Part shown: positions 1 through 43,034 of the stretch, one piece after another
How the letters are laid out: each line of letters begins with the position of its first letter
How positions within the stretch are numbered: position 1 is the first letter of the stretch
IMG/VR virus record: IMGVR_UViG_3300035510_000237
Strand: one strand, 5' to 3'
From: a virus
DNA: 43,034 nt
The notes under the pieces: model-generated
Database searches by the model: none
What the model saw: only the letters and a program-made list of their open reading frames with translations
What the model was told of the DNA's origin: nothing
Position numbers and translations under genes: made by a program

Positions 1-2148
1 TGTACCAAGACCAAGTAACTTCACAACCAGATAAATCCTATTCTTCATTATCAGAATTATATAATCTAGCAGTTAAAGTAACAGTGTCTTTTTGCGCCCA
101 AACACCATTCTCTGACAATAATGTAAGACCATTTTCACTATTGTCGAAATCAATTATTAAAGTAACATCAGTGCCAGACGTACCCGCCTAACCAAAAGTA
201 AATTCCTTCTAAGTATTATAAACTAATCTATCTTTTGTAACTGAGCATTCTATAATGTTATTTGTTAAATTAGCATTATAATAACTATTAATTGTATAAT
301 AACAGTATGGGTCTATCGTTCCATCAGAGTTAGCATAATGAGTAATTATAATCTAGTCCCCAATAGTTTCTCCTTCTTCAGGGATTAACATAGTATTACT
401 TGCGGGGAACCTCCAAACTATCTTTTCCGCGTCAGTTAATAAAGTTCCACTACTTGAGACAGAAGTATTTTCATAACCATTTAAATCAAAATGTGCTTCA
501 AGAGTTCTAACTATTTTAGACTAATTAGAATCTAAAAGCTAATTATTTAAACCATATATTCTATAGTTGCCATATGATTTATCAACACAATAAATGCTTA
601 AAGCTGAATCTGCATACAATGTTTCATAGCTACGAACTTCTTCTGTATTGGTAAATGTCACGATGTCTGTTTTAAGAATTTCTCCAGTAGAACGATTAAA
701 AACAATAGCTTTAATTTTTTCTTCCTATTTAGTAAAATCTGGAATAAAGGTATATGAGAAAGATGCGGGCTTCCAAAGCTAAGCCTCCTAACATTCTGCA
801 ATTGCTTCAGTGTAAGTTTTATTTACCTCGTCTAATGCTTTTTGATAGGCTTCTTCTGTTTTAAAATATCCTTCTTCATAACTTTGGTTTACTAATTCTA
901 TATTAGACGTCCAAGAAGCGTTTAATTCATCTTCTTTATCAAAATAATTAGTTGTTAAATCTGTAATGCCAGAAGCCTCTTCATCATAATCCCAATAAAC
1001 TCCACAATACTAATCTCCAGAAGGAGCACCATAATTATATCTATACCAACGAATTTCGTAAAATAAATTATTTTCTTTATCTTCAGTTTCATCCTAGCCT
1101 ACCACAAAACCGTCCTGGTTTTCATCCAAATGAACCCATCTTAAATAAACAGTTTTCTACTAACTAGAGTCTATAGATTCATAATAATCATCTAATGAAT
1201 TTGCATCAGTGATTTCTATGTTACTCGTTTTAACGCTTGAATCTCCTGTAGCGCTATAAGTAGTGGAATCAAAAGTATATAAATAAACTCTATCAGTATC
1301 ATCTGCGCCCAGGTCAAAACCCGCGCAAATATAAATGTCCTTACAGAATAAATTAGACCATAATTCGATTTCGCTATCTTCTTCAAGATAAGGAATCTAA
1401 TTACCATATTTGTCTTTAAAAGTTCCTGGGACTTCATAAAATTCAACTTTTAAATAATAAAGAGTACCAATATCGCTTATATCAAAAACTTTCTCCTGAG
1501 AATAATAGCTCTCAAAATTATATGGATCACCATACATATCAGAAGATTTCAAATAAAAAATATATTCTTTAACTTGATTAGCTTCTTTATAATCTATATC
1601 TTCTGTATTTCTTGCAAGAATAGTAACCTTTAAACCATAATCACCTGTAACAGCATTGCTTACCCAAGTTTTAAACTAACCCTAAATGCCTAATCGTTCA
1701 AAACCAGTATATATCTCGTTTTCTATATCAAAAGTCTTTTCATAAATTGTTTGAGTAGTACGTTCCACTCCATTAGCTGTCAATCCACCAGCATTCTAAA
1801 ATGTAACCAAATTGCCAGTTAAATCAAGCACTGCATCAAAAGGAGTATTAAAAACAAAAGGCTCTGTGGTATCGCTTGTTTTCTTTCCAATAATTATTTT
1901 CTAATTATTAAAATCTCCATTTGGAATAGTAACGTACACAGTAGTATTAGTTGTATAATTAGTAACTGTCGAATAAGCTGTAAAAGTAATTGAGCCATCA
2001 GTAACTTTATATTTGCCTTCTTTAGCGTCAGTATTGTCTGTAATAGTACATACTAATGTTTTATCATAAGAAATACTATCAACAGTTGCCTAACTAACTA
2101 TTTCTATAGCTTCAAGAAGCTTATCCTAAAGGTCAACCACTTGAGTTG
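1..2148 (-). CDS. Large tail/baseplate structural protein downstream of the tape measure gene (Dit/Tal-like position). 5' partial; continues beyond the window start. TAG-recoded.
   Basis: Hand translation of the minus strand from the TTG at ~2146-2148 (AGGAGG RBS at ~2161) gives one frame open to position 1. It is interrupted only by TAG, about 20 of them, with no TAA or TGA. The sequence is protein-like, e.g. ...NIEITDANSLDDYYESIDSS..RWYRYNYGAPSGD... Confidence 0.55.
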
Positions 2149-2242
2149 AATCCGCCAATACTATTCCTCCTTTTTCTCTTATTCTATTATAACTTATTTT
2201 TTTATCTAAGTCAATTTTTATTTTTGGGCCAAAGTAAATAAT

Positions 2243-2268
2243 AGGGAGTAGATTAAGTATCTACTCCC
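2243..2268 (-). terminator. Hairpin terminator downstream of the TMP gene.
   Basis: GGGAGTAGAT-taag-TATCTACTCCC perfect 10-bp stem just 3' of the TMP stop, followed on the minus strand by an AT-rich tract. Confidence 0.4.
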
Positions 2269-2280
2269 TATAATATAATT

Positions 2281-5200
2281 ATTTTCGATTTGCATATTGA
2301 GAAGCTGCATTTACTAAAGTATTTAAAGCTTCTTGAATTTCATTTTTATCAGTTACATTCGGGAACTCGGCATGAATAGTAACTTCTTGTTCAAGAACTT
2401 GGCTTTCTGTTTGCGGGATTGCTGTCTAGAGCATCGCCTCAAAGCCAGCTGCTGCACTCTAAGCATTTAAATCAATCGTCTAAGAAATAGCTCTAATCAT
2501 TTCAACGGCTGATAATAAATTCTCAGTATCATTAGCGTTAAGAACCAATTCTTTCTAATGAAGGAAAGCAAGTTTACCTTCCGGCCCCCATTCACCTGTA
2601 TAACCGCCTGTAGCCAGGCCAACAGCTGTCATATTAGCATCAGTAAACCAAGAAGTTCCATCATAAAGGAGAGTTTTATCAATGTAATTTTTTTGCTCAT
2701 CTGTTAAAGTTCCTTCTTTATACTTTTTAAACGCAGCAGTTAATCTGTCAGTTGAAACATCCGTAACAGTACCATTTGCCTCTATTTTATCATCTCTGCC
2801 CTACTCTAATTCTTTATATTGCTCATCATCTACTGAGCCACCATTTTTAATATAATTACCCATTGCTACAGAATAATCTTTAATAACTTCCGTGGAAGAT
2901 ATAGAGCCTGCAGAATTTTCTTCTAAAGTAGTATTCTATAATGCGGCATATTGCATCATAGCATTTATTAAATCATATAAAGTATCTCTTTGATCTGCAT
3001 ATGCTTTAGTTACTGTATTAACAGCATTTAATTCATCCCCAAGTTTATCTACAACTATATCAGCCTCTTTAACCAAAGCGTCTGAAGCTGTGGTAGTATC
3101 TTTTACCGCAGTGGTAAGATCCCCATAAGATGTTTTTAAATCACTATTAACTTCCGAAACTCTAGTATTATAATCATTAATAGCTTGTAAACAATCAGAG
3201 GTATATTGAGTAGTATATTGCTCCCAAGTCTATGCTGATGACATCATTCCACTATAAGCTGAGGACCAAGCTTCCTCGACCTAACCAAGATCTTCCTAAG
3301 TAGCTAACTTATATAATTCCTAATACTATTCTAATTTTTCTGTATAATAACTATTACAATCAGCTAATGCTTTTTGATAATCTTCATATGTAGCATATTC
3401 GCCATTTAACCATTTTTCATTTATCGAAGCAAGTTCATCTGTCCAAGACTGCATTGTCTCGGCATATTTTTCAGCATAATCATTTGCGCCATCAAGATAA
3501 AGATTATAAAGGGCATTAGTTTTATCTTCATAATTCTATAAAGCATCGCTTATAGTATCCTAGTCGGCAGTATACACATAACCCCAATTACCTTCACTGT
3601 CTCGACTCATGCGTACCGTGCTCTTAGCATTTTTTGCTTCTTCAAGAGCAATTTCAGCGACTAACTAGTCATATTTTGCCTACTAAATTTTTAATTGATA
3701 TTCGCTTAATTTATTCTAATTTTTTAATTCTTCTGTTTCGGCGATAAACGCATTTAATTTACTTTTAGCGGCTTTATTAGTTGTACTTTCTAAAGCCTAT
3801 GTGGCCGTACGCATTAACTTAGTAGTTTCATAAATCTAATTAGTAGTAGTTAAATATTCTTCCTAAAGAGATTTAGCTCTATCCATCGAAGTAGTTAAAT
3901 CTGCTAAATTATTAATATCTTCTAGCCCAGAAGTAATCATTTCTTCCCAAGCATCTTGAATTTCAGCAAACTGCTAAGTAACAATATCTTTTGCGGCTTG
4001 CGCGGTTTCTTCAAGTTTACTTAAATATTCATCTTCGGCAGTGTTTACCTATTCAGTGATAGCGTCATACTCTTTCTTTAACATTTCCCATCCATATGGG
4101 TCAGCATCCTAATCAAAGGTCGCTAACTATGCTGCTATCGTGACCTACTGGTCTTTGTACATATCATAAGAACTTTTTGCCACCTATAATTCATTTGCAG
4201 TAGTGGTATACTTCCCTTCAAGAATGGCGTTAATAGAATCATAATCTTTTGTCGAACCAAGTAGTCCCTAAAGAGTCTAGAAATGAGAAAGACGAGAAGT
4301 ATAAGCCGCTAACCTATCAGTATATTTACCAATTTCATCAGCAACCGCACTAAGTGAATCACTATAATAATTTAACATTTCTTGGTCAGTTGATAAAATA
4401 TCAGATACCAAACTTGTTACATTGTCAAAGCTCGTTTGAACACTATCATAATAATCTGCTTCAGAAATTTCACCAGCTAAATATGCTTGACGCATTGCTT
4501 CATCACTAACAAGCTAAGTATCATATTTAGATTCATAATCATCTATTTTACTCATGGTAAGAGCTGCTTTTTCGGCTAAACGATATACATTATCTCCTAA
4601 TATATCTATTTTTAATCCTATTAGAGTTAAATCATTATCTATAATCTAAAAATGATTATCTAACCAATAAGTTAGTTTTTCATACATCAAATCCTACATT
4701 TCATAAAGATTGTCGTCAATCTCATCTGTAATATCATTACCTTTATCAACAGAGTCGTTAAGGTTTGAATACCATTTATCTTCAATCGCAAAATAGGCTT
4801 TTAATTCTTCAATTACGCCATTCCAATAGGCTTGGTCATCTGCATTATCGGCTTTGGCTGCCTATAAAGTTGCATAGTCTAAAGCCTCGCCTAAAGCTTC
4901 AGCCCTTTCTCCCTCATTAGTGGCTTCATGAGTTACAGGATCATATACTATATCAGGGATTTTACTTAAAAGGTCCTACATTGTCGAGGTCTGCGTTTCA
5001 CTAGCTATGCCATCCTTTTTAATAGCTGCAGCAATCTCAGCATATCCTTCTGTTGCAGTAGCTTCATTTTTCTATGCTTTAGCAAGATATTCGAGGGTTT
5101 TGCCCTAATTAATATTATACTCTTCCTATAATTCCACACTTTTTTCTGCTAATTTTTCGTATTCTTCATTTATTTTATCTATTTTGTTCTAACCATAAGC

Positions 5201-8200
5201 ACGTTCTATCTATTTTTCTAATTTACTAATTGCTCTATCTAAAGAATTTAAGGTACGAGTAAAATCTTGGTATTCGTCACTAATAATATCACTTATATCA
5301 AAATCTTCAATTCTTTCTAAATACCCAATCGCATCAGCAATCTAATCATCAATATCAGAAATTAAATCTAAAGTATCGTTGTACTAATCATAATATTCCT
5401 ACCAATAAGATAGCCAATCTTCAGCTTCATCATATCCAACTTCTTCTTTGTAAGCATCTTGCTCTTCCTAAGTGGATAGCCCATTTAAATACTCATCCCA
5501 AGCATCAAATTTGGGCTAAATTGCAGCTGCTATATCATCATAAGTAGTAGTTAAATGACCATCATCATCATATTCTAATGTAAATGTAGTGCCAAAATAA
5601 TTGCCTAGTTCTTGAGTCGCTTTTTCTAAGTTAGCCTAGTCTTGTGGTAAATATGTTTCTTCTGCTAATTTCTTTTCTTGCTCTAGCAAAGATACATATT
5701 CTTTATTTTTTTTACAAATTTCAGCTAGGGCGCCTAATCTATCCGCGCCATAAAGGTTATCAGCCGCTTTATTAGCTTTCTCTAACGCTTTACTTACATC
5801 ACTAATTGAATTTTCTATTGTTTCATAACGATTAAAGCGCTACGTTTTAGCTGTCCTTTTAGCAGGAGAAGAAGAACCACTGCCACCAGAAGAACCTCCT
5901 GAGCTAGAACCTCCTCCGCCGCCTGAAGCTTTAGCGGTTGCACCAGAGCCAGAACCATTATATGAGGTTCCACTTGGACTAACAACTGGTAATGTAATAT
6001 CGCCAGCGCCAGTACCATTAGCAGTTGTTGTCTACTAAAATTCTGCATTAATCTCCTGTGCTGCATTACCAGTACCTATTGTTCCAGTCATCGTCCAAGA
6101 AGAATTAGATGTCGCTCCCGCATTTTCGGTAGATGAAAGGGTTTCTTGTTCGACATTTAACTAACCTTCAATTTGGTCTAATGCCATCTAATAAGCAGTA
6201 TTATAATCATAACCAGCATCTACTAATTCCTAAGTGACTTCATCAATCATGCTATTAACGGCATTATGTAGATTTGAAAAATCAGCACCACAACCTAGCT
6301 AACTAAGAATTTCATCCATCCCATCAACACCGTTAGCTAATAAGTCGCTCCAAGTTAATCCAGCATTTGTTAATACTGTACTAACATTATCCATTTCCTA
6401 AAGAGTACTATCATCTAACCCTGAAATTACATCAGCCCATTTAATAGTAATATAATCAAAATCTACATTAAATCCAATTGAATTTAATAAGGCTTCAACT
6501 TCATCAGTGGTCATCTAACCAGTAGCTAGCATTTCATTCAATGCTGCTAAAAATTCTGTATCGTCTAGTGTAGCGCCAACTTCTAAGTTATCTAAATCTA
6601 AATTATCAATAGCTTTCTCTAATTTAGTAAGTGCTTTATCATCAAGTTTTAAACTAACTAAATAATCTTTTGCAACTTCTTTCTAAAGGGCTTTTAGAGA
6701 GGCAATGTCTCCGTCACTAGCTTTCTAAATTAAATCTAAATTTTTAGCAACAGTATTATTAGAAACTTTTACTCCAAAGATTTTAGATAAAGCAGTACCA
6801 ACTGAAGATAAAGATTTTGCCGTATCAACAGATATATCACTTAAATTGCCAGAAGCTTTTTTAACTTTTGCTAGTTCGTCACTATAATCATCTAATGCGT
6901 CAGCTAAATCATCAAATCCCTCTTGTGCAGACATAGCTGAAGCTGCCATCTATAAAGCTAAAGTCTACATCTACTCAGTGCTTCTTGCGGCATCTCCTAA
7001 AGCACTATTATAAGCTTCTAATACCCCATATAAAACATCAGCATAGTTTGACAACTCAGTAGCGTCTAAGCCAGTGTCAGAAGCAGTAGCAGCCAAAGCT
7101 GCTTGATAGGCTTCATCCCAAGCCTCTGCAAGTTTTTTTACAGCTTCAGTTTCTTCGTTAATACCTTCAATCTAAGATATAGCGTCAAAAGCATCATCTA
7201 AATCCATTAAGTCATTTATATCTTCAACAGAAGCTGATAATACCTAAACTCCTGCAACCATAGCATCTACATTATCAATTAATCCTGAGTCTATCCAAGA
7301 AGCTAATTCAGTACCATCCATTGCGGAAGTAGCTAATGCAATTTCAGCAGCCAACTATTCTGCAGCGTTTGCAGTTTCATCAAAATAAGCAGCATTTTCT
7401 GCCATTATTTCATCTAATCTTTGAACTGCTGCATACTATTCTGAATAACTGGCATTAACATCATTAATTATATCCTAAAGGTCTTGTAGCTCCCCAATTG
7501 ATAAATCAATTCCCTAATTATTTGAAGCAAGATCTGTTAAAGCATCAATTTGAGAATTAGCTTTTCCTCGTCCAATATATGAATTTCCATATCCCTATTC
7601 TATAAAAGAAGAAGAAGTATCTACATCAGATCGAACCTCCGCCGCCCGCAAAGACTAAATTTCATTAATGAAAGGCTAAATAGTAATTTCATGAGCTGCT
7701 TTCTAAAATTCTTCCGCATCGCCAGTAAGCATAGCTGTGCCATCAGCTAGTACAGTAAAAAATTTATCAGTTAATTCTGTACCTAAATCTGACTATAAAG
7801 TAGTATAATCTTCAGAACTTACAGTATCACCTTTAGATAATCCACTTATAATTTTTTGAACAGCTGCATAAATTTCAGATGCCGTAGCTGTAGATACTGC
7901 TCCAAGCTACTGCATTGTATTAATAATTTTCTATAAATCAGAATCTGATTCAGTAACAACTATTCCAGTTTCTTCTAACTTTGCTTTAAATTCATCTACT
8001 GTTATGTCTGAAAAATCTAATTCTCCTAATACCGTTGCAAATTCTCCAGCATCATCTCCAAGATTTTTAAACATATCACTGACACCCTGCATGGCGGTTT
8101 TGCCATATTTATCGTAAGCAGTTTGTAATAAATCTCCGACAATACTAGCTTGGTCAAGATTTAAGTCTTTGCCTGCATCAGAGTCCATTAATGAAGTATA

Positions 8201-11200
8201 AACTTTATTAACACTATCGGATAAATTATTTCCTATGGCATCAAAGCTGGCTTGTAATAACTGATTTGCCACATCTACATTTATTTTAAAATTATCTAAT
8301 GTATTAAAACCAAAAGTCTGAGCTTCTTCATTTGTGGTTAAAGTATTTACATAATTCTAAATATTATTTACATCTTTTGAACTTAAATTAGAAAAATTTG
8401 AACCTCCAGATAGCCCCAATAGCGCTGAAGTAGCCTCTGCGCCAAGTCCCTCTTTATTAATTAAATTTTCCTATAACTACTGCGCTTCTAATGTAGCCTA
8501 AGCTAGCTGCTCGGCTGTTTCAATAGCACCTTCGCCTAAATCCCCTAAATAAACATTTAAATCTTCTGCGGTTATACCTAATTCATCAACAAGTTTATCA
8601 AAACCAAAAGTAGATACTGCCCCTTCAGCAGAATTTATATCCGCAGCAGCTTCATACTTTTTAATTCGCTTATCATAATCTCCATAGTCTTCTAAATAAT
8701 CTACTAAAGCCCGCTGATAATTTTCTGCAGTAAATTCTGGAGTAGTTGTCTAAGCCAAAGACTATCTAGCAACTAAATTTTGAATTTCCGCAGAAGCATT
8801 ATTATAATCTGAACTATTTAATCCAAGCAAATTATTCTAAGCTAGCTAAGTTTTTATTAAATCATTGCTTTCTTCTCGTCCATCAATATTTGCCACTAAA
8901 GTACTAATATCTGTTAATGAAGCACTAATATTGTCTAACTCATCTGTAGATAATACTCCAATTACATCTGTAAAACCAGAATTAATAATGTCCCATTTAG
9001 CATTCTCATCATCACTAGTTCTTAAAGTCTCAATCGCCTATGTAAAATTCTCTATACCATTTTCTGAAATATAAGAAACAATATTGCTTAACTAGTCTTT
9101 ATCAATACCAATACTTTTTGCTGTCTCTTTAATGTCAACAGCATTCTAGTCTTGATTATTTGAAATAGTATCAGCATATTCTTGCGATAAAGCATCTCGG
9201 CTTTCTTGTAAAACTTTATTAATATAATTCTAATAAGTCTCACTGGTAGTATCTAAGCCAAGTACGCCATTTACATTGGTAACCGCAGCAGCTAATTCAG
9301 GATAAGTTTGAATTAATTCAAGAACTTTTTGATTTAATTCTTCAACCGCTTCTCGCCATTCATCAGTGCCTTCAGTCATTTCATCTAAAGCTGAACGAGC
9401 ATCCGCTATATCATCAAGAGAAGACTGTAAATCATCATAAGCCTATTGAGCCTCTTCTGCTTTTTCGGTAGATTCTTCCAATTTTTTGGTAGAAGCCTCA
9501 AGAGCATCTTCTTCTTTATTCTAAGCTTGAATCCAATTATAAATAGCACTACCTACAATTGCAATAGCTGCAGCCACCGCTAAAATAACAAGAGCTGCAC
9601 TGCCCATTGAAGCAGATAAAGCTTCATTTGCCATTACTTCTGCCCAAATAGCTCCTGTGACCGTTGTATGCTCTTCTGCCTCAACAGCCTTCTCAGCGGC
9701 CACTTTAACAGAATTAGCAATTTCTTCTCCCTATGTAATTGTTAATATTTTAAGAATTAGATTTTCTGCATTAATAGATTTTGTTAAAAGGTTATATGCT
9801 GCCGTTAAAGTTGGTATTGTCATACCAATAGCCATCATGACTGAAGAAACCGTTTCCCATTTTGAAGCATCAGGATCTTGAATTTTCTCCCAAGCTGTTT
9901 TCCAAGTGCTCATTAGCATGCTAACTGACATAATAGTCGAACCTAGAGACTAAATAACTTGGCCCCAATTAACAACTTTCCCCTGCATATTACTAATAGT
10001 CTTACCAGCTTTATTAGTACTCTGCTCCAAATTCTTCTACTAAATATTAAATTGTGCAGTCTTTTTTCCCGCTGTTTCAGCAGCAGCACCTACTTTATCT
10101 ATAATTTCAGCTTCTTTAGAGCCTGCCTAAACGTTTACATTTAGCATACTAGAAGTGGTAGCTGTATTTGCTCCAGAGCCAAAATGAGTCATTAATCCAC
10201 TCATGGTATTATCTACGCCTTTTAAACCGGTTTCAATATTTTCCAAATCTAATTTAGCAGGTTCAAACATTCCGTCGCTATCAACCTCAATAGTAGACAT
10301 CTATTCTTTTAACTAAGTAAATGCATTTACAAGACCTTGCGCCTTCTCTCTCTCTTCTGGTTCAATTAATTCAGAATTAGCAATTTCTTGATACTTCTAA
10401 ATAGCCTAATCTAAGCTTTCAGTAAAAACATTAGCATTTACTTTACCAGTACTGTCTAAAGCTTTTTTAAGTGCATCAACTTGTTCACGACCTTCGCCAA
10501 CTGTTTTAGCAAGATTAGTGAATTGAGCCATGTCTATTTTAGTAGTTTTAAGCTCTGATATTTTATCTATAAGTCCTTGAACTTCATTCTAAAGCTTTAA
10601 AATATCAGAACCAGTAGTTTTAGAAGCAATACCTTCCTTTTCGGCCGCCTACACTTCTTCATAAGCAGCTTTTACTTTTACCAGTGTGCCAACTGCATCT
10701 ATTCCTTTTTCATTAAGTTCCGTTAGAGTGGCATCATCCAATTCTCCTACTACAGTATCTAAAGGCGTATATAAATTATTTAATAATGTTTGTTTTCTAC
10801 TTTCATTCTATAAATTAGCAGAAGTCTTATCTGTCGCAGCTACAGTCAAATCCTACATAGCTGACGCCGAAATTCCTCCAGATACAGCTGTTACAGAGGA
10901 TAAAGCCCTCCTAGCCTCAACAGTTCTAGCTATAGCTTCAGCTTCTTCATTGGCTTTATCAACTACCTATCCCTATGCAATAAGCTAATCACCCATAAGA
11001 GCATTAATATTAATTAATTCCTATGCGTGCTTTACCTAAGCTTCACTTAAATTACTTTCGTTAATAAGAAGCTTTTGCTATATCGAGGCAATATTCTAAT
11101 AATTTGATACGGTTGCCTAGCTCTCAGCCGATGTTGATGTTGCGGTCATCTATTGTAGCTATGTAGAAGCTTCTTGCTTCATAGAAGTCGCTTGTTTAGC

Positions 11201-13175
11201 CGCCTGACCTGTTATAATGCTAATATTAGATTTTATTCTTTCAAATCCCGCAGTAATTGAGTTGCCAAATAACGCCAAAAAAGCAGGAACCACTACTTTA
11301 GTAACTACTCCGCCTAAACCGCCTAATTTATCAATTAACGTATCAATTACTTCAATAAAACCTTCAATACCATCTAAAGCAGAAATAAAAGCATCATCAT
11401 CAATTAACTTAGAATAAATACTTTCTAAAGCTGCTTGCACTCTATCACTAGCAGCCTCCCAGCTTTCAGCATAAATATCCTATTGCTCCTAAAGGGTGCC
11501 CTCAGAAGTAGCAGCTGTCTCCAAATTCTGCTACATAGCGTCCCAGTTATCCATTAAAGCAACAAACTGAGTATACTGTCTTGTACCAGCAACGGTTTCA
11601 GCCAGCGCCATCTAAGTATCCTTGCTTAAAGTAGACCATTTAGCTGCGGTTTCGTCAAGGATAGTATCCATATCCTTTAAATCGCCAGAAGCATCTTTAA
11701 TATTTACTCCGACTTTCTCCAAAGCCTGAGAATAAGTACCTAAAGAAGTACCATCATCAAGAGTTTCTCCTAACTCTAGGTCTTGGATTCTCGCAAAAAC
11801 TGTTTTTAAAGCTGTACCTACTACATCGGCAGACTGACGAGTCTATGCTGTAATAGTAGCTAAAGCAGAGGCCGCATAATCATAGCTTAAACCTACGGTA
11901 TCACCTACAGCTGCGAACTTCTCAACGCCTTCTGCGATTTCTGCCGCACTAGATGCAGTCGTAGCACCTAACTTAGTAAGTACATCCGCATAACGCTCTA
12001 AGTTATCAGAACCATCTGAGAAGTTATTCCAAATAGCTGTCATATACTCGGAAACAGTATCCGCAGATTCGCCCATGACATTAGCTAGCTTTACGGTCGT
12101 TTCAACACGCTCGGCAACCTCTTCGTCATTTAACCTTTATATTCCATATAGCTCGCTACTTCTATATGCGTTCTCTTATGAACTGCTACAACTTTTCAAT
12201 TGTAGAGTAGACTATATCTCACCTAATATGAATGGTATTATCATTTTGTCCATCCTAGGTATTCCCTTTTCGATTCGCTTGAATCTACTCCTCTTTGACC
12301 GAGGATAGTCGTTGAACCTTTCTCTTATCGAGACTTGGCTGCGGATTGCCCAATCTTTTACCTTTTTACTATACCCATGATGATTAATCATAGCCATCAA
12401 ATTCTCTCTTTGATTTAGTAGTAAAAGCTCTAAGGGCTTGCCCGCAATTAAAGAATTTTTAGGGCAATAAATCTTTTATATTTATACGCTTGCCTTTGAT
12501 AATTATAAATTTACTACCATCAGCTCGTGTTTTAATTAATTCCGACTAAAGAAGATTTTAATTTTCCCTATTGATAATAAATCAGCGACGCGTTCGTATA
12601 ATCTGTCGTTGTGGTGCTTAAAGCTTTAGCTGCTTTATTCGCATTCTCTGCGAAGACCGCCATCTAGTCGCTAGTCTGCCCAGTAACAATTCTAATATTG
12701 TTTAATGATTCATTTAAATCTTCCGCATAATTAACAGCGGTTGAAATTCCACTCATTAAGCCATGAATAATACTAGATGATAACTACCATTTAGCTGCAT
12801 TCATTAAAGTGACTTTCAAGTCAGACATTAATGTGCTAGTCTATCTTAATGGAACCTCAGCATTCTAAATAGATGTCGCCAAAGAAGCAAATGCTTTCTA
12901 CCCACTAGTGCCGCAAGCCTCTAAAGTCTTACGATAAGATTCAAGACTTGTGCCACTCTATTTCAAAGAAGTATTAAACTTCGTTAAATCTAATTTACCA
13001 GAAGGAAGTGTAGCTTGCGCCAGCTATGTCTTTAATTGCGCGGCGGCCGCACTAGCTTCCTATATCTCTTTGGTTAAAATATTCTGGCCGCTACTTACGC
13101 TTGAGCCACTCGCAAGCTCAGTTAGCTATTTCTGTAAATCCTATAACTACGCCTTGGCCTAGGCAGTATCCGCGG
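2281..13175 (-). CDS. Tail tape measure protein, one giant TAG-recoded ORF. join(12541..13175, 2281..12134) with a group I intron at 12135..12540; about 3,480 aa after splicing.
   Basis: ATG at 13173-13175 follows an AAAGGAG RBS. The N-terminus has a TMP core, ...AAKALSTTTTDYTNASLIYYQQG | (K)LNDEEVAERVETTVKLANVMGESADTVSEYMTAIWNNF..LTKLGATTASSAAEIAEGVEKFAAVGDTVGLSYDYAASALATI... The C-terminus ...EIQEALNTLVNAASQYANRK* (TAA at ~2281) is typical of Firmicutes siphovirus TMPs. All ATG ORFs of at least 60 aa on the track between 4277 and 12076 share one frame and all terminate at TAG. I read 2281-5880 and 11159-12134 continuously with only TAG interruptions. There is a GGS-rich low-complexity stretch at ~5840-5960. 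Confidence 0.6.
12135..12540 (-). other. Group I self-splicing intron in the TMP gene, ORF-less.
   Basis: Minus-strand reading finds the core elements. P-like AATTGCGGGCAAG is the revcomp of ~12421-12433. Q is AATCCGCAGC exact, revcomp of ~12335-12344. R is GTTCAACGACTA exact, revcomp of ~12299-12310. S-like AGATATAGTCT is the revcomp of ~12200-12210. Splice sites were chosen so the 5' exon ends in U, the intron ends in G, and the frame is restored (..IYYQQGK|MLNDEEV..). The intron carries TAA/TGA stops in all frames. Confidence 0.7.
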
Positions 13176-13257
13176 TAAACGCTAGATTTACAGTAATCTA
13201 TTGTGCCATATATTTACTCCTTTCTCTCTCGGTTTTTCTATTTGCAAATAAAAAAAT

Positions 13258-13295
13258 AAAGGGTATTAGAGCTAAATAACTCTAATACCCTTAAC
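13258..13295. terminator. Bidirectional stem-loop between the chaperone-like gene and the TMP gene.
   Basis: AGGGTATTAGAG-ctaaataa-CTCTAATACCCT 12-bp stem flanked by A/T runs. Confidence 0.4.
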
Positions 13296-13328
13296 TCCTA
13301 TAATTATCTTAAAAAATGAATAACTATA

Positions 13329-13856
13329 TTATCCAAGTTTGGTTAGTACATCCTTCACCAGCGTCAGATTATCTGAATCAGATAAAGTCTCTGCAATCTG
13401 CTTGGCGTTAAAATCTGTATCGCTATAATCCGCCTTAATGACCTCTAAAAGCCCAACAATAGAATTACGGTATGTATAAAGAGACTAGGCGCAATCATTG
13501 ATTCCATCAATAATTGCATTGTACTCTATCTCTGGAATAGCGGCTACAATCTTATCAATAATGCCATTGCCCTCAAGCAAATCATAGATTTTTACGGGGT
13601 CTTCCTTCTGCTTCTCTGTAAATGAAAGATTAGTATACTGATAAATAACCTCTAATGCGCCAAACATTTCCAGCTTTACAGGATTTGAAAAACTATTATT
13701 ATCCTAAGCATTATTAATAACATTAGAAATAAGAATTAATTTATCATTAACAGAAAGATACTGTTTAACTTCAACACTTACATCACCAGTAAGCTAAACA
13801 ACTTTAACATCTGTATTCTTTGAAAGGCCAAGTTTAGTAAATGATACTTTTGCCAT
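13329..13856 (-). CDS. Tail assembly chaperone-like protein (position-based call), TAG-recoded, ~175 aa.
   Basis: AGGAGAAATTAAA-ATG start. The protein reads MAKVSFTKLGLSKNTDVKVV(Q)LTGDVSVEVKQYLSVNDKLILISNVINNA(Q)DNNSFSNPVKLEMFGALEVIYQYTNLSFTEKQKEDPVKIYDLLEGNGIIDKIVAAIPEIEYNAIIDGINDCA(Q)SLYTYRNSIVGLLEVIKADYSDTDFNAKQIAETLSDSDNLTLVKDVLTKLG* with TAA at ~13329. It contains track ORF 13485..13667. It lies immediately 5' of the TMP gene. Confidence 0.45.
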
Positions 13857-13910
13857 TTTAATTTCTCCTTTTTCTCTTTTTATATAGTATAACATAATTT
13901 TTAAGAAAAG

Positions 13911-15056
13911 TCAAACTACTATAGTGCTTTTTAAAGTTTTGTTAGAATATTTAGAAAAAATTTCTAATAATTCGTTAAATTTCTTTGAATAGTCACTATT
14001 AGCCTAATCTGTTATTTTTCCCGTTTTATCATAAAAAATATCCTAAAAATTTTTATTAAAATTCTAAGAATTAGATAAAATATCATAAAAGCACTAATAA
14101 ATTTCATTTAAACTAGAAATTATCTAATAGCAAGACATAATAACATTATTATTTCCTTTAACTTGATAAGCTTTACCATTTAAATAAATATCGCCACCTT
14201 TAATAAAAGATACATTTTCACCTGCCTAATGATCTTTTAACAAGGTATTAATAGGATTTGGTTCTATAAAAGCAATTTGAGAAAGGAAATCCCCATATAA
14301 AATCATCGGATTTTCCCACTAAGCTTCAATTAATGAAGCTCGTAATTTATTAAAATGCTCATAAACAATTCCTAAATTATAATAGCTTATAGAATTTATA
14401 TTATCTCCATACCAAAAAGAAGGAGTTTTTGATTCACCAGCAAAACTAATATATGTTAATAAGTCTCTTTTTTTATTCTAATAAATTTTATGGACTTTTC
14501 CACTACTTGAGACCTTTGTACTTTCATAAACTGAATTGTCTTTATTATAACTAACAGTGCCCGCTTCTTGCAAAGCGGCCCAGGCACTAGACCATCCAGA
14601 GGTGTTTAATAGTGTCTAAGCGGTTTTAACCGCTTCTTCACTTTTTTTTATTGCAGTATCTAGCTAAAGCGCTCCATTTTTACCAATTCGTAACCCGCCT
14701 TTAAGAAGCTAATCTTGAGTAACTACCACTTCAGATAATCCACTTTCTGGAGTCTATATCTATATAATAAAATCTATATCTTCATCTGAAATAAAACTTC
14801 TTATCTTTAAAATATATTTTGCAGCTTTTAAAAGTAATTTATTATAATTTTCTTTTTTATTTTGTGAACCTTTTGTAACCTAAGCATAACGAAAAGAATC
14901 TATTAAACTAGCACCTTGTTTGAGTATTTTTAATATCTCCTATGTTTTTTTGTTAATATTAGATTCCTCTTTCAAAATCCTTGAAATAGTTTCAGATAAT
15001 TCCATTAACTATTCTTTAGAAATAAAATCAATATCTGTTTTATAGTACATTTCCAT
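13911..15056 (-). CDS. Hypothetical protein, ~380 aa, TAG-recoded (about 17 internal TAG), located between the major tail protein and the chaperone-like gene.
   Basis: AAAGGAG RBS then ATG at ~15054-15056. A single frame is open to the TGA at ~13911. It reads MEMYYKTDIDFISKE(Q)LMELSETISRILKEESNINKKT(Q)EILKILKQGASLIDSFRYA(Q)VTKGSQNKKENYNKLLLKAAKYILKIRSFISDEDIDFII(Q)I(Q)TPESGLSEVVVTQD(Q)LLKGGLRIGKNGAL(Q)LDTAIKKSEEAVKTA(Q)TLLNTSGWSSAWAALQEAGTVSYNKDNSVYESTKVSSSGKVHKIY(Q)NKKRDLLTYISFAGESKTPSFWYGDNINSISYYNLGIVYEHFNKLRASLIEA(Q)WENPMILYGDFLSQIAFIEPNPINTLLKDH(Q)AGENVSFIKGGDIYLNGKAYQVKGNNNVIMSCY(Q)IISSLNEIY(Q)CFYDILSNS(Q)NFNKNF(Q)DIFYDKTGKITD(Q)ANSDYSKKFNELLEIFSKYSNKTLKSTIVV*. Confidence 0.45.
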
Positions 15057-15094
15057 TATAGCTTTTATCTCCTTTCTCTCCAATATAAAACAAA

Positions 15095-15122
15095 ATAGGG
15101 GGAAGATATTACTATCTTCCCC
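15095..15122 (-). terminator. Rho-independent terminator after the major tail protein gene.
   Basis: GGGGGAAGATA-tta-CTATCTTCCCCC stem followed by TTAAAAAA, directly 3' of the MTP stop at 15146. Confidence 0.5.
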
Positions 15123-15145
15123 CTTAAAAAATCTTTGGCTTTTAA

Positions 15146-16421
15146 TTAACCAGAAATATACTTATTAAGACCCTCAACGAGTTCCTCATGAGCTTCCTCA
15201 TGAGCGGTATAAGTACGAACCAGGTCAAGCTCCTCAGCAGTATCAATTATCTGGAGAGCGCAAATAACTTTCTTACTGTGGTCAAATCTTGTATAATCTG
15301 GGAACGCATCCATTGTAAAAGTAAAGGTAGATGGATCACCAGTAGAAGCCATAGTAAAGGTAAAGTTGGACTGCACGTTACAGTTAGGAATAATAAACTC
15401 TGCGGGTAAATCAATACCATGCTCATCACGGAACAGAGTCTGAGCCTCAAGATAATAGCTGCCGCCAAACTTATCAGCAGTAATCTCAATCTGCTTCATG
15501 CCAGAAGTACGCTCGGTATAATAGTCAACAAGGACACAATCATAGCCATAGGTGGGTACGTCTTGAACGCCATACTCATAAGTACCATCCTGTAAGCCAC
15601 GAGTAGTTGTCTGAACAGTAATGGTGTAATAACCATCATCGCCCTTCTCAACATCCTCATGAACAGGAATATAAGGCTCAGTGATAATCTGACCATCCTT
15701 CATAAACATAACATAAGCATAATTCTCAGAAGTACTAGCTGGCAGATAAGGCTTATTAGTAAGCTTAATAGTCACAACAGCGGTAGGACCATCGCCAGTA
15801 ACCTGAACAAGCAGTTCGCCCTCAGAGTTAGTAGCACTAGAGTCAATCTTCTCAGTAACATGCTGCTTCAGAGCGCTAGTCTCAGAAGCCTCAATCAGAC
15901 CTGCGCCAGACAGAATCATAAAGCCCTCTGGAGAGATCAGCGCGTCTTCCATGGTGAAGGTAACAGTTCTCTCACCTTCCCAGGCAACCAGTCTTGAATT
16001 ACCTCTGCCGCCCTGGGCATATACTGTGGTAGACTGACCTTCAAGAGTAGATGTCTTTAATGTATCAAAATAAATGACAGGCTCATTCTTATAGAAAATC
16101 TTGTTTCCGATTTTTTGAGTAGTCTTAGCACGTAAAACTACCTCGCAAATTTCTCTTCATATTATAAAAATATGGACTATCTCTTACTAGCAGTCAAGCT
16201 GCTAGTATACCTTTTTGGAATTGTGTATCAATAACAATCCTACAAAATCTATTAAGATTTTTAGTCTCTACATCGCTCTCACTTTTTGTGAGTATGACAC
16301 GGGATTCTTCTTTTCAGACATTCCCCGTTAGCTGCGGATTTCCAATTTTTTGGTAAAACGCAACCCCTAGCGATAACTAGGATAAGGTATATTAGTGCAA
16401 GCAATTCACACCAAATTTCAT
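15146..16421 (-). CDS. Major tail protein. join(16408..16421, 15146..~16130), interrupted by a group I intron. GC-rich and contains no TAG.
   Basis: Track ORF 15146..15952 (268 aa) stays open far upstream of its internal ATG (..KTTQKIGNKIFYKNEPVIYFDTLKTSTLEGQSTTVYAQGGRGNSRLVAWEGERTVTFT-MEDALI..) but has no in-frame start. A strong RBS, AAGGAGGAAAATTAATAT-ATG, sits at 16419-16421, followed by 14 nt of exon (ATGAAATTTGGTGT) and then a group I core. Splicing to ..G|TGCTAAGACT gives MKFGVAKTTQKIGNKIFYK... Two other 3' sites, 16146 and 16157, are also in frame. Confidence 0.6.
16131..16407 (-). other. Compact group I intron (~277 nt) in the major tail protein gene, ORF-less.
   Basis: Minus-strand reading finds Q as AATCCGCAGC exact (revcomp of ~16330-16339). 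P-like GGTTGCGTTTTACC is ~25 nt upstream of Q. R-like GTAGAGACTAAA is the revcomp of ~16266-16277. S-like AGATAGTCC is the revcomp of ~16173-16181. R/S are GACTA/TAGTC complementary, forming P7. A possible P1 pairs exon GGUGU|GAA with intron UUGCACU, giving a U·G at the splice site. Confidence 0.55.
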
Positions 16422-16424
16422 ATA

Positions 16425-17221
16425 TTAATTTTCCTCCTTAAAAACAAATTTCTATTTTTTTCTCTATAAAAATAACTCAGGGTTATTTTTATACATAAAT
16501 TTGCCTATTCTTATAGTATCTTTTTTACCAAATCGAATAGACATAGAGGAAGGGTCATAACTTCCGCCTTCAACGCCCGCTTTATCTTTTAAAATAGCCC
16601 ATAAAGTATTTAAAAAATCTTTACTGCCACTAGTAAATGCGCTGTTTAAACGATTGTTTTTTAACCGCATAATGCACCCGTCGCCATCAAAATATCCACG
16701 AATAAAATCTGCTAAATACTCTTCTGGAATCTCTGGGAACTTAGCTGTTAAGCTTTTTCTCTCTGACCCTCCTAGAGAAATTATATCATTATATATAACT
16801 ACACAGCTAAAATTAAGCCTAGCCGCCTATCTATCAACGTAATCATAAAGGCTACCTTCATAGTTTAGTTCTTCAGCTATACGCTTTAAAATATATTTAT
16901 CTTTAGCGTGTAATGTTATATCAAACATTTTACCCCCATAGATACATCCATCAGCAAACCATAGCCCTAAAATGTAAGCCATATTATTTGACCATGTTTT
17001 AAAATAATCCTAATTGATATGCCATTTTCTAGCATTCTAAGATTGTACTTTACTTTTTTCTTCCTATGAGAGTTTTTTAATAGCTTTATGCTAATGATAG
17101 CAATAACTATATATCTAGTCCTTCGTATAGACCTTATTAAAGTATTCATACCATTCGGGCAAGGTTTTACTCTCACTCTAAGTTAAGAGAATCTCCTTAT
17201 GTTCCGGTAATATCGGCAAAA
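16425..17221 (-). CDS. Free-standing LAGLIDADG homing endonuclease with two motifs, TAG-recoded, immediately upstream of the intron-containing major tail protein gene.
   Basis: Motif 1 is MAYILGLWFADGCIYGG and motif 2, about 95 aa later, is ADFIRGYFDGDGCIM. The frame contains track ORF 16464..16670. The start is uncertain. It is either the ATG at 16982 with a weak RBS, or the upstream TTG at ~17221 after AAAAGGAAG, read through 6 TAGs. It ends at the TAA at 16425-16427 if TAG is sense, or at the TAG at 16464 if not. Confidence 0.6.
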
Positions 17222-17242
17222 TATTACACTTCCTTTTCAATT

Positions 17243-17974
17243 TTATTGATGAAGATTTTTCATCCAATCATCTGGTTTGGAATCTGGCTTGCCTCCCGCC
17301 AAACGAGAACGAATATCCAAATCCCAGTTTATATAAAGCGAATATCTTTCAATTAAATCATATAGCTAATATATAGTACAATTTAATAAATCCTATAATG
17401 ACATTGACTCTAAACCAATAGTCAATATTGAAACATATCGGCTTAATATACTTGAATTATTGTCTCCCTTCTGCGCAGCGACCCTCTAGCGTCCGCGCAT
17501 CAGCTTATCCGCAATTTCTTTAGCTTTTGAATTACCAGGATTAAATGACTACTAATCCATTGGCCCATTCTTAGAGCAACAAACTAATCTAATAGCGTCC
17601 TAAAGGCTATCAAAATTATTTTCATCAACAGTAATCATTTCATCTTCATTCTAAAAGATTAAAGACCTTGGAGCAAATAAAACATTATTTTTTGGAAAGA
17701 ATAAGCTCAAAACCTGCTAGACGCAAATTTTCTTATCCGCAGTTTGACGCTCATTCATCACTGTCATAAATATCTAAAAATTGGTTATATTCTCTAAATT
17801 ATCTTTGCCCTACTAAATAAACATTGATTTATGTAAGGTTAAAGTCTAAACTCCAATGAAAAAATCTTCTTCTCCTAAATAAGATATTTCTTTAATAGAA
17901 GGCTAATGAAGAACTAATCTACAAGGAGGTATTGGAATATCTGTGCCTGCCATTAAAGCTAGTCTGGTATCCAT
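17243..17974 (-). CDS. Hypothetical neck/tail protein, ~243 aa, TAG-recoded.
   Basis: Its ATG overlaps the upstream stop (ATAATGG). It reads MDTRLALMAGTDIPIPPCRLVLH(Q)PSIKEISYLGEEDFFIGV(Q)TLTLHKSMFI(Q)(Q)GKDNLENITNF(Q)IFMTVMNERQTADKKICV(Q)QVLSLFFPKNNVLFAPRSLIF(Q)NEDEMITVDENNFDSL(Q)DAIRLVCCSKNGPMD(Q)(Q)SFNPGNSKAKEIADKLMRGR(Q)RVAAQKGDNNSSILSRYVSILTIGLESMSL(Q)DLLNCTIY(Q)LYDLIERYSLYINWDLDIRSRLAGGKPDSKPDDWMKNLHQ* with TAA at 17243-17245. Confidence 0.4.
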
Positions 17975-18561
17975 TATTTATCTTTAAACATATCCTTGAA
18001 ATCTTTTAAAAATTGTTCTTCATCATTGGGATTTGCCATTGGACGTTTATCTTCTTCTCCATGAATTGCCTAATACATTAAGCAGAAACCGGCGTATTCA
18101 TCATTTAAAATCATCTAAGTTCCACCCAAAAATTCAAGCGTACCAATTCCTGTTAAACGCTTACCACTAAATAAGCTATCAATCTCTGCCGCAATCTTAT
18201 AAGGCCGCAATGAAAAATCTTTTAACTGCCACTAATCAAAATGACAAATTATATCAAATTCAACAATATTATCTCTAAATTGTGGATTTGTCGCATTAGG
18301 AGTAAAATTATCAAAATTAATTAAAATGTAGTTCAATACAGTTCCATCAACAATTAATTTTGGAACAATTCTGATATTTTTTCCATACATTTCAATAGAC
18401 TGTTCCTTAGTGATATTTGGCCTAGATAAACAATCCGGAGTAGTATAATATAATAACCTTTTTAATCTTTCATCATCTAACATTGTATTTACAATCAAAT
18501 TTAAATCTTTCTCGTTAGAAAGAAAACTTGATTTTGGGGTATGAGTATTATCAATTTTCAT
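17974..18561 (-). CDS. Hypothetical structural protein, ~195 aa, TAG-recoded (3 TAG).
   Basis: Track ORF 18232..18561 (MKIDNTHTPKSSFLSNEKDLNLIVNTMLDDERLKRLLYY..ICHFD) continues past its TAG as (Q)WQLKDFSLRPYKIAAEIDSLFSGKRLTGIGTLEFLGGT(Q)MILNDEYAGFCLMY(Q)AIHGEEDKRPMANPNDEEQFLKDFKDMFKDK* to the TAA at ~17974-17976. Confidence 0.45.
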
Positions 18562-18580
18562 ACCATCTCTCCTTTATCTC

Positions 18581-19683
18581 TCAAAACAGGGATTCAACAA
18601 CAACAGTTTTACTATAATCTCCAAAAGATAGTACAAACTAACCGCTATAATTACTATCCCATACAATCTTTACTTTCTTAGGATTGTCAGCGTCCACAGT
18701 CATTTTAATGGGATACTTTTTATCTAAAGTCCATTCCCCTACAGCTTTATTGCGGCGGCAGATGTAAGTATATTCAAGTCTAGGTTTAATAAATATATCC
18801 CCACTAATATCCTCTAAAGCAGCTTCTTCAGGCGTAGGCTCTACATTTTTAATGACCAAACCTCCAGCGATACCATTCTCAATATCATCTTCGATTTCAT
18901 TACTATAATACTCTTGGGCATTAATCTCTAATACGCCTGGCATACTTATCCAATCTGTTGCCTCAACTCGCCAGCAAACTTTTGCGGAATCCCCTTGTAA
19001 ATAAAATTTAGCATATCTCTAAAAATATTTCTATGTATATTCATTTAAAGGCATTAAAATATTTAAAGAGTAATTTGGTGTATCAATGCTAATATCATGT
19101 TTCTAAACAGAATTAATAACAGTCTCTACTGGGCCACGGACTGCCGCATAGGTAGAATGGCGGCCTGTGTCATCATCCCAGCAAATTTCATAAGAGCATT
19201 TTCTTATATCTCCTCTAAAATAAGCCAATTCTGTTAAATCCTATAAATAAATCAGCCAATGCGTCTTAGTTCCAAGCCATTCAAACACATCTCCTGGCTA
19301 AAAGCCATACTCATAACCAACTGACAAAATCTTATCATCATAATCCTATTTCAGTTTATCAGGATTAATTAATGCTCTAATTGGGTGACTATCTTCATCT
19401 TCTAAAACATTTCTAATATCAGCACCCTAATATGATGAAAAAAGCGCTCTATTTAAAGAGCGTCTTTTATCTTTTATCATTCTTTCCTACTATAAAAAAC
19501 CACCATTAACAGCTAACCGCTTAGCGCCACTTTCAATGCTATAAATACCTTTATCTAATATCTATCCTTTTTGGTGCTAAATCAAATCAGTTGAATTTAA
19601 TGGATAACGACTTTCATTTGAAATTCCTAAACGGCCAGCCATCTATTTTAATGAAGGGTTGCTTAAATTGCTATAACCTGCCA
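18581..19683 (-). CDS. Hypothetical structural protein, ~366 aa, TAG-recoded (about 14 TAG).
   Basis: ATG at 19681-19683 overlaps the upstream TAA (CTAATGG). A single frame contains track ORF 18638..18943 and ends at the TGA at 18581-18583. It reads ..LEDEDSHPIRALINPDKLK(Q)DYDDKILSVGYEYGF(Q)PGDVFEWLGTKTHWLIYL(Q)DLTELAYFRGDIRKCSYEICWDDDTGRHSTYAAVRGPVETVINSV(Q)KHDISIDTPNYSLNILMPLNEYT(Q)KYF(Q)RYAKFYLQGDSAKVCWRVEATDWISMPGVLEINAQEYY.. Confidence 0.45.
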
Positions 19684-20019
19684 TTAGTTTGACTCCTATA
19701 GAAGCCCAATACATTCAAATACTGTTTTTCTATATAGATCGAAGCCCATATCTTTTACAAGCAAGCCTTCTAATTTACTTAATAACTATAATAATTGCGG
19801 GCCGCTGAATATTTCAGCAAGCCCGGCAATTTCTATGGTAACTGTCTGTAATTGCTTCTCCCAATCCTCATTATTTTCTCGCATTGGGATTAACTTCCAT
19901 AATTGGTTAGTTAATCTACGATTATTCTTTACTAAATCTTCTTCTGAAAAATCAATATGATATTTATTTAAGAGCACTTTTAGTTCTAAGCACAGACCAG
20001 TTGGATTTATACTATCCAT
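19683..20019 (-). CDS. Hypothetical small protein, ~112 aa; 1 TAG is read through.
   Basis: Track ORF 19786..20019 (AAAAGGAG RBS) ends at TAG and continues as (Q)LLSKLEGLLVKDMGFDLYRKTVFECIGLL(Q)ESN* to the TAA at ~19683-19685. Confidence 0.4.
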
Positions 20020-20572
20020 TCTCGTCGAGCTTTCTCCTTTTATAAAGTCTCTACATATGAAAGGACTCTCTCTGCGCTTCGCTTAGTAGGCTCATAAGTT
20101 TAGATAAATGGTTAGCCTAACTGGTCATTTTAAAATCTGACCCAGAGAACTTCATACGAGTATTCTCAATAGACGCCACTTGGCGTTCTACCCAGCTCTA
20201 CTTCATTAGTAAAGCTAAAATATTTATTTCTTCAGAAGTTAATGTAGCATTAAAATAAGAATGTTCGATAATTACATCAGGAATTTCTTCTGTAGTATCG
20301 TCTTCTGATATTTCTTCTGGAATTTCATTCCAAATAACACCTATAATAAAATCATCTGGTGAGACATCTGATTCTCGAACAACCTCTGTCTTTAACTCAT
20401 AATCATAAAGATTAACGCGAGGAAATTCAAAACCAGGAATGGCATCAATTAATAAATGCTATAAATCTTTTACAGTGTCTTCTGGAGTTAATTCCATATA
20501 CATATCATCAGTTATTTTTTCGAGGAAACGATTGTATACTTTAGTAAAATGAGTTCCAACTTGTTCTTCCAT
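19964..20572 (-). CDS. Hypothetical head-tail joining region protein, ~202 aa; overlaps the next gene by ~56 nt.
   Basis: AGGAGGAAACA-ATG at 20570-20572. It reads MEEQVGTHFTKVYNRFLEKITDDMYMELTPEDTVKDLQHLLIDAIPGFEFPRVNLYDYELKTEVVRESDVSPDDFIIGVIWNEIPEEISEDDTTEEIPDVIIEHSYFNATLTSEEINILALLMK(Q)SWVERQVASIENTRMKFSGSDFKMTSQANHLSKLMSLLSEAQRESFHM(Q)RLYKRRKLDENG(Q)YKSNWSVLRTKSALK* with TAA at ~19964-19966. The C-terminal part after the second TAG is uncertain. Confidence 0.35.
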
Positions 20573-20592
20573 TGTTTCCTCCTTCTACTAGA

Positions 20593-21153
20593 TTAGTCCT
20601 CAGTACTAACTACCTTATATTCAGGAGTGGTTCTGCGGGTAGTATCATCAACCTGGACTCTACGAGTAGGTGTAGTAGAATCTGAGGTATCGTTGCTCTC
20701 TGCGCGCTCCTTTTCAAGATTAGCCAGAGCAGCAGTAACATCAAAACCAGTCTTTTCCTTTAATGCACGTCTCTTTTCGAGGTCATTCATTGGGAGACTG
20801 ATAGAAAAGCTCTTAATTAAATCAATAATCCCAGTAGGTGCAAAATCAAGGCAATCAAGGAAAGAGTCTAAAGAACCCTCCTGGATCAGTTTAATAATAT
20901 CTTCCTCAGACATATTATACTCAGGCTCTCTTTGAATATTTAATTCATCGGTAACAGCTTCAGCCTGAATCTGTAAAAAGTTAGTCATTAAGCCTCGTCC
21001 ACCCTGTTGGAAACTAAGCTTCTCAAGTTCCTCATAAGGAATACGCTTAGTCTCACCGGCCGCAAACTCTCTGCGAACATGCATCTCAGGGATAGAATAC
21101 ACAACAGTACTTGCGCTGCGATTCTTCACTTGACAAATAGTATTAGCATCCAT
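20593..21153 (-). CDS. Hypothetical protein, 186 aa, no TAG.
   Basis: Complete track ORF with an AGGAGAAAATTAAATA-ATG RBS. It has an acidic S/T/R-rich N-terminus and sits between the capsid and connector genes. Confidence 0.5.
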   Translation of the reverse strand: MDANTICQVKNRSASTVVYSIPEMHVRREFAAGETKRIPYEELEKLSFQQGGRGLMTNFLQIQAEAVTDELNIQREPEYNMSEEDIIKLIQEGSLDSFLDCLDFAPTGIIDLIKSFSISLPMNDLEKRRALKEKTGFDVTAALANLEKERAESNDTSDSTTPTRRVQVDDTTRRTTPEYKVVSTED

Positions 21154-21187
21154 TATTTAATTTTCTCCTTTATCTCTTTTTTAAATA

Positions 21188-21211
21188 AAGGGGAGAGGAG
21201 TACTCTCCCCC
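21188..21211 (-). terminator. Terminator after the major capsid protein gene.
   Basis: GGGGAGAG-gagtact-CTCTCCCC stem followed by CATATTTT, ~25 nt 3' of the MCP stop. Confidence 0.45.
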
Positions 21212-21233
21212 ATATTTTATATTATATATTTAA

Positions 21234-22325
21234 TCAGGAATTAACTGTACCAGTATAGTCCTTAATATTAGTATTGCTTAAATGCCATGTATCCATCTGA
21301 CCAACAAGAGCAGTATCAACATAAGCACAAATATCATTAGCGAGCATGCAAGTCACGCCGACCTTCTTATAAACCTGAATCTCACGGCTGCGGTCTGCGT
21401 TGGTAGCCTCATCAACAATAGTGCCACCCTCAAAAGCAATCTTGACAGGCTTGCCATTAGCGCCAGAAGGAATAACCCAAGCATAACCAGGATCAATTAC
21501 CTTGCGGCTATTGGTCTCGTCCTCAAAGCCCTGCTCAAGAATAACAACCTGATGGCCCTTATAAGTAGGAAGACGACCAGTATTCCAGAGCTGCTCCTTC
21601 ATAGACTCAGTGTATCTCCAAGCCTCTTGAGGAATCATATTAACAGCAAACTCATATGTGCAATAAATAGTAGGAGTACCATATGCAGAAGCAATAGTAA
21701 TTAATCTATCAAAAGCAGCCTCGTCAAAGCCAGCTGCGGCCACACGGTTAGCAGGAGGCAGCTGATTAATAGAAGCCTTCAGAGCATGAGCAACCTCTTT
21801 GTAAACGAGTTCATCCATACCTTCCATGATAATACGAGTAACCTCTGCGAAGTCAACACGGCCATCAAGGAACTCCTCAAAGCCAATCTGAGCAGCGCCA
21901 CCAATAGCACTGGTGCGAACCTCGAAGCTTTCCTCGTTCTTACCAAGCTTAAAGACCTCATAAATACCAGCAAGGCCAACGCGAGTAACAAACTGCTTAG
22001 CTCTGTTATTGGAAGTCAGCTTTCTACGGAAGAGAATCTTCTGACCCTGAGCAAATGTACGAGTCTCAGCGAACTGGTCATACTGCTCTTCAACCTTCTT
22101 GGGAAGAACATCATCAAGAGTTTCCTCAATGATAGAGAAAATCAGATTCTTGTTCTCACGATATAAAGCATAAGTACCAACGTACTCATTCAACTCCTTG
22201 CGGAGAGTCTCTTCAAGTGCCTCATAGCTAAAGTTCTGTCCATTATAACTATATGCGGTAGGAGCAGAAGGGTCAGCCTTAGCAACTTGCTTCATTAAAG
22301 CAACTAAATTCTGTTTATCTAACAT
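21234..22325 (-). CDS. Major capsid protein, 363 aa. GC-rich and contains no TAG.
   Basis: Complete track ORF. The only large TAG-free structural ORF. Its position after the scaffold gene, its size, its composition (GC ~45% versus ~30% around it) and the following terminator fit a highly expressed MCP. Confidence 0.55.
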   Translation of the reverse strand: MLDKQNLVALMKQVAKADPSAPTAYSYNGQNFSYEALEETLRKELNEYVGTYALYRENKNLIFSIIEETLDDVLPKKVEEQYDQFAETRTFAQGQKILFRRKLTSNNRAKQFVTRVGLAGIYEVFKLGKNEESFEVRTSAIGGAAQIGFEEFLDGRVDFAEVTRIIMEGMDELVYKEVAHALKASINQLPPANRVAAAGFDEAAFDRLITIASAYGTPTIYCTYEFAVNMIPQEAWRYTESMKEQLWNTGRLPTYKGHQVVILEQGFEDETNSRKVIDPGYAWVIPSGANGKPVKIAFEGGTIVDEATNADRSREIQVYKKVGVTCMLANDICAYVDTALVGQMDTWHLSNTNIKDYTGTVNS

Positions 22326-22343
22326 TACACTTCTCTCCTTTCA

Positions 22344-23108
22344 TTAGACAATGCGCATAATCTTAACGCCGCGCTGATGGTCAGGCATGGTATAAACCTT
22401 AACAACCTGCCACTCCATCTTATCATCAGTACCAACTTTGAGAATACCATCATCGCCAACAACAAGGATGTCGCCAACAGAAAGCTCACTAGCATTCACA
22501 GTATTAGTAGTAAAAATATCACCAACATTAGTCTTGAAGACACGTGGCACCATGGTAGTACCAGCAGGCATAAGACCCTCTTTGTAAGGACCATAAATAT
22601 GGAAAGGATCCTCGTTATAATGAATCTCATACATATCAGGACCAGCAGTCACATCATCATAAGCATATTCATTTTCACCAATAGTGGTTGAACTCTATTG
22701 CTGGTCATCGACACCATTGTAATAACGAGACTGTCTATCAAGCACTTCGTCAGCAACAGGGTTGCCATCCTTATCAAGAGCATAACCGAATGGGCTATAC
22801 ACACGAGCCTGATAATTGTCCTTCAGCATTGCAAACTCGCAATCAATCTGATGGTCGCGATAAAGCTTAATCTCATTGTAAACGAGCATCCACTCGCCCT
22901 CGCCAGTAAAGTCAACAACGCCCTTAGCATAATCATACTTTACAAACTGACCCTGCTCCAGAACGTCAATATCAGCAGCAGCGGGCAGCTATGCATAAAT
23001 CTAGGCAGTTCTCTGCGCTGAGAGGTGGTTAGGCTCTACTTGGCCATAGCCATACTCAACGAAGCTTGCCTGGCTTGTAATATTCTTCTTTAAAAAATCA
23101 CTAAGCAT
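22344..23108 (-). CDS. Hypothetical head protein, 254 aa, with 2 internal TAG.
   Basis: AAGGAGGATAAAAA-ATG at 23106-23108. It reads MLSDFLKKNITSQASFVEYGYGQVEPNHLSAQRTA(Q)IYA(Q)LPAAADIDVLEQGQFVKYDYAKGVVDFTGEGEW-MLVYNE.. It joins track ORFs 22695..22889 and 22344..22652 in one frame. Confidence 0.5.
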
Positions 23109-23125
23109 TTTTTATCCTCCTTAAA

Positions 23126-24733
23126 TTATTTTAAATCTTTCGCAACTTCCATAGCAGCTCTAACCCAAGCTGGAGTAGATTCATCCTCAGCAAGATTACC
23201 TAAATTATAAGTAGTAGGTGCTGCAGACTTAGAATCTTCATCCTGGCTAAAGCTTACCTTATTGCGGACGCAAATAATAGATAATTTAGCTTCAATATCC
23301 TCTAAAGAATAATTATCAATATTATTGACAACATCAGCTTTATCTTCATCAGAAAGCATATAGAAACTATTAATCATCTCTTGCTTTTGGTCTCTCTCGA
23401 CCTTATTACGGAACTGAATAAGAGGCTCAAGCTTATTATTAAGCTCCTCCTTCTCTGCGAGAAGAGTGTTATATTTACTCTCTAATTCAGAATATTTATT
23501 TACTAAATCAGTATAGTCAGGAATATCATTTAAATTAAGATTCTCAACTTCAACATATTTATCGACAGTTGATGTATCTGCGCAACTATACTTCTTTTTC
23601 TTCTTCTTAGAGTCGTCCTCTTCATCTTCCTCTGCGGGCTTCTCTTCCTCATCCTTATCATTAGACTTGGAATCATCAGAAGGCTTTTCCTCTTTATTAG
23701 AATCCTCTTCTGTTTTATCCTCAGTTTTCTCTGATTCATCTTCGTCTTTTTTGTCCTTAGACTTTTTATATTCAGACTCAAAGGCTTGGATGCCTTCAGG
23801 AGAGAATTGAGGAGTTTCAACACTATAATCCTCCACAGCAGTAAGCTCCGCCGCAAACTCAATAGCATCCCCATTAACAGAGAAATCCAAACGTGAGAAC
23901 TCTCCATTGGTATTCTTTAAGATGGCATATTTCTGGCCTTCATCCTCAAATATCCCATCAATAGAATAAACTCCTGGATAAGTCTCATCAATATGGCTAT
24001 ATAAAGCAGACCACAAAGTATCGCCAACTTTAACAGAATAAGTATTAAACACTTGTGTCCCTCCTTCTTTTAATAATTCTTTTAATTCATTCATCATTGA
24101 GAACAGCTAATTCTTAAAACCTTCATCAAATGAGAATTGAACATTTGAAATAGTAGAACCTTCAAAGCAAGGTTCACAATCTTCGCCTAATATACATAAT
24201 TTTGATATTATCGCTTCATTAATTATAAAAAATTGCGGATTTCCATTATTATCTTCTGACCAATACGCATCAATATTTTTATCATCAAGTTCCATTGATT
24301 GGTTATTGCCATGTTCAACAATTCTTGCGCACTCAGGATATTGACCAGTCCAAAGATAACCTTCAGTCATTAGATACTCATGCTCATAAACGCCATCGTC
24401 TAAAAACTTCTAAAACCAAACTTTTGCATCCATACTAACAAATCCATAAGGACGAGTAGTATCTTTAATTTCAAATTTACCATTAGAAATGTCAATTACA
24501 CGATTATGCTCTTCAAAATCCTCTTTAGATTCGTTATAATACCCAACTATGGGAGAACCAGGAAGAGAATTAGCCATATCACGCGCAACCTCTTTAGTAA
24601 TAATACTTCCATTCCTATTAGGCTCGTCGCCAACATAACAAACCTTGATTTCACATTTGGAAATCAAAGGGTTAAGAGGGACGATATTAATAGGTTCGCA
24701 AGGAACCTCTAACTTTACACTAGTGTGTTTCAA
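23126..24733 (-). CDS. Capsid maturation protease-like N-domain fused to an acidic coiled-coil scaffolding C-domain, 535 aa, with 2 internal TAG.
   Basis: Track ORFs 24410..24733, 24107..24370 and 23126..24097 share one frame and are separated only by TAG. The C-terminus has a DE/K-rich linker and a coiled coil (..KYNTLLAEKEELNNKLEPLIQFRNKVERDQKQEMINSFYMLSDEDKADVVNNIDNYSLEDIEAKLSII..), typical of phage scaffold proteins. The N-domain function is inferred and uncertain. Confidence 0.5.
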
Positions 24734-24746
24734 AATATTTACCCCC

Positions 24747-26342
24747 TTAACTCATTGATTCACGATTCTATAATGTCTTTTCGCTCTTTTCATTATCTTC
24801 TTTTTCAGGGCGACCAACTTCATTGTCGCTAGAGCCACTAGAAGATTTACTCTAACGGCTAGCTTTAAGCGCAGTTACATTTTCAGCACTCATAACAGAC
24901 GACTGTAAAGGTGGCACCATGAGTTCGCTAAGATTAAGAACTTCATTCTCAAAATAAGCGGTATGAAGAATAGAACTCTAAGAATGTCCTAATGCAACCT
25001 GCGGAAGCATCATAGAGAAGCCAATCTAAGAATCTTCTTTATACATCTTAGCCAAAGTTTGATAATTATACTGAGTGGTTTCCATCATACAAAATCTAAA
25101 ACCATATTTTTTTCTATTAGCACATTTTGATTGTACTACCTTATCCAGAAATGCACTAAGCTAGAACAGCAATGTGCGCATTGTGGATTCATCAGCTAAA
25201 ATAGAATTAGTAAGCGCAATATTTCCATCGGCATTAAATATATCTTTAGATATACCAAGAGAATTATAAACTGTACGCTCCACTCTCTCCAAATCATCTG
25301 TAGTAGTACTAGTATTATCATCAGCCATATCTTCAACTTGAATGTCCGCAAATGTCGTTAAAACATCAACGCCAATAGCATGACTTAACATTTCAACTGC
25401 ATTATTATGAATATCAGTTGCTTCGTCAACGTCAAAAATTAAATCGCCATTCTTATCAAGAGGCAGTTTCTGAATAACAATCTTTAATAACTGCTACATC
25501 TACTTGCGGCGATCTAGGTCTTGTGCGGCATCCAAATCTAGAATAGCAGGAATCGCATTAATAAATAAAGGAGCATCATGATTATTAAAACTAAACTTGA
25601 CCGCAGTTCCTGGGTCTAATGTATACCAACTGCCATAAGTCTCACTTATAGTATCTGCAGGGAGTTTATGAGTTTTATATAATCTATATCCTTTTTGAAA
25701 ATCTGCTGGGAACATACCTAAAATTTTTGTTCGATATGTTAAATCGGGGAATTGTTCATCAAAGAATTTCATATTAAAATCTACAACAGGCTAATCCCCA
25801 ACATTAAATAAAGAACGACAATAATTAGCTGGAAGCTATTGTAAAACTAGACTATCAGAAGAATCAATTATATAGCCATAATAAGCGCCACTGCGAATAA
25901 CTTCCAATGAAATATCACCCGCAAGTTTCTTAATATGAGTGTTATCTAAATAATTTAAAATATTATTCCAGTCTTTTAAAATCTTATCATTATTAGCCGT
26001 ATCATCTAATACTTCTGGATAAATATACCAATCATATCTATATAAAAAAGCATAATAATCACAAGCTGTTTTATAAATACCACTGGTATTATAAAAATAG
26101 TTTGAAATTTCCCGCATAAGTTTAATATCATGGGTTTCAATAGCTTTTAAGATAAATCGTTTATTACCAAACTAATTCTTAGCTTTGCTAAAAGCGCCTA
26201 AATTTAAAACCGCATCTTCAAGAGTTTTTGTGCCAGTTTTAATGCGGCCATACTACACAGCTCCCTCTGGGCCTTCGTATGTTTGGCGTTTACTCATCAT
26301 ATCAAAGCCTTTAGCTCGAATTTCTTCCTATCTATTTCTCAA
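24747..26342 (-). CDS. Portal protein, ~530 aa, TAG-recoded (about 13 TAG).
   Basis: GGGGGTG RBS then TTG at ~26340-26342. One frame is open to the TAA at 24747-24749 and contains track ORFs 25836..26117, 25500..25772 and 25161..25391. Its position between TerL and the scaffold gene, and the motif ..ISNYFYNTSGIYKTACDYYAFLYRYDWYIYPE.., are portal-like. Confidence 0.55.
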
Positions 26343-26357
26343 TAACTTTCACCCCCT

Positions 26358-26713
26358 TAATATCCAGCCTTCTCCATAATATAATCATATGATATTAAGT
26401 TTTCTTCGGTATAAGGGATTTCTATTAATTTAAAATCATGAAGTGCACAAAAACGCTTCTTCTTATTATCATTAAACTATTGTTGATAGAAACCTTTCTT
26501 ACCACCATACTTAGCACTAGGCTCATAATGTTGTTTACCTTGATATTCAATAATAAAATCTATGTTATTATCATCATCAAAAACAACAAAGTCAAAACGA
26601 AGGGGGCGGCCACTTGAACTCTTTAGCTCAGGAAAAATATATTCCATTCTATATTTTAGCCCAGAACGCTCTAAGATTTCATGGATTTTTCGTTCTCCTC
26701 TACTAGCATCCAT
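26358..26713 (-). CDS. PD-(D/E)xK-like small nuclease (possible homing-endonuclease-like gene) between TerL and portal, ~118 aa, with 1 TAG.
   Basis: GGAGG RBS then ATG at 26713. It reads MDASRGERKIHEILERSGLKYRMEYIFPELKSSSGRPLRFDFVVFDDDNNIDFIIEYQGKQHYEPSAKYGGKKGFYQQ(Q)FNDNKKKRFCALHDFKLIEIPYTEENLISYDYIMEKAGY*. The D..(12)..IEYQGKQH spacing resembles a restriction-endonuclease-fold core. Confidence 0.4.
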
Positions 26714-26796
26714 TCAGTAGCCTCCTTTCTTCTAATTTCTTTCTATATTTTTTATAAAAAATATTCATAATAGCTAAACAATTTTTGTCCTTCTTA

Positions 26797-29700
26797 TTAA
26801 TGAGGAGTATATAATTTCCATTCTTTAGCATTAAATTTCTTTTTCTTTCGTTTACTATCTTCTTCTTGCTTAATATAATACAAGCCATAACATAGCGCAG
26901 AAAATTTATCCTTATGAATACCTTTATTGGCCTATTTAAGAATAATATTAACTCCTTCATTTTCTTCTCGGAGATTAAGCATTTCTTCCTTTAGAATAGA
27001 AGTTAATGAATAAGGAATTAAATATTCCTTCCTCTGTTCTGGAGTCATATTCTATCCAACTTTAGTGCCAAGTAATTTGTTTTTAGCTAATTTATCGTCG
27101 ATTAAAAATTTAATTTTACCGCTATCTATCGCAGTCTATACAGTTGTATAAGCTTCTGTATTAATTGGCGCATTTGCTTTCATAATATAAACAGCATTAT
27201 CTTCTGTATCATCAGTGCGATATTTCTTATAATACTGCGCCGCATCTGCTTGCGTACCACCATATACTCCAAATGGAGGGTAATAATCACCAGTGGCTTT
27301 GTCCGTCTAAGATATTACCATGTCATCTATTAAGCCACCGCCAATACCATTACCATCAATGACAACCCTGCGGGCTTTATATTTATAAAATAATTTCTTT
27401 ATCATTATGGCCTAATCCTAGAAATGAGCATCTTCAAGAGTATAAATATTAACTAGATTCTTTATAGAATCTCCTTTGCTCTAAGGCCGCACTTTAAATA
27501 CACATATTACTGTTTGACATCCTTTACGTCCAACATCAACAGATAATATATAATATGCTTGCTCAGAAGAACGTCTTGAATATTCATTTTCAGGTTTCTC
27601 CAAGCTTCTATTTCTATCAAAATGCTCACCATCAAAGAAAGCATCTTCAACAGTACCTGACCAAACACTTTCATACTCACGGCCAAATGATGCTTCATTA
27701 AAGGTGGGGTCTTTCTTTAAGTCATTAATAAAGTTTTTAGACTAAAGGCCAGCAACTACTGGAATTCGCCAAGTTCCGCCCATGATATAAGCTTTGTCAG
27801 GCTAAATAATCATCTGGACGAGAGTCTAAATTAATTTCTCATAACTATATGTATTTTTATATCCAGCAGTAGTAATATAAAGCTGTGATTGATTTAAAAC
27901 TTCATCTTCTTGTGTTGTTCCATCAAGGCATTGGCGAGAAACGTTCATCAGAGGAATAATAACCTACTGAAGCATATCTTGGTCAACGCCAACACATTCC
28001 TCTATCAGACCGGCATGTTTACGAAGTCCACGAGAACTCTCTCTAGCTGCAACATTCTCTATATCTGAACCATTCTTGAATATAATCTTACATTTATCTT
28101 TGCCCATTTGGGTCTAGCCGCGACGCCAATCTATTTCTCGTTTAAATGCCGGAATTTTAGCGCAAATATCATTAACCTTTTCTTGAAGGATTTGAGCTGC
28201 CTGTTCTTTACCACCAGCAGTTGAGAATAAATGCGCGCCAGGATATAGAATACAACGAATCATCAAAGTTAGCACAGCGAGGAATGATTTCGAATCTTTA
28301 TATTCTAATAAATTCGCAAAATTTATTACGTTCAATTATGAACAGCTTATAGTTTCCTATAAGAATAGACTATATCACACTTTATTGTTATATAATAAAG
28401 TCCTCCTTTTTCGATTTAAGGGGTTCTCACCCACCGCATTAGCTTCGGCCCTACTCCTATTGCCTCTATTTTTATTCCGAGGAGGCTTATTTCAGGATAG
28501 TCGTTGAAGTTTATAAAATTATAGATATTTAAAAATGAATCCGCCATGAGACTTATATCTAATTTGTCTGCACACTTTAGAAATTACACTAGCATCTAAA
28601 CCTAATTGTTTAGCAGCTTCTCTAGCAGAAGGAAATTCTTTTATAAATTGTCCATCTAAAGTATACTATCCAACTCTTTTTGCATTCTAATTAGTTTTAG
28701 TTTCATATAAAGCAGCTCTAACATTTTCAGAAAGAGTAATTTTTCTTAGATTATTAAAATCATTATTTAATTTATTTCCATCAATATGGTCTATTACCTC
28801 ATTTTCTTTAATATTAAAATCATCTGCAAAAACACTATATACTAATTTGTGAATCATAATATCTTTTTTTACACCATTCTAACACAACGTAGCTTTATAA
28901 TAACCACAAGTTATCACTTGCTATAAAATATTATTTGTTTTGATATTATGTATTCTGCCTTTATTAGAAATTCTATAATTAGAATACTCTGGAATTTCTT
29001 TCCATTCTTCACCTATCTAATCGCCATCATATTTAACAAATTTTCTTCGTTCTTTATTGTTCTATGAGTGCCATTTTTTAGTATTTTCAGAATAGCTAAC
29101 CCATTCTAAATTTGTTACACTATTATTTAATTTATTTCCATCAATATGATTAACGACTGGTAGATTATTTGGGTTAGGAAGGAAATGCTCTGCTACCAAA
29201 CGGTGAGCATAAAACATTTTCTTTTTTCCATTTTTAGATAAACGATAATATTTATAGCCATGTTCGCCAATACTGCCTTTTAACATTTTCTAAGTAGTAT
29301 TATTATAAATATCACCATTATCATATATAATATAATTCTCATAATCTTTAATATTCGTTTTCATTTTCAAACCTCCATAATAATATCTTACCTGCGGATT
29401 TTCTTGTTCAATATATTATGAATTTAGAATCCCCGCAATTTAAGAGGTTTGTCCACAGAGATTATCTTAAAAATCTCTGGTTGGCGCAATTCAATTTACG
29501 CTCTCGGATACACAACATATACATACTTGTATCGCATAGCTACCCTTAAAAATACTCTCTAGTAAAAAAATAAGCTAAATGTTATTTTAATTTCTTTACC
29601 TTCAGAATTTTTAAAACATTTATTTCCTGCTTCATTAATATAAACAGGATAGCCACCTGACTACATAAAATCAACAAATAAATCAGGATACTCTCTCCAA

Positions 29701-29807
29701 AAAGCCACATAGGAACGAAGAGCTGGGATAATAGGCTTAATGCGCTCTTCTGAAATACCTATCTTCTTTTTATCAGTGGAAATATCTAATAGGTCTGCTA
29801 AAGCCAT
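26797..29807 (-). CDS. terL: Terminase large subunit. join(29498..29807, 26797..28295), interrupted by a 1.2-kb group I intron. TAG-recoded.
   Basis: Exon 1 reads MALADLLDISTDKKKIGISEERIKPIIPALRSYVAFWREYPDLFVDFM(Q)SGGYPVYINEAGNKCFKNSEGKEIKITFSLFFY(Q)RVFLRVAMRYKYVYVVYPRA|. Exon 2 reads YSKSFLAVLTLMIRCILYPGAHLFSTAGGKEQAAQILQEKVNDICAKIPAFKREIDWRRG(Q)TQMGKDKCKIIFKNGSDIENVAARESSRGLRKHAGLIEECVGVDQDMLQ(Q)VIIPLMNVSRQCLDGTTQEDEVLNQSQLYITTAGYKNTYSYEKLI(Q)TLVQMII(Q)PDKAYIMGGTWRIPVVAGL(Q)SKNFINDLKKDPTFNEASFGREYESVWSGTVEDAFFDGEHFDRNRSLEKPENEYSRRSSEQAYYILSVDVGRKGCQTVICVFKV... Splicing reconstitutes the ATPase P-loop ..VYPRA|YSKSFL.. and a C-terminal nuclease domain, ending at TAA at 26797-26799. The TAA of the upstream gene overlaps the TerL ATG (TTAATGG). 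Confidence 0.7.
28296..29497 (-). other. Group I intron in terL carrying a tandem HNH homing endonuclease ORF.
   Basis: Minus-strand reading finds P-like AAATTGCGGGGAT (revcomp of ~29425-29437) and Q-like AATCCGCAGG (revcomp of ~29388-29397) 5' of the ORF. 3' of the ORF are R CTTCAACGACTA (revcomp of 28501-28512) and S-like GATATAGTCT (revcomp of ~28366-28379). The exon junction restores the TerL P-loop in frame. Shared motifs (TTCAACGACTATCC, AGGAGTAG, AATCGAAAAAG) with the TMP intron indicate related IA-type introns. Confidence 0.65.
28519..29364 (-). CDS. Intron-encoded tandem HNH homing endonuclease: two complete NUMOD4/HNH_3-type modules in one frame, joined through TAG codons, ~282 aa if fused.
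   Basis: GGAGG RBS then ATG at 29362-29364. Module 1 reads MKTNIKDYENYIIYDNGDIYNNTT(Q)KMLKGSIGEHGYKYYRLSKNGKKKMFYAHRLVAEHFLPNPNNLPVVNHIDGNKLNNSVTNLEWVSYSENTKKWHS and ends at a TAG (29062-29064). The frame continues as (Q)NNKERRKFVKYDGD(Q)IGEEWKEIPEYSNYRISNKGRIHNIKTNNIL(Q)QVITCGYYKATLC(Q)NGVKKDIMIHKLVYSVFADDFNIKENEVIDHIDGNKLNNDFNNLRKITLSENVRAALYETKTN(Q)NAKRVG(Q)YTLDGQFIKEFPSAREAAKQLGLDASVISKVCRQIRYKSHGGFIFKYL* with TAA at 28519-28521. The repeated HIDGNKLNN motif and the C-terminal QYTLDGQFIKEF DNA-binding motif are typical of phage HNH homing endonucleases. TAG falls at positions where Q is typical (VYQYDLDG). Confidence 0.65.
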
Positions 29808-31039
29808 TAATTATTGTCCTAATCCTTATAAACTTTTTCGGCCTATCTTTCCCAATCTTCTTCAAATTCTGAAAATTCTTCAAAGTCACTATCTTCAATT
29901 ATATTTTTACTATCATAATCAAACAGAGCATCTTCCGCCTTATCTTCCATTCCTTCAGCATAAACGCTAGCATCTTTAATAGCAGCTTTTTCATCCTCGA
30001 TAGCCTTGACCGCATTTTCAATTAAATTGCCTAAACCTAATTCGCCAGTAACCAACTCTTTAACATAAATCTAATTGTCTTGGATTACTCTATCAGCTTT
30101 ATCATTAGGCTATTCAATATAATATCTAGGAATAAATCCTTCTTTTTCACAAAGTGCGACAATCTCTCCAATAGAATCAAAAGCATCATTTTCTTCAGCT
30201 TTATTCTAGGCAGCTGTCCATTTGCCAGATTTCATTAAATTTTCATAAACTTTTGCCATCTTTTGAGCGCCATCAATATCGCCCAAATCCAATAGCTAAT
30301 TAGCTTTTAAACTAGCTTTACACGCAAGCTTTAAAGTGTTAATATCACCGGCCGCAGTTATATCGTAAGAAGCCATCATTTCCTAGAAAAGCTTTTCTAA
30401 TTCAACCCATTCCGCAGGTTTATATGCTTTGCCCCATTTAATTCTTAAAGCAAGTTTATCTTCGTCAGTTAAATCTCCTGCGATGTCTTCATCGCTAAAT
30501 CCATTCTACGAATCAAAATAATCCATTTGCTAATAATCATCTTGCTCTGGTAATGCTTCATGCTTGGGTTCTACAAATCCTTCTTCAGGAATTACAATTT
30601 TATTTTCTTTTAAAGCCTAATCAATTTCAGCAGCACCAAAACCTTGACGCTTCATAGCTTGTTCAATTTTATTATCAGAAATCTTCTATAAATATTCAGT
30701 ATCTGACCAACGATAATCTCTAAATTGTTTAAGTTTCATCTTGGACAAATAACGGCCAATAATAGTTTTACCAGTTACTTTACTTGGATCTTTTCCATAA
30801 GAAGCAAGTAATTTATTCCATTCGTCTGGAATATAAGGGACATCCATTTCTTGTAATATCCATAAGAATGTCTCGGGATTCCAGTTATCTACAAACATTG
30901 TTTGGCAGTCTTTACACTAAGACATTTTCCCATCATTTGGATATTTTTCTAAATTGTTAGAAGTATAAAAGTCGTCCCCACGTTTTGTGCGGTTACATTT
31001 TTCGCAGTAATATAACTTTTTATCAGTTTCGCTGCTCAT
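29807..31039 (-). CDS. Putative terminase small subunit / DNA-packaging protein with an N-terminal C4 zinc ribbon, ~410 aa, TAG-recoded (about 9 TAG).
   Basis: GGAGG RBS then ATG at 31037-31039. It reads MSSETDKKLYYCEKCNRTKRGDDFYTSNNLEKYPNDGKMS(Q)CKDCQTMFVDNWNPETFLWILQEMDVPYIPDEWNKLLASYGKDPSKVTGKTIIGRYLSKMKLKQFRDYRWSDTEYL(Q)KISDNKIEQAMKRQGFGAAEID(Q)ALKENKIVIPEEGFVEPKHEALPEQDDY(Q)QMDYFDS(Q)NGFSDEDIAGDLTDEDKLALRIKWGKAYKPAEWVELEKLF(Q)EMMASYDITAAGDINTLKLACKASLKAN(Q)LLDLGDIDGAQKMAKVYENLMKSGKWTAA(Q)NKAEENDAFDSIGEIVALCEKEGFIPRYYIE(Q)PNDKADRVIQDN(Q)IYVKELVTGELGLGNLIENAVKAIEDEKAAIKDASVYAEGMEDKAEDALFDYDSKNIIEDSDFEEFSEFEEDWER(Q)AEKVYKD(Q)DNN*, contains track ORFs 30686..30898 and 29843..30055, and ends at a TAA overlapping the TerL ATG. 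The function is positional inference only. Confidence 0.35.
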
Positions 31040-31088
31040 AATAAATACCTCCTTCAAAATAAAATAAATAAAGATTTATAGTTCTTAA

Positions 31089-32135
31089 TCCGTTTTGGCC
31101 TTGTTTGTCTTTTGATTGCGGCAAGCTTTACAAATACTATAAAAGCCATCTTTACTTGTTTTATTTTTACTAAAATATTTATTATTAGCTAATTTGATTT
31201 GCCCACATCGACTACATTTTTTATAAGCACCTTTTTCTTTATTCAAATAATGCCAACTTAATAAATTATCTTCGGCCGCAGAAGCAATTAAATTTGGGAT
31301 TTTTTTGCGCCATAAACTAGAAATATATTCAATGCTATGCGTTGTTCCAAATTCTTCTTCTAACAGTTTTTGGATTTCCGCGTTCTATTTTCCATCTATC
31401 TTATATTCAACAATCCGCTTATAAAAAGGATAATCTTCTAAAGCCTAATCACATACTTGCTCGAAGTCATAAACTAAAAACCATAAGTCTCCTTCAAACT
31501 AATCCCAACTATCTTCTTTTAATCTTGAATAATTACATAATATGGCAGAGCAGACTTTTGGATTACATAATGAAATTCCTTTAGGAATGACTCTACCTTC
31601 ATCACTAATTTCAAAATCTTCATCTAACTTTGTATAAATTTTTGAACGAGTAAGCTTATTTGGCACAATAGGACGTCGATAAGCATTTTTAATTACATAC
31701 TAATCTTTGCGCATTTCAATCAATGCTTTTTTAATAGTATAGGCTTGTTTTCCCTCAGTGACCTTTAATTTTGCTTCCCAAACTGTAATAGAGTCGCGCA
31801 ATTGTTTTAGTGGAGGAATTTCTTCAATATCTTTTTTTGTAATGGTTACTTTTGGCTAAAAAATTGTTGTTTTACTATCACTCATTAAACTATAAATACC
31901 ATCTTCGCCATTCTCCAGCTAGGAAACAAGTCCTTCAAAGGAAGTTTCTCGTTTATTAACAGTGGTCATTCGATTCTCTGTTAGTATTTGTTTTTCTTTT
32001 TTCTCCTACTTCTCCATACAAAGAACTAAATAATCTGCTAATATTTCTAAATATTTCTCATTCGGCTCTGGGGTTTCATTTAAAATCTATTGAACTAACT
32101 AATTTCGCTCTTCGGGAGTGCTAAGAGTATAATCT
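31089..32135 (-). CDS. Hypothetical protein with a C-terminal CxxC..CxxC zinc ribbon, ~345 aa, TAG-recoded (about 9 TAG). Possible late regulator or DNA-binding protein. The start is uncertain.
   Basis: One frame is open from ~32135 (GGAGGTG nearby; start codon unresolved, candidates are GTG and an internal ATG) to the TAA at ~31089. It reads ..EPNEKYLEILADYLVLCMEK(Q)EKKEKQILTENRMTTVNKRETSFEGLVS(Q)LENGEDGIYSLMSDSKTTIF(Q)PKVTITKKDIEEIPPLKQLRDSITVWEAKLKVTEGKQAYTIKKALIEMRKD(Q)YVIKNAYRRPIVPNKLTRSKIYTKLDEDFEISDEGRVIPKGISLCNPKVCSAILCNYSRLKEDSWD(Q)FEGDLWFLVYDFEQVCD(Q)ALEDYPFYKRIVEYKIDGK(Q)NAEIQKLLEEEFGTTHSIEYISSLWRKKIPNLIASAAEDNLLSWHYLNKEKGAYKKCSRCGQIKLANNKYFSKNKTSKDGFYSICKACRNQKTNKAKTD*. Confidence 0.35.
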
Positions 32136-32204
32136 AACTTGATTATATATCTCACCTCCATTACTTTTATTATAGCAAAAATTTTGGTCAAAGTCAACTG
32201 TTTT

Positions 32205-32232
32205 TGACAAATAAAAAAATTTTTGGTATAAT
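32205..32232 (+). promoter_or_regulatory. Sigma-A-type early promoter: TTGACA, 16-nt spacer, TATAAT.
   Basis: ttgacaaataaaaaaatttttggtataat lies ~30 nt upstream of the RBS and ATG at 32262. Confidence 0.55.
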
Positions 32233-32261
32233 ATTTTTAGAAAAATGGAAAGGGATAAAGT

Positions 32262-32483
32262 ATGATTTTCTCTATTATTTTAAATATTGTTTTAGCAATC
32301 ATGTTGGTAGGTTTATTTTTATTTGTTAAATATGTTTTGTTAAATTCTGTTTTAATTGATATATATGCAGATGCGGCAGCTCGACAACAAGTTGAAAATA
32401 TATTTCCATGTGATTATTTATTAATAGAAATAGCAACTAATTCTACTACTGATGGTTTTTCTTATGACTTTTCAAAGATATGA
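32262..32483 (+). CDS. Small membrane protein, 73 aa.
   Basis: Track ORF with a hydrophobic N-terminus (IILNIVLAIMLVGLFLFVKYVLL). Promoter and RBS are upstream, and it ends in TGA. Confidence 0.5.
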   Translation: MIFSIILNIVLAIMLVGLFLFVKYVLLNSVLIDIYADAAARQQVENIFPCDYLLIEIATNSTTDGFSYDFSKI

Positions 32484-32715
32484 AGAATTCAAGGTTATTG
32501 GAATGACAATTTTTACTCAAAGAACTAAAGATGATTTTTTTGAACATCAAGTAGAAATTGCCAAAAAATTGGAAAACCGCATTCCCGCAGATGATTTAGA
32601 AGATGTACTTGATGAAGCATTGAGTGAAATCATAGTTGTCCCAGATACTTACATATATCAAACCAAGGAGGGAACATACCATTGGCTCATGGAATTGCAA
32701 TCTTTTTATGGTTGA
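32452..32715 (+). CDS. Hypothetical early protein, ~84 aa; overlaps the previous gene, so the start is uncertain.
   Basis: Track ORF. It is acidic, ..DDLEDVLDEALSEIIVVPDTYIYQTKEGTYHWLMELQSFYG*. Confidence 0.4.
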   Translation: MVFLMTFQRYEEFKVIGMTIFTQRTKDDFFEHQVEIAKKLENRIPADDLEDVLDEALSEIIVVPDTYIYQTKEGTYHWLMELQSFYG

Positions 32716-32892
32716 CTTTATCAACCGTTGCTTTTCTTGAATATAGAGAATTTTGTTAGGATTTAAGTTTTGGAGCTAAGTTTGTAGTTATTACTATTTT
32801 TATAATTGGTGGGCCATTTTTTGCAGTCGCTGAAGTATTAAGTGCTATATTAGATTGTATACTGCCTTCCGGATGGGATGAGGATGATAGAC

Positions 32893-33303
32893 ATGACACT
32901 TTCGGGTGATGGAGCTTTAAGATTAAGTTTACTGTTGGAATGGGATGAATATACCAAAGAGCATGGATTAAAGAATCCTTATAAAAAGCGCAACAATGTT
33001 TTAATAGCTAATTCAGATAAAATGCGTGTAACCAGCACAGGTGTTATTTATGAAAATGATGTAGAGGCGCAACTTCCTCCAAAAGAAGAATGTGAAAATT
33101 GGAATAAAATGGAGTATGAATTTGTTGCGCGAGGCTTCCTAAAGGAAGCAGGATATGATGGCTTTCTGCGGCAAGTAGAATTTGCGCGAGGAGCTATTGA
33201 TTATTTGATTGATGAAATTTGTCCATGCGAAGCTGATGATGGTCAGTGTCATATGGATTGTCGATATTATGAAGGAGGGTGTACTAATGACTTTAGTACC
33301 TGA
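32893..33303 (+). CDS. Hypothetical Cys-rich early protein, ~136 aa.
   Basis: Track ORF 32878..33303, with the likely start at the ATG at 32893 (MTLSGDGALRLS..). The C-terminus CPCEADDGQCHMDCRYYEGGC is a possible metal-binding cluster. Confidence 0.45.
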   Translation: MTLSGDGALRLSLLLEWDEYTKEHGLKNPYKKRNNVLIANSDKMRVTSTGVIYENDVEAQLPPKEECENWNKMEYEFVARGFLKEAGYDGFLRQVEFARGAIDYLIDEICPCEADDGQCHMDCRYYEGGCTNDFST

Positions 33304-33538
33304 GAATACTACTAGACGAGTGGATGGGCTTGGCCGCATTACGCTGCCACGAGGCCTGCGGCAAAGATTTGCTATTGATGATAAAACTGAAATGGAAATT
33401 TATACTATGAATTATAATGGTAGAAATTATATTTGCCTTGGCGAAGCTAATGAAGTTGATGATAAGTATATCACTGCTAAAAATGTATTAGAAGAGCTTG
33501 GTGTGGAAGTTCCGCCTGAGCTTTTAGAAAAATTCTAA
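33287..33538 (+). CDS. AbrB/MazE (SpoVT_AbrB swapped-hairpin) family DNA-binding protein, 83 aa.
   Basis: GAAGGAGGGTGTACTA-ATG. It reads MTLVPENTTRRVDGLGRITLPRGLRQRFAIDDKTEMEIYTMNYNGRNYICLGEANEV.. The core R-VD-LGRI-LP---R--F-I---D-E-EIY matches the AbrB N-domain consensus. The track ORF 33209..33538 is the same frame starting upstream. Confidence 0.6.
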   Translation: MTLVPENTTRRVDGLGRITLPRGLRQRFAIDDKTEMEIYTMNYNGRNYICLGEANEVDDKYITAKNVLEELGVEVPPELLEKF

Positions 33539-33849
33539 ATTGGAAGGGAAGGTTTACACCTTCTCTTCTTTTTATTTTATTAAAGGTACTTAATTCTTAT
33601 TTTCCCAGAAATAAATAAATCGTGATGCCGAATTTAAAAGAGGTTTTGGAGGGAGTATAGCTCAGAGCAAACCCGATTCAAAAAACGAAAAAATTATTCT
33701 CCCGAAATACCCCCGCCCCCTACATCAATCAGAAAAAATTTTTTCGTTTCAGTCTCAGAAAAATATATAAAAGGTATTGCCGGGTCGCCAGAAAAGCAAC
33801 GCATCGAGCGTCTTGCCACCGCGGAGGTTTCACAGGCGCGCTAACGACC

Positions 33850-34330
33850 AAAAGCGCCGTAGTTTCAGCGCTTTAAAGTGTTGAAGTATTTTTTATCTAA
33901 TTGCTTCACCGCACTAAAGCATTGAAGCATCCCATAATGCACTTTAACACAGTAAAGCATTAACAATTTAAAGTCTTTCTCTCATGGACACCTGTGAGTT
34001 AGTTAGAACTAACTATGGTTAGCCCTAACTAACCCCCGGGCACTTTAACACAGTAAAGCGCTAATACACCGCCGCATTAACGCATTAATACTTTAGTGTG
34101 GCAGAGCGCACTTTAGCACAGTAAACAGCTAATGTTTTAAAGTTCTCCTGGAGCGGACACTTTAACACATTACAGTGCTACCTCGCTGACTCGGCAGAGC
34201 GCACTTTAACGATGTAAAGGGGCGATGTATTGAAGCAAAGAATTTTTAAATTATCTATTCGGCGCACTTCACTGCCCTAAAGCGCTAAAGCAAGGGGCGC
34301 CCTAGCAATCTGCACAAAGACAGGGCCGCA
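33850..34330. repeat. Non-coding iteron-like cluster with one core palindrome.
   Basis: A 19-20 bp unit (G)CACTTTAACACAGTAAAGC occurs about 5 times (~33938, 34040, 34108, 34158, 34200). There are also GCTTTAAAGTG/CTAAAGC dyads, GGCAGAGCGCACTTTA twice, and the palindrome GAGTTAGTTAGAACTAACTATGGTTAGCCCTAACTAAC at 33996-34033. No ORF lies on either strand. Confidence 0.6.
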
Positions 34331-34346
34331 TCTTTGTCTAATCTGC

Positions 34347-34381
34347 GAGCTTGACTAAACGCTGTTTAGCTGCTATAATAG
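34347..34381 (+). promoter_or_regulatory. Early promoter TTGACT-17-TATAAT.
   Basis: cttgactaaacgctgtttagctgctataatagagc lies upstream of the RBS (AAAGGAGAG) and ATG at 34413. Confidence 0.5.
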
Positions 34382-34412
34382 AGCTACAAAGAACAAAGGA
34401 GAGATACACACT

Positions 34413-34613
34413 ATGACACACTACACTATCACTTGCCCATACACTAACACTACCATTAAGAGAACCATTAGTGAATACGAGGCTATTGCTACAATGAGAC
34501 AGTTCACAACATACACCTTTGGAGAAATCTACCAGCTTAGTAAAAAGAACAATCCCCTGACTCTTTCCAGTAGCATGGGCATTATGTACACAATGACCAA
34601 AGAGATTGATTAA
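34413..34613 (+). CDS. Hypothetical early protein, 66 aa.
   Basis: Track ORF with a good RBS and a TAA stop. Confidence 0.5.
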   Translation: MTHYTITCPYTNTTIKRTISEYEAIATMRQFTTYTFGEIYQLSKKNNPLTLSSSMGIMYTMTKEID

Positions 34614-34694
34614 CATTTGTGCAGAACGCCACTTGAAAAGCGAATAAAGATAGAGTATAATAAAGGCACAGAAACGATGAAGGAGATATAAACT

Positions 34695-34877
34695 ATGAAG
34701 ATGTATGCGAAAACAAACAGCAAATGGATGGGCGTTTATCATTCCTCTCCTAATGAGTGGACAGAGGTCAAGTATGAAACTGAAAAGTATTTCCCCTCTG
34801 GTAGACGTGAGGTTCTGGTATTCGCAAACGGCGCAATGGAAAAGGCTGACAGATGCGATGTCTGCTATGTGTTTTAA
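34695..34877 (+). CDS. Hypothetical early protein, 60 aa.
   Basis: Track ORF with GAAGGAGATATAAACT-ATG and a TAA stop. Confidence 0.5.
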   Translation: MKMYAKTNSKWMGVYHSSPNEWTEVKYETEKYFPSGRREVLVFANGAMEKADRCDVCYVF

Positions 34878-34895
34878 TAGAAAGGGGTACAAACG

Positions 34896-35012
34896 ATGAA
34901 AAAGGTTATCATAGGTTTGGCTATCTTGCTTGCGGGTTTGATTGGTGCGGCGCTTGCAACACACAACGCAAAAAGCTATGTTTATAATGTAGCATACTAT
35001 GACGGTGTGTAA
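34896..35012 (+). CDS. Small secreted/membrane peptide, 38 aa.
   Basis: AAAGGGGTACAAACG-ATG. It reads MKKVIIGLAILLAGLIGAALATHNAKSYVYNVAYYDGV*, a lipoprotein-like signal, and ends in TAA. Confidence 0.4.
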   Translation: MKKVIIGLAILLAGLIGAALATHNAKSYVYNVAYYDGV

Positions 35013-35231
35013 GCACGTTAGTTGATGAAGACGGCGAAACGTTCATTGGTGACTATGACCTTGCAGAGGGTACATACTATGTGTGTTATGATAGCAATAA
35101 GACAGTAACAAGACTGGATGATGTACCTGTTAGATTTGAAAAGCTGGACTAATTGAAGTCCCTTTTAATAAGAAGAAGTAGTATCTGGTATAGTAATAGA
35201 ATGGGAATGAAAAACGGCATTCCCATTCTAT

Positions 35232-35340
35232 TATTTAAAATGAGTTAGTTAGAACTAACCATGGTTAATTGAAACTAACCCAGTAGCGCGAGTTAGTTAG
35301 AACTACCTACTGTTAGTTACCGCTAACGGCCTAGACTTCA
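35232..35340. repeat. Palindrome cluster (TTAGTTAGAACTAAC family) plus the conserved CCGCTAACGGCCTAGACTTCA box.
   Basis: gagttagttagaactaaccatggttaattgaaactaacc ... gagttagttagaactacctactgttagttaccgctaacggcctagacttca. Confidence 0.55.
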
Positions 35341-35434
35341 CCACGCTAAAGCGTTACAACAAAAAATCGCTAATTCGATGATGCTTTAAAGCACTAAAGT
35401 ATTTCCCGAAATGCTGCTTTAAAGTATTGAAGTG

Positions 35435-35570
35435 CGAGTTAGTTAGAACTAACTATGATTAGTTCTAACTAACTAGGGACTATGGGTTAGTTAGAACTAA
35501 CTATGATTAGTTCTAACTAACTAGGGACTATGGGTTAGTTAGAACTAACTATGATTAGTTCTAACTAACC
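35435..35570. repeat. Tandem array, three units of ~43 bp, of the perfect palindrome AGTTAGTTAG-AA-CTAACTAACT paired with its mirror TTAGTTCTAACTAACTAGGGACTATGGG.
   Basis: gggttagttagaactaactatgattagttctaactaactagggactat is repeated 3 times head to tail. Each unit contains two oppositely oriented 10-nt arms. Confidence 0.65.
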
Positions 35571-35715
35571 AAGGCGGACAGCAACACTTTAAAGCACTAA
35601 AGAGTTTGCGTGGACGTTTAATCAAAGACTTTAATAGATTAAAGTATTAAAGAAAAGTTTGCGCTGACATTCAAACAAACTTTTAAAAAGTTTTTGATTT
35701 TTATACAAAAACCCC

Positions 35716-35744
35716 TTGACAAATGAATGAAAAGGGCTTATAAT
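35716..35744 (+). promoter_or_regulatory. Early promoter TTGACA-17-TATAAT.
   Basis: ttgacaaatgaatgaaaagggcttataat lies upstream of the RBS and ATG at 35779. Confidence 0.55.
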
Positions 35745-35778
35745 GGTCACAGAATTTAACGAAAGGGGCTAATACATT

Positions 35779-35967
35779 ATGAAGTATAGCTATTATGAAA
35801 ATCTTATTGACAACGCTGAGACTGTTGAGGAAGCCGACCACATTATTACTTGCATTGAATGCGACATGAATATCACCGATGAAGATTTTGAAAAATCTAT
35901 TGTCTATGCACAGGAAGTTATGGACGAATTGGAAAGAGCACATAAATGGGAAAGAGATTTCATGTAA
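35779..35967 (+). CDS. Hypothetical acidic early protein, 62 aa.
   Basis: Track ORF with RBS GAAAGGGGC and a TAA stop. Confidence 0.5.
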   Translation: MKYSYYENLIDNAETVEEADHIITCIECDMNITDEDFEKSIVYAQEVMDELERAHKWERDFM

Positions 35968-36020
35968 TACAATTTGAAAAGAAAGGGCTACTTTTTAAAG
36001 GTAGCCCCTTTTTTACCCTA

Positions 36021-36340
36021 TGAGTTAGTTTCAACAAACTATAGTTAGTTCTAACTAACCTATAGGGCCAGTTAGTTAGAACTAACTACTGTTAGGCTCC
36101 GCTAACGACCTAGACTTCAATGCTTTAAAGTGCTAAAGTAAAATTTTGCGATTTTGGCGTCGCTTTAAAGTGCTAAAGCGATTCCCGAAATTCAACACTT
36201 TAAAGTGCTAAAGAGTTTGTGCGAGCGCTCACGCAAAGACTTCAGCAAGCTAAAGTGCTAAAGAGTTTGATTAAACGTCAATGGACTTTTAAACGAGAAT
36301 TTTAGCACGTTAAAGTATTAAAGTGCTGCTGATGGAAAGA
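36021..36340. repeat. Third copy of the composite non-coding repeat: palindromes + CCGCTAACGACCTAGACTTCA + CTTTAAAGTGCTAAAG iterons + TCCCGAAAT.
   Basis: gagttagtttcaacaaactatagttagttctaactaacc..ccagttagttagaactaactactgttaggctccgctaacgacctagacttcaa, then gctttaaagtgctaaag 3 times, gattcccgaaatt and ctaaagtgctaaagag twice. Confidence 0.6.
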
Positions 36341-36577
36341 AATGGGGTGTTACCCCCATTTCTTAAAGCTGGATTTCTCCCAGGCTCATATTTTTGATTT
36401 CTTTCATTATTTGACTTTTTAATGGTCAGAATGTGAACTAGGGAAAATACAAATTGACACCTTGTTTTCAGCACATTTTGGAGGAAAAACACATTCTGAC
36501 ACTATAAATTCCCTTGATTTTGTTGTAAGATATAGACGTTCCAAGGGAACGCAAACAAAATAAAGGGGTTTGATACT

Positions 36578-36742
36578 ATGGCATACAGAAATTATAAAAA
36601 AGCAATCAATGGTTGTTTCAACTACAATGAGGCTTTAGAGGTTTTCACCCAGGCTATGAATGATTCTAGGGTATCCAGCAAGCACTTGGAAAAGTTAAAT
36701 GCGCTGTGCTGGAATCGTTTCGTCCTTCGGGTAGCTTGTTAA
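36578..36742 (+). CDS. Hypothetical early protein, 54 aa.
   Basis: AAAGGGGTTTGATACT-ATG. It reads MAYRNYKKAINGCFNYNEALEVFTQAMNDSRVSSKHLEKLNALCWNRFVLRVAC* and ends in TAA. Confidence 0.4.
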   Translation: MAYRNYKKAINGCFNYNEALEVFTQAMNDSRVSSKHLEKLNALCWNRFVLRVAC

Positions 36743-36777
36743 AAGCTACCCACGAAAAAGAAAGAGAGGTTATACAA

Positions 36778-36948
36778 ATGACTATGCAAGAATTTTTCTC
36801 CGCTTGGAACGACTTTTTCCAGAACGAACTTGACAACTACAACACTATCCAGGCCGGCATTGATTTTTTTGTGAATGAACATGCTACCAGTTACGAGGAA
36901 TGGAATGCTATGCATGAACTGCTAGAAGATTCTTTCTCAGACCTTTAA
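36778..36948 (+). CDS. Hypothetical acidic early protein, 56 aa.
   Basis: AAAGAGAGGTTATACAA-ATG. Same frame as track ORF 36706..36948. TAA stop. Confidence 0.45.
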   Translation: MTMQEFFSAWNDFFQNELDNYNTIQAGIDFFVNEHATSYEEWNAMHELLEDSFSDL

Positions 36949-37053
36949 AAAAAAATAAGGTTTTTTTTCAAAAAAGAGTTGACTTCTAGGCCATTATCTG
37001 CTATACTATCAACGTGGGAACACACTATATAAATTTTTTTGGAGGCATGTAAA

Positions 37054-37182
37054 ATGTATACTAGCTTTGATTATGAAATTCAGTCTGACGAATTCGCAAT
37101 GGAATACGAGGAATGGCTAGCCCTTCAGGAGGAGCTTTACAATCCTGATTTTGAGGACATGGAAAAGAGCCTGAATAGCTGA
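37054..37182 (+). CDS. Hypothetical acidic early peptide, 42 aa.
   Basis: Promoter gagttgacttctaggccattatctgctatact then GGAGGCATGTAAA-ATG. It reads MYTSFDYEIQSDEFAMEYEEWLALQEELYNPDFEDMEKSLNS* with a TGA stop, followed by the hairpin terminator CCCCTGGGtgaaaatCCCAGGGG at ~37194-37217. Confidence 0.4.
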   Translation: MYTSFDYEIQSDEFAMEYEEWLALQEELYNPDFEDMEKSLNS

Positions 37183-37234
37183 CACAAAGAAAAATCCCCT
37201 GGGTGAAAATCCCAGGGGACAAAATGAAAAAAGT

Positions 37235-37270
37235 TCTTGACAAAACAGCATTTATAGCTTATACTATAAG
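37235..37270 (+). promoter_or_regulatory. Early promoter TTGACA-18-TATACT.
   Basis: ttcttgacaaaacagcatttatagcttatactataag. Confidence 0.5.
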
Positions 37271-37327
37271 AGAAGTCGGAACCCACCAAAAAATGACCGC
37301 CTTAAAGGCAGAGAGGAAACGATAATT

Positions 37328-37663
37328 ATGAAAGCAACTGAGATTAAAACCACATTCACCACCGATTGGACTTGCGACTATCTGGAAAGCCAGATGAATG
37401 AACGTTACAAGTTAATTGGTACTTCAAGAATAGACCGCATAACCCATGAATGCTTTTTCCATGGAATAGACGGCGATAAAGATATGGTCGAACCTGAATT
37501 CAGCTGGGATGTTCTGGAAAAGAAATTCATGGCAGTGGTAAATGAGGCTACTGAAATTATGAAAGCCCAATTTGCTGAGGCTTTCCAGGCGGAAAAAGAA
37601 AGAAAAATTGATACCTGGAAATGGGTAGCAGAGGAAAAAGCTGAAATGGCAGAAAACGAATAA
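37328..37663 (+). CDS. Hypothetical early protein, 111 aa.
   Basis: Track ORF with RBS GAGAGGAAACGATAATT-ATG and a TAA stop. Followed by the terminator hairpin TTTCCCGGTTC..GAACCGGGAAA at ~37673-37710. Confidence 0.55.
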   Translation: MKATEIKTTFTTDWTCDYLESQMNERYKLIGTSRIDRITHECFFHGIDGDKDMVEPEFSWDVLEKKFMAVVNEATEIMKAQFAEAFQAEKERKIDTWKWVAEEKAEMAENE

Positions 37664-37729
37664 ACAAAAAAACTTTCCCGGTTCTTGGAAACAGGAACCG
37701 GGAAAGATACAAAATATATAAGATTAGTA

Positions 37730-38060
37730 TGTTTTAATAGACTAAAGTATCAAAGTATACTGCGGCGGTATGTTTTAATACTTTAGCAAACTAAAACCTG
37801 GTGTAGAGGTATGTTTTTGCGATTTACTGTGATAAAGCATAGCAAGAAAGTATGTTTTGGTACTTTAAATTGATAAAGCGTCTCTCAGGGAAGGATACTT
37901 CAACGCTTTAAAGCACGGCCGCGCGTTGGCGGAGGGCGCAGCCCGTTCTGCCGCTTTAAAGTGCTAAAGCAAAAAATTCTGCTATATGCTTCATCGAGCT
38001 AAAGCGGTGAAGCACTCCCGAAAGCCACGCATCGTGCTCATAGCGGAATGAACAAACTTT
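37730..38060. repeat. Fourth iteron-like cluster of the (C)TTTAAAG / (G)CTAAAG family.
   Basis: ctaaagtatcaaagtatac, ttttaatactttagcaaactaaaac, ctttaaattgataaagcg, cgctttaaagcacggcc, ccgctttaaagtgctaaagc, gagctaaagcggtgaagcactcccgaaag. Confidence 0.5.
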
Positions 38061-38082
38061 CTAGCTCATCTTTGTGCATTAT

Positions 38083-38115
38083 GCCGGCTTGACAAAGCTC
38101 TAGCCGCATGATACA
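38083..38115 (+). promoter_or_regulatory. Early promoter TTGACA-17-TACAAT.
   Basis: cttgacaaagctctagccgcatgatacaat lies upstream of the RBS and ATG at 38148. Confidence 0.5.
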
Positions 38116-38147
38116 ATAGAGCCACACCATAGGAAAGGATTGATATT

Positions 38148-38381
38148 ATGTTAAAATTTAGGATTTATGACGCTGTGCAAGGTGATTTTCTGTTTCATAC
38201 CACTAGCAGGCTCGAAGCTATCCAGTTTCTGAACGTTGTGGAAGATGTTTTCAAGAAGGTGCATGGTGCATCCATTTTTCGGTACAGCTCTTACTATCTG
38301 GATATCTATGTTCCTAAGTCTGTAAATGAATACCAAAAAGCAGTATCTCTGCTTATTAGCGCCACTGCGGAAGGGGAATAA
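38148..38381 (+). CDS. Hypothetical early protein, 77 aa.
   Basis: Track ORF with RBS GGAAAGGATTGATATT-ATG and a TAA stop, then the hairpin GGGGAAtaacaTTCCCC. Confidence 0.55.
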   Translation: MLKFRIYDAVQGDFLFHTTSRLEAIQFLNVVEDVFKKVHGASIFRYSSYYLDIYVPKSVNEYQKAVSLLISATAEGE

Positions 38382-38404
38382 CATTCCCCTTCCCTTTTAT
38401 CCCA

Positions 38405-38445
38405 TGAGTTAGTTAGAACTAACTATAATTGGTTCTAACTAACCA
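38405..38445. repeat. Palindrome pair of the TTAGTTAGAACTAACTA family.
   Basis: gagttagttagaactaactataattggttctaactaacc. Confidence 0.55.
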
Positions 38446-38541
38446 AAAAAATATTTTTTTTTATTTTTTTTATTTACCCCCTTGACAAATCAATAAAAAA
38501 GTAGTATATTATAGATACAAAGTTTAAAGGAGCTGTTACCT

Positions 38542-38847
38542 ATGACTGAAATGGATAAACTTATCCGCCTGATGGGCGATTCTATCATTCCGCATGAGAT
38601 TGTTATGCACGAACTTACTCACACCCTTGCGATTGTCTACCCTTCCCGCAAGAATTATGTATGTGATGCCGTGTGTCATGAGTATTCCTATGGTGGCCCA
38701 TTGGGCTTGCTTGAAATCATGGGTTTGGTCGGTGATGACATTCTCGATGATGTTGAGGGCTGGCTCACTGCCGAAGAAGTGTTTGACAGAATCCGGAAGC
38801 ACTACTGTGAAAACTATGAACTAATTGACCTATTGGAGGGAATCTGA
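38542..38847 (+). CDS. Hypothetical early protein, 101 aa (Cys/His-containing).
   Basis: Track ORF. Promoter ttgacaaatcaataaaaaagtagtatatt, RBS AAAGGAGCTGTTACCT-ATG, TGA stop, then the terminator CTGAGCttcgGCTCAG+TTTTT. Confidence 0.55.
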   Translation: MTEMDKLIRLMGDSIIPHEIVMHELTHTLAIVYPSRKNYVCDAVCHEYSYGGPLGLLEIMGLVGDDILDDVEGWLTAEEVFDRIRKHYCENYELIDLLEGI

Positions 38848-38875
38848 GCTTCGGCTCAGATTTTTCCTTTAGCAA

Positions 38876-38965
38876 GAGTTAGTTAGAACTAACCATGGTT
38901 TACTCTAACTAACTAGAGGGAGCTATGGGTTAGTTAGAACTAACTATGATTAGACTAAACTAATT
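38876..38965. repeat. Palindrome cluster of the TTAGTTAGAACTAAC family.
   Basis: gagttagttagaactaaccatggtttactctaactaactagagggagctatgggttagttagaactaactatgattagactaaactaa. Confidence 0.55.
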
Positions 38966-39051
38966 GCGGCGCGCAATAAAAAAAATTAAAAAAAAACTAT
39001 TGACAAATTAAAATTTTATGATATAATATAAACATAAGATAAAGAAAGGAA

Positions 39052-39255
39052 TTGATACAAATGCTGTACAATGATAACATCGAATTCAATACCCTGTGGG
39101 AAGATATGGTAGAATGTGGAATCGCCACTGATGCAGAGCTGAGCCTTGCTTGTGCGCTGTGCGGTACTACTAATGAGACTTTAACAAGCGTCCTTTACAT
39201 TCGGACAGGCTGTAGAAGCTGGGCGCAAGTTATGGGAGAGGATGAAGAAGATTGA
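39052..39255 (+). CDS. Hypothetical early protein, 67 aa.
   Basis: Track ORF. Promoter ttgacaaattaaaattttatgatataat (TGn extended -10), leader aagataaagaaaggaattgatacaa-ATG, TGA stop. Confidence 0.55.
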   Translation: MIQMLYNDNIEFNTLWEDMVECGIATDAELSLACALCGTTNETLTSVLYIRTGCRSWAQVMGEDEED

Positions 39256-39336
39256 AAAATCTTCTTCAAACCCCTTGACAAGCCAATAGGAACGTGCTAT
39301 AATAAAGCTACAAGATAACGAAAGGAACTGATTCAA

Positions 39337-39609
39337 ATGACGTATAATTATTACAAGGCTGAACTGGACTATGCCGAAGATGAAGAATCCATTCGGGAAA
39401 TTATGGCTGGGGCTGAGATTGACGAATCTCTTTGTGATGAAGATTATGACCGCCTATATTGTATCGCCGAAGAATACATGGAGGAAATAGAAATGGAAGC
39501 CGAAGCACTTGCGCAAGAAGAAGAAGAAGAAACAGAAGAAGAACCTAAATGCTGGGGAATGCGTGACTACCTGAGATATATCGGCATGAAAGAAAAAGAC
39601 TTCCAGTAA
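39337..39609 (+). CDS. Hypothetical highly acidic early protein, 90 aa.
   Basis: Track ORF. Promoter cttgacaagccaataggaacgtgctataat, leader cgaaaggaactgattcaa-ATG, TAA stop, then the terminator hairpin AAGAGGATTTTCAT..ATGAAAATCCTCTT at ~39617-39657. Confidence 0.55.
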   Translation: MTYNYYKAELDYAEDEESIREIMAGAEIDESLCDEDYDRLYCIAEEYMEEIEMEAEALAQEEEEETEEEPKCWGMRDYLRYIGMKEKDFQ

Positions 39610-39778
39610 TTGGAAAAGAGGATTTTCATTTGAATAAAATAAAATGAAAATCCTCTTGCTCCATTTTCAAATCATTTTTTGATAGACACTTTTACAATTT
39701 TCAAATGATTTTTTGAATTTGCCTATTGACAAACTTCCAAACCTGTGATATAATAAAACCATAAGATAAAGAAAGGAA

Positions 39779-40045
39779 TTGATAATTATGATTAGCGCAT
39801 CAGATGCAAAAACAAAGGCCAAGACTTTTCTGGAAGAGAAAGAAAGAGCTGAGAGAACCAAAACCGTCAAGTGGGTAGAGGATGTGGTTGCTCTTAAAAT
39901 TGAAAGTGCTGCTGAACGGGGTACTTTTAGCATTGAAGTTTATATTCCTGGGGAAATGACAATTAAGTATGTGCAAGACCATTTGCGCAATCTGGGTTAT
40001 AGAACTGAGATGCACGCCTTTAATATGGCGATTCTTTGGGGCTAA
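39779..40045 (+). CDS. Hypothetical early protein, 88 aa.
   Basis: Track ORF. Promoter ttgacaaacttccaaacctgtgatataat, leader aagataaagaaaggaattgataatt-ATG, TAA stop. Confidence 0.55.
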   Translation: MIIMISASDAKTKAKTFLEEKERAERTKTVKWVEDVVALKIESAAERGTFSIEVYIPGEMTIKYVQDHLRNLGYRTEMHAFNMAILWG

Positions 40046-40054
40046 AAAAAGTTC

Positions 40055-40102
40055 TTGACAAATCCCTCTTGGAATGCTATAAATATAAGTGTTCCAAGAG
40101 GG
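40055..40102 (+). promoter_or_regulatory. Promoter with an embedded inverted repeat: TTGACA-[CCCTCTTGGAA]-TATAAA-[TTCCAAGAGGG].
   Basis: ttgacaaatccctcttggaatgctataaatataagtgttccaagaggg. The 11-bp arms flank the -10 hexamer. This is the first of five such promoters. Confidence 0.55.
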
Positions 40103-40132
40103 AAATAACCAATAGAAAGGAATTGATAAATC

Positions 40133-40456
40133 ATGGAAAAAATCGTTTTTAGTCAACATTGCTTAGAGGAAAGGCAAGACCGCATTGTGCGCATTGCGTC
40201 AACTATTGGTTTTGGGAATGTGATTGCGAAAGTCCATAGTTCTAACAGGACGGGCGCAACTGTTCACTGTCTGACTGATACAGGCGTTGTAATCGTAAAG
40301 GACAGCCGGGAAGAAATGGTTATTACATTGTTTGTCTGTAACATTGATAGGCTTTACGCTTATTGGAGAAAGATGGGACAGGATAAACCCCCACGGCAAA
40401 TTATGAAGGTTGTAGAAAACAACGAAAGAAAAAGAAAATTTCTTTATGAAATTTAG
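40133..40456 (+). CDS. Hypothetical early protein, 107 aa. It is the only early gene that terminates at TAG.
   Basis: Track ORF with leader agaaaggaattgataaatc-ATG. The stop is TAG at 40454-40456; readthrough would add 16 codons up to a TAA. Confidence 0.55.
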   Translation: MEKIVFSQHCLEERQDRIVRIASTIGFGNVIAKVHSSNRTGATVHCLTDTGVVIVKDSREEMVITLFVCNIDRLYAYWRKMGQDKPPRQIMKVVENNERKRKFLYEI

Positions 40457-40465
40457 AAAAACCTC

Positions 40466-40513
40466 TTGACAAAATCCCCTTGGGATGCTATAATATAAGT
40501 GTTCCAAGGGGAA
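40466..40513 (+). promoter_or_regulatory. Promoter with an embedded inverted repeat: TTGACA-[CCCCTTGGGA]-TATAAT-[TTCCAAGGGG].
   Basis: ttgacaaaatccccttgggatgctataatataagtgttccaagggg. Confidence 0.55.
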
Positions 40514-40533
40514 CAAAACAAATTTGAAAGGAA

Positions 40534-40920
40534 TTGATACAAATGATAGATTTTATTTCTAATGGAGAAAAAACCATTGCTATTGACCTGGAGACTACTG
40601 CTATTCCTGTGGAGTACGCTAGAAAGATTTGTGAGGCCAAACAGAGAGAAAAGCTAGAAGCCTATAACAAAAAGATTGCAACTTTGGTTAAAACTGCTAT
40701 TTCTCACATTAACGAAGAGCTTATGAATGGAAAGATTCATGCATCTTATCTTTTTACCCCTTATAATGCAGATATTTCCAGAGACGATGCCCTTAAAATT
40801 TGCCATTTGATTGAAGCAGAGTTTAAAGATAAAGGATATTGGACTTTCATTTATGAGTATGCTGAAAGTAACCACAATAAATATGCTAGCATTGACATTT
40901 CTATCCCCGAAAAAAAATAA
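40534..40920 (+). CDS. Hypothetical early protein, 128 aa.
   Basis: Track ORF with leader tgaaaggaattgatacaa-ATG and a TAA stop. Confidence 0.55.
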   Translation: MIQMIDFISNGEKTIAIDLETTAIPVEYARKICEAKQREKLEAYNKKIATLVKTAISHINEELMNGKIHASYLFTPYNADISRDDALKICHLIEAEFKDKGYWTFIYEYAESNHNKYASIDISIPEKK

Positions 40921-40932
40921 ATAAAAAATCTC

Positions 40933-40980
40933 TTGACAAATCTCTCTTGGAGTGATATAATAAAGATGCTCCAAGAGAGA
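40933..40980 (+). promoter_or_regulatory. Promoter with an embedded inverted repeat: TTGACA-[TCTCTCTTGGAG]-TATAAT-[CTCCAAGAGAGA].
   Basis: ttgacaaatctctcttggagtgatataataaagatgctccaagagaga. Confidence 0.55.
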
Positions 40981-40996
40981 TAAACAAAGAAAGGAA

Positions 40997-41275
40997 TTGA
41001 TAATTATGAAAATTTATGAAATTCTCACCGCTAGCTATCTCAACAGTGATAGAAACCAAGAGATATGTGCTTATGTTGCATCAAAAGAGATTGTGGAAGA
41101 TTATATCCATGCGTGTATCCCTGAAATTACATCGGTCACTGATAAAAAAGATGGCAGAGTTGTTTGGGCATCAGATTGGAAATGGACAGATTTCCCCGGT
41201 TTTGCTCCTGGGCTTGTTTATAGAGATAAAGAAAATTGTATATTCTTTAGAGAAATCGAAGTAATTGAAAATTAA
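40997..41275 (+). CDS. Hypothetical early protein, 92 aa.
   Basis: Track ORF with leader agaaaggaattgataatt-ATG and a TAA stop. Confidence 0.55.
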   Translation: MIIMKIYEILTASYLNSDRNQEICAYVASKEIVEDYIHACIPEITSVTDKKDGRVVWASDWKWTDFPGFAPGLVYRDKENCIFFREIEVIEN

Positions 41276-41278
41276 CTC

Positions 41279-41327
41279 TTGACAAAACCCTCTTGGAGTG
41301 ATATAATAAAGATACTCCAAGAGGGAG
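41279..41327 (+). promoter_or_regulatory. Promoter with an embedded inverted repeat: TTGACA-[CCCTCTTGGAG]-TATAAT-[CTCCAAGAGGG].
   Basis: ttgacaaaaccctcttggagtgatataataaagatactccaagaggg. Confidence 0.55.
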
Positions 41328-41345
41328 ATACAAAACAGAAAGGAT

Positions 41346-41576
41346 TTGATAACTATGGTAGGAACAAAGGTATGGTGCTTGTTTGATGAATCAGATTTGC
41401 TGGGAATTTATTCCACCAAAGAGAAAGCCCTAGCGGCAACTAAAGAGATATTTTTTGAAGAAGATGTCTTTTTTTCGTATGAAGAGGATGAAGCAGAAGA
41501 GGCGCTTAAAGATTTGGAAGATACTGGCGAAGCACCCACCTGCGGATTCTTTCTTAAAGAATTTATTTTGGAATAA
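41346..41576 (+). CDS. Hypothetical acidic early protein, 76 aa.
   Basis: Track ORF with leader agaaaggatttgataact-ATG and a TAA stop. Confidence 0.55.
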   Translation: MITMVGTKVWCLFDESDLLGIYSTKEKALAATKEIFFEEDVFFSYEEDEAEEALKDLEDTGEAPTCGFFLKEFILE

Positions 41577-41579
41577 CCC

Positions 41580-41628
41580 TTGACAAATAGCCCTCTTGGT
41601 GCTATAATAATAGCATCAAGAGGGAAAC
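41580..41628 (+). promoter_or_regulatory. Promoter with an embedded inverted repeat: TTGACA-[GCCCTCTTGGTGCT]-ATAATA-[AGCATCAAGAGGG].
   Basis: ttgacaaatagccctcttggtgctataataatagcatcaagaggg. Confidence 0.5.
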
Positions 41629-41658
41629 CGAAAAACAAATTTAAAAGGAATTGATATT

Positions 41659-41898
41659 ATGGCAACACTGAATGAACTCACTGCTTTTTATGATACCCTG
41701 TATTACAAGAAAACCCAGGCGGAATTTATTTCCGATGAAATGGATGAAATCCTTTCTGCGGTTGCACCCTGTAGCCCCTTCAAGTGCGATAGATGCCGAT
41801 TCAAAACAGAGTGTGATATTGAAAACAGAATGGTTTATCTGGAAACCGAATATTCCCAGCTGATGCAAGATATTAGAAACGCTATCAGAAAACTGTGA
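41659..41898 (+). CDS. Hypothetical early protein, 79 aa, with a CxxC..C pattern.
   Basis: Track ORF with leader aaaaggaattgatatt-ATG and a TGA stop. Terminator-like GAGGGCTTGCGCCCTC + T-run at ~41897-41925. Confidence 0.55.
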   Translation: MATLNELTAFYDTLYYKKTQAEFISDEMDEILSAVAPCSPFKCDRCRFKTECDIENRMVYLETEYSQLMQDIRNAIRKL

Positions 41899-41994
41899 GG
41901 GCTTGCGCCCTCACTCTTTTTTAAAATTTTTCTTGACAAATAAAAAATTTTATGATATAATATATATACAAGATATGAAAGGAGGCTATTCCGA

Positions 41995-42114
41995 ATGACA
42001 TTGGAATTATTCAAGGCGCTCTGTGAGATTCTGAAGTAGTGTTTAGCCACTGCGGACTGTAGCTCTTGCGCGCTGAGAGAGTTTTGTGGAAAAATTCCTA
42101 CCTCTTGGGTATGA
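41995..42114 (+). CDS. Micro-ORF: a 14-aa peptide ending at TAG, or a 39-aa Cys-rich peptide if TAG is read through.
   Basis: Promoter ttcttgacaaataaaaaattttatgatataat, RBS GAAAGGAGG, ATG at 41995. It reads MTLELFKALCEILK then TAG at 42037-42039, then in frame (Q)CLATADCSSCALREFCGKIPTSWV then TGA at 42112-42114. A strong terminator, AATCCTAGCgcaaaaGCTAGGATTTTTT, lies downstream at ~42218-42252. Confidence 0.3.
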
Positions 42115-42265
42115 TATTTCTACCGGGTCGACTTCTTCGAGGTCGGTTCGAATGTCGCGCGAATCTAGCCTTCTGACATTATTTTACAAAAATATAACAT
42201 TTTTACCCTACTAATTTCCTCCCAAAAATCCTAGCGCAAAAGCTAGGATTTTTTATAAAAAGGAC

Positions 42266-42298
42266 TTGACAATTTTTTGCCAATGTGATATAATATCT
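42266..42298 (+). promoter_or_regulatory. Early promoter TTGACA-17-TGATATAAT.
   Basis: cttgacaattttttgccaatgtgatataat. Confidence 0.55.
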
Positions 42299-42325
42299 TT
42301 AGAAACAGGAAAGAGAGTGATTCCA

Positions 42326-42466
42326 ATGATAATCTACAGAATCATTTTGATTGACAAAATTGGAGGTAGACACAAAATAAATACCAAGTTCTTTTCTTAC
42401 AAGAAAGCACAAGCAACAGCACAAAGATTTAACCTGAAATATTTCATTATTAAGGAGGAAATATAA
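42326..42466 (+). CDS. Hypothetical small basic protein, 46 aa.
   Basis: GGAAAGAGAGTGATTCCA-ATG, in frame with track ORF 42266..42466, which starts upstream of the promoter. TAA stop. Confidence 0.45.
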   Translation: MIIYRIILIDKIGGRHKINTKFFSYKKAQATAQRFNLKYFIIKEEI

Positions 42467-42467
42467 A

Positions 42468-42587
42468 ATGGATTCTACTACTTACACTTTGATTATTCTG
42501 GGAATTATTACTTTATTCGGTGTATGTTGTGGCCTTGCCATTTTGGGATGGCTTGTAAAATGTGCATTTATTGCATTATTTATTTAA
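42468..42587 (+). CDS. Small hydrophobic membrane peptide, 39 aa.
   Basis: GGAGGAAATATAAA-ATG. It reads MDSTTYTLIILGIITLFGVCCGLAILGWLVKCAFIALFI* and ends in TAA. Confidence 0.4.
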   Translation: MDSTTYTLIILGIITLFGVCCGLAILGWLVKCAFIALFI

Positions 42588-42653
42588 AAAACTCTTGACA
42601 GCAGCTCGCAAGTGTGGTATAATATAGTCACAATAAAGAAAGGAATTGATATT

Positions 42654-42848
42654 ATGAAAGATTATTACACAACTCCCACTCAGGTGAAATTCACTCAGCT
42701 ACCAGAACTTGACCTCTGGATTGGCGGCATCGCTTTTCAGAACTCTATCATTTGCGGATGTTGCGGAGGTGTGTTTCCTATGAGTTCTATCGAAGGAATT
42801 GAGGAAATGCCCTGGATTGACATTAACGAAGAGATTAAAGGAGAGTGA
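42654..42848 (+). CDS. Hypothetical early protein, 64 aa, with a CGCCGG motif.
   Basis: Promoter ttgacagcagctcgcaagtgtggtataat, leader agaaaggaattgatatt-ATG at 42654, in frame with track ORF 42612..42848. TGA stop. Confidence 0.5.
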   Translation: MKDYYTTPTQVKFTQLPELDLWIGGIAFQNSIICGCCGGVFPMSSIEGIEEMPWIDINEEIKGE

Positions 42849-42853
42849 TATAA

Positions 42854-43034
42854 ATGAAATTTCTAATTATGTTTATCGTTTTATCTATCATAAACGTAAC
42901 TTTTTCAACAGCCCGGTCTATTATGACCATTAAGGGTGGAAAGATTATTGCAAGCCTATTTTCTGGTGGTTATTTCGCTTTCTACAATGTCATGCTGATT
43001 TATACAGTAGCAGATTTTCCCATGTGGCAAAAAT
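42854..43034 (+). CDS. Small membrane protein, 3' partial at the window end.
   Basis: ATG at 42854 lies 5 nt after the previous stop. It reads MKFLIMFIVLSIINVTFSTARSIMTIKGGKIIASLFSGGYFAFYNVMLIYTVADFPMWQK.. Confidence 0.4.
   Translation, partial: MKFLIMFIVLSIINVTFSTARSIMTIKGGKIIASLFSGGYFAFYNVMLIYTVADFPMWQK

Follow-up and report, generated by a model that had tools for sequence, protein, structure and literature searches.

Predicted reading of TAG as glutamine in the late operon of an SPbeta-like gut phage

The window analysed here (the whole stretch of 43,034 nt) divides into a late (morphogenesis) operon on the minus strand, at positions 1 to 32161 and predicted to use code 15, and an early region of small ORFs behind consensus promoters on the plus strand (32262–43034). 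The late operon follows a near-consensus sigma-A-type promoter (TTGACT-17-TATAAT, TG-extended; 32169–32197, minus strand); its -10 element ends 8 nt upstream of the ATG that opens the first late gene, and the promoter lies back to back with a perfect plus-strand promoter at 32204–32232. The product of this first gene (31085–32161, 358 aa, 9 TAG, the first at codon 20) is a putative sigma factor, a label taken solely from the annotation of PHROG 5767. The genes that follow, all on the minus strand, include a phrog_3314 protein with N-terminal zinc-ribbon-like CxxC pairs (29807–31039, 410 aa, 12 TAG), the large terminase subunit (TerL), the portal protein (24747–26300, 517 aa, 11 TAG), an acidic, scaffold-like YonD_N/phrog_3313 protein (23126–24577, 2 TAG), g9 (22344–23108, GC 0.43, 3 TAG), the major capsid protein of Pfam family YonB (21234–22325, GC 0.44, 14 CAG and 0 TAG), g11 (20593–21153, GC 0.41, 0 TAG) and the head-tail connector and neck genes g12–g16 (17243–20572, 36 TAG in total), among them YomW and YomV_2nd. 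Beyond the tail tube gene come g19 (13911–15056, GC 0.265, 16 TAG), an orphan ORF with no homologue in any relative compared, g20 of phrog_30570 in the tail chaperone position (13329–13895, 3 TAG), the tape measure gene and a distal tail protein gene cut by the window edge (1–2278, 21 TAG). The Pfam families YonB, YonD_N, YomW, YomV_2nd and YomU_Tube make this module SPbeta-like, and not SPP1-like as a first, sequence-only reading had it. A public pipeline (Logan calls) already translates these late genes through TAG.

Three late genes carry group I-type introns. In TerL, exon 1 (29498–29807, 2 TAG) ends in ...GCG T and is separated by 1,202 nt (28296–29497) from exon 2 (26797–28295, 12 TAG). 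A GCGC lies 10 nt downstream, and its first G may pair by wobble with the exon-final U. The last intron base is G, and the core motifs AATTGCGGG, TTCAACGACTATCC and GATATAGTCT are seen, with sub-threshold scores to Rfam Intron_gpI (20.9 and 12.3 bits). The spliced protein has 602 aa, and its junction (...PRA-Y-SKSFL...) is the same as in intronless relatives. The intron encodes a double-HNH endonuclease (28519–29364; HNH_3 twice, NUMOD4 and NUMOD1; 7 in-frame TAG), in which the motif HIDGNKLNN occurs twice in one ORF, as had been claimed. In the tail tube gene, a short exon 1 (16408–16421, MKFGV) and exon 2 (15146–16157, YomU_Tube, GC 0.43, 0 TAG) flank an ORF-less intron of 250 nt (16158–16407), with a 5' exon ending in U, a 6-bp P1 to GCACUA, an intron-final G and an Rfam Intron_gpI score of 15 bits (E 0.16). 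The tape measure intron has a core at 12187–12510 that matches Rfam RF00028 with 61.6 bits (gathering score 50); the whole intron runs from about 12135 to 12544 or 12564, the 5' splice site being placed at 12545|12544 by the U/G rule or at 12565|12564 by homology. Its exon 1 (12545–13209, 14 TAG) and exon 2 (2279–12134, 3,285 codons, 113 TAG) together give a protein of about 3,500 aa, in which the PhageMin_Tail match (1–201 of 201) spans the junction and the expected C-terminus SQYANRK is found. Two further nuclease ORFs bring the number to three, one more than the two homing endonuclease genes first counted: a small nuclease-like ORF (26357–26713, 1 TAG; phrog_9084 'homing endonuclease') that lies in synteny, flanked by TerL and portal, in more than 30 relatives, and a free-standing LAGLIDADG endonuclease ORF (16425–17219, 9 TAG, proposed TTG start), with the motif as described, directly upstream of the tube gene.

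Across the 23 minus-strand segments of the operon (1–32161; 10,126 codons), 271 TAG codons stand in frame and no internal TAA or TGA, against some 373 TAA and 226 TGA expected from base composition; the off-frames of the same segments hold 331 and 621 TAA, and 110 and 686 TGA. The earlier claim that TAA and TGA are absent inside the recoded genes is thus borne out at 0 of 10,126 codons, and that of termination at TAA or TGA in all 22 complete late genes (19 TAA, 3 TGA). ORFs of 100 aa or more occupy 9,675 nt of the minus strand with the standard code; reading through TAG raises this to 37,228 nt, reading through TGA to 14,703 nt and reading through TAA to 22,980 nt. With TAG read through, the longest ORF grows from 369 to 3,286 aa. 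Portal, TerL and tape measure are among the proteins that this read-through restores to full length, and full-length colinear family matches are obtained only with it: the recoded portal scores 270.6 bits to phrog_2739, of which the three longest standard-code fragments match successive parts colinearly (62.9, 59.3 and 29.3 bits), and the spliced and recoded TerL scores 192.7 bits versus 50.9. The base after TAG is depleted in T (17% vs 23%, p = 0.005). These counts confirm, at the level of sequence, that TAG is recoded in the late genes of this gut phage fragment and that TAA and TGA terminate them. The recoding is less uniform than first described. TAG does not interrupt every long frame (none in the capsid, g11 and tube genes, three in g9, two in the YonD-like gene), its density averages 1 in 37 codons with a range from 0 to 1 in 17 instead of one per 20–40 codons throughout, and TAG ends 18 of the 23 in-frame ATG ORFs that reach 60 aa, not 11 of 11.

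The early genes follow a different rule. The 40 called genes of the early region and its 8.9-kb extension L036 (3,850 codons, 89 Gln codons) contain no in-frame TAG and stop at TAA (26), TGA (13) or TAG (1), and are therefore predicted to be translatable by an unmodified host, whereas TAG makes up 53% of the late Gln codons. Such a split in TAG use very probably reflects an SPbeta-like siphovirus with host-compatible early genes and a code 15 late operon that a phage tRNA(CUA)-Gln switches on late. A search for this tRNA found no tRNA gene of any kind in the window or in the 8.9 kb past its right end, nor in the structural regions (about 20 kb) of 10 close relatives, so the suppressor of the present phage is unseen. 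TAG might then be read through without any phage suppressor, e.g., after inactivation or depletion of RF1 and by near-cognate pairing of host tRNA-Gln at UAG. The 52 kb free of tRNA genes would fit, as would two recoded relatives reported without a detectable tRNA-Sup (PMC10607447) and the remark that suppressors were detected in no more than a fraction of the recoded phages (Borges preprint, bioRxiv 10.1101/2021.08.26.457843). Yet the part of the genome that is seen amounts to less than half, three tRNA(CUA) genes lie among non-structural opposite-strand genes of Phass-1 (PMC10607447), a distant relative (L140) has one adjoining its portal gene, and a TAG share above half of the late Gln codons, with 113 in one gene, would far exceed what near-cognate decoding can serve efficiently; we thus regard a phage without suppressor as unlikely. 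Still less probable is a host that itself uses TAG for Gln and whose code the phage mirrors. TAG is almost never a stop, even among the early genes, which would agree with such a host, but the early Gln codons include no TAG, the same genes are essentially without TAG in the close relatives L165 and L171, and relatives fall into the bins of ordinary Clostridia and Lachnospiraceae MAGs. We know of no bacterium with code 15.

Alignments consistently point to glutamine as the residue at TAG. It is the maximum likelihood residue in three independent comparison sets, by 36.5 log-likelihood units over Ser against the standard-code phages Enterococcus EF1 and Alicyclobacillus KKP_3916, by 20 against Phass-1 and by 729 against 22 IMG/VR relatives. 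The codons that relatives place opposite TAG are mostly CAA (261), TAG (180) and GAA (86). In two almost TAG-free close relatives, Q stands at 50 of 86 and 63 of 120 window TAG sites (52–58%) and at 58 of 113 and 81 of 161 window CAA/CAG sites, i.e., at the same rate. The combined share of Gln and TAG is 3–6% of codons in most genes, TAG-rich or TAG-free (range 1.9–9.3%), and genes rich in TAG have hardly any CAG. Two of the motifs proposed to align TAG with Gln do so: TerL FFY(TAG)RVFLR faces FFYQRVFLR in relatives without the intron, among them the cultured standard-code phage KKP_3916, and tape measure YYQ(TAG)G faces FYQQG or FEQQG. The late-module recoding to Gln is thereby supported, and TAG is best read as encoding glutamine in the late genes. 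Another residue (pyrrolysine, Trp, Tyr, Leu, Ser, Glu or Lys) is highly improbable: ARAGORN does name CUA tRNAs 'tRNA-Pyl', by anticodon alone, and Glu and Lys are the next commonest residues opposite TAG, but TAG and CAA/CAG sites share one substitution spectrum, and among 98%-identical strains, which retain 56 of 58 TAG, three of four changes are between TAG and CAG. Equally implausible are true stops in a decayed, pseudogenised or misassembled element, as the shattered standard-code ORFs might suggest, since TAG alone of the three stops occurs in frame, the protein families are all full length once read through, TAG positions are kept in the 98% strain and partly common to relatives of 50–80% identity, and 14.5–14.7 kb match at 100% identity in independent assemblies from other samples, so that assembly errors do not account for the TAGs.

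The avoidance of TAG is specific to certain genes, and the pattern is conserved in the sequences of relatives. Relatives show 2 TAG each in 4,219 and in 3,444 codons of the major capsid protein gene, 0 in 3,376 (0–1 in about 5,900) of g9, and 1 in 1,563 and 0 in 2,262 of the tail tube gene, versus 0.5–3.5 TAG per 100 codons in the remaining late genes. The TAG-free genes are also strongly biased to G-ending codons (AAG 89%, GAG 75%, CAG 82%; 24–26% in TAG-rich genes). The main source of TAG may have been C-to-T change at CAG codons of AT-rich genes under weak codon selection. Capsid, tube, g9 and g11 would be the virion proteins made in the largest amounts; from their genes, with strongly G-ending Lys, Glu and Gln codons, selection would exclude TAG, likely because incomplete suppression wastes product or truncates subunits; for capsid and tube we infer this reason from codon usage. 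The TAG-free state of any single gene may instead reflect recent transfer from a standard-code phage, a reading weakened by the persistence of the pattern in more than 30 relatives.

TAG-to-Gln recoding itself is already known in gut phages, including the wider clade of the present one. The present phage is a divergent, code 15 relative of the published phAss-1 group (proposed Phassvirus group; Babkin et al. 2023, PMC10607447), whose wider group also holds the standard-code phage EF1. The closest named relative, Phage Phass-1 (OQ749652; NCBI group 'Caudoviricetes code 15 clade'), has a homologous late module (identity 37% for portal, 43% for TerL and 51% for the capsid protein), TAG-to-Gln in TerL, portal, tape measure and tail genes, a tape measure protein of more than 3,000 aa, a gut origin and a predicted Clostridia host. 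It has no nucleotide-level match to the window, and by sequence the present phage is of a different genus at least. The present phage has a TAG density about 10 times higher (portal 11 vs 1, TerL 14 vs 2), early genes divergent from the late operon and three introns (none mentioned in PMC10607447), whereas suppressor tRNAs are seen in phAss-1 but not in the window. Other code 15 gut phages (crAss-like, Lak, Garnet, Amethyst and Topaz; bioRxiv 10.1101/2021.08.26.457843; PMC7886860) likewise combine recoded late structural genes with standard-compatible early ones, low GC, rare TAG stops and close standard-code relatives; a recoded intron endonuclease and Firmicutes-infecting lineages are known there too. 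The present virion lineage differs in being an SPbeta-like siphovirus, and it keeps tube and capsid free of TAG whereas a tail tube family of crAss-like phages is preferentially recoded. Large Firmicutes siphoviruses that are SPbeta-like, EF1-like or related to these have the same morphogenesis order and families (YonD_N, YonB, YomW, YomV, YomU, a giant tape measure) and, in EF1, an HNH-interrupted TerL, but they use the standard code and most of their proteins are only 21–41% identical to those of the present phage.

In classical amber suppression of the supE type, a Gln-charged tRNA-Gln(CUA) competes with RF1 at UAG. Suppression probably works in the same way here, although the classical form is a leaky rescue of single mutations and the present phage would need it obligatorily, genome-wide for one gene class, with the tRNA itself not observed in the window. 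The window is part of a large siphovirus (relatives form contigs of 137–175 kb) from gut or rumen-type metagenomes, most likely with a Clostridia host. With a late switch by phage tRNA(CUA)-Gln, as in the published temporal model (bioRxiv 10.1101/2021.08.26.457843) and with code 15 proven by metaproteomics in other phages (PMC9523058), host RF1 would read TAG as a stop early in infection, and TAG-bearing late genes would thus be cut short within their first 3–110 codons. A CUA-anticodon tRNA of the phage, encoded outside the window and charged with Gln by host GlnRS, would then accumulate and outcompete RF1 at TAG. Suppression would thereby open the late genes, including the endonucleases with 7 and 9 TAG and the first late gene, which has a host-type promoter.

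The GC content of the window is 35%, and its GC skew flips at ~32 kb, at the border between a minus-strand block (1-32.2 kb) and a plus-strand block. Under the standard code, 9,675 nt of the minus strand lie in ORFs of at least 100 aa, the longest of which has 369 codons. Reading through TAG raises these values to 37,228 nt and 3,286 codons. The coverage is only 14,703 nt when TGA is read through and 22,980 nt when TAA is, which led us to reject the recoding of either codon. Over 23 delimited late coding segments (10,126 internal codons), the internal in-frame stops consist of 271 TAG, 0 TAA and 0 TGA, where base composition predicts ~373 TAA and ~226 TGA. The off-frames of the same segments contain 331 and 621 TAA, and 110 and 686 TGA. 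The 22 genes that end inside the window terminate at TAA (19) or TGA (3). The TAG recoding of the late module (minus strand, 1-32161) proposed by the sequence-only reading, i.e., in-frame TAG without TAA or TGA and termination at the latter two, is thus what we observe. Its generalisations went too far: the claim that every long frame is interrupted by TAG fails for the genes of the major capsid protein (MCP), g11 and the tail tube, which have none, and g9 and the YonD-like gene have only three and two. Similarly, in-frame ATG ORFs of at least 60 aa do tend to stop at TAG, but in 18 of 23 cases and not in all. The interruptions could alternatively reflect pseudogenisation of the late genes or misassembly. 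Yet the late sequence is 100% identical across 14.5-14.7 kb in assemblies from other samples, and 56 of 58 TAG codons are retained in a 98% strain variant. These independent assemblies and this retention exclude assembly error and decay, so we rejected misassembly, and pseudogenisation is a much less likely account of the data than recoding.

A check suggested by the sequence-only reading, the comparison of family matches between recoded and standard-code translations, came out clearly in favour of the former for the portal, TerL and the tape measure protein (TMP). The standard code splits the 32-kb late module into more than 200 fragments. The recoded portal matches positions 56-495 of phrog_2739 with 270.6 bits (E 5e-80), against 62.9, 59.3 and 29.3 bits for its three longest standard-code fragments, which match successive parts of the profile. 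TerL scores 192.7 bits once spliced and recoded and 50.9 bits for a fragment, and the spliced TMP matches the whole of PhageMin_Tail (109.5 bits, 1-201/201) across the exon junction. Two PHROG families of 'unknown' function, phrog_15503 (245 aa) and phrog_24618 (230 aa), match the window TerL (29807-26797) and cover the N-terminal and the C-terminal portions of its family. Some PHROG families appear to derive from genes that TAG codons or introns had fragmented at the calling step. On an identical contig, the Logan calls already pass through TAG. The contig needs translation with table 15 and splicing of three introns before any comparative or host-range work.

Which amino acid is inserted at TAG? 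We aligned the recoded proteins with the ORFs of relatives and searched for the empirical substitution profile that best explains the residues opposite TAG. Glutamine is the maximum-likelihood residue in all three comparison sets: it is better than serine by 36.5 log-likelihood units with the cultured standard-code phages Enterococcus EF1 and Alicyclobacillus KKP_3916, and it is best by 20 units against Phage Phass-1 (phAss-1, OQ749652), the closest named relative, and by 729 units when 22 IMG/VR relatives are compared. The codons facing TAG in these relatives are mainly CAA (261), TAG (180) and GAA (86). Two relatives nearly devoid of TAG, L165 and L171, have glutamine at 50 of 86 and 63 of 120 of the window TAG sites, i.e., 52-58%, the same rate as at its CAA/CAG sites (58 of 113 and 81 of 161). 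Internal composition concurs. Glutamine and TAG together make up 3-6% of the codons in most late genes, TAG-rich and TAG-free alike (two short exons lie outside this range, at 1.9% and 9.3%), CAG has nearly gone from the genes where TAG is common, and three of the four strain-level changes at TAG are exchanges with CAG. TAG makes up 271 of the 512 late glutamine codons (53%). Two motifs cited by the sequence-only reading for TAG-to-Gln also hold up, since FFY(TAG)RVFLR in TerL faces FFYQRVFLR and YYQ(TAG)G in TMP faces FYQQG. These comparative data support TAG encoding glutamine in the late genes, with agreement between three independent comparisons. That TAG is read as another amino acid is much less likely, and we rejected this alternative because glutamine is ahead in every set.

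The use of the reassigned codon differs between late genes. Those without TAG have a GC content of 0.41-0.44 (0.26-0.39 in the others) and favour Lys, Glu and Gln codons ending in G (AAG 89%, GAG 75%, CAG 82%, versus 24-26% in TAG-rich genes). Although 40 of their codons are CAG, a single transition from TAG, none is TAG. In two independent sets of relatives, TAG accounts for 2 of 4,219 and 2 of 3,444 codons of the MCP gene, 0 of 3,376 and 1 of 2,502 codons of g9, and 1 of 1,563 and 0 of 2,262 codons of the tube gene, whereas the remaining late genes have 0.5-3.5 TAG per 100 codons. The genes spared encode the most abundant virion proteins, and we infer that purifying selection keeps out of them a codon at which decoding has to compete with RF1. 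A T following TAG is mildly depleted (17% versus 23%, p = 0.005), which goes in the same direction.

The late operon begins with a gene that PHROG alone assigns to a 'sigma factor' family, with no match in Pfam, NCBIfam or PDB sequences. It is followed by the gene of a phrog_3314 protein, TerL (with a 1,202-nt intron carrying a double-HNH endonuclease), a small nuclease-like ORF, the portal, the YonD-like protein, g9, the capsid gene (YonB, 21234-22325), g11 (20593-21153), five connector/neck genes, a free-standing LAGLIDADG ORF, the tube gene (YomU, main part at 15146-16157, with a 250-nt ORF-less intron after codon 5), the orphan g19, g20, the TMP gene (~3,500 codons, with a group I intron) and a distal tail gene truncated at the edge of the window. 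Precomputed Pfam matches on identical contigs comprise YonD_N, YonB (capsid), YomW, YomV_2nd and YomU_Tube; our local Pfam copy, without these models, gave no match for portal, capsid or tube. The earlier label of an SPP1-like module does not fit, since no SPP1-type Pfam or PHROG family was matched and the matches are of SPbeta type. Judged by these families, the morphogenesis module is SPbeta-like. The orphan g19 (13911-15056, minus strand; 381 codons, GC 0.265, 16 TAG) lies between the tube gene and the gene in the chaperone position. It is missing from every relative and has no match in Pfam, PHROG or NCBIfam.

The three introns differ in how well they match the group I model. The TMP intron scores 61.6 bits against Rfam RF00028, above the gathering score of 50, and its splicing restores the PhageMin_Tail match. 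It has two candidate 5' splice sites: homology favours one without the canonical U, and use of the canonical one adds 7 residues. The matches of the TerL and tube introns (20.9, 12.3 and 15.0 bits) are under the gathering score. Their boundaries are nonetheless fixed by exon joins identical to intronless homologues (PRA|Y|SKSFL in TerL, MKFGV|REIC in the tube), by a final U of the 5' exon, for which a short guide sequence downstream offers a G as pairing partner, by a G as the last intron base and by core motifs in common with the TMP intron. An Rfam scan at a permissive threshold revealed the introns alone, and no tRNA or other RNA; miRNA and snoRNA matches were rejected as chance or plain hairpins. 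One of them (E 2e-4), in which both strands matched a microRNA model, concerns a near-perfect long hairpin between two early genes (39602-39673). It is spurious, and the hairpin is probably a bidirectional terminator.

The two homing endonuclease genes previously described, HNH (28519-29364, 7 TAG) and LAGLIDADG (16425-17219, 9 TAG), are present on the minus strand, but the nuclease ORFs are three, the third being the small nuclease-like one (phrog_9084, 26357-26713, minus strand). Given their TAG codons, the translation of the HNH and LAGLIDADG ORFs likewise depends on the code change. The LAGLIDADG gene is directly upstream of the tube gene, whose separate intron follows codon 5, and this arrangement (16158-17219, minus strand) recalls 'collaborative homing'. 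In one relative, L016, the tube gene is interrupted at another point, after residue 66, and the nuclease ORF there is a different one. The phrog_9084 ORF, with a weak match to DUF2726, occupies the interval from TerL to portal in more than 30 relatives (identity 51-89%), among them the standard-code EF1. This constant position makes it look like a fixed component rather than a mobile gene, perhaps a packaging-associated nuclease.

To place the phage, we searched 50,697 phage records with the portal (tblastn). The best matches were MT836163, an unannotated human-faecal fragment (53%), and Phass-1 (37%), followed at 24-30% by standard-code Enterococcus, Alicyclobacillus, SPbeta-like, Lactococcus 949-like, Brevibacillus and Bacillus phages. 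Phass-1, filed under 'Caudoviricetes code 15 clade', is a 136-kb siphovirus in which 41 ORFs show TAG-to-Gln recoding; its tape measure has 3,149 aa, it encodes three suppressor tRNAs, and its wider group mixes recoded and standard-code genomes (Babkin et al. 2023, PMC10607447). Members of the proposed genus Phassvirus share 80-86% nucleotide identity (PMC10607447). Our phage has no nucleotide similarity to Phass-1 and protein identities of 23-56%, which rejects its membership in this genus. A megablast of 12.3 kb gave as sole match a 54-bp HNH motif of Clostridioides phages, and none to phAss-1. The recoding of our phage is far denser (11 TAG in the portal versus 1 in Phass-1). On the basis of homologous and syntenic TerL, portal, MCP, tube and giant TMP (~3,500 aa versus 3,149-3,209 aa in Phassvirus), it belongs to the wider phAss-1/EF1-related group of large siphoviruses. 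Two close relatives found in MAG bins, L165 (CAAFXG010000343.1, 65.6 kb, Lachnospiraceae bin) and L171 (JAGBVS010000114.1), have MCPs 77-82% identical to that of the window, and in-frame TAG is essentially absent from their genes. Recoding is sparse in L016 and Phass-1, and most other relatives have 1-2 TAG per 100 codons. MAG-binned contigs of relatives extend to 154-175 kb, and the public assemblies include a contig of 50-200 kb that encodes the 79-aa early protein of the window. The clade thus covers the full range from the standard code to dense recoding.

The early region (plus strand, 32262..43034), together with an 8.9-kb extension from an identical contig (L036), has 40 called genes with 3,850 codons and 89 glutamine codons, among which there is no in-frame TAG. 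The code boundary is thus the early/late boundary. These genes end at TAA (26), TGA (13) and TAG (1), so TAG has nearly vanished as a terminator. A perfect TTGACA-17-TATAAT promoter (32204-32232) faces ~20 small plus-strand ORFs, back to back with a near-consensus minus-strand promoter. These two strong opposed promoters lie within 32161-32232, and a GGAGGTG follows the ATG at 32161. As the -10 of the minus-strand promoter ends 8 nt before this ATG, the leader of the first late mRNA would be absent or very short. Small early genes are each preceded by a cassette, a near-consensus TTGACA-17-TATAAT promoter overlapping the inverted repeat CTCTTGGAG...CTCCAAGAG (40045-40110, 40456-40521, 40923-40988, 41269-41334; further cassettes at 32196-32253, 41925-41982 and 42258-42315). 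The repeat looks like a shared operator, and the recurrence of the cassettes explains why antisense translations repeatedly give 'YYITPRGFCQE' peptides. Paired palindromic GTTAGTTAGAACTAAC-type repeats occur in at least 9 copies at 33970-38970, most densely at 35218-36090, in a stretch with almost no credible ORF (~33.6-35.7 kb); a perfect 48-bp tandem (x 2.8) lies at 35438-35569, and other repeat families are CACTTTAACACAGTAAAGC... and TTTAAAG-rich. This region might serve as replication origin, partition site or operator array. The early ORF at 33209-33538 (plus strand) has an AbrB/SpoVT-like N-terminal motif recognised by eye (VDGLGRITLPRGLRQRF), which makes it a candidate transition-state-type regulator.

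How are the late genes translated? The model with the best support is that published for alternatively coded phages (bioRxiv 10.1101/2021.08.26.457843), under which early genes would be translated in the standard code of the host, a phage tRNA(CUA) charged with glutamine would then build up, and its accumulation would let the late genes be translated. ARAGORN found no tRNA in the window or its extension, which together cover 52 kb of an incomplete genome, and none in the structural regions of ten close, MAG-borne relatives. With a further 18 related loci included, its only finds were in Phass-1 and one distant relative. Phass-1 has its three tRNA(CUA) among non-structural genes of the opposite strand (see also PMC10607447). 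The distant relative (IMGVR_UViG_3300028886_000363; TerL 27%, portal 24%) encodes a tRNA(CUA) directly downstream of the portal gene (10718-10811), so suppressor genes of this broad group can sit inside the structural module. When IMG/VR was scanned with the anticodon-arm pattern of the Phass-1 suppressors, the matches listed came mostly from unrelated phages, and among them a relationship was recognisable for Phassvirus contigs alone. Metagenomes scanned with the distal tail protein gave no match that would extend the window at its left end. We infer a suppressor tRNA for this phage; read-through of the late TAG codons without a dedicated tRNA, or in a host that itself uses code 15, is much less likely, and we rejected the code-15 host.

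Taken together, the data might be read as a two-tier translational programme instead of a uniform code change, a proposal that we regard as rather doubtful. The first late gene has a consensus host-type promoter 8 nt upstream and its first TAG at codon 20. It could be transcribed early and translated after the suppressor accumulates, and could act as a TAG-gated master switch of late expression. The capsid, tube, g9 and g11 genes, which encode bulk proteins critical to assembly and are TAG-free clade-wide, would be independent of suppression and yield no truncated subunits. If this reading is true, the lineage is among the most densely recoded of its clade (TAG in 53% of late glutamine codons) beside TAG-free sisters, and forms a natural series for the gene-by-gene spread of a code change.

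Recoding itself was already known, and the window is an unusually densely recoded case. Code 15 was proven by metaproteomics in crAss-like phages (PMC9523058), and recoded intron endonucleases, close standard-code relatives, the rarity of reassigned stops and Firmicutes-infecting lineages have been published (bioRxiv 10.1101/2021.08.26.457843). Relative to the literature we compared, three features are refinements: TAG is kept out of the capsid, tube, g9 and g11 genes in a conserved manner, a host-type promoter stands right before a TAG-gated first late gene, and one recoded operon contains three introns. The current picture of stop-codon recoding is unchanged by this case, which adds to the known code-15 phages a densely recoded, SPbeta-like and probably Clostridia-infecting lineage. 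Along with sister lineages that are TAG-free or sparsely recoded, it provides a graded series to measure gene-specific selection for or against a reassigned codon.

Follow-up and report, generated by a model that had tools for sequence, protein, structure and literature searches.

Three genes in the late virion module of a phage that has probably recoded TAG to Gln are interrupted on the minus strand by what are most likely group I introns, a reading to which we assign a probability of roughly 85%. The affected genes encode the tape measure protein (TMP), a tail tube protein and the large terminase (TerL), and their features are listed in Table 1. The window, that is, the whole 43,034-nt stretch of DNA that was analyzed, contained exactly three P7/J8-7 core pairs, and these coincided with the three interruptions. 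A Q-like 10-mer at 41548 was a chance match and not a fourth core. The original prediction of three minus-strand group I introns is borne out by independent evidence at each site, and all core motifs that it quoted were found there on that strand. The three introns are fresh examples of a well-known type of selfish element, and two of them have a homing-endonuclease partner.

Table 1. Predicted features of the three interrupted genes. TMP intron bounds are ambiguous by 1 nt (see text).
Feature	Position	Strand	Remarks
TMP exon 2	2279..12133	-	from the ORF map, TAG read as sense
TMP group I intron (predicted)	12134..12565	-	431 nt, without ORF; RF00028 match
TMP exon 1	12566..13209	-	ATG at 13209; ends ...TAT TAT CAA TAG GG(A)
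Tail tube exon 2	15146..16157	-	completes spliced tail tube
Tail tube group I intron (predicted)	16158..16407	-	250 nt, without ORF; same-site homologues and covariation
Tail tube exon 1	16408..16421	-	14 nt, ATGAAATTTGGTGT
Tail tube RBS	16439-16433	-	AAGGAGG, precedes exon 1
LAGLIDADG endonuclease gene (putative)	16425..17267	-	free-standing, double-motif; directly precedes tail tube exon 1
TerL exon 2	26797..28295	-	completes spliced TerL
TerL group I intron (predicted)	28296..29497	-	1202 nt, IA2-like; P1, P10, P2 through P9.2; ORF in P6 loop
HNH homing endonuclease ORF in TerL intron (putative)	28519..29364	-	281 aa, I-HmuI-like
TerL exon 1	29498..29807	-	ends ...CCG AGA GCG U

Common features of the three introns

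The recoding proposed in the original prediction agrees with the coding capacity of the DNA: ORF coverage increased from 16 kb to 48 kb once TAG was read as sense, and the TAG codons aligned mostly with Gln in homologues. The late module resembles its SPbeta counterpart. Removal of the introns at all three sites yielded host frames that match intron-less homologues. In each intron, two hairpins occupy the position of P7.1 and P7.2 between P7 and P3', which points to subgroup IA (IA2-like), and each ends in a G (G28296 in TerL, G16158 in the tail tube gene and G12134 or G12135 in TMP). According to this model, each intron would form part of the host-gene transcript and be excised from the RNA by standard two-step, guanosine-initiated transesterification, which would restore all three host frames. 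Self-splicing, like the specificity and homing of the endonucleases discussed below, is predicted from the DNA.

The covariance model RF00028 (Intron_gpI, Rfam; gathering score, 50 bits), named as a check along with the original prediction, gave a graded picture. The TMP intron was matched over the full length of the model and above the gathering score (61.6 bits, 12510-12187), and the TerL intron gave two sub-threshold halves flanking its ORF (12.3 and 20.9 bits). The tail tube intron was not matched even at E<=10 (451 nt searched), and neither was any of its same-site copies. Two of the six splice coordinates first proposed, the tail tube 3' site and the TMP 5' site, had to be corrected.

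The terminase intron

Both ends of the TerL intron had been placed exactly, as judged by the junction in intron-less homologues. Splicing restores the motif FPRAYSKSFL, which is uninterrupted in at least 29 intron-less relatives, and the spliced TerL (602 aa, 14 in-frame TAG codons) matches these proteins continuously from residue 1 to ~600. Its matches to Terminase_6C (Pfam) and to a PHROG terminase family were weak. P1 pairs GCGU with GCGC and has a U.G at the cleavage site, P10 pairs AUUC with GAAU, the P4-P5-P6 domain is canonical, and J3/4 and J6/7 are short. An alignment of three sequences revealed 15 pairs with compensatory changes, including pairs in P3, P8 and P7.1; the copies in L001 and L002 are 99% identical. 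A same-site homologue without an ORF (L053:3298-3592) scored 69.6 bits with RF00028, above the threshold. The intron of the window corresponds to this L053-type intron, enlarged in the P6 loop by an insert of ~860 nt that bears the ORF.

The product of this ORF matched HNH_3 twice (4e-18), NUMOD4, NUMOD1 and I-HmuI_NUMOD-like in Pfam, and an HNH endonuclease family in PHROG at 1e-71. It has the domains of an I-HmuI-like HNH homing endonuclease, with putative cleavage activity. Since the ORF carries seven in-frame TAG codons, its translation would need the suppressor system of the phage. The whole has the appearance of a classical mobile intron, in which the P6 loop of an IA2-like ribozyme holds an I-HmuI-type HNH gene. 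During co-infection, this enzyme would presumably nick or cleave TerL alleles that lack the intron, and repair would then copy the intron in.

TerL genes of relatives contain insertions at at least 10 sites, and nearly all well-resolved junctions among them obey the U/...G/ rule (slashes mark splice sites). Three introns in one phage, originally regarded as an unusual density, are therefore not exceptional in this clade.

The tail tube intron and its neighbor

The gene originally labeled MTP encodes a YomU-type tail tube protein, with a precomputed Pfam match to PF27173 (YomU_Tube) and membership in phrog_2729 (virion structural protein). The spliced product comprises 341 aa, begins with MKFGVREICEVVL and contains no TAG codon. 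The N-terminus MKFGVREIC is common to 79 homologues and is recreated exactly by excision of 16407-16158. The proposed 14-nt first exon with its RBS was confirmed at the positions given in Table 1, as was the 5' splice site at 16407. The three 3' options (16155, 16146 and 16131) are all wrong because their N-termini disagree with the 79 homologues; the true site follows G16158.

P1 of this intron pairs GGUGU with GCACU, has a U.G at the splice site and is invariant in four sequences, namely the copy of the window and the same-site homologues in L119, L146 and L147. P3 is formed by UAUACCUU and AAGGUAUA, and P7 by GAGACUA and UAGUCC; P7.1, P7.2, P8 and P9 are present, and R- and S-like core sequences were found. 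Across the four copies, 98.7% of the alignment cells were paired as compared to 35-48% in slid controls, and 24 pairs had changed on both sides as compared to 1-6 in these controls. None of 500 shuffles reached the observed value. Two of the two-sided changes fell in P3, seven in P8, and three and six in P7.1 and P7.2, respectively, and P7 was invariant. Manual inspection of the alignment revealed a P4-like hairpin with compensatory changes and an invariant P6-like hairpin. Additional hairpins were seen at the J3/4 and J6/7 positions, and L146 and L147 lack P5. The pairings with their covariation, the U.G, the terminal G and the exact N-terminus support the assignment of the insert as a group I intron.

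The double-motif LAGLIDADG gene, which had been overlooked at first, has nine in-frame TAG codons and a provisional start codon. Its product matched LAGLIDADG_3 (Pfam, 3.1e-12) over two stretches and carries both motifs, LGLWFADGCI and IRGYFDGDGCI, in one chain. The gene was present in all four same-site intron carriers, and its homologues occurred only in those loci; none was found in the 79 intron-less tail tube loci or in L152. Gene and ORF-less intron are inherited together, which fits a collaborative homing unit with a putative cleavage target. The intron, with its divergent P4-P6 region, travels with the LAGLIDADG gene just upstream of the start codon. The enzyme likely cuts the intron-less site, and the intron, by disrupting this site, would shield its carrier.

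The tape measure intron

Spliced TMP comprises ~3500 aa, includes 127 in-frame TAG codons and reads without stops, and the PhageMin_Tail domain (PF10145) runs across the junction. At least 80 intron-less homologues read LIYYQQG/LND at this position. The intron is either 12564-12134 or 12565-12135, with A12565 or G12566 as the last exon base; we favor 12564-12134 (431 nt), which would restore YYQqG/LND. The 3' end originally given (12135, or 12134) is essentially correct. The 5' end at 12540 is not: with A12541 at the end of the exon, the frame shifts and 420 downstream stops arise.

The P4-P5-P6 domain of this intron is canonical, J3/4 and J6/7 are short, and its P3/P7/P8 pseudoknot is seen in the RF00028 covariance-model alignment only; a search for same-site copies elsewhere, for covariation, found none. 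A guide, G-CCCUA at 12466-12461, immediately precedes AAAA-P3-AAU-P4, an arrangement shared with the relative L048, whose junction is secure. It would pair with the exon end UAGGG to form P1, and AUUUA at 12473-12469 is the P10 partner. Only 0.06% of shuffled sequences contained a guide of this kind. It is situated ~100 nt into the intron as compared to 6-18 nt in relatives, and the P1 loop contains an insertion of ~95 nt, perhaps a relic of a lost ORF. The guide base G12466 faces A12565, where relatives have U. The base at -1 is A or G in the favored model, and U is near-universal at this position. The canonical U is probably missing from the TMP 5' site, and TMP, in its best-supported model, is an exception to the original claim of a U/...G/ junction at every site.

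Alternative explanations

A canonical TMP 5' site can be drawn after U12545, with UUAGU paired to GCUGA, a U.G and an intron of 410 nt (12544-12135). This solution is in frame without stops, places the guide at +20, near the family range, and fits the junction rule of nearly all well-resolved family members. We nevertheless consider it unlikely: solutions of this type occurred in 18% of shuffled sequences, it has no adjacent P10, it inserts seven residues (KLKSSLV) into YYQQG/LND, which is invariant in at least 80 homologues, and it leaves the G-CCCUA guide at the homologous position unused. The A opposite G12466, in place of the relatives' U, might also reflect a U-to-A mutation that impairs splicing in a defective or poorly fit variant. 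This appears improbable, since TMP is essential and an insertion in L047 near residue 135 likewise permits only C or A at -1. Moreover, an independent sample yielded the identical sequence (L361 spans the region), which suggests that the genome is being propagated.

For the tail tube gene, the silence of RF00028 on every copy and the non-standard region from P3 to P7 could suggest a conserved structured RNA outside group I, such as another ribozyme class or a leader, with the protein started internally or made in some other way. We regard this as very unlikely. The topology is that of group I, with a U.G P1 at the exon end, a P3/P7 pseudoknot, IA-type P7.1/P7.2, P8, P9 and a terminal G, and covariation extends through these elements; the R- and S-like cores are present, and a carrier that shares the 3' core and has an ORF matches RF00028 weakly. 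Internal initiation has no in-frame start codon at its disposal in the 68 codons after the insert, and excision gives MKFGVREIC exactly. That the interruptions are assembly artifacts, inteins, or sites of translational bypassing or frameshifting is effectively refuted: the inserts have stops in all frames, covariation at the RNA level is strong (tail tube and TerL), Rfam matches exist (TMP and the ORF-less TerL homologue), independent assemblies are identical to the window, and diverged phages hold homologous inserts at the same sites.

A bolder reading, that the TMP intron splices accurately without a U at -1 and that the tail tube intron is a distinct group I subclass forming a two-gene unit with the LAGLIDADG gene, is put forward as a tentative proposal that we rate below even odds. 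If true, the TMP intron would be a natural exception showing 5' site choice without the wobble pair, and the tail tube intron a distinct structural subclass in which hairpins are inserted into each strand of the triple-helical scaffold and P5 is dispensable. If the two-gene unit exists, translation of the LAGLIDADG and HNH genes, which depends on TAG suppression, would be delayed to late infection.

Comparison with known systems

Among phage group IA2 introns, those that carry an endonuclease ORF in a peripheral loop include T4 td with I-TevI and the DNA polymerase introns of the Bacillus phages SPO1 and SP82 with I-HmuI and I-HmuII. The TerL intron resembles them in P1-P10, in P7.1/P7.2, in an ORF looped from P6, in an in-frame stop at the 5' splice site and in its position within a highly conserved motif (the Walker-A region). 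Its ORF has HNH and NUMOD domains and matches the I-HmuI NUMOD-like model. Unlike these systems, the TerL intron resides in a large terminase gene, that of a TAG-recoded phage, and the predicted endonuclease ORF holds in-frame TAG codons. The general picture of phage group I introns with endonuclease ORFs has been described (PMC3984707).

The tail tube locus is reminiscent of collaborative homing, in that an ORF-less intron adjoins a free-standing endonuclease gene with which it is co-inherited (4/4 carriers versus 0/79 intron-less loci). It differs from the system compared in that the partner is a LAGLIDADG enzyme with a putative target site, its gene is squeezed in between the preceding gene and the start codon of the tail tube gene, and only 14 nt of the latter come before the intron. 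Relative to the RF00028 consensus, the TMP intron is a full-length match, except that it carries ~95 nt in the P1 loop and has no U at -1, and the TerL lineage is a full-length match once the ORF is absent. The tail tube intron shares the P3-P7-P8-P9 half and the core sequences but, with its extra J3/4 and J6/7 hairpins and dispensable P5, escapes the model.

In alternatively coded gut phages, mobile introns that fragment terminase genes and an intron endonuclease with recoding have been described (Borges et al., preprint, 10.1101/2021.08.26.457843). The present phage is similar in combining group I introns and endonucleases with stop-codon recoding, terminase included. Borges et al. mention these elements only briefly, as a nuisance for phylogeny and with one TGA-recoded example, without structures, junctions or tail-gene introns.

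Group I introns in a TAG-recoded virion gene module

The window has a G+C content of 35%, and its long minus-strand ORFs, extending from ~1 to 32.2 kb, appeared only when TAG was read as a sense codon. Reading through TAG raised the sequence covered by ORFs of at least 100 aa from 16 kb (standard code) to 48 kb. Opposite the TAG codons of the large terminase gene (TerL), homologues mostly had Gln (84 of 168 alignment cells), and 15 further cells paired TAG with TAG. No tRNA genes were found within the window. As judged by precomputed Pfam matches of the neighbouring genes on identical public contigs (YonD_N, YonB, YomW, YomV, and YomU_Tube), the predicted virion module is of the Bacillus phage SPbeta type. 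The relatives in IMG/VR are contigs of 120-200 kb. An exact-protein lookup returned solely contigs of 100% identity, the sole megablast match of the whole region to deposited phages was 54 nt inside the HNH ORF of the TerL intron, and PDB sequence searches with the tail tube and TerL proteins gave no match.

The original prediction placed one group I intron each in TerL, the tail tube gene (MTP), and the tape measure protein gene (TMP). All motifs quoted in its support were found at their positions on the minus strand, and a scan of the window for paired P7 and J8/7 core motifs returned exactly these three sites. The group I reading of all three interruptions is upheld, with revised coordinates and additional partners (see table). 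The proposed check with the Rfam covariance model RF00028 (gathering score 50) was borne out for TMP, where it matched with 61.6 bits. The TerL intron gave two sub-threshold halves flanking its ORF (12.3 and 20.9 bits), and the MTP site (451-nt input) gave no match at E ≤ 10, nor did its homologues.

Coordinates of the introns and associated features in the window. A slash marks the splice junction.
Feature	Coordinates	Strand	Predicted ligated junction
TerL intron	29497-28296	-	...CCGAGAGCGT/ATTCGAAATC...
HNH ORF in TerL intron	29364-28519	-	
118-aa ORF	26357-26713	-	
LAGLIDADG ORF	17267-16425	-	
Tail tube intron	16407-16158	-	ATGAAATTTGGTGT/AAGAGAAATT...
TMP intron, exact-junction model	12564-12134 or 12565-12135	-	...CAATAGGG(A/T or G/G)TTAAATGAC...
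RF00028 match in TMP intron	12510-12187	-	
Spliced TMP	2279-13209	-	
12-bp complementarity, TMP exon 1 end and intron	12572-12583 and 12509-12520	-	
Right-hand region	32237-43034	both	
~55-nt motif, two copies	41570-41625 and 41270-41325		

A fourth intron at ~41.5 kb was rejected; the Q-like 10-mer found there (41548) lacks a group I context. Past the recoded late module, the right-hand region contains short ORFs on both strands, with little gained from a sense reading of TAG. This pattern fits a standard-code early region adjoining the recoded virion genes. Two copies of a ~55-nt motif (inverted repeat CCCTCTTG...CAAGAGGG, then TTGTCAAG[AG]GTTA) sit in this part without long TAG-recoded ORFs and may be early-region operator or promoter elements.

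The TerL intron and its HNH endonuclease

Joining U29498 to A28295 gives ...VYPRA-Y-SKSFL..., and intron-less relatives carry [FY]PRAYSKSFL unbroken within a TerL match of ~1725 nt. With this agreement at the junction, the originally predicted coordinates of the TerL intron are correct. P1 (GCGU with GCGC, including U·G) and P10 (AUUC with GAAU) are adjacent in the guide. A relative (L053) has an ORF-less intron at the same TerL site, which scores 69.6 bits with RF00028, above threshold, and is 78% (5′ part) and 89% (3′ part) identical to that of the window. The window's intron is a ribozyme of this type with a ~860-nt insert in the P6 loop. In three same-site TerL introns with the ORF trimmed, P1, P3, P4, P5, P7.1, P8, P9, and P9.2 were recovered, and 15 pairs were changed on both sides. 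The ORF encodes two HNH_3, NUMOD4, NUMOD1, and I-HmuI_NUMOD-like domains and contains seven in-frame TAG codons. Two other contigs contain copies of the intron with 99% identity.

Between TerL and the next large downstream ORF, which is probably the portal gene, lies a 118-aa ORF with a weak match to the nuclease-like DUF2726 (E 4.5e-4); it may encode another free-standing nuclease beside the intron-bearing TerL.

A divergent intron and a LAGLIDADG partner at the tail tube gene

The tail tube product matches phrog_2729 (virion structural protein) and PF27173 (YomU_Tube). Its N-terminus reads MKFGVREIC[DE]VVL in 79 homologues. In the window, MKFGV is encoded by a 14-nt exon behind AAGGAGG, and REICEVVL resumes 250 nt on. 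Only the junction GU/...G16158/A recreates this N-terminus, which therefore sets the intron boundaries. The three 3′ sites offered originally each delete or alter REIC; the true site was missed because the search was confined to the downstream ORF, whose bounding TGA it overlaps.

Homologous inserts occupy exactly the same position in three other loci (L119, L146, and L147), making the intron rare, with four carriers among 83 loci examined. In L152, a related core lies 9 nt further downstream. We tested a group I-like structure comprising P1 (U·G at the exon end), P3, the P7 pseudoknot, P7.1, P7.2, P8, and P9 on the four same-site copies. In register, 98.7% of the cells paired, compared with 35-48% when the partners were slid, and 24 pairs were changed on both sides versus 1-6 in the slid controls; none of 500 shuffles reached the observed value. 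The 3′ half and core sequences are standard IA-type. The P3-P7 region is non-standard: P3 is followed by a conserved hairpin at the J3/4 position, a P4-like hairpin with compensatory changes between copies (manual inspection), P5 in the window and L119 only, an invariant P6-like hairpin, and a covarying hairpin before P7. The covariance model probably fails because of this region. A 3′ core of the tail tube type (GUGUAGAGACUAAA...GAGAUAGUCC) was also seen in unrelated viral contigs (L145, L148-L151, L153, and L154), where it follows long ORFs, and the ribozyme lineage is therefore wider than the tail tube site; in L145, RF00028 scored 26.5 bits on this core half.

Missed in the original prediction was a free-standing gene that encodes a double-motif LAGLIDADG endonuclease (LAGLIDADG_3, 3.1e-12) and stops 3 nt short of the tail tube ATG. 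Only the three other loci with the same-site intron had homologues (64-78% identity) upstream of their tail tube gene. Thus, the gene accompanies four of four carriers (window included) versus none of 79 intron-less loci. L152 lacks a homologue.

The 5′ splice site of the TMP intron

The PhageMin_Tail domain spans the TMP junction, and more than 80 intron-less homologues read LIYYQQG/L[ND]D. The 5′ boundary proposed originally, with A12541 as the last exon base, shifts the frame. Since there is no U at the position needed by an exact junction, two models remain, whose proteins differ by seven residues. The exact junction, ...UAG GG(A)/.../(G)UUA AAU, removes 431 nt. The other model uses a canonical site after U12545, with UUAGU and GCUGA as P1. 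It agrees with the TerL insertions of relatives, which follow U/...G/ in nearly all resolved cases, but it inserts KLKSSLV into the invariant motif, and such a canonical-looking alternative arises in 18% of shuffles.

In relatives with secure junctions and without P2, the guide immediately precedes AAAA-P3-AAU-P4. The guide of one such TerL insertion (L048) is AUCAU-G-CCCUUUU-AAAAUUCUUUUAAUUGCGGG, for exon AAAAGGGU; at the equivalent place, the TMP intron has AUUUAUU-G-CCCUA-AAAAUUCUUUAAUUGCGGG, in which CCCUA can pair with the exon end UAGGG, and AUUUA with UAAAU of exon 2. A guide of this kind arises in 0.06% of shuffles, or 0.008% with the preceding G. Large P1-loop insertions are known in the family (the ORF of L038 seems to lie in this loop), and the 3′ end AUAUAAAGG/ has precedents among relatives' introns. 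Because of the position and complementarity of the guide, its rarity in shuffles, and these precedents, we favour the exact junction, with a probability of roughly 70%. The positional homology between CCCUA and the L048 guide together with the shuffle tests makes the site after U12545 unlikely. The exact junction comes at the cost of a guide G opposite A12565, or a G-C pair at the cleavage site, in place of U·G. Accordingly, the U/...G/ pattern originally described for every junction holds for TerL and the tail tube gene but not for TMP under this model. Thermodynamic folding and exhaustive P1/P10 scoring were indecisive, because the AT-rich TMP leader allows many helices; pairing alone did not fix the site.

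A TerL insertion near residue 135 (L047:778-1815) is a second candidate for a non-U 5′ site in the family, as the junctions that best restore its protein invariably carry C or A at -1. TMP exon 1 is complementary over 12 bp (with G·U) at its end (GAUUUAUUAUCA) to part of the intron (UGGUAGUAAAUU). This helix was rejected as a definer of the splice site because it yields no in-frame product; it could be a coincidence of the AT-rich composition or an alternative helix that influences folding.

No other TMP introns were found in the loci examined: the best 80 loci of an alignment-based search were all intron-less, and an exon-anchored IMG/VR search (ATHTAYTAYCARYARGGAAAA) gave six chance matches, none with TMP context. 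A metagenome scan with GAATATAAAGGYTNRAYGAY, too degenerate a pattern, gave at least 120 chance matches; among the matches listed, none resembles the TMP intron. Pfam searches of neighbouring ORFs revealed no endonuclease partner. The spliced TMP, with ~3500 aa and 127 in-frame TAG codons, is very long even beside the SPbeta-like phages it resembles.

Discussion

TerL of the clade (L001-L055) is interrupted at at least 10 positions (~residues 53, 103, 135, 218, 244, 255, 285, 314, 362, and 421), individual genes have five or more insertions (L048:1565-6037; the contig behind L053 (3001-5773)/L044), and eleven of the relatives' inserts pass RF00028. Three introns in 43 kb are therefore ordinary in these phages, and not of unusual density as first supposed. 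Further RF00028 matches lie in the tail-gene neighbourhoods of L152 (444-680, 4233-4443, and 5886-6112, minus strand; 71.8, 52.6, and 33.4 bits) and L146 (759-981, minus strand; 37.3 bits), both of which also carry a tail tube intron.

Standard pipelines would split or truncate the TerL, tail tube, and TMP genes of these recoded phages, which are interrupted by introns as well as by TAG; the true protein sequences follow from the corrected junctions. Two details stand out, the divergent tail tube ribozyme and the apparent absence of U from the 5′ splice site of the TMP intron. The former belongs to a conserved phage lineage that RF00028 misses, so that surveys relying on Rfam only undercount group I introns; the latter is a probable exception to the textbook rule. 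The TAG codons in endonuclease ORFs would couple homing-enzyme expression to the phage recoding switch.

The three introns and their partners belong to known kinds. Phage group I introns in conserved genes, terminases included, are well known (PMC3984707), and a survey of recoded phages described terminases split by mobile introns and one recoded intron endonuclease (10.1101/2021.08.26.457843). The arrangement of LAGLIDADG gene and tail tube intron, with a presumed cleavage specificity of the enzyme, corresponds to collaborative homing as described in the review PMC3984707, and their strict co-occurrence would make it a clean natural case, now in a tail gene.

Follow-up and report, generated by a model that had tools for sequence, protein, structure and literature searches.

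The viral DNA analyzed here (IMG/VR record IMGVR_UViG_3300035510_000237), a stretch of 43,034 nt that we refer to as the window, carries on its minus strand a terL gene that is split by a group I intron with predicted splicing. This intron encodes a homing endonuclease with two HNH modules. The order YonG_N, terL exon 1, endonuclease, terL exon 2 is the same in the orthologs. The features of the locus are given in Table 1.

Table 1. Features of the terL locus in the window, with TAG read as a sense codon.
Feature	Position	Strand	Remarks and basis
terL exon 1	29498..29807	(-)	103 codons plus first base of split Tyr codon; 2 TAG
SD-like GGAGG, 7 nt 5' of endonuclease ATG	29372..29376	(-)	Shine-Dalgarno-like; sequence attattatGGAGGtttgaaaATG, read directly
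Group I intron (predicted), 1202 nt, endonuclease ORF in P6 loop	28296..29497	(-)	Junction alignment and helices
Intron-encoded homing endonuclease gene	28519..29364	(-)	281 codons plus TAA; 7 in-frame TAG (=Gln)
Module 1 (aa 4-98): NUMOD4 beta-sheet and HNH_3; catalytic N72-H73, N85, N94	29071..29355	(-)	Pfam; I-HmuI alignment
TAG codon 25, within module 1 NUMOD4	29290..29292	(-)	Ortholog residues K, N or Q
27-nt exact repeat, module 1 copy	29122..29148	(+)	Minus strand encodes HIDGNKLNN
Inter-module linker (aa 99-118)	29011..29070	(-)	Holds TAG101 and TAG116
TAG101 in linker	29062-29064	(-)	
TAG116 in linker	29017-29019	(-)	
Module 2 (aa 119-218): NUMOD4 and HNH_3; catalytic D192-H193, N205, N214	28711..29010	(-)	Pfam
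27-nt exact repeat, module 2 copy	28762..28788	(+)	Minus strand encodes HIDGNKLNN
C-terminal DNA-binding tail (aa 229-281): NUMOD1 / I-HmuI NUMOD-like helix-turn-helix, predicted	28522..28680	(-)	Pfam PF07453, PF22083
TAG codon 233	28666..28668	(-)	Column is Gln in 68/69 orthologs; CAA/CAG in ten
terL exon 2	26797..28295	(-)	Opens with last two bases of split Tyr codon; 12 TAG; TAA end

Exon 1 of terL starts at the ATG at 29807. Joining the exons at 29498|28295 gives a TerL protein (...VYPRA|YSKSFL..., the intron lying within the conserved ...PRA|YSKSF... motif) that is collinear with its intron-less homologues, for which the three TerL proteins of Enterococcus phage H1, Geobacillus virus E3, and MT836163 were aligned. 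The earlier note on this DNA had placed an intron in terL, and removal of 28296-29497 indeed restores this collinear protein. At the DNA level, the intron-less junction would read ...TATCCGAGAGCGT|ATTCGAAATCATTCC... and the intron-less target stretch ...GTGTATCCGAGAGCGTATTCGAAATCATTCCTCGCT.... Several traits point to a group I intron. The U that ends the exon is paired to G in P1 (GCGU|aaauugaauuGCGC; GCGU|...GCGC, with a U.G pair at the 5' splice site), the intron ends in ...aaag with G as its last base, and the reading frame is restored. We also found P4/P6 (UGCGGG/CCGCAG), J6/7-P7 (UUCAACGACUA / GAUAUAGUC), and the P8 and P9 motifs. The P1, P2, P4/P6, P7, P8, and P9 pairings were identified by eye and recur in part in the MFE structure of the RNA after removal of the ORF.

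At its gathering threshold, Rfam gives no group I match at terL and misses the orthologous introns too. Model RF00028 matches the terL intron in part (28348-28376, a P7'/P9 fragment; 19.4 bits, E 0.04, with a gathering score of 50); the 846-nt ORF in P6 breaks the model. The intron call therefore leans on the protein junction and the hand-checked helices, and with the Rfam model below threshold we can only infer ribozyme activity. Elsewhere in the window (12187-12510), Rfam does find a group I intron at the gathering threshold. The terL gene is a known target of group I introns, with examples in Bastillevirinae and in Enterococcus phage EF1, where terL is split and the HNH gene is annotated as ‘Phage intron’. 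Both the insertion site and the endonuclease of EF1 differ from those in the window, and the EF1 endonuclease gene (528 bp, ~175 aa) has the size of a single module.

The window has the signs of genetic code 15, namely full-length genes when TAG is taken as sense and TAG codons that align with Gln. With TAG as sense, the minus-strand ORFs that reach 100 aa span 37.2 kb, compared with 9.7 kb in the standard code, and TAG is the commonest Gln codon of the genome (232 out of 449 Gln codons). The tape-measure ORF of 3265 aa contains 113 TAGs. TerL has 14, and 11 of the 13 alignable ones match Gln in at least one of the three homologues, two of them in all three; exceptions with TAG at a conserved Leu are codon 288 of TerL and codon 116 of the endonuclease. 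An ARAGORN search of the 43-kb window, which is only part of the genome, returned no tRNA. Since the window has no suppressor tRNA, decoding as Gln rests on the alignments and on related phages; the phAss-1 relatives use tRNA-Sup(CUA)-Gln and carry two to three such tRNAs (PMC10607447).

The window was placed with SPbeta/phAss-1-like siphophages because of its TerL similarity. A crAss-like phage, our first guess from the recoding and the giant ORF, was discarded, as the TerL similarity says otherwise and the giant ORF turned out to encode the tape measure. The phAss-1 group (‘Phassvirus’) consists of TAG-to-Gln gut siphophages that share with the window TAG-rich late genes and a tape measure of about 3150-3260 aa, and the paper describing them reports no introns or homing endonucleases (PMC10607447). 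Their TerL is 43% identical to that of the window, whose phage is only distantly related. The window phage, a gut virus, is by these alignments a siphophage allied to the phAss-1 group, with the TAGs of its late genes predicted to be read as Gln.

The endonuclease ORF has in-frame TAGs at codons 25, 101, 116, 148, 162, 226, and 233, which account for 7 of its 11 Gln codons. Its TAG density is 2.49% of codons, versus 2.70% in the late genes. From its ATG, the standard code stops after 24 residues, and the longest remaining piece is a 74-aa ORF (29062-29286), in agreement with the earlier description of a short HNH ORF plus debris; this is how the intron endonuclease of a recoded phage would enter a standard-code annotation. 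The double-HNH protein of ~282 aa proposed for the recoded reading was confirmed by count, with 281 sense codons followed by TAA. The TAG at codon 25 is not mentioned in the earlier note. At 35% GC, the chance of 281 codons without TAA or TGA is ~1e-7 (estimated from base composition). Given this value and more than 3000 homologues of the protein, the open frame is evidently not due to chance.

The ORF reads as previously quoted, with two HNH modules in one frame. When TAG is translated as sense, Pfam matches all the profiles that had been suggested for a search: HNH_3 twice (E 4e-18), NUMOD4 twice (E 8e-13), and NUMOD1 (PF07453, E 1e-8). The latter, together with I-HmuI_NUMOD-like (PF22083, E 5e-8), lies at the C-terminus and bears out the NUMOD-like DNA-binding tail claimed there. 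Aligned with each other, the two modules share 38 of 94 residues (40% identity, E 1e-15). The sole solved relative is I-HmuI (1U3E; profile E 5e-24; Foldseek E 1e-12), of which residues 4-107 align with module 1 and residues 131-170 with the tail. In this alignment, H73 pairs with I-HmuI H75 and N94 with N96, while N72 of module 1 stands where I-HmuI has the metal ligand Asp74. An AlphaFold model of the endonuclease (pLDDT 90.5) has a strand/helix pattern that is common to both modules and that agrees with the NUMOD4 sheet and the helix-turn-helix tail. In the linker the pLDDT falls to 67, and with a pTM of only 0.61 the model does not predict how the two modules are placed relative to each other.

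I-HmuI is encoded in the DNA polymerase intron of Bacillus phage SPO1. The window endonuclease resembles it in having an HNH_3 beta-beta-alpha-metal nuclease with a His/Asn HNH motif after a NUMOD4 beta-sheet, a NUMOD1-type helix-turn-helix tail, and a coding sequence housed by a group I intron that interrupts a conserved phage gene. It departs from the I-HmuI-type (HNH_3) class in the number of catalytic domains. I-HmuI, I-HmuII, I-BasI, I-TwoI, and I-PfoP3I consist of one cassette (~170-190 aa) and nick one strand, whereas the window protein has two full NUMOD4+HNH cassettes in one 281-aa chain, each with His/Asn/Asn. Single standard-code ORFs that encode at least two HNH_3 modules also occur in giant viruses and some phages, and BFVD gives matches in Marseillevirus, Klosneuvirus, Pithovirus, a mimivirus ‘intron encoded HNH endonuclease’, and PBCV-1. 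At the three loci of the giant-virus type that we translated (L066, L078/L079, and L137), each module has its own tail (NUMOD4-HNH-tail twice, 340-420 aa), in contrast to the window family, in which two catalytic cassettes share one common tail. None of these multi-HNH proteins appears to have been studied biochemically, and a literature search for tandem, double, or two-HNH homing endonucleases returned only Cap5, Argonaute-HNH, and restriction enzymes. Neither PHROGs nor NCBIfam has a profile that spans both modules collinearly: the NCBIfam search with the endonuclease gave no match, and PHROGs gave only single-module HNH profiles, each matching the endonuclease twice.

A protein identical to the 281-aa endonuclease (P0001) is present in a public collection, and the samples that contain the phage include SRR11794104, SRR11794174, and SRR11792607. 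All of the best 120 homologues are 274-296 aa long and cover 95-100% of the query, and the tandem layout recurs in at least 22 distant clusters at 38-58% identity. H73, N85, and N94 of module 1 and D192, H193, N205, and N214 of module 2 are invariant (70/70 orthologs), as are the His, Asn, and Asn of both modules in the distant sequences (23/23). The nearest neighbor of a module 1 is another module 1 in 23 out of 23 cases and that of a module 2 another module 2 in 22 out of 23. Because the module 1s group together and the module 2s group together, the tandem cassettes are best explained by one ancient duplication, and the tandem layout is, on this comparison, ancient and widespread. When the terL region was compared by megablast with 50,697 phage records, no close relative emerged, only HNH fragments of 32-54 nt. 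A tblastn of the endonuclease against phage records (~1600 matches) gave no tandem relative among cultured phages in the matches listed; the top matches are single-module genes that align with both halves of the query.

Ortholog genes contain between zero and seven TAGs, at differing positions. Several of these replace an otherwise invariant K, Y, W, or L, a hint of decay in some of the copies. The window copy encodes Gln at four non-Gln positions that are at least 90% conserved (L116, P149, R159, and G267). Decay of this copy into a pseudogene was considered and rejected, since, of 118 highly conserved columns, it deviates in just four (median 2, maximum 10).

We read the locus as one gene for a single 281-residue protein of the I-HmuI (HNH_3) class, with tandem NUMOD4+HNH cassettes, one tail, and TAGs that stand for Gln, and put the probability of this reading at roughly 0.8. 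In the proposed mechanism, the tail and the two beta-sheet elements would bind the intron-less terL junction, and intron homing would begin when a monomer cleaves both strands, or two positions, with its two HNH centers. As the first TAG is already at codon 25, the endonuclease would be made only where amber suppression operates, which would link its expression to recoded genomes and to the late phase, when TAG is recoded. More tentatively, the protein may represent a large, deep, uncharacterized family of single-chain HNH enzymes with two diverged, intact centers and one tail, in which a monomer could cut both strands. Such a monomer would cut an asymmetric target in the manner of the single-chain LAGLIDADG enzymes, instead of nicking as I-HmuI does. 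In recoded phages, the gene would in addition have adopted the TAG-Gln usage of the phage, and the enzyme would there be confined to recoded genomes and the late phase. Among the LAGLIDADG enzymes, single-chain (I-SceI, I-AniI) in contrast to homodimeric (I-CreI) members have arisen by an internal duplication, which gives two sites that can diverge and an asymmetric target (PMC3943268). The likeness is one of analogy only: fold and chemistry are unrelated, and a two-site mechanism is proven there, whereas for the window protein we infer it. Another known system is I-TevIII, the HNH endonuclease of the nrdB intron of phage RB3, which needs two catalytic centers for a double-strand break (PMC1865063). 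Its centers are paired by dimerization, while those of the window protein, 40% identical to each other, are fused in one polypeptide.

Somewhat less probable than two working centers, and on balance unlikely, is that one module is a silent pseudo-nuclease that has been kept for DNA recognition, so that the protein would be an I-HmuI-like nickase with a longer footprint. To our knowledge, every characterized relative in this class (I-HmuI, I-BasI, I-TwoI) is a strand-specific nickase, and the N72 of module 1 in place of the metal-binding D74 of I-HmuI could mark the inactive site. In distant relatives, however, the residue before the His can be N, D, or H in either module (12 N versus 11 D in module 2), and N72 is therefore no mark of inactivity. 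His-Me folds have been reused as DNA binders, e.g., in SMAD MH1 (PMC3384342), but pure binding hardly explains why each module keeps its general-base His and its two Asn without exception throughout the 70 orthologs and 23 distant sequences. The HNH of module 1 is also the best-conserved segment of the endonuclease.

The earlier note held that the modules are fused only through TAG codons and that the TAG at their boundary may act as a leaky or context-dependent terminator. TAG101 would then yield ~12 kDa of module 1 and a 33-kDa fusion in a regulated ratio. The codon does lie exactly at the end of module 1, it recurs at the same column in two orthologs (L089 and L174), and two of the seven TAGs are found in the 20-codon linker (binomial estimate for at least two by chance ~0.08). 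TAG25, however, lies upstream within module 1, so that ribosomes making module 1 already read TAG as sense and this module cannot be made without suppression; it would moreover lack the DNA-binding tail, and module 2 has no start codon of its own. The TAG-A context of TAG101 is shared by TAGs 25, 116, 162, and 226, and there is neither a distinctive context with an upstream product made without readthrough nor a stop kept at the boundary in the orthologs. The boundary column holds N, T, K, L, E, G, or S in 65 of the 69 orthologs. Among the 13 genes with DNA available, TAG occurs there in three (the window, L089, and L174), which form one subclade bearing Gln at this position, and L173 has a CAR-encoded Gln. 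The genes of four orthologs (L009, L010, L092, and L173) contain no TAG, and in the standard code each still runs through both modules as one open frame. The linker is the least conserved segment, with a mean column conservation of 0.50 versus 0.69-0.85 in the modules, and a Gln codon in it is to be expected, since the linker includes a Gln in 49 of the 69 orthologs. A programmed boundary is thus largely refuted already by comparison and is very improbable, and a special role for the fusion through TAG codons is not supported. All seven TAGs, the boundary one included, are best taken as ordinary Gln codons, in line with the similar TAG density of this ORF and the late genes, and we assign the boundary TAG no special role. 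For annotation, orthologs should be compared before a stop-like codon between two domains is interpreted as regulation.

Least probable of all is that a second HNH gene arrived beside or within the first, or that the gene is a decaying pseudogene, with only one piece functional and the long frame an accident of ignoring TAG: homing endonuclease genes do decay after fixation, the standard code leaves only the 74-aa HNH ORF and fragments, and some orthologs have TAG at an invariant Tyr or Trp, but the length of the frame free of TAA and TGA, a module 2 without a start codon (no in-frame start before GTG150, TTG160, or ATG170), the collinear layout of the best 120 homologues and the distant clusters, the orthologs without TAG, and the few conserved columns at which the window copy deviates all argue against this.

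The one-gene reading involves no new principle, since HNH enzymes encoded by introns, terL introns, and phages that recode TAG to Gln were all known before. Its interest for homing-endonuclease biology lies in a widespread tandem-HNH family with both active sites conserved, no member of which has apparently been studied. Such a family would offer a direct test of how HNH enzymes, typically nickases, make double-strand breaks, and it is a possible source of compact two-site nucleases or paired nickases.

The duplicated motif reported earlier as 30 nt at 28761 and 29121 is real as a duplication, with a different size and position: the exact repeat is the 27-mer listed in Table 1, and the motif string given in that report is itself 26 nt long, at positions 28763 and 29123. 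We considered a recent duplication or gene conversion as its origin and rejected it, since the rest of the modules is only 40% identical, the HIDGNKLNN peptide is kept in both modules across the family, and the two copies within orthologs are identical at 19-26 of 27 bases. Full identity over 27 nt from codon bias alone has a P of ~0.009, which is weak for a post-hoc observation.

The endonuclease gene in the terL intron is a single ORF that depends on TAG decoding and encodes two intact catalytic signatures and one DNA-binding tail. It contains seven in-frame TAGs (codons 25, 101, 116, 148, 162, 226, and 233). With TAG read as Gln, Pfam detects two NUMOD4 and two HNH_3 domains followed by a NUMOD1-type tail, which confirms the double-HNH protein proposed in the earlier note and its domain reading. 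The standard code leaves, as also claimed there, a short ORF plus fragments: the frame breaks up, the ATG at 29364 (with GGAGG 7 nt upstream) yields only a 24-residue peptide, and nothing longer than a 74-aa ORF (29062-29286) remains. Both cassettes, modules 1 and 2, share 40% identity (38/94, E 1e-15), and an identical strand/helix pattern occurs twice in the AlphaFold model (pLDDT 90.5), the inter-domain geometry of which is uncertain (pTM 0.61). The reported duplication of a DNA motif holds, as an exact 27-mer (28762-28788 and 29122-29148) rather than a 30-mer. Orthologs have 19-26 of 27 bases identical between their two copies, and the 27-nt identity in the window reflects the conserved HIDGNKLNN peptide and a strong codon bias.

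Features of the terL intron, its endonuclease, and related terL regions (L, loci of orthologous endonuclease genes)
Feature	Position	Strand	Remarks
terL exon 1	29807-29498		end ...CCG AGA GCG T
terL exon 2	from 28295		start AT TCG AAA...
Endonuclease ORF	29364 to 28519	minus	281 codons, TAA end, no TGA
NUMOD4 + HNH_3, first cassette	aa 4-95		Pfam, TAG read as Gln
NUMOD4 + HNH_3, second cassette	aa 119-216		Pfam, TAG read as Gln
NUMOD1 / I-HmuI_NUMOD-like	aa 229-279		Pfam, TAG read as Gln
Further insertions, related terL regions	L001 5101-8439; L003/L004 5103-7590; L010 3624-3845; L092 4826-5133

The element itself, an HNH homing endonuclease encoded in the intron of a recoded phage, is of an ordinary kind; having two nuclease cassettes in one chain is a conserved arrangement, widespread in sequence databases, that has apparently never been characterized. 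When 1.84 billion cluster representatives were scanned in full, 711 matched below 1e-30, many of them longer multi-HNH proteins and at least 22 of them clusters of 270-310 aa that are collinear across the whole query (38-58% identity). Residues H73, N85, and N94 of module 1 and D192, H193, N205, and N214 of module 2 are invariant among 70 orthologs. The His and both Asn of each module are also invariant in 23 distant sequences, with N, D or H preceding the His in both modules. Modules at the same position cluster together (23/23 for module 1, 22/23 for module 2), and the duplication is therefore older than the family; the tandem arrangement is ancient and under selection. The window copy departs from 4 of 118 highly conserved columns (median 2, maximum 10) and is therefore not obviously decayed. 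Among 33 in-frame TAGs in 13 orthologous genes, eight or nine occupy sites elsewhere invariant for K, Y, W, N, E or L (loci L001, L003, L089, L090, L091, and L175; e.g., W88 in L091, Y39 in L090, and Y91 in L089). For most of these residues, a single substitution turns a codon into TAG; such copies could be decaying, tolerated since TAG reads as Gln, or assembly errors.

I-HmuI is the one relative with a solved structure (sequence E 5e-24, fold E 1e-12). It is an extended monomer that has a single HNH domain (PMC3384342), whereas the window endonuclease has two nuclease cassettes in one chain. I-HmuI, I-BasI, and I-TwoI are single-strand nicking enzymes; the relative I-PfoP3I is likewise reported to nick one strand (PMC3428280), and I-TevIII makes a double-strand break through dimerizing (PMC1865063). 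In the reviews consulted and in the His-Me superfamily classification, DNA-binding NUMOD repeats in tandem are described, nuclease domains in tandem are not; our literature text search turned up no publication about homing endonucleases of the tandem-HNH type, and none of the PHROG and NCBIfam models describes the arrangement. Tandem HNH_3 proteins are present in databases, unremarked: many BFVD entries (Marseillevirus, Klosneuvirus, Pithovirus, mimivirus, PBCV-1) align across both modules. Giant-virus contigs encode [NUMOD4-HNH-tail] x2, and the window endonuclease has two cassettes with one tail. The endonuclease would recognize the intron-less terL junction, and a monomer using two centers may cut both strands or two sites, with synthesis presumably limited to amber-suppression conditions. 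The main rival holds that one of the modules serves as a silent, DNA-binding pseudo-nuclease, with the enzyme nicking as I-HmuI does. It fits the behavior of the single-HNH relatives; with the catalytic residues of both modules invariant, we consider it less likely.

The comparison of orthologous sequences settles the choice between one protein and two in favor of one. The best 120 of 3022 homologues, apart from the identical public protein P0001, are all 274-296 aa long with 95-100% query coverage and 60-68% identity, and those examined share the gene order YonG_N gene, terL exon 1, endonuclease, terL exon 2. The 13 orthologs with DNA contain 7, 2, 2, 0, 0, 5, 4, 2, 0, 0, 6, 4, and 1 in-frame TAGs at mostly different positions, and four of these genes (L009, L010, L092, and L173) run through both modules without interruption in the standard code. 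Where the window has TAG101, the boundary TAG in the inter-module linker, the residue in 69 orthologs is N (33), T, K, L, E, G or S, with Q in only four. Among those with DNA, a TAG is found there only in the window, L089, and L174, all in a small “WHxQK” subclade in which L173 has CAA/CAG. The linker is the least conserved segment (0.50 vs 0.69-0.85), and 49/69 orthologs have a Gln somewhere in it. No in-frame start for module 2 was found before codon 150. Even a product limited to module 1 would require suppression because TAG25, missed in the earlier description, lies within module 1 and precedes TAG101. The idea of TAG as a leaky programmed boundary is therefore not supported, given also the 65/69 non-Gln orthologs, the four TAG-free genes, and a 3' context (TAG-A) common to four other TAGs; TAG101 is a Gln codon that happens to fall in the linker. 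Codon 116 (29017-29019) is a TAG at a strongly conserved Leu (67/69 orthologs), not Gln.

This genome decodes TAG as a sense codon. With TAG as sense, ORFs of 100 aa or more on the minus strand span 37.2 kb, vs 9.7 kb in the standard code, and one 3265-aa ORF contains 113 TAGs. Across 18 long ORFs, TAG makes up 2.70% of codons and 232/449 Gln codons; its density in the endonuclease ORF is 2.49%. Most of the 14 TAGs of TerL match Gln in standard-code TerL proteins (Enterococcus phage H1, Geobacillus virus E3, and MT836163), two of them in 3/3. Codon 288 of spliced TerL (exon 2, 26797-28295) is a TAG at a Leu strongly conserved in 3/3. By its TerL similarity and giant tape-measure gene, the phage sits close to the gut siphophages of the phAss-1 group, in which TAG-to-Gln and a tRNA-Sup(CUA) are described (PMC10607447); no tRNA was found within the window. 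ORFs of at least 80 aa at ~32400-41300 have 0-1 TAG and the structural and packaging block (2-32 kb) is TAG-dense, which looks like the early standard-code/late recoded split described for recoded phages.

The intron interrupts a conserved TerL motif. Joining the exons across the 1202-nt intervening sequence gives ...VYPRA-Y-SKSFLAV...; three intron-less TerL proteins match it with ...FPRAYSKSFL..., ...FTRAFSKSFL..., and ...FTRAFSKSFL..., with the alignment running on to the C-terminus. MT836163 terL lacks the intron, which is therefore optional. The intervening sequence shows group I features: P1 has a U.G at the 5' splice site (GCGU|...GCGC), the terminal base is G, and P4/P6, J6/7-P7, P8, and P9 motifs are present. 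Rfam detects only a fragment (19.4 bits), likely because the 846-nt ORF occupies P6; another group I intron of the window, which lacks an ORF (12187-12510, minus strand), is detected normally (RF00028, 61.6 bits). This second intron appears to split the giant tape-measure gene (ORFs 12532-13209 and 2279-12076). The downstream 3265-aa ORF begins at PhageMin_Tail profile position 50, so that the start it lacks is probably provided by the 225-aa ORF upstream.

Orthologous terL regions of related phages carry extra insertions encoding LAGLIDADG, GIY-YIG, and single-HNH proteins, and ORF-less group I introns pass Rfam at two of these loci; exon 2 of the window, unlike these, is uninterrupted. Exon 1 contains an insertion of ~22 residues, QSGGYPVYINEAGNKCFKNSEG (~29578-29661, minus strand; TerL residues 49-76), not found in the three TerL homologues compared. 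Directly downstream of terL, a 118-aa ORF (26357-26713, minus strand) with a weak DUF2726 match (PD-(D/E)XK-like, E 4.5e-4) may be a free-standing nuclease beside the packaging gene.

Follow-up and report, generated by a model that had tools for sequence, protein, structure and literature searches.

The early-gene region of a gut or rumen phage carries a family of palindromic repeats, F1, that by sequence proved identical in half-sites and spacing to the operators of bacterial iron regulons. The window analyzed is a 43,034-nucleotide stretch of this phage (IMG/VR record IMGVR_UViG_3300035510_000237), and the repeat family in it is real. F1 consists of eleven 36-bp units (33998-38964) of the form GTTAG-N6-CTAAC-N4-(G/A)TTAG-N6-CTAAC, i.e., two 16-bp palindromes with a gap of 4 bp, 20 bp apart from centre to centre; in total, the phage has at least 22 of these 16-bp, dimer-type sites, all located between early transcription units. 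When the whole window was searched with the 18-mer TTAGTTAGAACTAACTAA at up to three mismatches, 29 matches were found (0.13 expected), all inside 33995-38947. The generic pattern GTTAG-N6-CTAAC with at most one mismatch gave 21 matches (1.2 expected), 19 of them in 33998-38944, and the double-site pattern TTAG-N6-CTAA-N6-TTAG-N6-CTAA gave 10 (0.00 expected). An earlier note had placed the family at six clusters; F1 was present at all six and nowhere else in the window. However, the 18-mer and 22-mer that it had described as perfect repeats have no perfect occurrence, the best copy having one mismatch. The perfect palindrome is 16 bp long (GTTAGTT-AG-AACTAAC; in the alternative register, TAGTTAG-AA-CTAACTA), and 10 of the 11 units have a nearly identical A palindrome. 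The features are as follows.

33998..34033, no strand: F1 unit 1, GTTAGTTAGAACTAAC-TATG-GTTAGCCCTAACTAAC, with family-2 (F2) sites on either side
35199..35236, + strand: intrinsic terminator serving the gene that ends at 35152; its T-tract ends 8 nt before F1 unit 2
35244..35279, no strand: F1 unit 2, GTTAGTTAGAACTAAC-CATG-GTTAATTGAAACTAAC
35292..35327, no strand: F1 unit 2b, GTTAGTTAGAACTACC-TACT-GTTAGTTACCGCTAAC, N6 diverged but outer half-sites retained
35438..35569, no strand: three identical F1 units in tandem (35438, 35486, 35534; 48-bp period), giving six dimer-type sites
35980..36408, no strand: 428-bp cassette with one terminator, two F1 units (6 and 6b), and seven F2 sites
35985..36015, + strand: intrinsic terminator of gene 35779-35967, 9 nt before F1 unit 6
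36024..36059, no strand: F1 unit 6, GTTAGTTTCAACAAAC-TATA-GTTAGTTCTAACTAAC
36071..36106, no strand: F1 unit 6b, GTTAGTTAGAACTAAC-TACT-GTTAGGCTCCGCTAAC
38369..38400, + strand: intrinsic terminator of gene 38148-38381, 8 nt before F1 unit 7
38408..38443, no strand: F1 unit 7, GTTAGTTAGAACTAAC-TATA-ATTGGTTCTAACTAAC, ending 38 bp upstream of a -35 hexamer at 38482
38843..38867, + strand: intrinsic terminator of gene 38542-38847, 11 nt before F1 unit 8
38878..38913, no strand: F1 unit 8, GTTAGTTAGAACTAAC-CATG-GTTTACTCTAACTAAC
38929..38964, no strand: F1 unit 9, GTTAGTTAGAACTAAC-TATG-ATTAGACTAAACTAAT, ending 35 bp upstream of a -35 hexamer at 39000

As had been proposed, all units are non-coding and the tandem array holds three exact units; its period, however, is 48 bp rather than about 43 bp (2.8 copies, 100% identity, 35438-35569), and the reported flank GGGACTATGGG is just the 12-bp spacer inside this array. 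The expected position just after terminators was also borne out, with four clusters starting 8-14 nt past an intrinsic terminator. The spacers are ordered terminator, F1 sites, next promoter, and read as untranscribed; the F1 sites have no fixed distance to or register with the promoters and do not overlap them. A block of translation by stop codons in the arms can be dropped, as the stops follow automatically from the TTAG/CTAA half-sites and the DNA is untranslated anyway. F1 shares its spacers with, and is always accompanied by, a second, phage-specific repeat, F2 (CTTTA-N6-TAAAG), and more clusters lie past the window's right end. That F1 and F2 travel together speaks for a composite element of the phage and against a simple decoy.

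On sequence comparison, the F1 half-sites are under purifying selection: between two strains, they differ at 2 of 135 positions (1.5%), compared to 178 of 2139 (8.3%) in other intergenic DNA (p = 9e-4). Larger changes also separate the strains, as the tandem array has three units here and two in a related strain, and the whole 428-bp cassette (35980..36408) is missing from the related strain L028. Among related metagenomic phage contigs, which were recovered by a search with the F1 pattern itself, F1 is conserved in 63 stretches with a GC content of 0.22 to 0.56; in these phages, the N6 is free and some arrays exceed 30 F1 sites. Absence from relatives or occurrence in coding DNA had been named as grounds for rejecting the family; F1 is conserved in related genomes and absent from coding DNA. 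A distant relative with the same early gene set, phAss-1, has no F1 arrays, and the sites are thus not essential to this phage type. The view that the arrays are operator-like sites for a protein on double-stranded DNA is supported by their conservation, their non-coding location, and the selection on their half-sites.

We then searched one genome per bacterial species with the bare architecture GTTAG-N6-CTAAC-N4-RTTAG-N6-CTAAC (20 specified bases). More than 120 loci matched, and genes found next to the sites include feoA/feoB, iron ABC-transporter, and FTR1 genes as well as those of DtxR-family repressors. Of the 118 loci with an ORF start within 250 bp of the site, 53 have at least one such gene for Feo, an iron-binding SBP, FTR1, IlvD, or DtxR. 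Pfam assignment of 138 neighbour proteins gave FeoA (28), SBP (9), FeoB (7), FTR1 (4), Fe_dep_repress (4), and HMA (4), and no Fur family was among the 25 most frequent of the 75 Pfam families. A DtxR-family gene lies inside 13 of these roughly 8-kb loci (binomial p about 3e-13 against an assumed background rate of ~0.6% of such loci). The half-sites and both spacings are identical between the recovered phage contigs and iron operators of several bacterial phyla. At their flanks, the phage sites prefer R at -1 and Y at +6, as do Feo-associated sites, mostly of Clostridia, but not actinobacterial or Gastranaerophilales sites. However, the bacterial sites begin directly after the -10 box, the position of a repressor, whereas the phage sites lie upstream of promoters; the mode of action therefore cannot be the same. 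The DtxR members encoded near the bacterial sites have two domains and lack SH3; according to a review (PMC7762939), such members are not Fe-responsive, so that the metal could be Mn.

These data point to the DtxR family. Two dimers on opposite faces bind the published DtxR consensus TTAGGTTAGCCTAACCTAA (PMC7762939), which reads as two interleaved TTAG-N6-CTAA sites offset by 5 bp; in its per-dimer geometry, F1 therefore matches a DtxR site. Even with three mismatches allowed, the window contains no copy of the classical 19-bp iron box. F1 is rather likely to be a DtxR-family-type operator. No DtxR homologue was found in the window and the 8.9 kb past it on the right, together ~51 kb of a phage genome of probably 100-150 kb, nor in the available fragments of related phage loci; the DtxR homologues in IMG/VR sit on other contigs. 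Because of this absence, we infer the host's own metal-loaded repressor as the binder. The chances that the binder is host-encoded appear evenly balanced, and those that it is specifically a DtxR/MntR-family repressor supplied by the host fall slightly short of even.

As the main rival reading, F1, and perhaps F2, could be operators for a phage-encoded DNA-binding protein that rules the whole early region, as in the SPBRE/MrpR system of SPbeta (PMC10516654), a possibility that we regard as rather unlikely. In its favour, the sites are restricted to early-region spacers, and among 617 consensus promoters of the relatives, a site lies within 200 bp upstream in 97 and downstream in 42. F2 is phage-specific, which makes it probable that there is at least one phage-specific binder. 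Small winged-helix proteins, candidate F1 binders that count against a host binder, are also encoded by the phage and its relatives: the HTH_24 family occurs in 21 F1-bearing loci, where it is among the two most widespread gene families, and two paralogues lie just past the window (equivalent 46870-47250 and 48492-48899), one adjoining an F2 array. Yet this family does not specifically resemble DtxR (hhalign probability 2.9%) and is also present in phAss-1, which lacks F1/F2 arrays or any other repeated 5-N6-5 palindrome. The window does encode an AbrB/MazE-like protein (33287-33538), previously suggested as the binder, but only 1 of the 63 related site-carrying loci has a homologue. As to the broader suggestion of a phage repressor, the architecture is that of sites upstream of bacterial iron-uptake genes with DtxR-family repressors, which points instead to a host metalloregulator. 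A phage-specific repressor-operator pair should drift, whereas the half-sites and spacings are constant across the pattern-recovered phage contigs and bacterial iron operators; if the binder were nonetheless phage-encoded, the likeness to host iron operators would be mimicry, with the phage protein also acting on host iron genes, or convergence.

Three further explanations leave the iron regulon aside. In a phage replicating as a plasmid, the arrays might serve as a partition centromere or as an origin of replication that combines iterons with host-factor sites, but this is very improbable. Tandem, phased, dyad-symmetric sites in AT-rich non-coding DNA and a variable copy number would suit such a role, the F2 arrays could be iterons, and the relatives' largest arrays lie between divergent transcription units (L080 4027-4826). 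However, there are six separate clusters over 5 kb in the window and others beyond it, whole clusters are dispensable between strains, and the same architecture at bacterial iron-uptake promoters would be left unexplained. Nor did the partition or replication role raised by the earlier note find a gene to go with it: in the ~20 kb of early region examined, no partition or replication gene has a precomputed Pfam hit, and none of the called genes has a ParA/ParB/ParM/TubZ or initiator domain on record. That the units work as hairpins of RNA or single-stranded DNA, for instance as back-up terminators, RNase III sites, or cruciforms, is extremely improbable, even though the 36-nt units fold with stems of ~15-16 bp (-12.7 to -21.5 kcal/mol, z-scores -4 to -7) directly after terminators. 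Downstream of such efficient-looking terminators, they should be little transcribed; they have no T-tract and match no Rfam family at threshold, and the conserved part is the 5-bp half-sites and spacings. Adjacent N6 of related phages are not complementary (1.83/6 vs 1.92 shuffled), and the long hairpin is thus peculiar to this phage. If the units were functionless in themselves, as selfish or neutral repeats (MITE-like, or spacer DNA spread by recombination), this could explain the paralogous composite spacers (35284-35412 vs 36063-36191, 75% identity; 35582-35653 vs 36193-36264, 75%), the near-identity of the A palindrome, and the 428-bp block present in one strain and absent from another. 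But between strains, conservation of the half-sites is about five times that of the intergenic DNA around them, and the motif is kept in distantly related phages with unrelated flanks and N6. Terminal inverted repeats around the cassette were not noticed on reading the sequences, so that nothing supports a MITE. The explanation as a whole is most improbable.

Compared to known systems, F1 resembles the DtxR/IdeR iron boxes in having TTAG/CTAA half-sites 6 bp apart per dimer and two dimer sites per operator; however, the dimer sites of the 19-bp box are interleaved with a 5-bp offset, whereas those of F1 are adjacent, 20 bp apart on one face of the helix, and in place of one site over a promoter there are at least 22 per phage, upstream of promoters and after terminators. 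In corynephage beta, which carries the tox gene, the DtxR site is likewise phage-borne, whereas the F1 phage has no obvious controlled cargo gene such as a toxin. DtxR is the repressor of diphtheria toxin expression (PMC7762939). At bfrB of M. tuberculosis, IdeR on tandem boxes upstream of the promoter activates by displacing the nucleoid silencer Lsr2 (PMC9132128). Like F1, these are several tandem sites upstream of, not over, a promoter, a precedent for non-repressive DtxR-family arrays; unlike F1, they are four chromosomal boxes of the classical 19-bp type serving a single gene. By this analogy, an anti-silencing role for F1 is speculation. SPBRE, a 15-bp motif bound by the phage-encoded, tyrosine-recombinase-like MrpR that maintains lysogeny, likewise recurs as a short conserved element in the intergenic or promoter regions of a large siphovirus's early genes (PMC10516654), and the F1 phage shares the SPbeta-type structural domains YonD_N and YonG_N. 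F1 differs from SPBRE in that its site type is that of a host metalloregulon. GIL01, with gp7, has no classical repressor of its own and uses host LexA sites to tie its programme to a host signal (PMC4551915), and so provides phage operator sites for a host global regulator, as proposed for F1. GIL01, however, has a few SOS boxes in one promoter region with repression shown, whereas the dozens of F1 sites fall outside promoters, and metal status would serve as the signal. In FURTA (Fur titration assay) and decoy arrays, multicopy operator DNA drains a metalloregulator and de-represses its regulon. This is the effect proposed for replicating F1 phage genomes, although FURTA itself is a laboratory artefact used as an assay; to our knowledge, no natural decoy for a metal repressor has been described on a phage.

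With a host repressor as binder, each 16-bp GTTAG-N6-CTAAC would be one dimer site for a dimeric, metal-dependent DtxR/MntR repressor, and two such sites, 20 bp apart on the same helix face, would form the 36-bp unit, a layout that in many bacteria covers the start of feoAB and of other operons for iron uptake. Given the lack of promoter overlap or register, the variable tandem copy number, and the gain or loss of the cassette, the main effect would be that the repressor is loaded or sequestered on phage DNA. Accumulating genome copies would then drain it off host operators and de-repress host Fe/Mn uptake, although titration as the main function is doubtful. Bound arrays might also act between the very strong early promoters, as boundaries or against silencing; for untranscribed spacers without promoter register, a sink or boundary role fits better than classical repression. 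Taken together, the phage probably loads or soaks up a metal sensor of its host, which on this scale would be previously undescribed.

The palindromes of the early region form a motif that is real and strongly non-random. In the window, GTTAG-N6-CTAAC occurs 13 times exactly and 21 times at ≤1 mismatch (1.2 expected), and a gap test showed specific enrichment of an inter-pentamer gap of 6; a further maximum, at gap 2, comes from palindrome 1 read in its nested register. The copies read in the window share a 36-bp unit (the F1 family), GTTAG-N6-CTAAC, N4, (G/A)TTAG-N6-CTAAC, in which palindrome 1 is nearly invariant (GTTAGTTAGAACTAAC) and palindrome 2 keeps its outer pentamers while its N6 varies (e.g., GTTAGTTACCGCTAAC and GTTAGGCTCCGCTAAC). 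Three of these units, at 35438-35569, follow one another in tandem with an exact period of 48 bp. The earlier note had thus recognized a genuine family, but its perfect palindromes of 18–22 bp and its tandem unit of ~43 bp give way to a 36-bp unit and a 48-bp period.

Start positions of the F1 units in the window (n = 11)
33998, 35244, 35292, 35438, 35486, 35534, 36024, 36071, 38408, 38878, 38929

All eleven units lie outside coding DNA, as the earlier note had stated, and it had also rightly placed them often just after terminators: four F1 clusters start 8–14 nt past an intrinsic terminator. The units, which are A+T-rich and lack a T-tract, are not intrinsic terminators themselves, those upstream of the four clusters being separate. 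From their ends it is 35–147 bp downstream to the nearest −35 hexamer, and 35–38 bp for two of them, and the element is repeated across early-gene intergenic regions in the manner of an SPBRE. An Rfam scan returned nothing above threshold and only microRNA-like hairpin matches below it. Interleaved with F1 in long spacers is a second repeat family, F2, which lies in the same spacers and reads CTTTA-N6-TAAAG, often extended to CTTTA-N6-TAAAG-N3-TAAAG. There are 11 exact F2 copies (0.27 expected) and 33 at ≤1 mismatch, 28 of which fall in 33871-37989; F2 is also present on L237, a contig that extends 8.9 kb past the right end of the window, at window-equivalent positions 45657-50737.

The late genes of this phage occupy the minus strand (1-32236), where the standard code gives almost no long ORFs and TAG readthrough fills the strand. 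They read TAG as a sense codon, with 9–12 in-frame TAG codons each in the portal, terminase-like, and "sigma factor" genes and 9–16 when other late genes are counted in, and their proteins carry the SPbeta-type domains YonD_N and YonG_N. A tRNA scan found none, and the window holds no suppressor tRNA.

Late-strand features
2279-12136, minus strand: TAG-readthrough ORF of 3285 aa
24747-26348, minus strand: portal
26797-28335, minus strand: terminase-like protein
31085-32236, minus strand: first late-strand gene at the divergent junction, PHROG "sigma factor" match (E = 1e-54), YonG_N domain

The "sigma factor" gene contains 9 in-frame TAG codons, so its product could only arise once TAG is suppressed, and it may be a built-in timer for late transcription. 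The early genes (plus strand, 32262 to 43034) are small and use the standard code, and almost all of them have a promoter and a terminator to themselves. Rightwards of 32262, TTGACA-N17-TATAAT occurs perfectly at eleven promoters; a twelfth has a 16-bp spacer, and several others have one mismatch. In 32204-42623 there are ~20 sigma-70 promoters that match the consensus fully or nearly so, most of them having an extended −10 (TG); each serves one or two small acidic proteins, with a separate terminator in nearly every unit, a layout that resembles a host-takeover module. Four early promoters have a 66-nt module in common (40045-40110, 40456-40521, 40923-40988, and 41269-41334), in which 9–12 nt of the −35/−10 spacer (e.g., CTCTCTTGGAG) recur, inverted, just past the −10 box (CTCCAAGAGAG); this module could be a further operator or a 5′-UTR hairpin. 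Look-up of the 78-aa product of 42612-42848 gave no record.

We then compared the repeats between strains. Other samples contain near-identical contigs, laid out like the window. In a divergent strain (L028/L029, 85–97% nucleotide identity), F1 units stand at orthologous places, with two tandem copies versus three in the window, and a 428-bp cassette of terminator, F1, and F2 (35980-36408) is wholly missing. No terminal inverted repeats, which together with target-site duplications mark a MITE, were found on reading the sequences at the ends of this strain-variable cassette. The gene upstream of the cassette site is longer in L028 (89 aa vs 62 aa in the window), and ~830 bp of L028 is missing from the window between 33606 and 33635. 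The F2 half-sites (3/210 mismatches, p = 3e-5) are as well conserved as those of F1. The purifying selection on the F1 half-sites argues for a function.

Mismatches between the window strain and the divergent strain L028/L029 (Fisher p against other intergenic DNA)
F1 half-sites: 2/135, 1.5%, p = 9e-4
F1 spacers (N6, N4): 4/110, 3.6%, p = 0.047
Other intergenic DNA: 178/2139, 8.3%, reference class
Coding DNA: 202/1899, 10.6%, no p given

A search of relatives, which the earlier note had proposed, recovered the motif widely. An exact 16-mer gave only single scattered matches in IMG/VR, and distant blastn of 33000-39500 against GenBank phages found no close relatives, only promoter-sized chance matches; the degenerate pattern of the bare F1 architecture (20 specified bases, all N free) succeeded instead, matching 63 IMG/VR contig stretches. 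Many of these are relatives of the window phage: about 20 share its late genes where the late and early regions meet, and a few have individual early genes in common with the window. The F1-bearing relatives range in GC from 0.22 to 0.56 with N6 free; in one (L080), ~35 phased sites, spaced 20 bp apart, separate divergent promoters, and another (L061) has 54 F1 sites in 14 kb at ≤1 mismatch. F2 accompanies F1 in several of them (27 sites in L073, 19 in L066, and also in L069), and no gene family tracks the F2-rich loci, with no Fisher test below about 0.05. Each F1 unit of the window is able to form a 16-bp hairpin; however, the N6 of neighboring sites in relatives are not complementary (1.83/6 vs 1.92 when shuffled), and therefore the conserved feature is not the hairpin but the half-sites and their spacings, which would be the signature of a dimeric protein on double-stranded DNA. 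The nearest annotated phage, phAss-1 (portal identity 37%), has a tape measure of ~3150 aa and a predicted Clostridia host (PMC10607447). Its complete genome lacks arrays of either F1 or F2, as well as any further repeated palindrome of the 5-N6-5 type, which makes it unusable as a full-genome model. The early region of phAss-1 carries ~11 phased 10–11 bp repeats of TTTTTGACGA-like A/T tracts at 123974-124094 (23974-24094 of segment L236); this array has the look of DNA with intrinsic curvature and is possibly an origin.

The F1 double site also occurs in bacteria. Scanning one genome per bacterial species with this pattern gave at least 120 loci, and only six of the bacterial matches listed are phage-like. 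Among genes that start ≤250 bp from the double site in the listed loci, FeoA/FeoB is the largest cluster (34 loci), and other clusters are iron-type substrate-binding proteins, FTR1 permeases, IlvD, and DtxR-family repressors; such a neighbor is found in 53 of the 118 listed loci that have an ORF start within this distance. Pfam assignment of 138 neighbors from the listed loci gave FeoA (28), SBP (9), FeoB (7), FTR1 (4), Fe_dep_repress (4), HMA (4), and Crp-like (3), and the Fur family is absent from the 25 most frequent of their 75 Pfam families. A DtxR-family gene lies inside 13 of the listed ~8-kb loci (binomial p ~3e-13, with a background of ~0.6% assumed). Collectively, the F1-type architecture marks metal-uptake and dtxR-family genes in bacteria, and it typically begins directly past the −10 box (e.g., ...TATAATGTTAG...), which is the position of a repressor. 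F2 is not enriched at the listed bacterial iron loci (2 copies in 886 kb) and is therefore phage-specific. In the listed loci L097-L216, two GTTAG-N6-CTAAC sites 20 bp apart accompany feoAB and other metal-uptake genes of Clostridia, Erysipelotrichales, Gastranaerophilales, Treponema, Succinivibrionaceae, and freshwater Actinomycetota, with taxon-specific flanking bases; judged by sequence, this layout appears to be a non-classical DtxR-family operator that marks such genes.

The DtxR consensus, TTAGGTTAGCCTAACCTAA, binds two dimers on opposite faces (PMC7762939). Direct reading of TTAGGTTAGCCTAACCTAA revealed TTAG-N6-CTAA twice at a 5-bp offset; dimer by dimer, F1 therefore matches the geometry of a DtxR site, and this inverted repeat is what it shares with DtxR/IdeR operators. 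The arrangement of dimers differs: the two sites of the 19-bp DtxR box are interleaved, 5 bp apart, whereas those of F1 lie side by side, 20 bp apart, and the classical interleaved box has zero matches in the window at ≤3 mismatches. In the phage sites, R is favored ahead of GTTAG and Y behind it, and likewise in the Feo-associated bacterial sites, mostly from Clostridia; the preference at actinobacterial and Gastranaerophilales sites is T and G. This agreement, which is independent of the search pattern, may be taken as a modest host-matching signal.

Which protein may bind F1 was weighed among host and phage candidates. The earlier note was right in kind to think of an operator array, but the AbrB-like protein that it named as a candidate binder is not co-conserved with the sites: a homologue is present in just 1 of the 63 related loci, and 5.8 billion proteins yielded only one homologue cluster (94% identity). 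The gene for this 83-aa protein (33287-33538; Pfam MazE_antitoxin, E = 7.5e-5; PHROG antitoxin) overlaps the 3′ end of a cysteine-rich 136-aa gene (32893-33303) by 17 nt, and no toxin partner was recognized for it. Nor does the centromere-like role in partition find its genes, as no Pfam domain of a partition NTPase or centromere-binding protein is recorded among the called genes of the ~20 kb around the sites. A serious rival is that F1 is bound by a phage-encoded protein. A small winged-helix family is present in 21 related loci, often in 2–3 copies per locus, and its two paralogues on L237, one of which lies downstream of an F2 array, are candidate binders of F1 or F2.

Winged-helix paralogues
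L237 15212-15592 (window-equivalent 46870-47250): winged-helix paralogue 1
L237 16834-17241 (window-equivalent 48492-48899): winged-helix paralogue 2

The family is also encoded by phAss-1, which is without F1/F2 arrays, and it was rejected as a DtxR relative, since profile comparison gave a probability of 2.9% and a PDB profile search returned only generic winged helices. No DtxR homologue was detected by tblastn or HMM in the window, in the 8.9 kb past its right end, or in the related phage loci, and the DtxR homologues in IMG/VR sit on other, unrelated contigs. With no DtxR found in the phage sequences searched, an AbrB-like protein that is not conserved, and a winged-helix family unlike DtxR, the host's own repressor would therefore be the most economical binder. 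The likely binder is thus not the AbrB-like protein but a metal repressor of the DtxR/MntR family.

If a host metal repressor is the binder, its effect on the phage is probably not simple repression. The phage F1 sites do not overlap the promoter or transcription start, as a DtxR/IdeR operator that represses by occlusion would, and are not at a repressing position. Among 617 consensus promoters in relatives, a site lies ≤200 bp upstream of 97 and downstream of 42, with no fixed register (gaps of 9, 29, 41–50 bp and more). A terminator directly precedes 38 of 360 cluster-sides, versus 10–12 in controls, which amounts to about one-fifth of clusters, and site copy number is variable, with entire cassettes gained or lost. 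The non-repressing position, the lack of register, and the variation in copies and cassettes fit a sink or a boundary better than classical operator control. As a sink, F1 would titrate the repressor, and host Fe/Mn uptake would be de-repressed as phage genomes multiply; as a boundary, protein-bound F1 would separate very strong early units. Metal demand is plausible, because phAss-1, a relative, has a gene for an anaerobic ribonucleotide reductase and one for the activase of this enzyme, the latter an iron-sulfur protein; no gene for either was seen in the window. A precedent for non-repressive upstream arrays is bfrB, where four boxes stand in tandem ahead of the gene and IdeR, acting at them, displaces the silencer Lsr2 (PMC9132128). 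One speculative scenario, to which we give a rather low probability, is that the arrays are natural decoys, carried by a clade of phages that infect Clostridia of the gut and rumen: as the genome replicates, dozens of sites per copy would drain the host DtxR/MntR-type repressor, turn on the uptake of Fe/Mn, and supply those phage functions that depend on metal. F2 could then be another sink or a handle on the system that belongs to the phage itself.

Single host-regulator sites borrowed by phages are already known, such as those of DtxR at tox and of LexA in GIL01 and CTXphi. To our knowledge, tens of metal-repressor sites, spread over the early region and conserved throughout a phage clade, have not been described before, and we regard F1, with moderate confidence, as host-regulator sites on phage DNA, a known kind in a new form. 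As a by-product, the sequences define what appears to be a widespread operator layout of the DtxR family that departs from the classical box, its two dimer sites being spaced by 20 bp; it is that of feoAB and other metal genes in Clostridia, Gastranaerophilales, Treponema, and freshwater Actinomycetota. If the host repressor does bind, the development of gut-anaerobe phages would be wired to host iron/manganese homeostasis, or would rewire it, by DNA alone, with no need for an auxiliary gene; if the decoy reading is true, a host regulon would be taken over by non-coding means.

Follow-up and report, generated by a model that had tools for sequence, protein, structure and literature searches.

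Arrays of predicted binding sites for the host histidine repressor HisR in the early region of a phage genome

The clustered repeats in the early region of the phage represented by IMG/VR record IMGVR_UViG_3300035510_000237 (43,034 nucleotides; the window hereinafter is this entire analyzed stretch) are predicted, from sequence alone, to be operators at which HisR, a metabolic repressor of the host, binds. HisR (YerC), a member of the TrpR family, is the histidine-dependent repressor of Firmicutes, with the published operator consensus cacTTTAnnnnnnTAAAgtg (Ashniev et al., 2022, PMC9413887). Most Eubacteriales possess it, and for Oscillibacter and Faecalibacterium two loci are listed; in Ruminococcus gnavus, which has three predicted HisR sites, the consensus was validated in vitro on one site, and DNA was bound only with histidine (PMC9413887). 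We used 90 published sites for HisR from Eubacteriales to build a weight matrix. At the 25th percentile of the training scores (13.0 bits), the window contains 22 matches, compared to 0.07 expected from dinucleotide-preserving shuffles; all 22 belong to four clusters (33902-38006), and none was found in the rest of the window. Half of these matches (11) reach the training median of 16.6 bits, and the best one scores 22.8 bits (training maximum, 23.8 bits). The scores of the phage boxes equal those of the best genuine HisR operators; a terminal-repeat site in another locus (L031) scores 24.4 bits.

Like the Firmicutes HisR operators (PMC9413887), the phage boxes are 20-bp palindromes of the form cacTTTA-N6-TAAAgtg, and the same sequence flanks the genes of the HisR/YerC family itself. 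The genuine operators, about 1-4 per genome, precede his genes, histidine transporters or hisR, with the operator overlapping the promoter, whereas the phage boxes (22-28) are arrayed and lie away from core promoters; none has a placement of the genuine type. Given that no his genes were found in the window and that the interval from -70 to +20 contains none of the 199 site-promoter pairs, the phage sites fit the motif but not the usual operators of the regulon. The sequence-only reading had considered binding-site arrays for an early regulator; regulator sites indeed appear to be involved, but the motif match points to the host repressor HisR rather than to an early regulator of the phage.

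Across the whole 43-kb window, the dyad CTTTA-N6-TAAAG with at most one mismatch has 33 matches, against 4.05 ± 1.6 in mononucleotide shuffles, and 28 of the 33 are located at 33871-37989. A repeat search recovers the box families independently (families D3, D4, D8 and D13), which bears out the four repeat clusters initially reported for this region. The two repeat spellings quoted in that report are real but not distinct, both being variants of one 20-bp palindromic site, (c)aCTTTA-N6-TAAAGtg. The fuller unit consists of TRAAG pentamers in an 8-bp register, CTTYA-N6-TAAAG-N3-TRAAG, or of the 24-bp palindrome CTTTAnnnCTTTAAAGnnnTAAAG, and the top enriched 8-mer in the phage modules is GCACTTTA (55 in the modules vs 2 in the background). 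The copies in the window have diverged to 60-85% identity to the reference copy and nonetheless preserve the 5-6-5 geometry exactly, together with the CAC/GTG flanks.

The clusters, to which no strand is assigned, occupy four non-coding gaps (33540-34412, 35150-35778, 35968-36577 and 37664-38147) that separate short early operons equipped with terminators and with promoters matching the sigma-70-type consensus, in an early region of host-takeover-like character. Cluster 1 (33869-34284) contains boxes starting at 33869, 33902, 33940, 34041, 34089, 34109, 34158, 34202 and 34265, with matrix scores from 11.1 to 22.8 bits, the top one being CACTTTAACACAGTAAAGCG at 34041 (22.8 bits). Cluster 2 (35334-35646; starts 35334, 35382, 35415, 35585 and 35627) scores 11.8-15.6 bits. 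Cluster 3 (36113-36325; starts 36113, 36121, 36161, 36196, 36238, 36298 and 36306) scores 9.6-19.1 bits and includes two pairs of boxes overlapping at an 8-bp offset; cluster 4 (37730-38006; starts 37730, 37779, 37820, 37861, 37896, 37952 and 37987) scores 10.4-17.1 bits.

The fixed module architecture proposed earlier (palindrome, CCGCTAACGRCCTAGACTTCA, repeats, TCCCGAAAT) applies to modules 2 and 3 but does not extend to clusters 1 and 4. The full layout is common only to 35284-35412 and 36063-36191 (129 nt, 75% identity, repeat D6); cluster 4 is without the palindrome, and in cluster 1 the palindrome lies inside the cluster and the TCCCGAAAT box upstream of it (33700-33708). The CCGCTAACGRCCTAGACTTCA box is found in only two places, both on the plus strand within D6, as CCGCTAACGGCCTAGACTTCA at 35320-35340, in which the last bases also serve as left arm for the first HisR-type box, and as CCGCTAACGACCTAGACTTCA at 36099-36119; a relative (L053) has a related box, CCGCTGACGGCCCAAACTTCA. 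The TCCCGAAAT box (plus strand, 35404-35412) has further copies at 33700-33708 and 36183-36191 and a variant, TCCCGAAAG, at 38016-38024, and shows no consistent association with arrays at other loci. The 37-bp palindrome of cluster 1 (33997-34033), identified through inverted repeats, family D1 and direct sequence inspection, consists of two GTTAGT-N4-ACTAAC units. Palindromes of this kind start module 2 (35243-35279; D1, I20) and module 3 (36023-36059; D1, I4-I6); another one lies outside the originally described range, at 38407-38443, just upstream of the promoter at 38482, and two more are found at 38877-38962, upstream of the promoter at 39000. These palindromes, none of which has an assigned strand, constitute a second, different family of putative operator-like elements. 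The segment 35438-35569 (no strand) comprises three exact tandem 48-bp units, each with a GTTAGTTAGAACTAAC / GTTAGTTCTAACTAAC palindrome (Tandem Repeats Finder: period 48, 2.8 copies, 100% matches).

Several plus-strand promoters lie close to the clusters. The promoter TTGACT-17-TATAAT (34329-34379; promoter scan 11/12) is preceded by CATCTTTGTCTAATCTGCGAGC, and TTGACA-17-TACAAT (38067-38117; promoter scan, repeat D17) by CATCTTTGTGCATTATGCCGGC, both of the TTTGTGCA family; repeat D17 pairs the former promoter element with 38067-38101, and the element that precedes the latter recurs in relatives as well as in phi29-like phages, within their terminal repeats. Downstream of cluster 2 there is a perfect consensus promoter (35716-35744; 12/12), with the nearest box ending 70 bp upstream of its -35 hexamer. 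The HisR reading leaves the GTTAGT-N4-ACTAAC palindromes, the TTTGTGCA element and the CCGCTAACG box without explanation.

The motif is kept in many other genomes, which is incompatible with recent duplications that are not conserved elsewhere. Paired perfect dyads are carried by more than 120 IMG/VR stretches, and in related large phages, of which about 10-20 kb each were covered, the arrays reach 35 boxes (in 9 kb, L015); locus L142 has 26 in 3.5 kb. Among the arrays of other phages, some consist of exact tandem repeats. In phi29-like phages, which are unrelated to this phage and share no protein with it, the boxes are inside the inverted terminal repeats, beside protein-primed origins: the first box, which follows directly inward of the presumed core origin, occupies the fixed position nt 17-36 at either end, has variable flanks and is invariant across two lineages. 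On a Clostridia MAG chromosome, the boxes lie within intergenic repeats bounded by GC-rich inverted repeats, and YerC/YecD-like genes of the candidate phyla radiation (CPR; PF01371, E = 8.5e-15) have double boxes with the same perfect palindrome on both sides. Contigs binned with Oscillospiraceae, Acutalibacteraceae and Christensenellales MAGs also contain the motif, and it is through such contigs that the host can be loosely placed in Clostridia. Most relatives that share the neighboring late gene (65-75% identity) are without boxes in the adjacent 10 kb, so the arrays are dispensable for this phage family, the early region of which is hypervariable between relatives.

The boxes look like protein-binding sites in double-stranded DNA, as indicated by strict spacing, the lack of compensatory arm changes and the avoidance of core promoters. 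The N6 spacing occurs 163 times and any other spacing of 3-9 nt at most 9 times; among the arm changes, there are no compensatory C/G doubles, as opposed to 32 singles (19 C/A and 13 T/G). Overlap at an 8-bp offset, which is the half-site register of TrpR (PMC9413887), is the commonest neighbor spacing across the loci (31 cases); other spacings range from 28 to 48 bp, with no periodicity. Each box is located past a terminator and ahead of the early promoter that comes next, in a broad distribution concentrated at -80 to -240, and no fixed distance or helical phasing relative to the promoters was found; a probable host operator (L144), unlike the phage boxes, overlaps its promoter. On these grounds, they resemble neither classical repressing operators nor RNA hairpins. 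Small RNA genes, suggested in the sequence-only reading, or hairpins in RNA or single-stranded DNA, with a 5-bp stem and a 6-nt loop, are thus highly improbable: every dyad can fold, and promoters and terminators flank the modules, but mismatching single changes are common, the orientation is nearly symmetric without strand bias, and the modules showed no strong internal promoter in the promoter scan, no base-pair covariation and no Rfam match. Moreover, being upstream of promoters and downstream of terminators, the sites are largely untranscribed.

The interpretation of the repeats as replication-origin iterons of the large phage does not fare well either, and we consider it quite improbable. 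Clustered non-coding repeats do occur near a switch of transcription direction, where the GC skew flips (near 32 kb), and the same boxes adjoin protein-primed origins in small phages, the only, indirect link to replication; the skew flip, however, follows from divergent gene orientation, and the sites have the palindromic form of operators for a known family of repressors rather than that of direct repeats for an initiator. They are dispersed over four clusters, with which no initiator gene is associated or tracks, and close relatives are without boxes, contrary to the conservation expected of iterons. A similarly low probability is assigned to a selfish or structural repeat, either MITE/REP-like or a recombination-promoting linker between early-gene cassettes, with the likeness to HisR operators being incidental or secondary. 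The repeats of the Clostridia chromosome with their inverted-repeat flanks, the hypervariable early region and the exact tandem arrays of some other phages would be compatible with such an origin, but the diverged copies in the window keep their geometry, the terminal box is invariant in two phi29-like lineages, and no terminal inverted repeats or target duplications were seen around the phage modules. It is also unlikely, although somewhat less so, that a phage-encoded protein of the same or convergent specificity binds the boxes in early-gene shut-off or autoregulation. The candidates are a regulator encoded elsewhere, given that about 10-20 kb of each related phage were inspected, and the product of an AbrB/MazE-like early gene (33287-33538, plus strand) that immediately precedes cluster 1 and is conserved in the family; its match to Pfam PF04014 (E = 1.2e-4) is below the curated cut-off, and a home-made profile matches it with E = 3.5e-23. 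This protein is not favored as the binder because 52 loci that have fewer than 3 dyads contain its gene, whereas the box-carrying phi29-like phages do not; furthermore, the boxes are also found on bacterial chromosomes. No protein family specific to the array-bearing loci was found, and no HisR/YerC-like ORF was detected in the 3.09 Mb of collected loci except in the CPR bacterial contigs, or in IMG/VR by the family hallmark pattern. Given these observations and the absence of shared proteins in the phi29-like carriers, the binder is probably encoded by the host.

We tentatively favor a scenario in which histidine-loaded host HisR binds the arrays, which would most likely serve as a decoy sink and thereby derepress the histidine genes of the host. 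Under this scenario, HisR would bind once the phage DNA enters the cell, replication would multiply the many high-scoring predicted sites, and the arrays would draw HisR off the promoters of the host his operon and histidine transporters, such that the histidine supply would rise without any metabolic gene of the phage; the benefit of extra histidine is conjectural. Titration appears most likely because about 1-4 HisR sites per host genome would face the 22-28 boxes of the window, multiplied by replication. The site excess, scores and placement match those of a decoy locus, with the matrix score serving only as a proxy for affinity, and the location away from core promoters fits a sink. A sink needs host transcription to be ongoing in the infected cell, and the presence of a region with about 20 early promoters of consensus type may preclude this. 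From these comparisons, we infer HisR binding in vivo and titration rather than self-control by the phage.

The main rival, a possible but less probable explanation, is histidine-sensing control in cis, whereby HisR with histidine on the arrays would modulate early transcription of the phage itself, through a roadblock, insulator or upstream architecture and, in phi29-like phages, protein-primed replication at the termini. In favor of such control, the placement of the boxes after a terminator and before the following early promoter is invariable, and HisR, which binds DNA only with histidine, would be a ready-made nutrient sensor. The fixed first box at both ends of the phi29-like genomes, with its variable flanks, is more suggestive of a function in cis at the origin than of a simple sink. 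In adenovirus, sites for the host factors NFI and Oct-1 accompany the origin, and in phi29, p6 and Spo0A sites are located near the genome ends, a situation comparable to the phi29-like terminal boxes; unlike these origin sites, the boxes would bind an amino-acid repressor, and those of the window phage are internal. Against control in cis, the distances to promoters and the spacings between boxes are variable and aperiodic, dozens of sites exceed the regulatory need, related phages manage without boxes, and simple repression is unlikely because the boxes never overlap a core promoter.

Several known systems resemble the arrays in part. TrpR binds tandem operators. The E. coli TrpR belongs to the same protein family (PF01371), and its half-sites and overlapping sites follow the 8-bp register (PMC9413887), but the TrpR half-site is GNACT/CTAG rather than the CTTTA/TAAAG of the phage boxes, the co-repressor is tryptophan rather than histidine, and TrpR operators hold 1-3 dimers, compared to the dozens of sites in the phage arrays. 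Titration loci, namely E. coli datA for DnaA and the P1 incA iterons for RepA, as well as synthetic DNA sponges (PMC7686491), are likewise clusters of high-affinity sites that lower the free DNA-binding protein, their position relative to genes being unimportant. However, datA and incA titrate the initiator of their own replicon, whereas the phage arrays would titrate a metabolic repressor of the host. The stoperators of cluster A mycobacteriophages, many short copies of a repressor site scattered in intergenic phage DNA, are asymmetric, transcription-oriented, distributed genome-wide and bound by the immunity repressor of the phage itself, in contrast to the palindromic, clustered boxes described here, which match the motif of a host factor.

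If the cis-control reading is correct, phage development would be tuned to amino-acid sufficiency. The predicted HisR sites themselves suggest that this phage recruits or soaks up a metabolic regulator of its host.

The window is a portion of a tailed phage genome in which reading TAG as a sense codon yields 28 open reading frames (ORFs) of at least 150 amino acids (aa), versus 6 in the standard code. All long TAG-sense ORFs lie on the minus strand within 1-32236. The late genes located there, among them those for the terminase, the portal, the capsid and a tape-measure protein exceeding 3,200 aa, use TAG as sense; the early genes on the plus strand, starting at 32.2 kb, are open in the standard code. 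ARAGORN found no tRNA in the window and, accordingly, no suppressor tRNA is present there. The tape-measure gene (12532-13290 and 2279-12136) is interrupted by a group I intron on the minus strand at 12187-12510 (Rfam RF00028, 61.6 bits), and an ORF away from the intron, at 16425-17267, appears to have LAGLIDADG-like features on reading of its translation. Beyond 32.2 kb, the plus strand carries many very small genes, intrinsic terminators and about 20 sigma-70-type promoters, 12 of which are perfect TTGACA-16/17-TATAAT matches, and looks like a host-takeover early region. The late protein neighboring this region has 243 relatives in IMG/VR, with 65-75% identity and on contigs of roughly 100-200 kb. 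At the DNA level the early region is not conserved, searches of isolated phages at the DNA level with the region and with one array gave no match, and no close relatives were recovered via the AbrB-like early protein.

Palindromic sites of the form CTTTA-N6-TAAAG (hereafter boxes) number 33 in the window when one mismatch is allowed, compared to about 4 expected, and 28 of these are located within 33871-37989, in clusters that occupy four non-coding gaps of the early region. The fuller unit consists of TRAAG pentamers in an 8-bp register, culminating in the 24-bp palindrome CTTTAnnnCTTTAAAGnnnTAAAG. The sequence-only reading described the clusters as copies of a composite module with a fixed architecture; this holds for modules 2 and 3 (approximately 35.2-35.7 and 36.0-36.3 kb), which share 129 nt at 75% identity, but not for the other modules. 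The proposed companion parts likewise held up only in part: the CCGCTAACGRCCTAGACTTCA box is present just twice, cluster 4 lacks the palindrome and the TCCCGAAAT box is only loosely associated. The companion elements of the arrays are GTTAGT-N4-ACTAAC palindromes, the TTTGTGCA element, and the CCGCTAACG and TCCCGAAAT boxes. A sigma-D-type promoter (TAAA-N15-CCGAAAT) was considered as well and has acceptable spacing in two modules, but its box is not linked to arrays elsewhere.

The long palindromes comprise a family that is distinct from the boxes and is built of GTTAGT-N4-ACTAAC units. These operator-like units are doubled to 37-bp palindromes at 33997-34033, 35243-35279, 36023-36059, 38407-38443 and 38877-38962, thus reaching 38.96 kb, past the range originally assigned to the modules, and form three copies of an exact 48-bp tandem repeat at 35438-35569. 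They are placed after terminators or shortly before promoters, and the only related match in IMG/VR is in L053, a relative of the window's phage. The TTTGTGCA / TGCACAAA element is located directly 5' of the -35 hexamer in a subset of early promoters (34329-34350 and 38067-38088 in the window; 3446 and 8081 in the collected locus L059; 10549, 11246 and 13843 in L053; 63-95 in L019, a phi29-like phage). It is also found in array-free relatives, is strongly conserved in phi29-like terminal repeats, and may be a third protein site common to unrelated phages.

Across 21 related loci, the CTTYA and TRAAG arms are separated by exactly six nucleotides in 163 cases, and no other spacing between 3 and 9 nt occurs more than nine times. 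The arm variants at this spacing include 19 single C/A and 13 single T/G changes and no compensatory C/G pairs, and the orientation of the boxes relative to transcription is nearly symmetric (71 versus 53). Neither a strong promoter nor an Rfam match was detected within the modules. The strict spacing, the symmetry and the lack of compensation, internal promoters and Rfam matches are consistent with recognition of double-stranded DNA by a dimeric protein and argue against sRNA genes, which the sequence-only reading had considered; an RNA or DNA hairpin was rejected in view of the zero compensatory changes and the absence of strand bias. The most common distance between neighboring boxes is exactly 8 bp (31 cases), the others being 28-48 bp, with no helical phasing or periodicity apart from the 8-bp offset. 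Other known motifs that were considered, namely the T3/T7 promoter core CACTAAAG and the CIRCE, cre, CodY, PurBox, Noc and Spo0A boxes, did not match the repeats in their spacing or their symmetry. The exact repeat sequence was looked for in the literature, and no paper was found.

A metagenome scan with the perfect palindrome CTTTAGCACTTTAAAGTGCTAAAG recovered bacterial contigs in which this palindrome flanks, on both sides, a gene for a 186-aa protein of the Trp_repressor family (PF01371, E = 8.5e-15 and 2.1e-14). Relatives of this protein are annotated as YerC/YecD in Woesebacteria and Microgenomates, and it aligns to 3G1C, the solved TrpR-like protein of Eubacterium eligens. In these Woesebacteria/Microgenomates-like contigs (L150/L152 and L155/L157), which belong to the candidate phyla radiation (CPR), 8-bp-offset double boxes are present on both sides of the gene, about 630 bp apart, suggestive of autoregulation and tandem binding, and of a DNA specificity that would be conserved from CPR bacteria to Firmicutes. 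YerC is HisR, the histidine repressor of Firmicutes, with the operator consensus cacTTTAnnnnnnTAAAgtg; binding of such a site in vitro by HisR of R. gnavus requires L-histidine, and three HisR sites are predicted in the R. gnavus genome (PMC9413887). We trained a palindromised weight matrix on 90 published sites from Eubacteriales, all of them predicted and only one experimentally validated, and applied a cut-off at their 25th percentile (13.0 bits). This matrix gave 22 matches in the window, all in 33902-38006 and none in the remainder, compared to 0.07 in dinucleotide-preserving shuffles of the same region; half of the matches (11) reach the training median, and the top score is 22.8 bits (training maximum, 23.8). 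The matrix also recovers the double boxes on either side of the CPR YerC-like genes. With this agreement in sequence, the repeats are very probably HisR-type boxes, and the frequent double boxes with the 8-bp offset point to tandem binding by HisR, in a TrpR-like manner.

An AbrB/MazE-like gene (33287-33538, plus strand) lies immediately 5' of cluster 1 and retains its relative position in over 50 related phages, with or without HisR boxes; it was rejected as the source of the binding protein because it is present in 52 loci with fewer than three dyads and absent from the box-bearing small phages. None of the protein families is confined to array-bearing loci; mild enrichment there was seen only for a DEDD exonuclease and a HAD hydrolase, neither of them a DNA-binding regulator. 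No HisR/YerC-like ORF was found in 3.09 Mb of collected loci outside the CPR bacterial contigs, and a scan of IMG/VR with the family hallmark peptide detected no phage-encoded homologue. Given that the AbrB-like gene is unlinked to the boxes and that neither an array-specific family nor a phage HisR was found, a host-encoded HisR would be the most economical binder, the host being loosely placed in Clostridia. HisR probably occupies the boxes in vivo, although we hold this with less confidence than the assignment of the boxes themselves.

The exact 17-mer GCTTTAAAGTGCTAAAG occurs in 45 IMG/VR stretches that include two classes of phages. The first class consists of large phages with many-dyad clusters, several of them in the family of the window's phage (L053, L020, L028); among the related large phages, which were seen in part as collected loci, there are up to 35 matrix boxes in 9 kb. 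The second, unexpected class consists of contigs about 12-16 kb long whose inverted terminal repeats begin with AAAGT and span approximately 180 bp or more. These are phi29-like podoviruses (L019/L004, L029, L031, L008, L177, L211 and L217, all from IMG/VR), identified by a protein-primed-type DNA polymerase B, gp16 ATPase, phi29-type capsid and connector, with two to four HisR-type boxes per terminal repeat and a top matrix score of 24.4 bits. In one lineage, the first box is invariant at nt 17-36 at both ends while its flanks vary; another lineage carries a run of six or seven GTGCTAAA octads. No proteins are common to the phi29-like phages and the window, and Pfam was uninformative for their early proteins save for a GerE-type HTH in one lineage. 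The possibility that the large phage carries decoys of the origins of the small phages was dropped in favor of the HisR match.

Two perfect dyads 12-42 nt apart were found in at least 120 IMG/VR stretches; among the matches listed, many contain 5-34 matrix matches and several are at the ends of 13-kb contigs. Exact tandem repeats of HisR-type boxes with periods of 23, 41, 42 or 49 bp were observed in L189, L243, L200, L181 and L214 (IMG/VR), with 18 boxes across about 600 bp in one example; the appearance of these arrays suggests growth by repeat expansion. Boxes adjoining the conserved late gene are missing in most close relatives of the window's phage, which implies that arrays are gained and lost. 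In three other phage contigs (L043, 5990-6050; L007, 2430-2510; L037, 1120-1200), a single HisR-type box accompanies arrays in which another repeat, TTTTACAG, recurs about every 20 nt, and intergenic arrays of other operator-like motifs may be common in such phages.

A 24-mer scan of bacterial genomes matched Clostridia MAGs, where part of the matches are binned phage contigs. Six contigs of one MAG (Horse_feces285, JAKSSQ01; L141 and L145-L149) are chromosomal, with genes for RuvABC, TruA, IspE and a Ser/Thr kinase. Their intergenic repeats, beside ruvABC, truA and ispE, consist of GGGGACGGGTAC, two or three HisR-type boxes and GTACCCGTCCCC, flanked by GC-rich inverted repeats, with three to seven matrix boxes per contig; they constitute a REP-like family of elements with embedded metabolic-repressor operators. 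A similar ACCCCCGCCCCC box is present in the window at 33710-33721. In an Oscillospiraceae MAG (L144), a double HisR-type box at 1248-1275 overlaps a promoter-like TTGACT-17-TAAAGT and lies about 330 nt 5' of the first plausible start codon in a gene for a sodium:solute symporter (PF00474). The GC-rich leader between box and start has no Rfam match; the symporter may be a HisR-controlled histidine transporter with an additional leader element.

Genuine HisR operators overlap the promoter, as does the probable host operator in L144, whereas in all 199 site-promoter pairs from 19 array-bearing loci the interval from -70 to +20 of the consensus promoter is free of phage boxes; these pile up at -80 to -240, with nearly none downstream. 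Hence they do not appear to be classical repressing operators. Their number far exceeds the host regulon, their matrix scores are high and their position is free, so that only number and affinity seem to be needed, which is what a titration sink requires. Located in the early region or at genome ends, the arrays could work as a sink from entry onward: HisR·histidine would be sequestered on them at entry and during replication, and histidine synthesis and uptake in the host would be derepressed. From these features, we favor titration as a possible purpose of the arrays and give it about one chance in three.

The leading alternative is that the boxes put the phage itself under histidine-dependent control, as an insulator or roadblock between early operons or, in the small phages, by modulating protein-primed initiation; it is favored by the unchanging location of the box in the terminal repeats. 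We consider it less likely that the arrays are origin iterons, targets of a phage factor, selfish repeats or sRNA genes. Extended beyond the window, the titration reading becomes that phages infecting gut Firmicutes would redirect the amino-acid metabolism of their hosts while carrying no metabolic gene, through DNA 'sponges' made of dozens of HisR operators that sequester HisR·histidine, a strategy common to unrelated lineages including the phi29-like phages; this broader proposal is tentative and, in our estimate, less likely than not to hold.

The HisR site is an established one; what appears to be undescribed is its deployment as large arrays in the genomes of phages and in their terminal repeats, and we found no paper linking HisR with phages in the literature searched. 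If host HisR binds the arrays, phages would exploit a host amino-acid repressor through non-coding DNA alone, a kind of virus-host interaction that neither surveys of auxiliary metabolic genes nor other gene-based annotation can see. It would represent an easily testable case of either natural titration of a transcription factor by a virus or nutrient sensing by a lytic phage. Because a phage should infect a host with a HisR of matching specificity, the boxes also provide a sequence handle for host prediction. The same interaction would account for the conserved boxes in phi29-like terminal repeats and for the large, otherwise puzzling non-coding stretches in the early regions of TAG-recoded gut phages of 100-200 kb, which form a big family.

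Follow-up and report, generated by a model that had tools for sequence, protein, structure and literature searches.

Composite early promoters with a hairpin have been described as PeSL (promoter-early stem-loop) cassettes in the T4-type phages RB49, phi1, PST and nt-1, where the stem-loops contain G-T pairs, act as terminators in a reporter and undergo recombination (Arbiol et al. 2010, PMC2839356; Comeau et al. 2014, PMC4122927). Several subclasses are distinguished, including stem-loops that overlap the -10 box, and termination is the function proposed for these structures and the only one tested, for one stem-loop in E. coli (PMC2839356). A further trait of PeSLs is the formation of excised mini-circles when cassettes recombine with each other. 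Within the part of the literature covered by our search, PeSLs are almost solely a matter of T4-like myoviruses, plus one mention in a cyanophage paper.

Here we describe an array of five promoter-hairpin cassettes in a 43,034-nt stretch of viral DNA (IMG/VR record IMGVR_UViG_3300035510_000237, in the following the window) from an uncultured gut phage in whose late genes TAG is translated as an amino acid. The array resembles PeSLs in its repeated intergenic cassettes of ∼100 nt, which run from a stop codon over an AT-rich tract, a sigma-70-type promoter and a stem-loop to a Shine-Dalgarno sequence and ATG. In both systems the stem-loop often lies within the promoter, -10 overlap included, the stems contain G-T pairs, the flanking genes are small and of unassigned function, and close relatives show indels at the cassettes. 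Of the traits by which a PeSL is recognised, the array has the strong early promoter with an AT-rich tract, a stem-loop at this promoter, repetition between small genes and indels at the cassettes. Unlike the PeSL phages, the array phage is of an unrelated lineage with TAG-recoded late genes and a sigma-like factor of its own, and its array promoters are Gram-positive-style with an extended -10 box. The array stems measure 13-16 bp in the window and reach 17 bp in relatives, which makes them longer than those of PeSLs; their composition is mixed, the core being CTCTTGG instead of the G4/C4 of PeSLs, and the hairpins lack a U-rich tail. The array is best read as a further instance of the known PeSL kind, now in a phage with Gram-positive-type promoters. 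The recurrence of PeSL architecture and of its link to gene gain and loss in an unrelated, uncultured gut phage suggests that promoter-plus-hairpin modules evolved convergently as the unit in which early genes are turned over.

The SPO1 host-takeover module shares with the array tandem strong early promoters with one small gene each, a conserved leader and ribosome-binding site, and a hairpin. Its hairpins are short, though, lie wholly past the -10 box and the start site and have separate terminators ahead; since the -10 box is not enclosed, we rejected the SPO1 region as a homologue of this architecture.

Layout of the early unit and its five cassettes

The array belongs to a unit of six small genes, in which the cassettes are the sole separators between the ORFs. 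The features are as follows.

39616..39657, + strand: 16-bp hairpin, arms 100% complementary (repeat search), T-rich sequence 3' of the hairpin
39726..39754, + strand: first promoter of the unit, TTGACA-17-TATAAT, without hairpin
39788..41898, + strand: six small standard-code ORFs of 85, 107, 125, 89, 73 and 79 aa
40055..40103, + strand: HP1; -35 box 40055-40060, -10 box TATAAA 40078-40083, arm L 40063-40078, arm R 40088-40103
40133-40456, + strand: 107-aa ORF downstream of HP1
40466..40512, + strand: HP2; -35 box 40466-40471, -10 box 40489-40494, arm L 40475-40489, arm R 40498-40512
40543-40920, + strand: 125-aa ORF downstream of HP2
40933..40981, + strand: HP3; -35 box 40933-40938, -10 box 40956-40961, arm L 40940-40953, arm R 40968-40981
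41006-41275, + strand: 89-aa ORF downstream of HP3
41279..41325, + strand: HP4; -35 box 41279-41284, -10 box 41302-41307, arm L 41288-41300, arm R 41313-41325
41355-41576, + strand: 73-aa ORF downstream of HP4
41580..41624, + strand: HP5; -35 box 41580-41585, -10 box 41603-41608, arm L 41591-41605, arm R 41610-41624
41659-41898, + strand: 79-aa ORF downstream of HP5
41895..41914, + strand: canonical intrinsic terminator, 8-bp GC-rich stem followed by TCTTTTTT

The hairpin immediately 3' of the upstream gene's stop codon forms the left edge of the unit, while the terminator at 41895..41914 forms its right edge and contrasts with the array hairpins, which have no U-tract. Each cassette of ∼85 nt comprises a stop codon, an A-rich tract, TTGACAAA, 17 nt and TGnTATAAT, followed by a leader of ∼45 nt with the conserved AAAGGAATTGATA and then the ATG of the one small gene, of unannotated function, that the cassette would drive. 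The 13-16 bp stem pairs a stretch of the -35/-10 spacer (arm L) with one within the first ∼15 nt past the -10 box (arm R); HP5 represents a short-spacing class, in which the -10 box is partly within the stem. Two further cassettes are located just outside the window (L273:9200 and L273:10930).

The original prediction of five consecutive consensus promoters with a hairpin around the -10 box holds at all five positions. Its assignment of TATAAT as the -10 box applies to four copies, while HP1 has TATAAA; close relatives have TATAAT at this position, and a 1-nt insertion is present in the window. Four of the five copies have a perfect TTGACA-17-TATAAT and the remaining one deviates at a single position, and all five promoters have the TG extension and the A-rich upstream tract. 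The arm pairs were quoted correctly and become longer once G.U pairs are admitted. Since the promoters follow the sigma-70/sigma-A consensus, the host RNA polymerase is presumably the enzyme that uses them, in what is probably a lytic phage.

PHROGs gave no functional annotation for any of the five ORFs tested of the six in the unit, and a blastn search against INPHARED phages yielded no match. Among the collected loci, homologues of the proteins from five ORFs were limited to distant relatives of the 107-aa protein, none of which adjoins the cassette type of the array.

Conservation and strand of the stem

RNA folds of the five cassettes reach -21.4 to -25.3 kcal/mol, compared to about -6 to -9 in dinucleotide shuffles, none of which (0/200) was as good as the real sequence. 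The z-scores range from -5.7 to -9.2 (HP1, dG -25.3, z -7.8; HP2, -24.5, -6.1; HP3, -21.8, -8.0; HP4, -21.4, -5.7; HP5, -25.3, -9.2). For a set of 984 consensus promoters from loci gathered without regard to arms, 17 had a stem score of at least 10 between spacer and downstream region, while 1.6 were expected from re-paired spacers and downstream regions; the five cassettes of the window are among these 17. In unrelated promoters with a chance CTCTTGG in the spacer, its counterpart downstream is mostly missing, which shows that the promoter sequence does not impose the repeat, and the other + strand consensus promoters of the window have no stem of comparable kind. A scan of IMG/VR with the core pattern alone returned mostly chance matches in coding regions and only about 10 true cassettes. 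Rfam covariance models gave no match to the array hairpins at E <= 1, and one sub-threshold match, to RT-6 (18.7 bits, E 0.88), lies on the - strand and clips the HP2 promoter. As a measure, the number of minimum-free-energy pairs around the -10 box was dropped, since AT-rich sequence gave too much noise.

Covariation between the arms, as claimed originally, is present among distant cassettes and also among relatives of ∼90-95% identity. Paired cells amount to 86.6% in the cassettes, versus 70.3% in shuffles and 44-55% with the partner slid. The wide set comprises 20 cassettes, drawn from the window and 12 further loci; both sides are changed in 11 of its 16 pairs and the covariation score is 0.49 versus 0.18, values that include an ascertainment bias from partial selection for a stem and the non-independence of paralogous copies within one genome, while core invariance in this set is imposed by the search patterns. 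In the ∼90-95% identical relatives, two-sided changes affect six pairs, including the core, where CTCTTGG/CCAAGAG became CTCCTGG/CCAGGAG, and three further pairs alternate solely between G.U and Watson-Crick. Across the 13 central pairs only one of 182 cells is unpaired. In HP5, GGTGC/GCATC is replaced in relatives by GGTGT/ACATC or GGTGC/GTGCC, and related phages have different arm pairs altogether (CTTAACTT/AAGTTAAG and CCCTTCCC/GGGAAGGG).

Arm changes that break the pairing, named in the original prediction as the observation that would speak against it, were searched for in the relatives, which compensate instead. As judged from these sequences, pairing is conserved through compensation, and the compensatory and wobble-preserving changes support selection on the stem beyond that on the promoter. 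Templated correction of quasi-palindromes during replication can yield complementary double changes in the absence of selection. An orphan arm L without arm R is found at L273:10410, where L274:9226 has the full hairpin, indicating that the hairpin is dispensable for a working cassette.

Read in the + sense, every non-Watson-Crick pair of the stems is G.U. Folding the + strand rather than the - strand gives the more stable structure in five of five window copies and in 19 of 23 family members; among the strong stems (dG about -20 or below) of close relatives, a single one departs from this. The conserved cores are variably spaced, with 10 to 24 nt between them, which favours a + strand RNA structure over a protein operator or a cruciform. 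Because the predicted start site is downstream of arm L, the hairpin can only form in RNA from upstream promoters. Between 39754 and 41895 the sole + strand terminator-like site is one weak match within a gene, and the lack of a terminator between the six genes makes read-through plausible; the presumed read-through transcripts probably originate from the promoter at 39726..39754. A terminator on the minus strand (tail ATTTGTCAAG) was considered as well and rejected due to the weaker - folds, in which G.U becomes A.C, and the + orientation of all genes called within 3.4 kb rightward.

Function of the hairpin

We propose that the cassettes are PeSL-type composite promoter/stem-loop modules in which the hairpin acts as an intercistronic insulator, a reading that we hold to be probable. 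The stem would join the promoter spacer to the first ∼15 transcribed nt, so that the cassette's own transcript lacks arm L and the hairpin forms solely in + strand RNA entering from upstream promoters. On such read-through RNA the near-perfect double-stranded stem could attenuate transcription, expose the RNA to cutting or set a boundary to its decay, with RNase III, RNase Y or RNase J1 as candidate host nucleases. Expression of each gene would then be tied to its own promoter, wherever the module sits. The missing U-tract and the 12-14-nt loops in three of the five copies lead us to favour intercistronic processing or insulation over efficient termination as the putative molecular action. Of the options offered in the original prediction, an RNA stem-loop in read-through transcripts is, with its G.U pairs and + strand fold bias, a better fit than a cruciform occluding the -10 box, while antitermination is not supported, arm L being absent from the predicted transcript of the promoter itself.

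Further-reaching is the tentative idea that the hairpin is a natural discriminator of transcript origin, which by straddling the start site marks only RNA from a neighbouring module. We consider this possible, but do not favour it. The marked RNA would be cleaved, would decay or would be capped by the hairpin as a decay barrier, and the promoter-gene modules would become context-independent and free to shuffle. If true, the array would be a phage-evolved counterpart of the RNA-processing insulators of synthetic biology and would point to a general rule by which hyperplastic early regions are designed.

Specific RNase III processing sites, at which the stem is cut to turn polycistronic RNA into defined monocistronic mRNAs, are an unlikely explanation, although near-perfect dsRNA of 13-16 bp without a U-tract between the cistrons of a multi-promoter early unit would suit this enzyme. 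Phage precedents are found in the early mRNAs of T7 and of SP82 of B. subtilis (PMC1935012; PMC4838370), likewise intercistronic hairpins without U-tract in early regions strongly transcribed by the host polymerase. Those sites, which enclose no promoter, have internal loops and receive one cut on the 3' side (PMC1935012), by which a protective 3' hairpin is left, whereas the array stems are fully paired without internal loops and span the predicted start site. RNase III action on them would give destroyed rather than matured transcripts. The stems also have less than two helical turns, and the hairpins of the SPO1 early cassettes, entirely past the start site, are no parallel either. We rate as still less likely that the hairpins are intrinsic terminators or attenuators of the upstream gene that overlap the next promoter merely for compactness. 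The PeSL stem-loop 211/210 did lower lacZ expression about as much as rrnB T1 (PMC2839356), a CTCTTG/CAAGAG stem is followed by a U-tract in two relatives (L251:4794 and L047:11265), and related phages (L057, L089, L107, L109, L125, L006:581) have clear terminators, e.g., GGGGCTTGacaaCAAGCCCC then ATTTCTG, whose hairpins share promoter bases at the same intergenic position. In those terminators, however, the hairpin takes in the -35 box and a U-rich spacer comes after it, while the array hairpins enclose the -10 box. What follows the array stems is A-rich sequence without a U-tract, in each of the five copies as well as in every variant from close relatives, and canonical U-tract terminators are found at the unit ends nearby (41895-41914 and 42224-42253). 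The array stems lack the combination of GC-richness, short loop and U-tract that defines an intrinsic terminator, with tails reading GGGAAATAAC, GGAACAAAAC, GATAAACAAA, GAGATACAAA and AAACCGAAAA. A terminator scan listed none of the five stems on the + strand, and its sole match at these sites is a 6-bp - strand mini-hairpin in arm R of HP2 (40515-40500). A depletion of upstream canonical terminators at hairpin promoters was also looked for, but such a terminator precedes only 11% of ordinary promoters, and independent hairpins are too few for a comparison.

The geometry of the array also recalls the fold-back of IS10/Tn10, in which the inverted repeat reportedly straddles the element's own start site and the structure arises only in transcripts from outside; Davis, Simons and Kleckner are said to have described in 1985 that the upstream arm precedes this start site. 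The downstream arm of IS10 covers the translation start. A hairpin of this type would lower translation of the downstream gene from foreign transcripts, and in relatives arm R adjoins or overlaps the ribosome-binding site (L214:647, L091:1886 and L176:9553) or arm L pairs with the site itself (L120:6891). In the window, by contrast, the downstream arms end 25-35 nt ahead of the ATG and 10-25 nt ahead of the GGA of the ribosome-binding site, so this site is not sequestered, and we regard such a function as improbable here. Lower again is the probability of a DNA-level element, either a supercoiling-sensitive cruciform or single-strand hairpin or an attC-like site for structure-specific recombination. 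Perfect inverted repeats surround the AT-rich -10 box, the recombination boundaries coincide with the cassettes, PeSL crossovers map within or beside the stem-loop (PMC2839356), and a hairpin of single-stranded + strand DNA would tolerate G.T pairs as well. Extrusion is nevertheless disfavoured by the 12-14-nt central spacers in three copies and the A.C mismatches of the bottom strand, and would destroy the 17-bp -35/-10 geometry. Mosaic junctions, variable crossovers and ∼90 nt of shared homology point to ordinary homologous recombination and not to a fixed site, and a non-exhaustive search of the vicinity identified no recombinase. Least probable of all, and by our estimate very much so, is a palindromic operator through which a dimeric phage or host repressor silences the early promoters. 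The cores CTCTTG and CAAGAG resemble half-sites on either side of the -10 box, but they do not keep a fixed centre-to-centre distance, they covary (CTCCTGG with CCAGGAG) as do the flanks, which protein half-sites would not require, and other cassettes have unrelated arm sequences.

Gene gain and loss at the cassettes

Neither the PeSL precedent nor the cassettes as points of gain and loss had been part of the original prediction. The gene order in the six-ORF unit differs between close relatives, some of which lack the 89-aa gene, either by itself or together with the 125-aa gene, while others have an additional 55-aa gene. The indel boundaries in L274 and L276-L282 are cassettes, with whole small genes gained or lost exactly there. 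The population data are unusually clean in that the differences between near-identical contigs consist of entire modules and of stem changes that are compensated, making the array a convenient system for studying whether the hairpin serves termination, processing or insulation. It would also offer compact, strong and self-contained expression cassettes for Clostridia-type hosts.

Comparison of the contigs indicates that the repeated cassette provides the homology for recombination that deletes, inserts or swaps small genes. At the indels, neighbouring alignment blocks share ∼85-100 nt, corresponding to the cassette itself, and the cassettes found at the junctions are mosaic. Between contigs with dissimilar flanking genes, the cassettes are 78-89% identical.

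Early and late parts of the phage genome

The phage DNA of the window (43 kb, 35% G+C) falls into two parts, in which the following features were located:

1-32236, minus strand: late block, open only if TAG encodes an amino acid
31085-32236, minus strand: sigma-factor-like protein (phrog_5767, E 1e-54) with a C-terminal zinc-finger/HNH-like tail
about 32200-43034, plus strand: early part with many small standard-code ORFs
-35 boxes at 40055, 40466, 40933, 41279 and 41580, plus strand: five consecutive intergenic promoter/hairpin cassettes (HP1-HP5)
about 10 nt before ATG, e.g. 40119-40131 and 40992-41004, plus strand: conserved leader AAAGGAATTGATA

The late block holds six ORFs of at least 150 aa under the standard code versus 28 with TAG read through; one ORF, for example, contains 114 in-frame TAGs. 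A portal protein and a protein weakly similar to the terminase large subunit are encoded here; a search of the window for tRNA genes found none. The sigma-factor-like gene adjoins a divergent promoter region (32169-32232), which suggests that late transcription uses a phage sigma factor. Also within the recoded block are a LAGLIDADG homing endonuclease ORF (16425-17267, minus strand; Pfam PF14528, 47.8 bits) and a giant 3285-aa ORF (2279-12136, minus strand) rich in coiled-coil-like sequence, which is preceded by a 252-aa ORF (12532-13290, minus strand). By eye, the latter two look tape-measure-like; against Pfam, the 252-aa ORF gave one sub-threshold, unrelated match only.

In the early part, each ORF is preceded by a consensus TTGACA-17-TGnTATAAT promoter, with 12 perfect matches to 0.27 expected. 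The leader AAAGGAATTGATA lies ahead of nearly all early ORFs and also marks out a sizeable set of IMG/VR phage contigs, 100-200 kb in length. With AT in place of the central GG, it resembles the full complement of a Bacillus-type 16S 3' tail (AGAAAGGAGGTGATC) and has the look of a 'split' Shine-Dalgarno sequence. Between a hairpin at 39616-39657 and the promoter at 39726, a motif of about 17 nt occurs twice (TTCAAATCATTTTTTGA and TCAAATGATTTTTTGAA, 39666-39717), and the two copies may act as an operator at the promoter that opens the six-gene unit.

Hairpins around the -10 box

All five cassettes carry an inverted repeat: the left arm is placed in the promoter spacer and overlaps the TG of the extended -10 box, and the right arm starts 4-6 nt past that box. 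Folded as plus-strand RNA, HP1-HP5 form stems of 13-16 bp with -21.4 to -25.3 kcal/mol; shuffled controls reach about -6 to -9 (z -5.7 to -9.2), and 0 of 200 shuffles equalled the cassettes. Among 984 consensus promoters gathered via the leader motif alone, with the arms disregarded, a spacer/downstream stem score of at least 10 was obtained for 17, five of them HP1-HP5, compared to 1.6 expected when spacers were re-paired with the downstream regions of other promoters. A metagenome and genome scan by promoter and left arm only returned unrelated CTCTTGG-spacer promoters that mostly have no right arm; it is present in L214 and L249 (clearest phage-type leader) and, with other leaders, in L217, L251 and L226. 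Since shuffles, re-pairing and the CTCTTGG promoters without right arm agree, the repeat is real and no by-product of the promoter sequence. The five hairpin promoters of the original prediction are thereby confirmed, and its TATAAT box holds for copies 2-5; copy 1 reads TATAAA, owing to one inserted nucleotide that close relatives lack. Two more hairpin promoters of this type (L273:9200 and L273:10930) lie in the same phage 0.3-2 kb past the right end of the window, so that the array has at least seven members.

Conservation of pairing and the molecule that folds

Twelve other loci together with the window supplied a distant set of 20 cassettes, which was aligned by the conserved cores. In this set, whose members were partly picked for having a stem and whose cores were fixed by the search patterns, 86.6% of cells are paired versus 70.3% in column shuffles and 44-55% with the partner slid by 1-3 columns; both sides have changed in 11 of 16 pairs (covariation score 0.49 vs 0.18). 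A cleaner test is offered by close relatives, contigs with an identical 107-aa protein (the product downstream of HP1) and about 90-95% identity to the window. Their 14 distinct cassette variants show six pairs altered on both sides, including a core pair (CTCTTGG/CCAAGAG to CTCCTGG/CCAGGAG), and three that alternate solely between G.U and Watson-Crick; only 1 of 182 cells in the 13 central pairs is unpaired. In HP5, GGTGC/GCATC became GGTGT/ACATC in one relative and GGTGC/GTGCC in another, the latter with three transitions in one arm, each of them tolerated by wobble pairing. Arm changes that break pairing in related phages had been named as evidence against a stem; changes in close relatives are compensated instead, and selection for the stem was rightly proposed.

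All non-Watson-Crick pairs are G.U on the plus strand, and the plus fold is stabler than the minus fold in 5 of 5 copies and 19 of 23 family members; among the strong stems (dG about -20 or below) of the close-relative variants, a single one departs from this. The cores lie 10-24 nt apart, the two main classes differ by a symmetric 2 bp, and related phages carry hairpins with unrelated arms in the equivalent position (CTTAACTT/AAGTTAAG and CCCTTCCC/GGGAAGGG). Taken together, these features lead us to favour a plus-strand RNA structure. They argue against an operator for a dimeric protein and equally against the two-strand cruciform, which had been put forward beside an RNA stem; strictly speaking, they would also admit a hairpin in single-stranded DNA of the plus strand.

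With the start site taken as the usual 7 nt past the -10 box, +1 would be a purine at the 5' edge of the right arm, so that a cassette's own transcript should start with the right arm and lack the left one. The full RNA hairpin could then form only in RNA begun at an upstream promoter. Between the promoter at 39726 and a canonical terminator at 41895-41914, the sole plus-strand terminator-like site is weak and lies inside a gene, and read-through over all five cassettes is therefore expected. Efficient intrinsic termination by the hairpins themselves is unlikely, since a U-tract is missing from all of them, loops measure 12-14 nt in three (8-9 nt and 4 nt in the remaining pair), and unit ends nearby use ordinary hairpins with a U-tract. 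We propose a role in RNA processing, stability or insulation specific to read-through transcripts; an insulator/processing element, an attenuator or another function are candidates. If RNase III acts, fully paired stems would be cut on both sides, and read-through RNA would be severed rather than matured. The T7 and SP82 sites contain loops and are cut once (PMC1935012).

Given the same start site, the right arm alone would form small 5'-terminal hairpins in the cassettes' own transcripts (40500-40513 and 41314-41326 in the window; L006, minus strand, cassette 4333). Examples are GUUCC-AAGG-GGAAC, CUCC-AAGAG-GGAG and ACUCC..GGAGU; their flanks covary, and they are possibly a 5' stabiliser.

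Recombination at the cassettes and related systems

Relative to the window, close relatives lack or add entire genes, with borders at cassettes: the 125-aa and 89-aa genes are absent from L274, L276, L277, L279 and L282, the 89-aa gene from L278, L280 and L281, and a further 55-aa gene with one more cassette is present in L278 and L280. The two alignment blocks that meet at a junction share about 85-100 nt in every case, namely the cassette, and junction cassettes combine parts of their neighbours; the mosaic in L276 joins an HP3-type left arm to an HP4-type right arm, with pairing kept through one U.G. In more distant contigs, cassettes are 78-89% identical while neighbouring genes share nothing. 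This comparison of contigs shows that the cassettes are sites of recombination. L274:9226 has a full CCCTTCCC/GGGAAGGG hairpin and L273:10410 an orphan left arm CCCTTCCC with the right arm missing, a difference that fits a crossover inside the loop; hairpin loss is thus compatible with a surviving cassette.

The closest described system is the promoter-early stem-loop (PeSL) of T4-type phages. PeSLs flank small genes of unknown function and mediate modular shuffling and mini-circle formation, and one stem-loop terminated in a lacZ reporter (PMC2839356, PMC4122927). Every sequence-level defining feature of PeSLs is found in the window cassettes. In contrast to PeSLs, the window hairpins have a longer stem of mixed composition with a CTCTTGG core and no U-rich tail, and the lineage differs by TAG recoding, its own sigma-like factor and Gram-positive-style promoters. 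In the SPO1 early cassettes, unlike here, hairpins are downstream of the start site. Our literature search found PeSLs nearly confined to T4-like myoviruses, with a cyanophage paper as the single later mention, and no matching family for the hairpins was found in Rfam. On balance, the cassettes probably add a new example, and with it a new phage lineage, to the PeSL kind.

In related phages, a canonical terminator involving the -35 box overlaps many promoters, e.g. GGGGCTTGacaaCAAGCCCC then ATTTCTGCTATAAT (L057, L089, L107, L109, L125, L006:581 and L120:6891); the group thus uses several promoter/hairpin subclasses, as do PeSLs. L251:4794 (minus strand) and L047:11265 (plus strand) carry the CTCTTG/CAAGAG stem of the window hairpins, in L251 with the -10 box in its loop, and look like true terminators because a U-tract follows. 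Promoters in L229, L243, L231, L234 and L239 have a bulged TTCTCTTGGAA/TTCCAAAGAGAA repeat and then a GC-rich, structured-looking leader. The genome-collection matches, several without right arm, carry MAG labels of mostly Oscillospiraceae, Ruminococcaceae and other Clostridia, a weak hint of a host range among these. L262:4344 (Gemmiger MAG) is a bacterial tRNA-gene promoter with an 8-bp CTCTTGGC/GCCAAGAG repeat around its -10 box.
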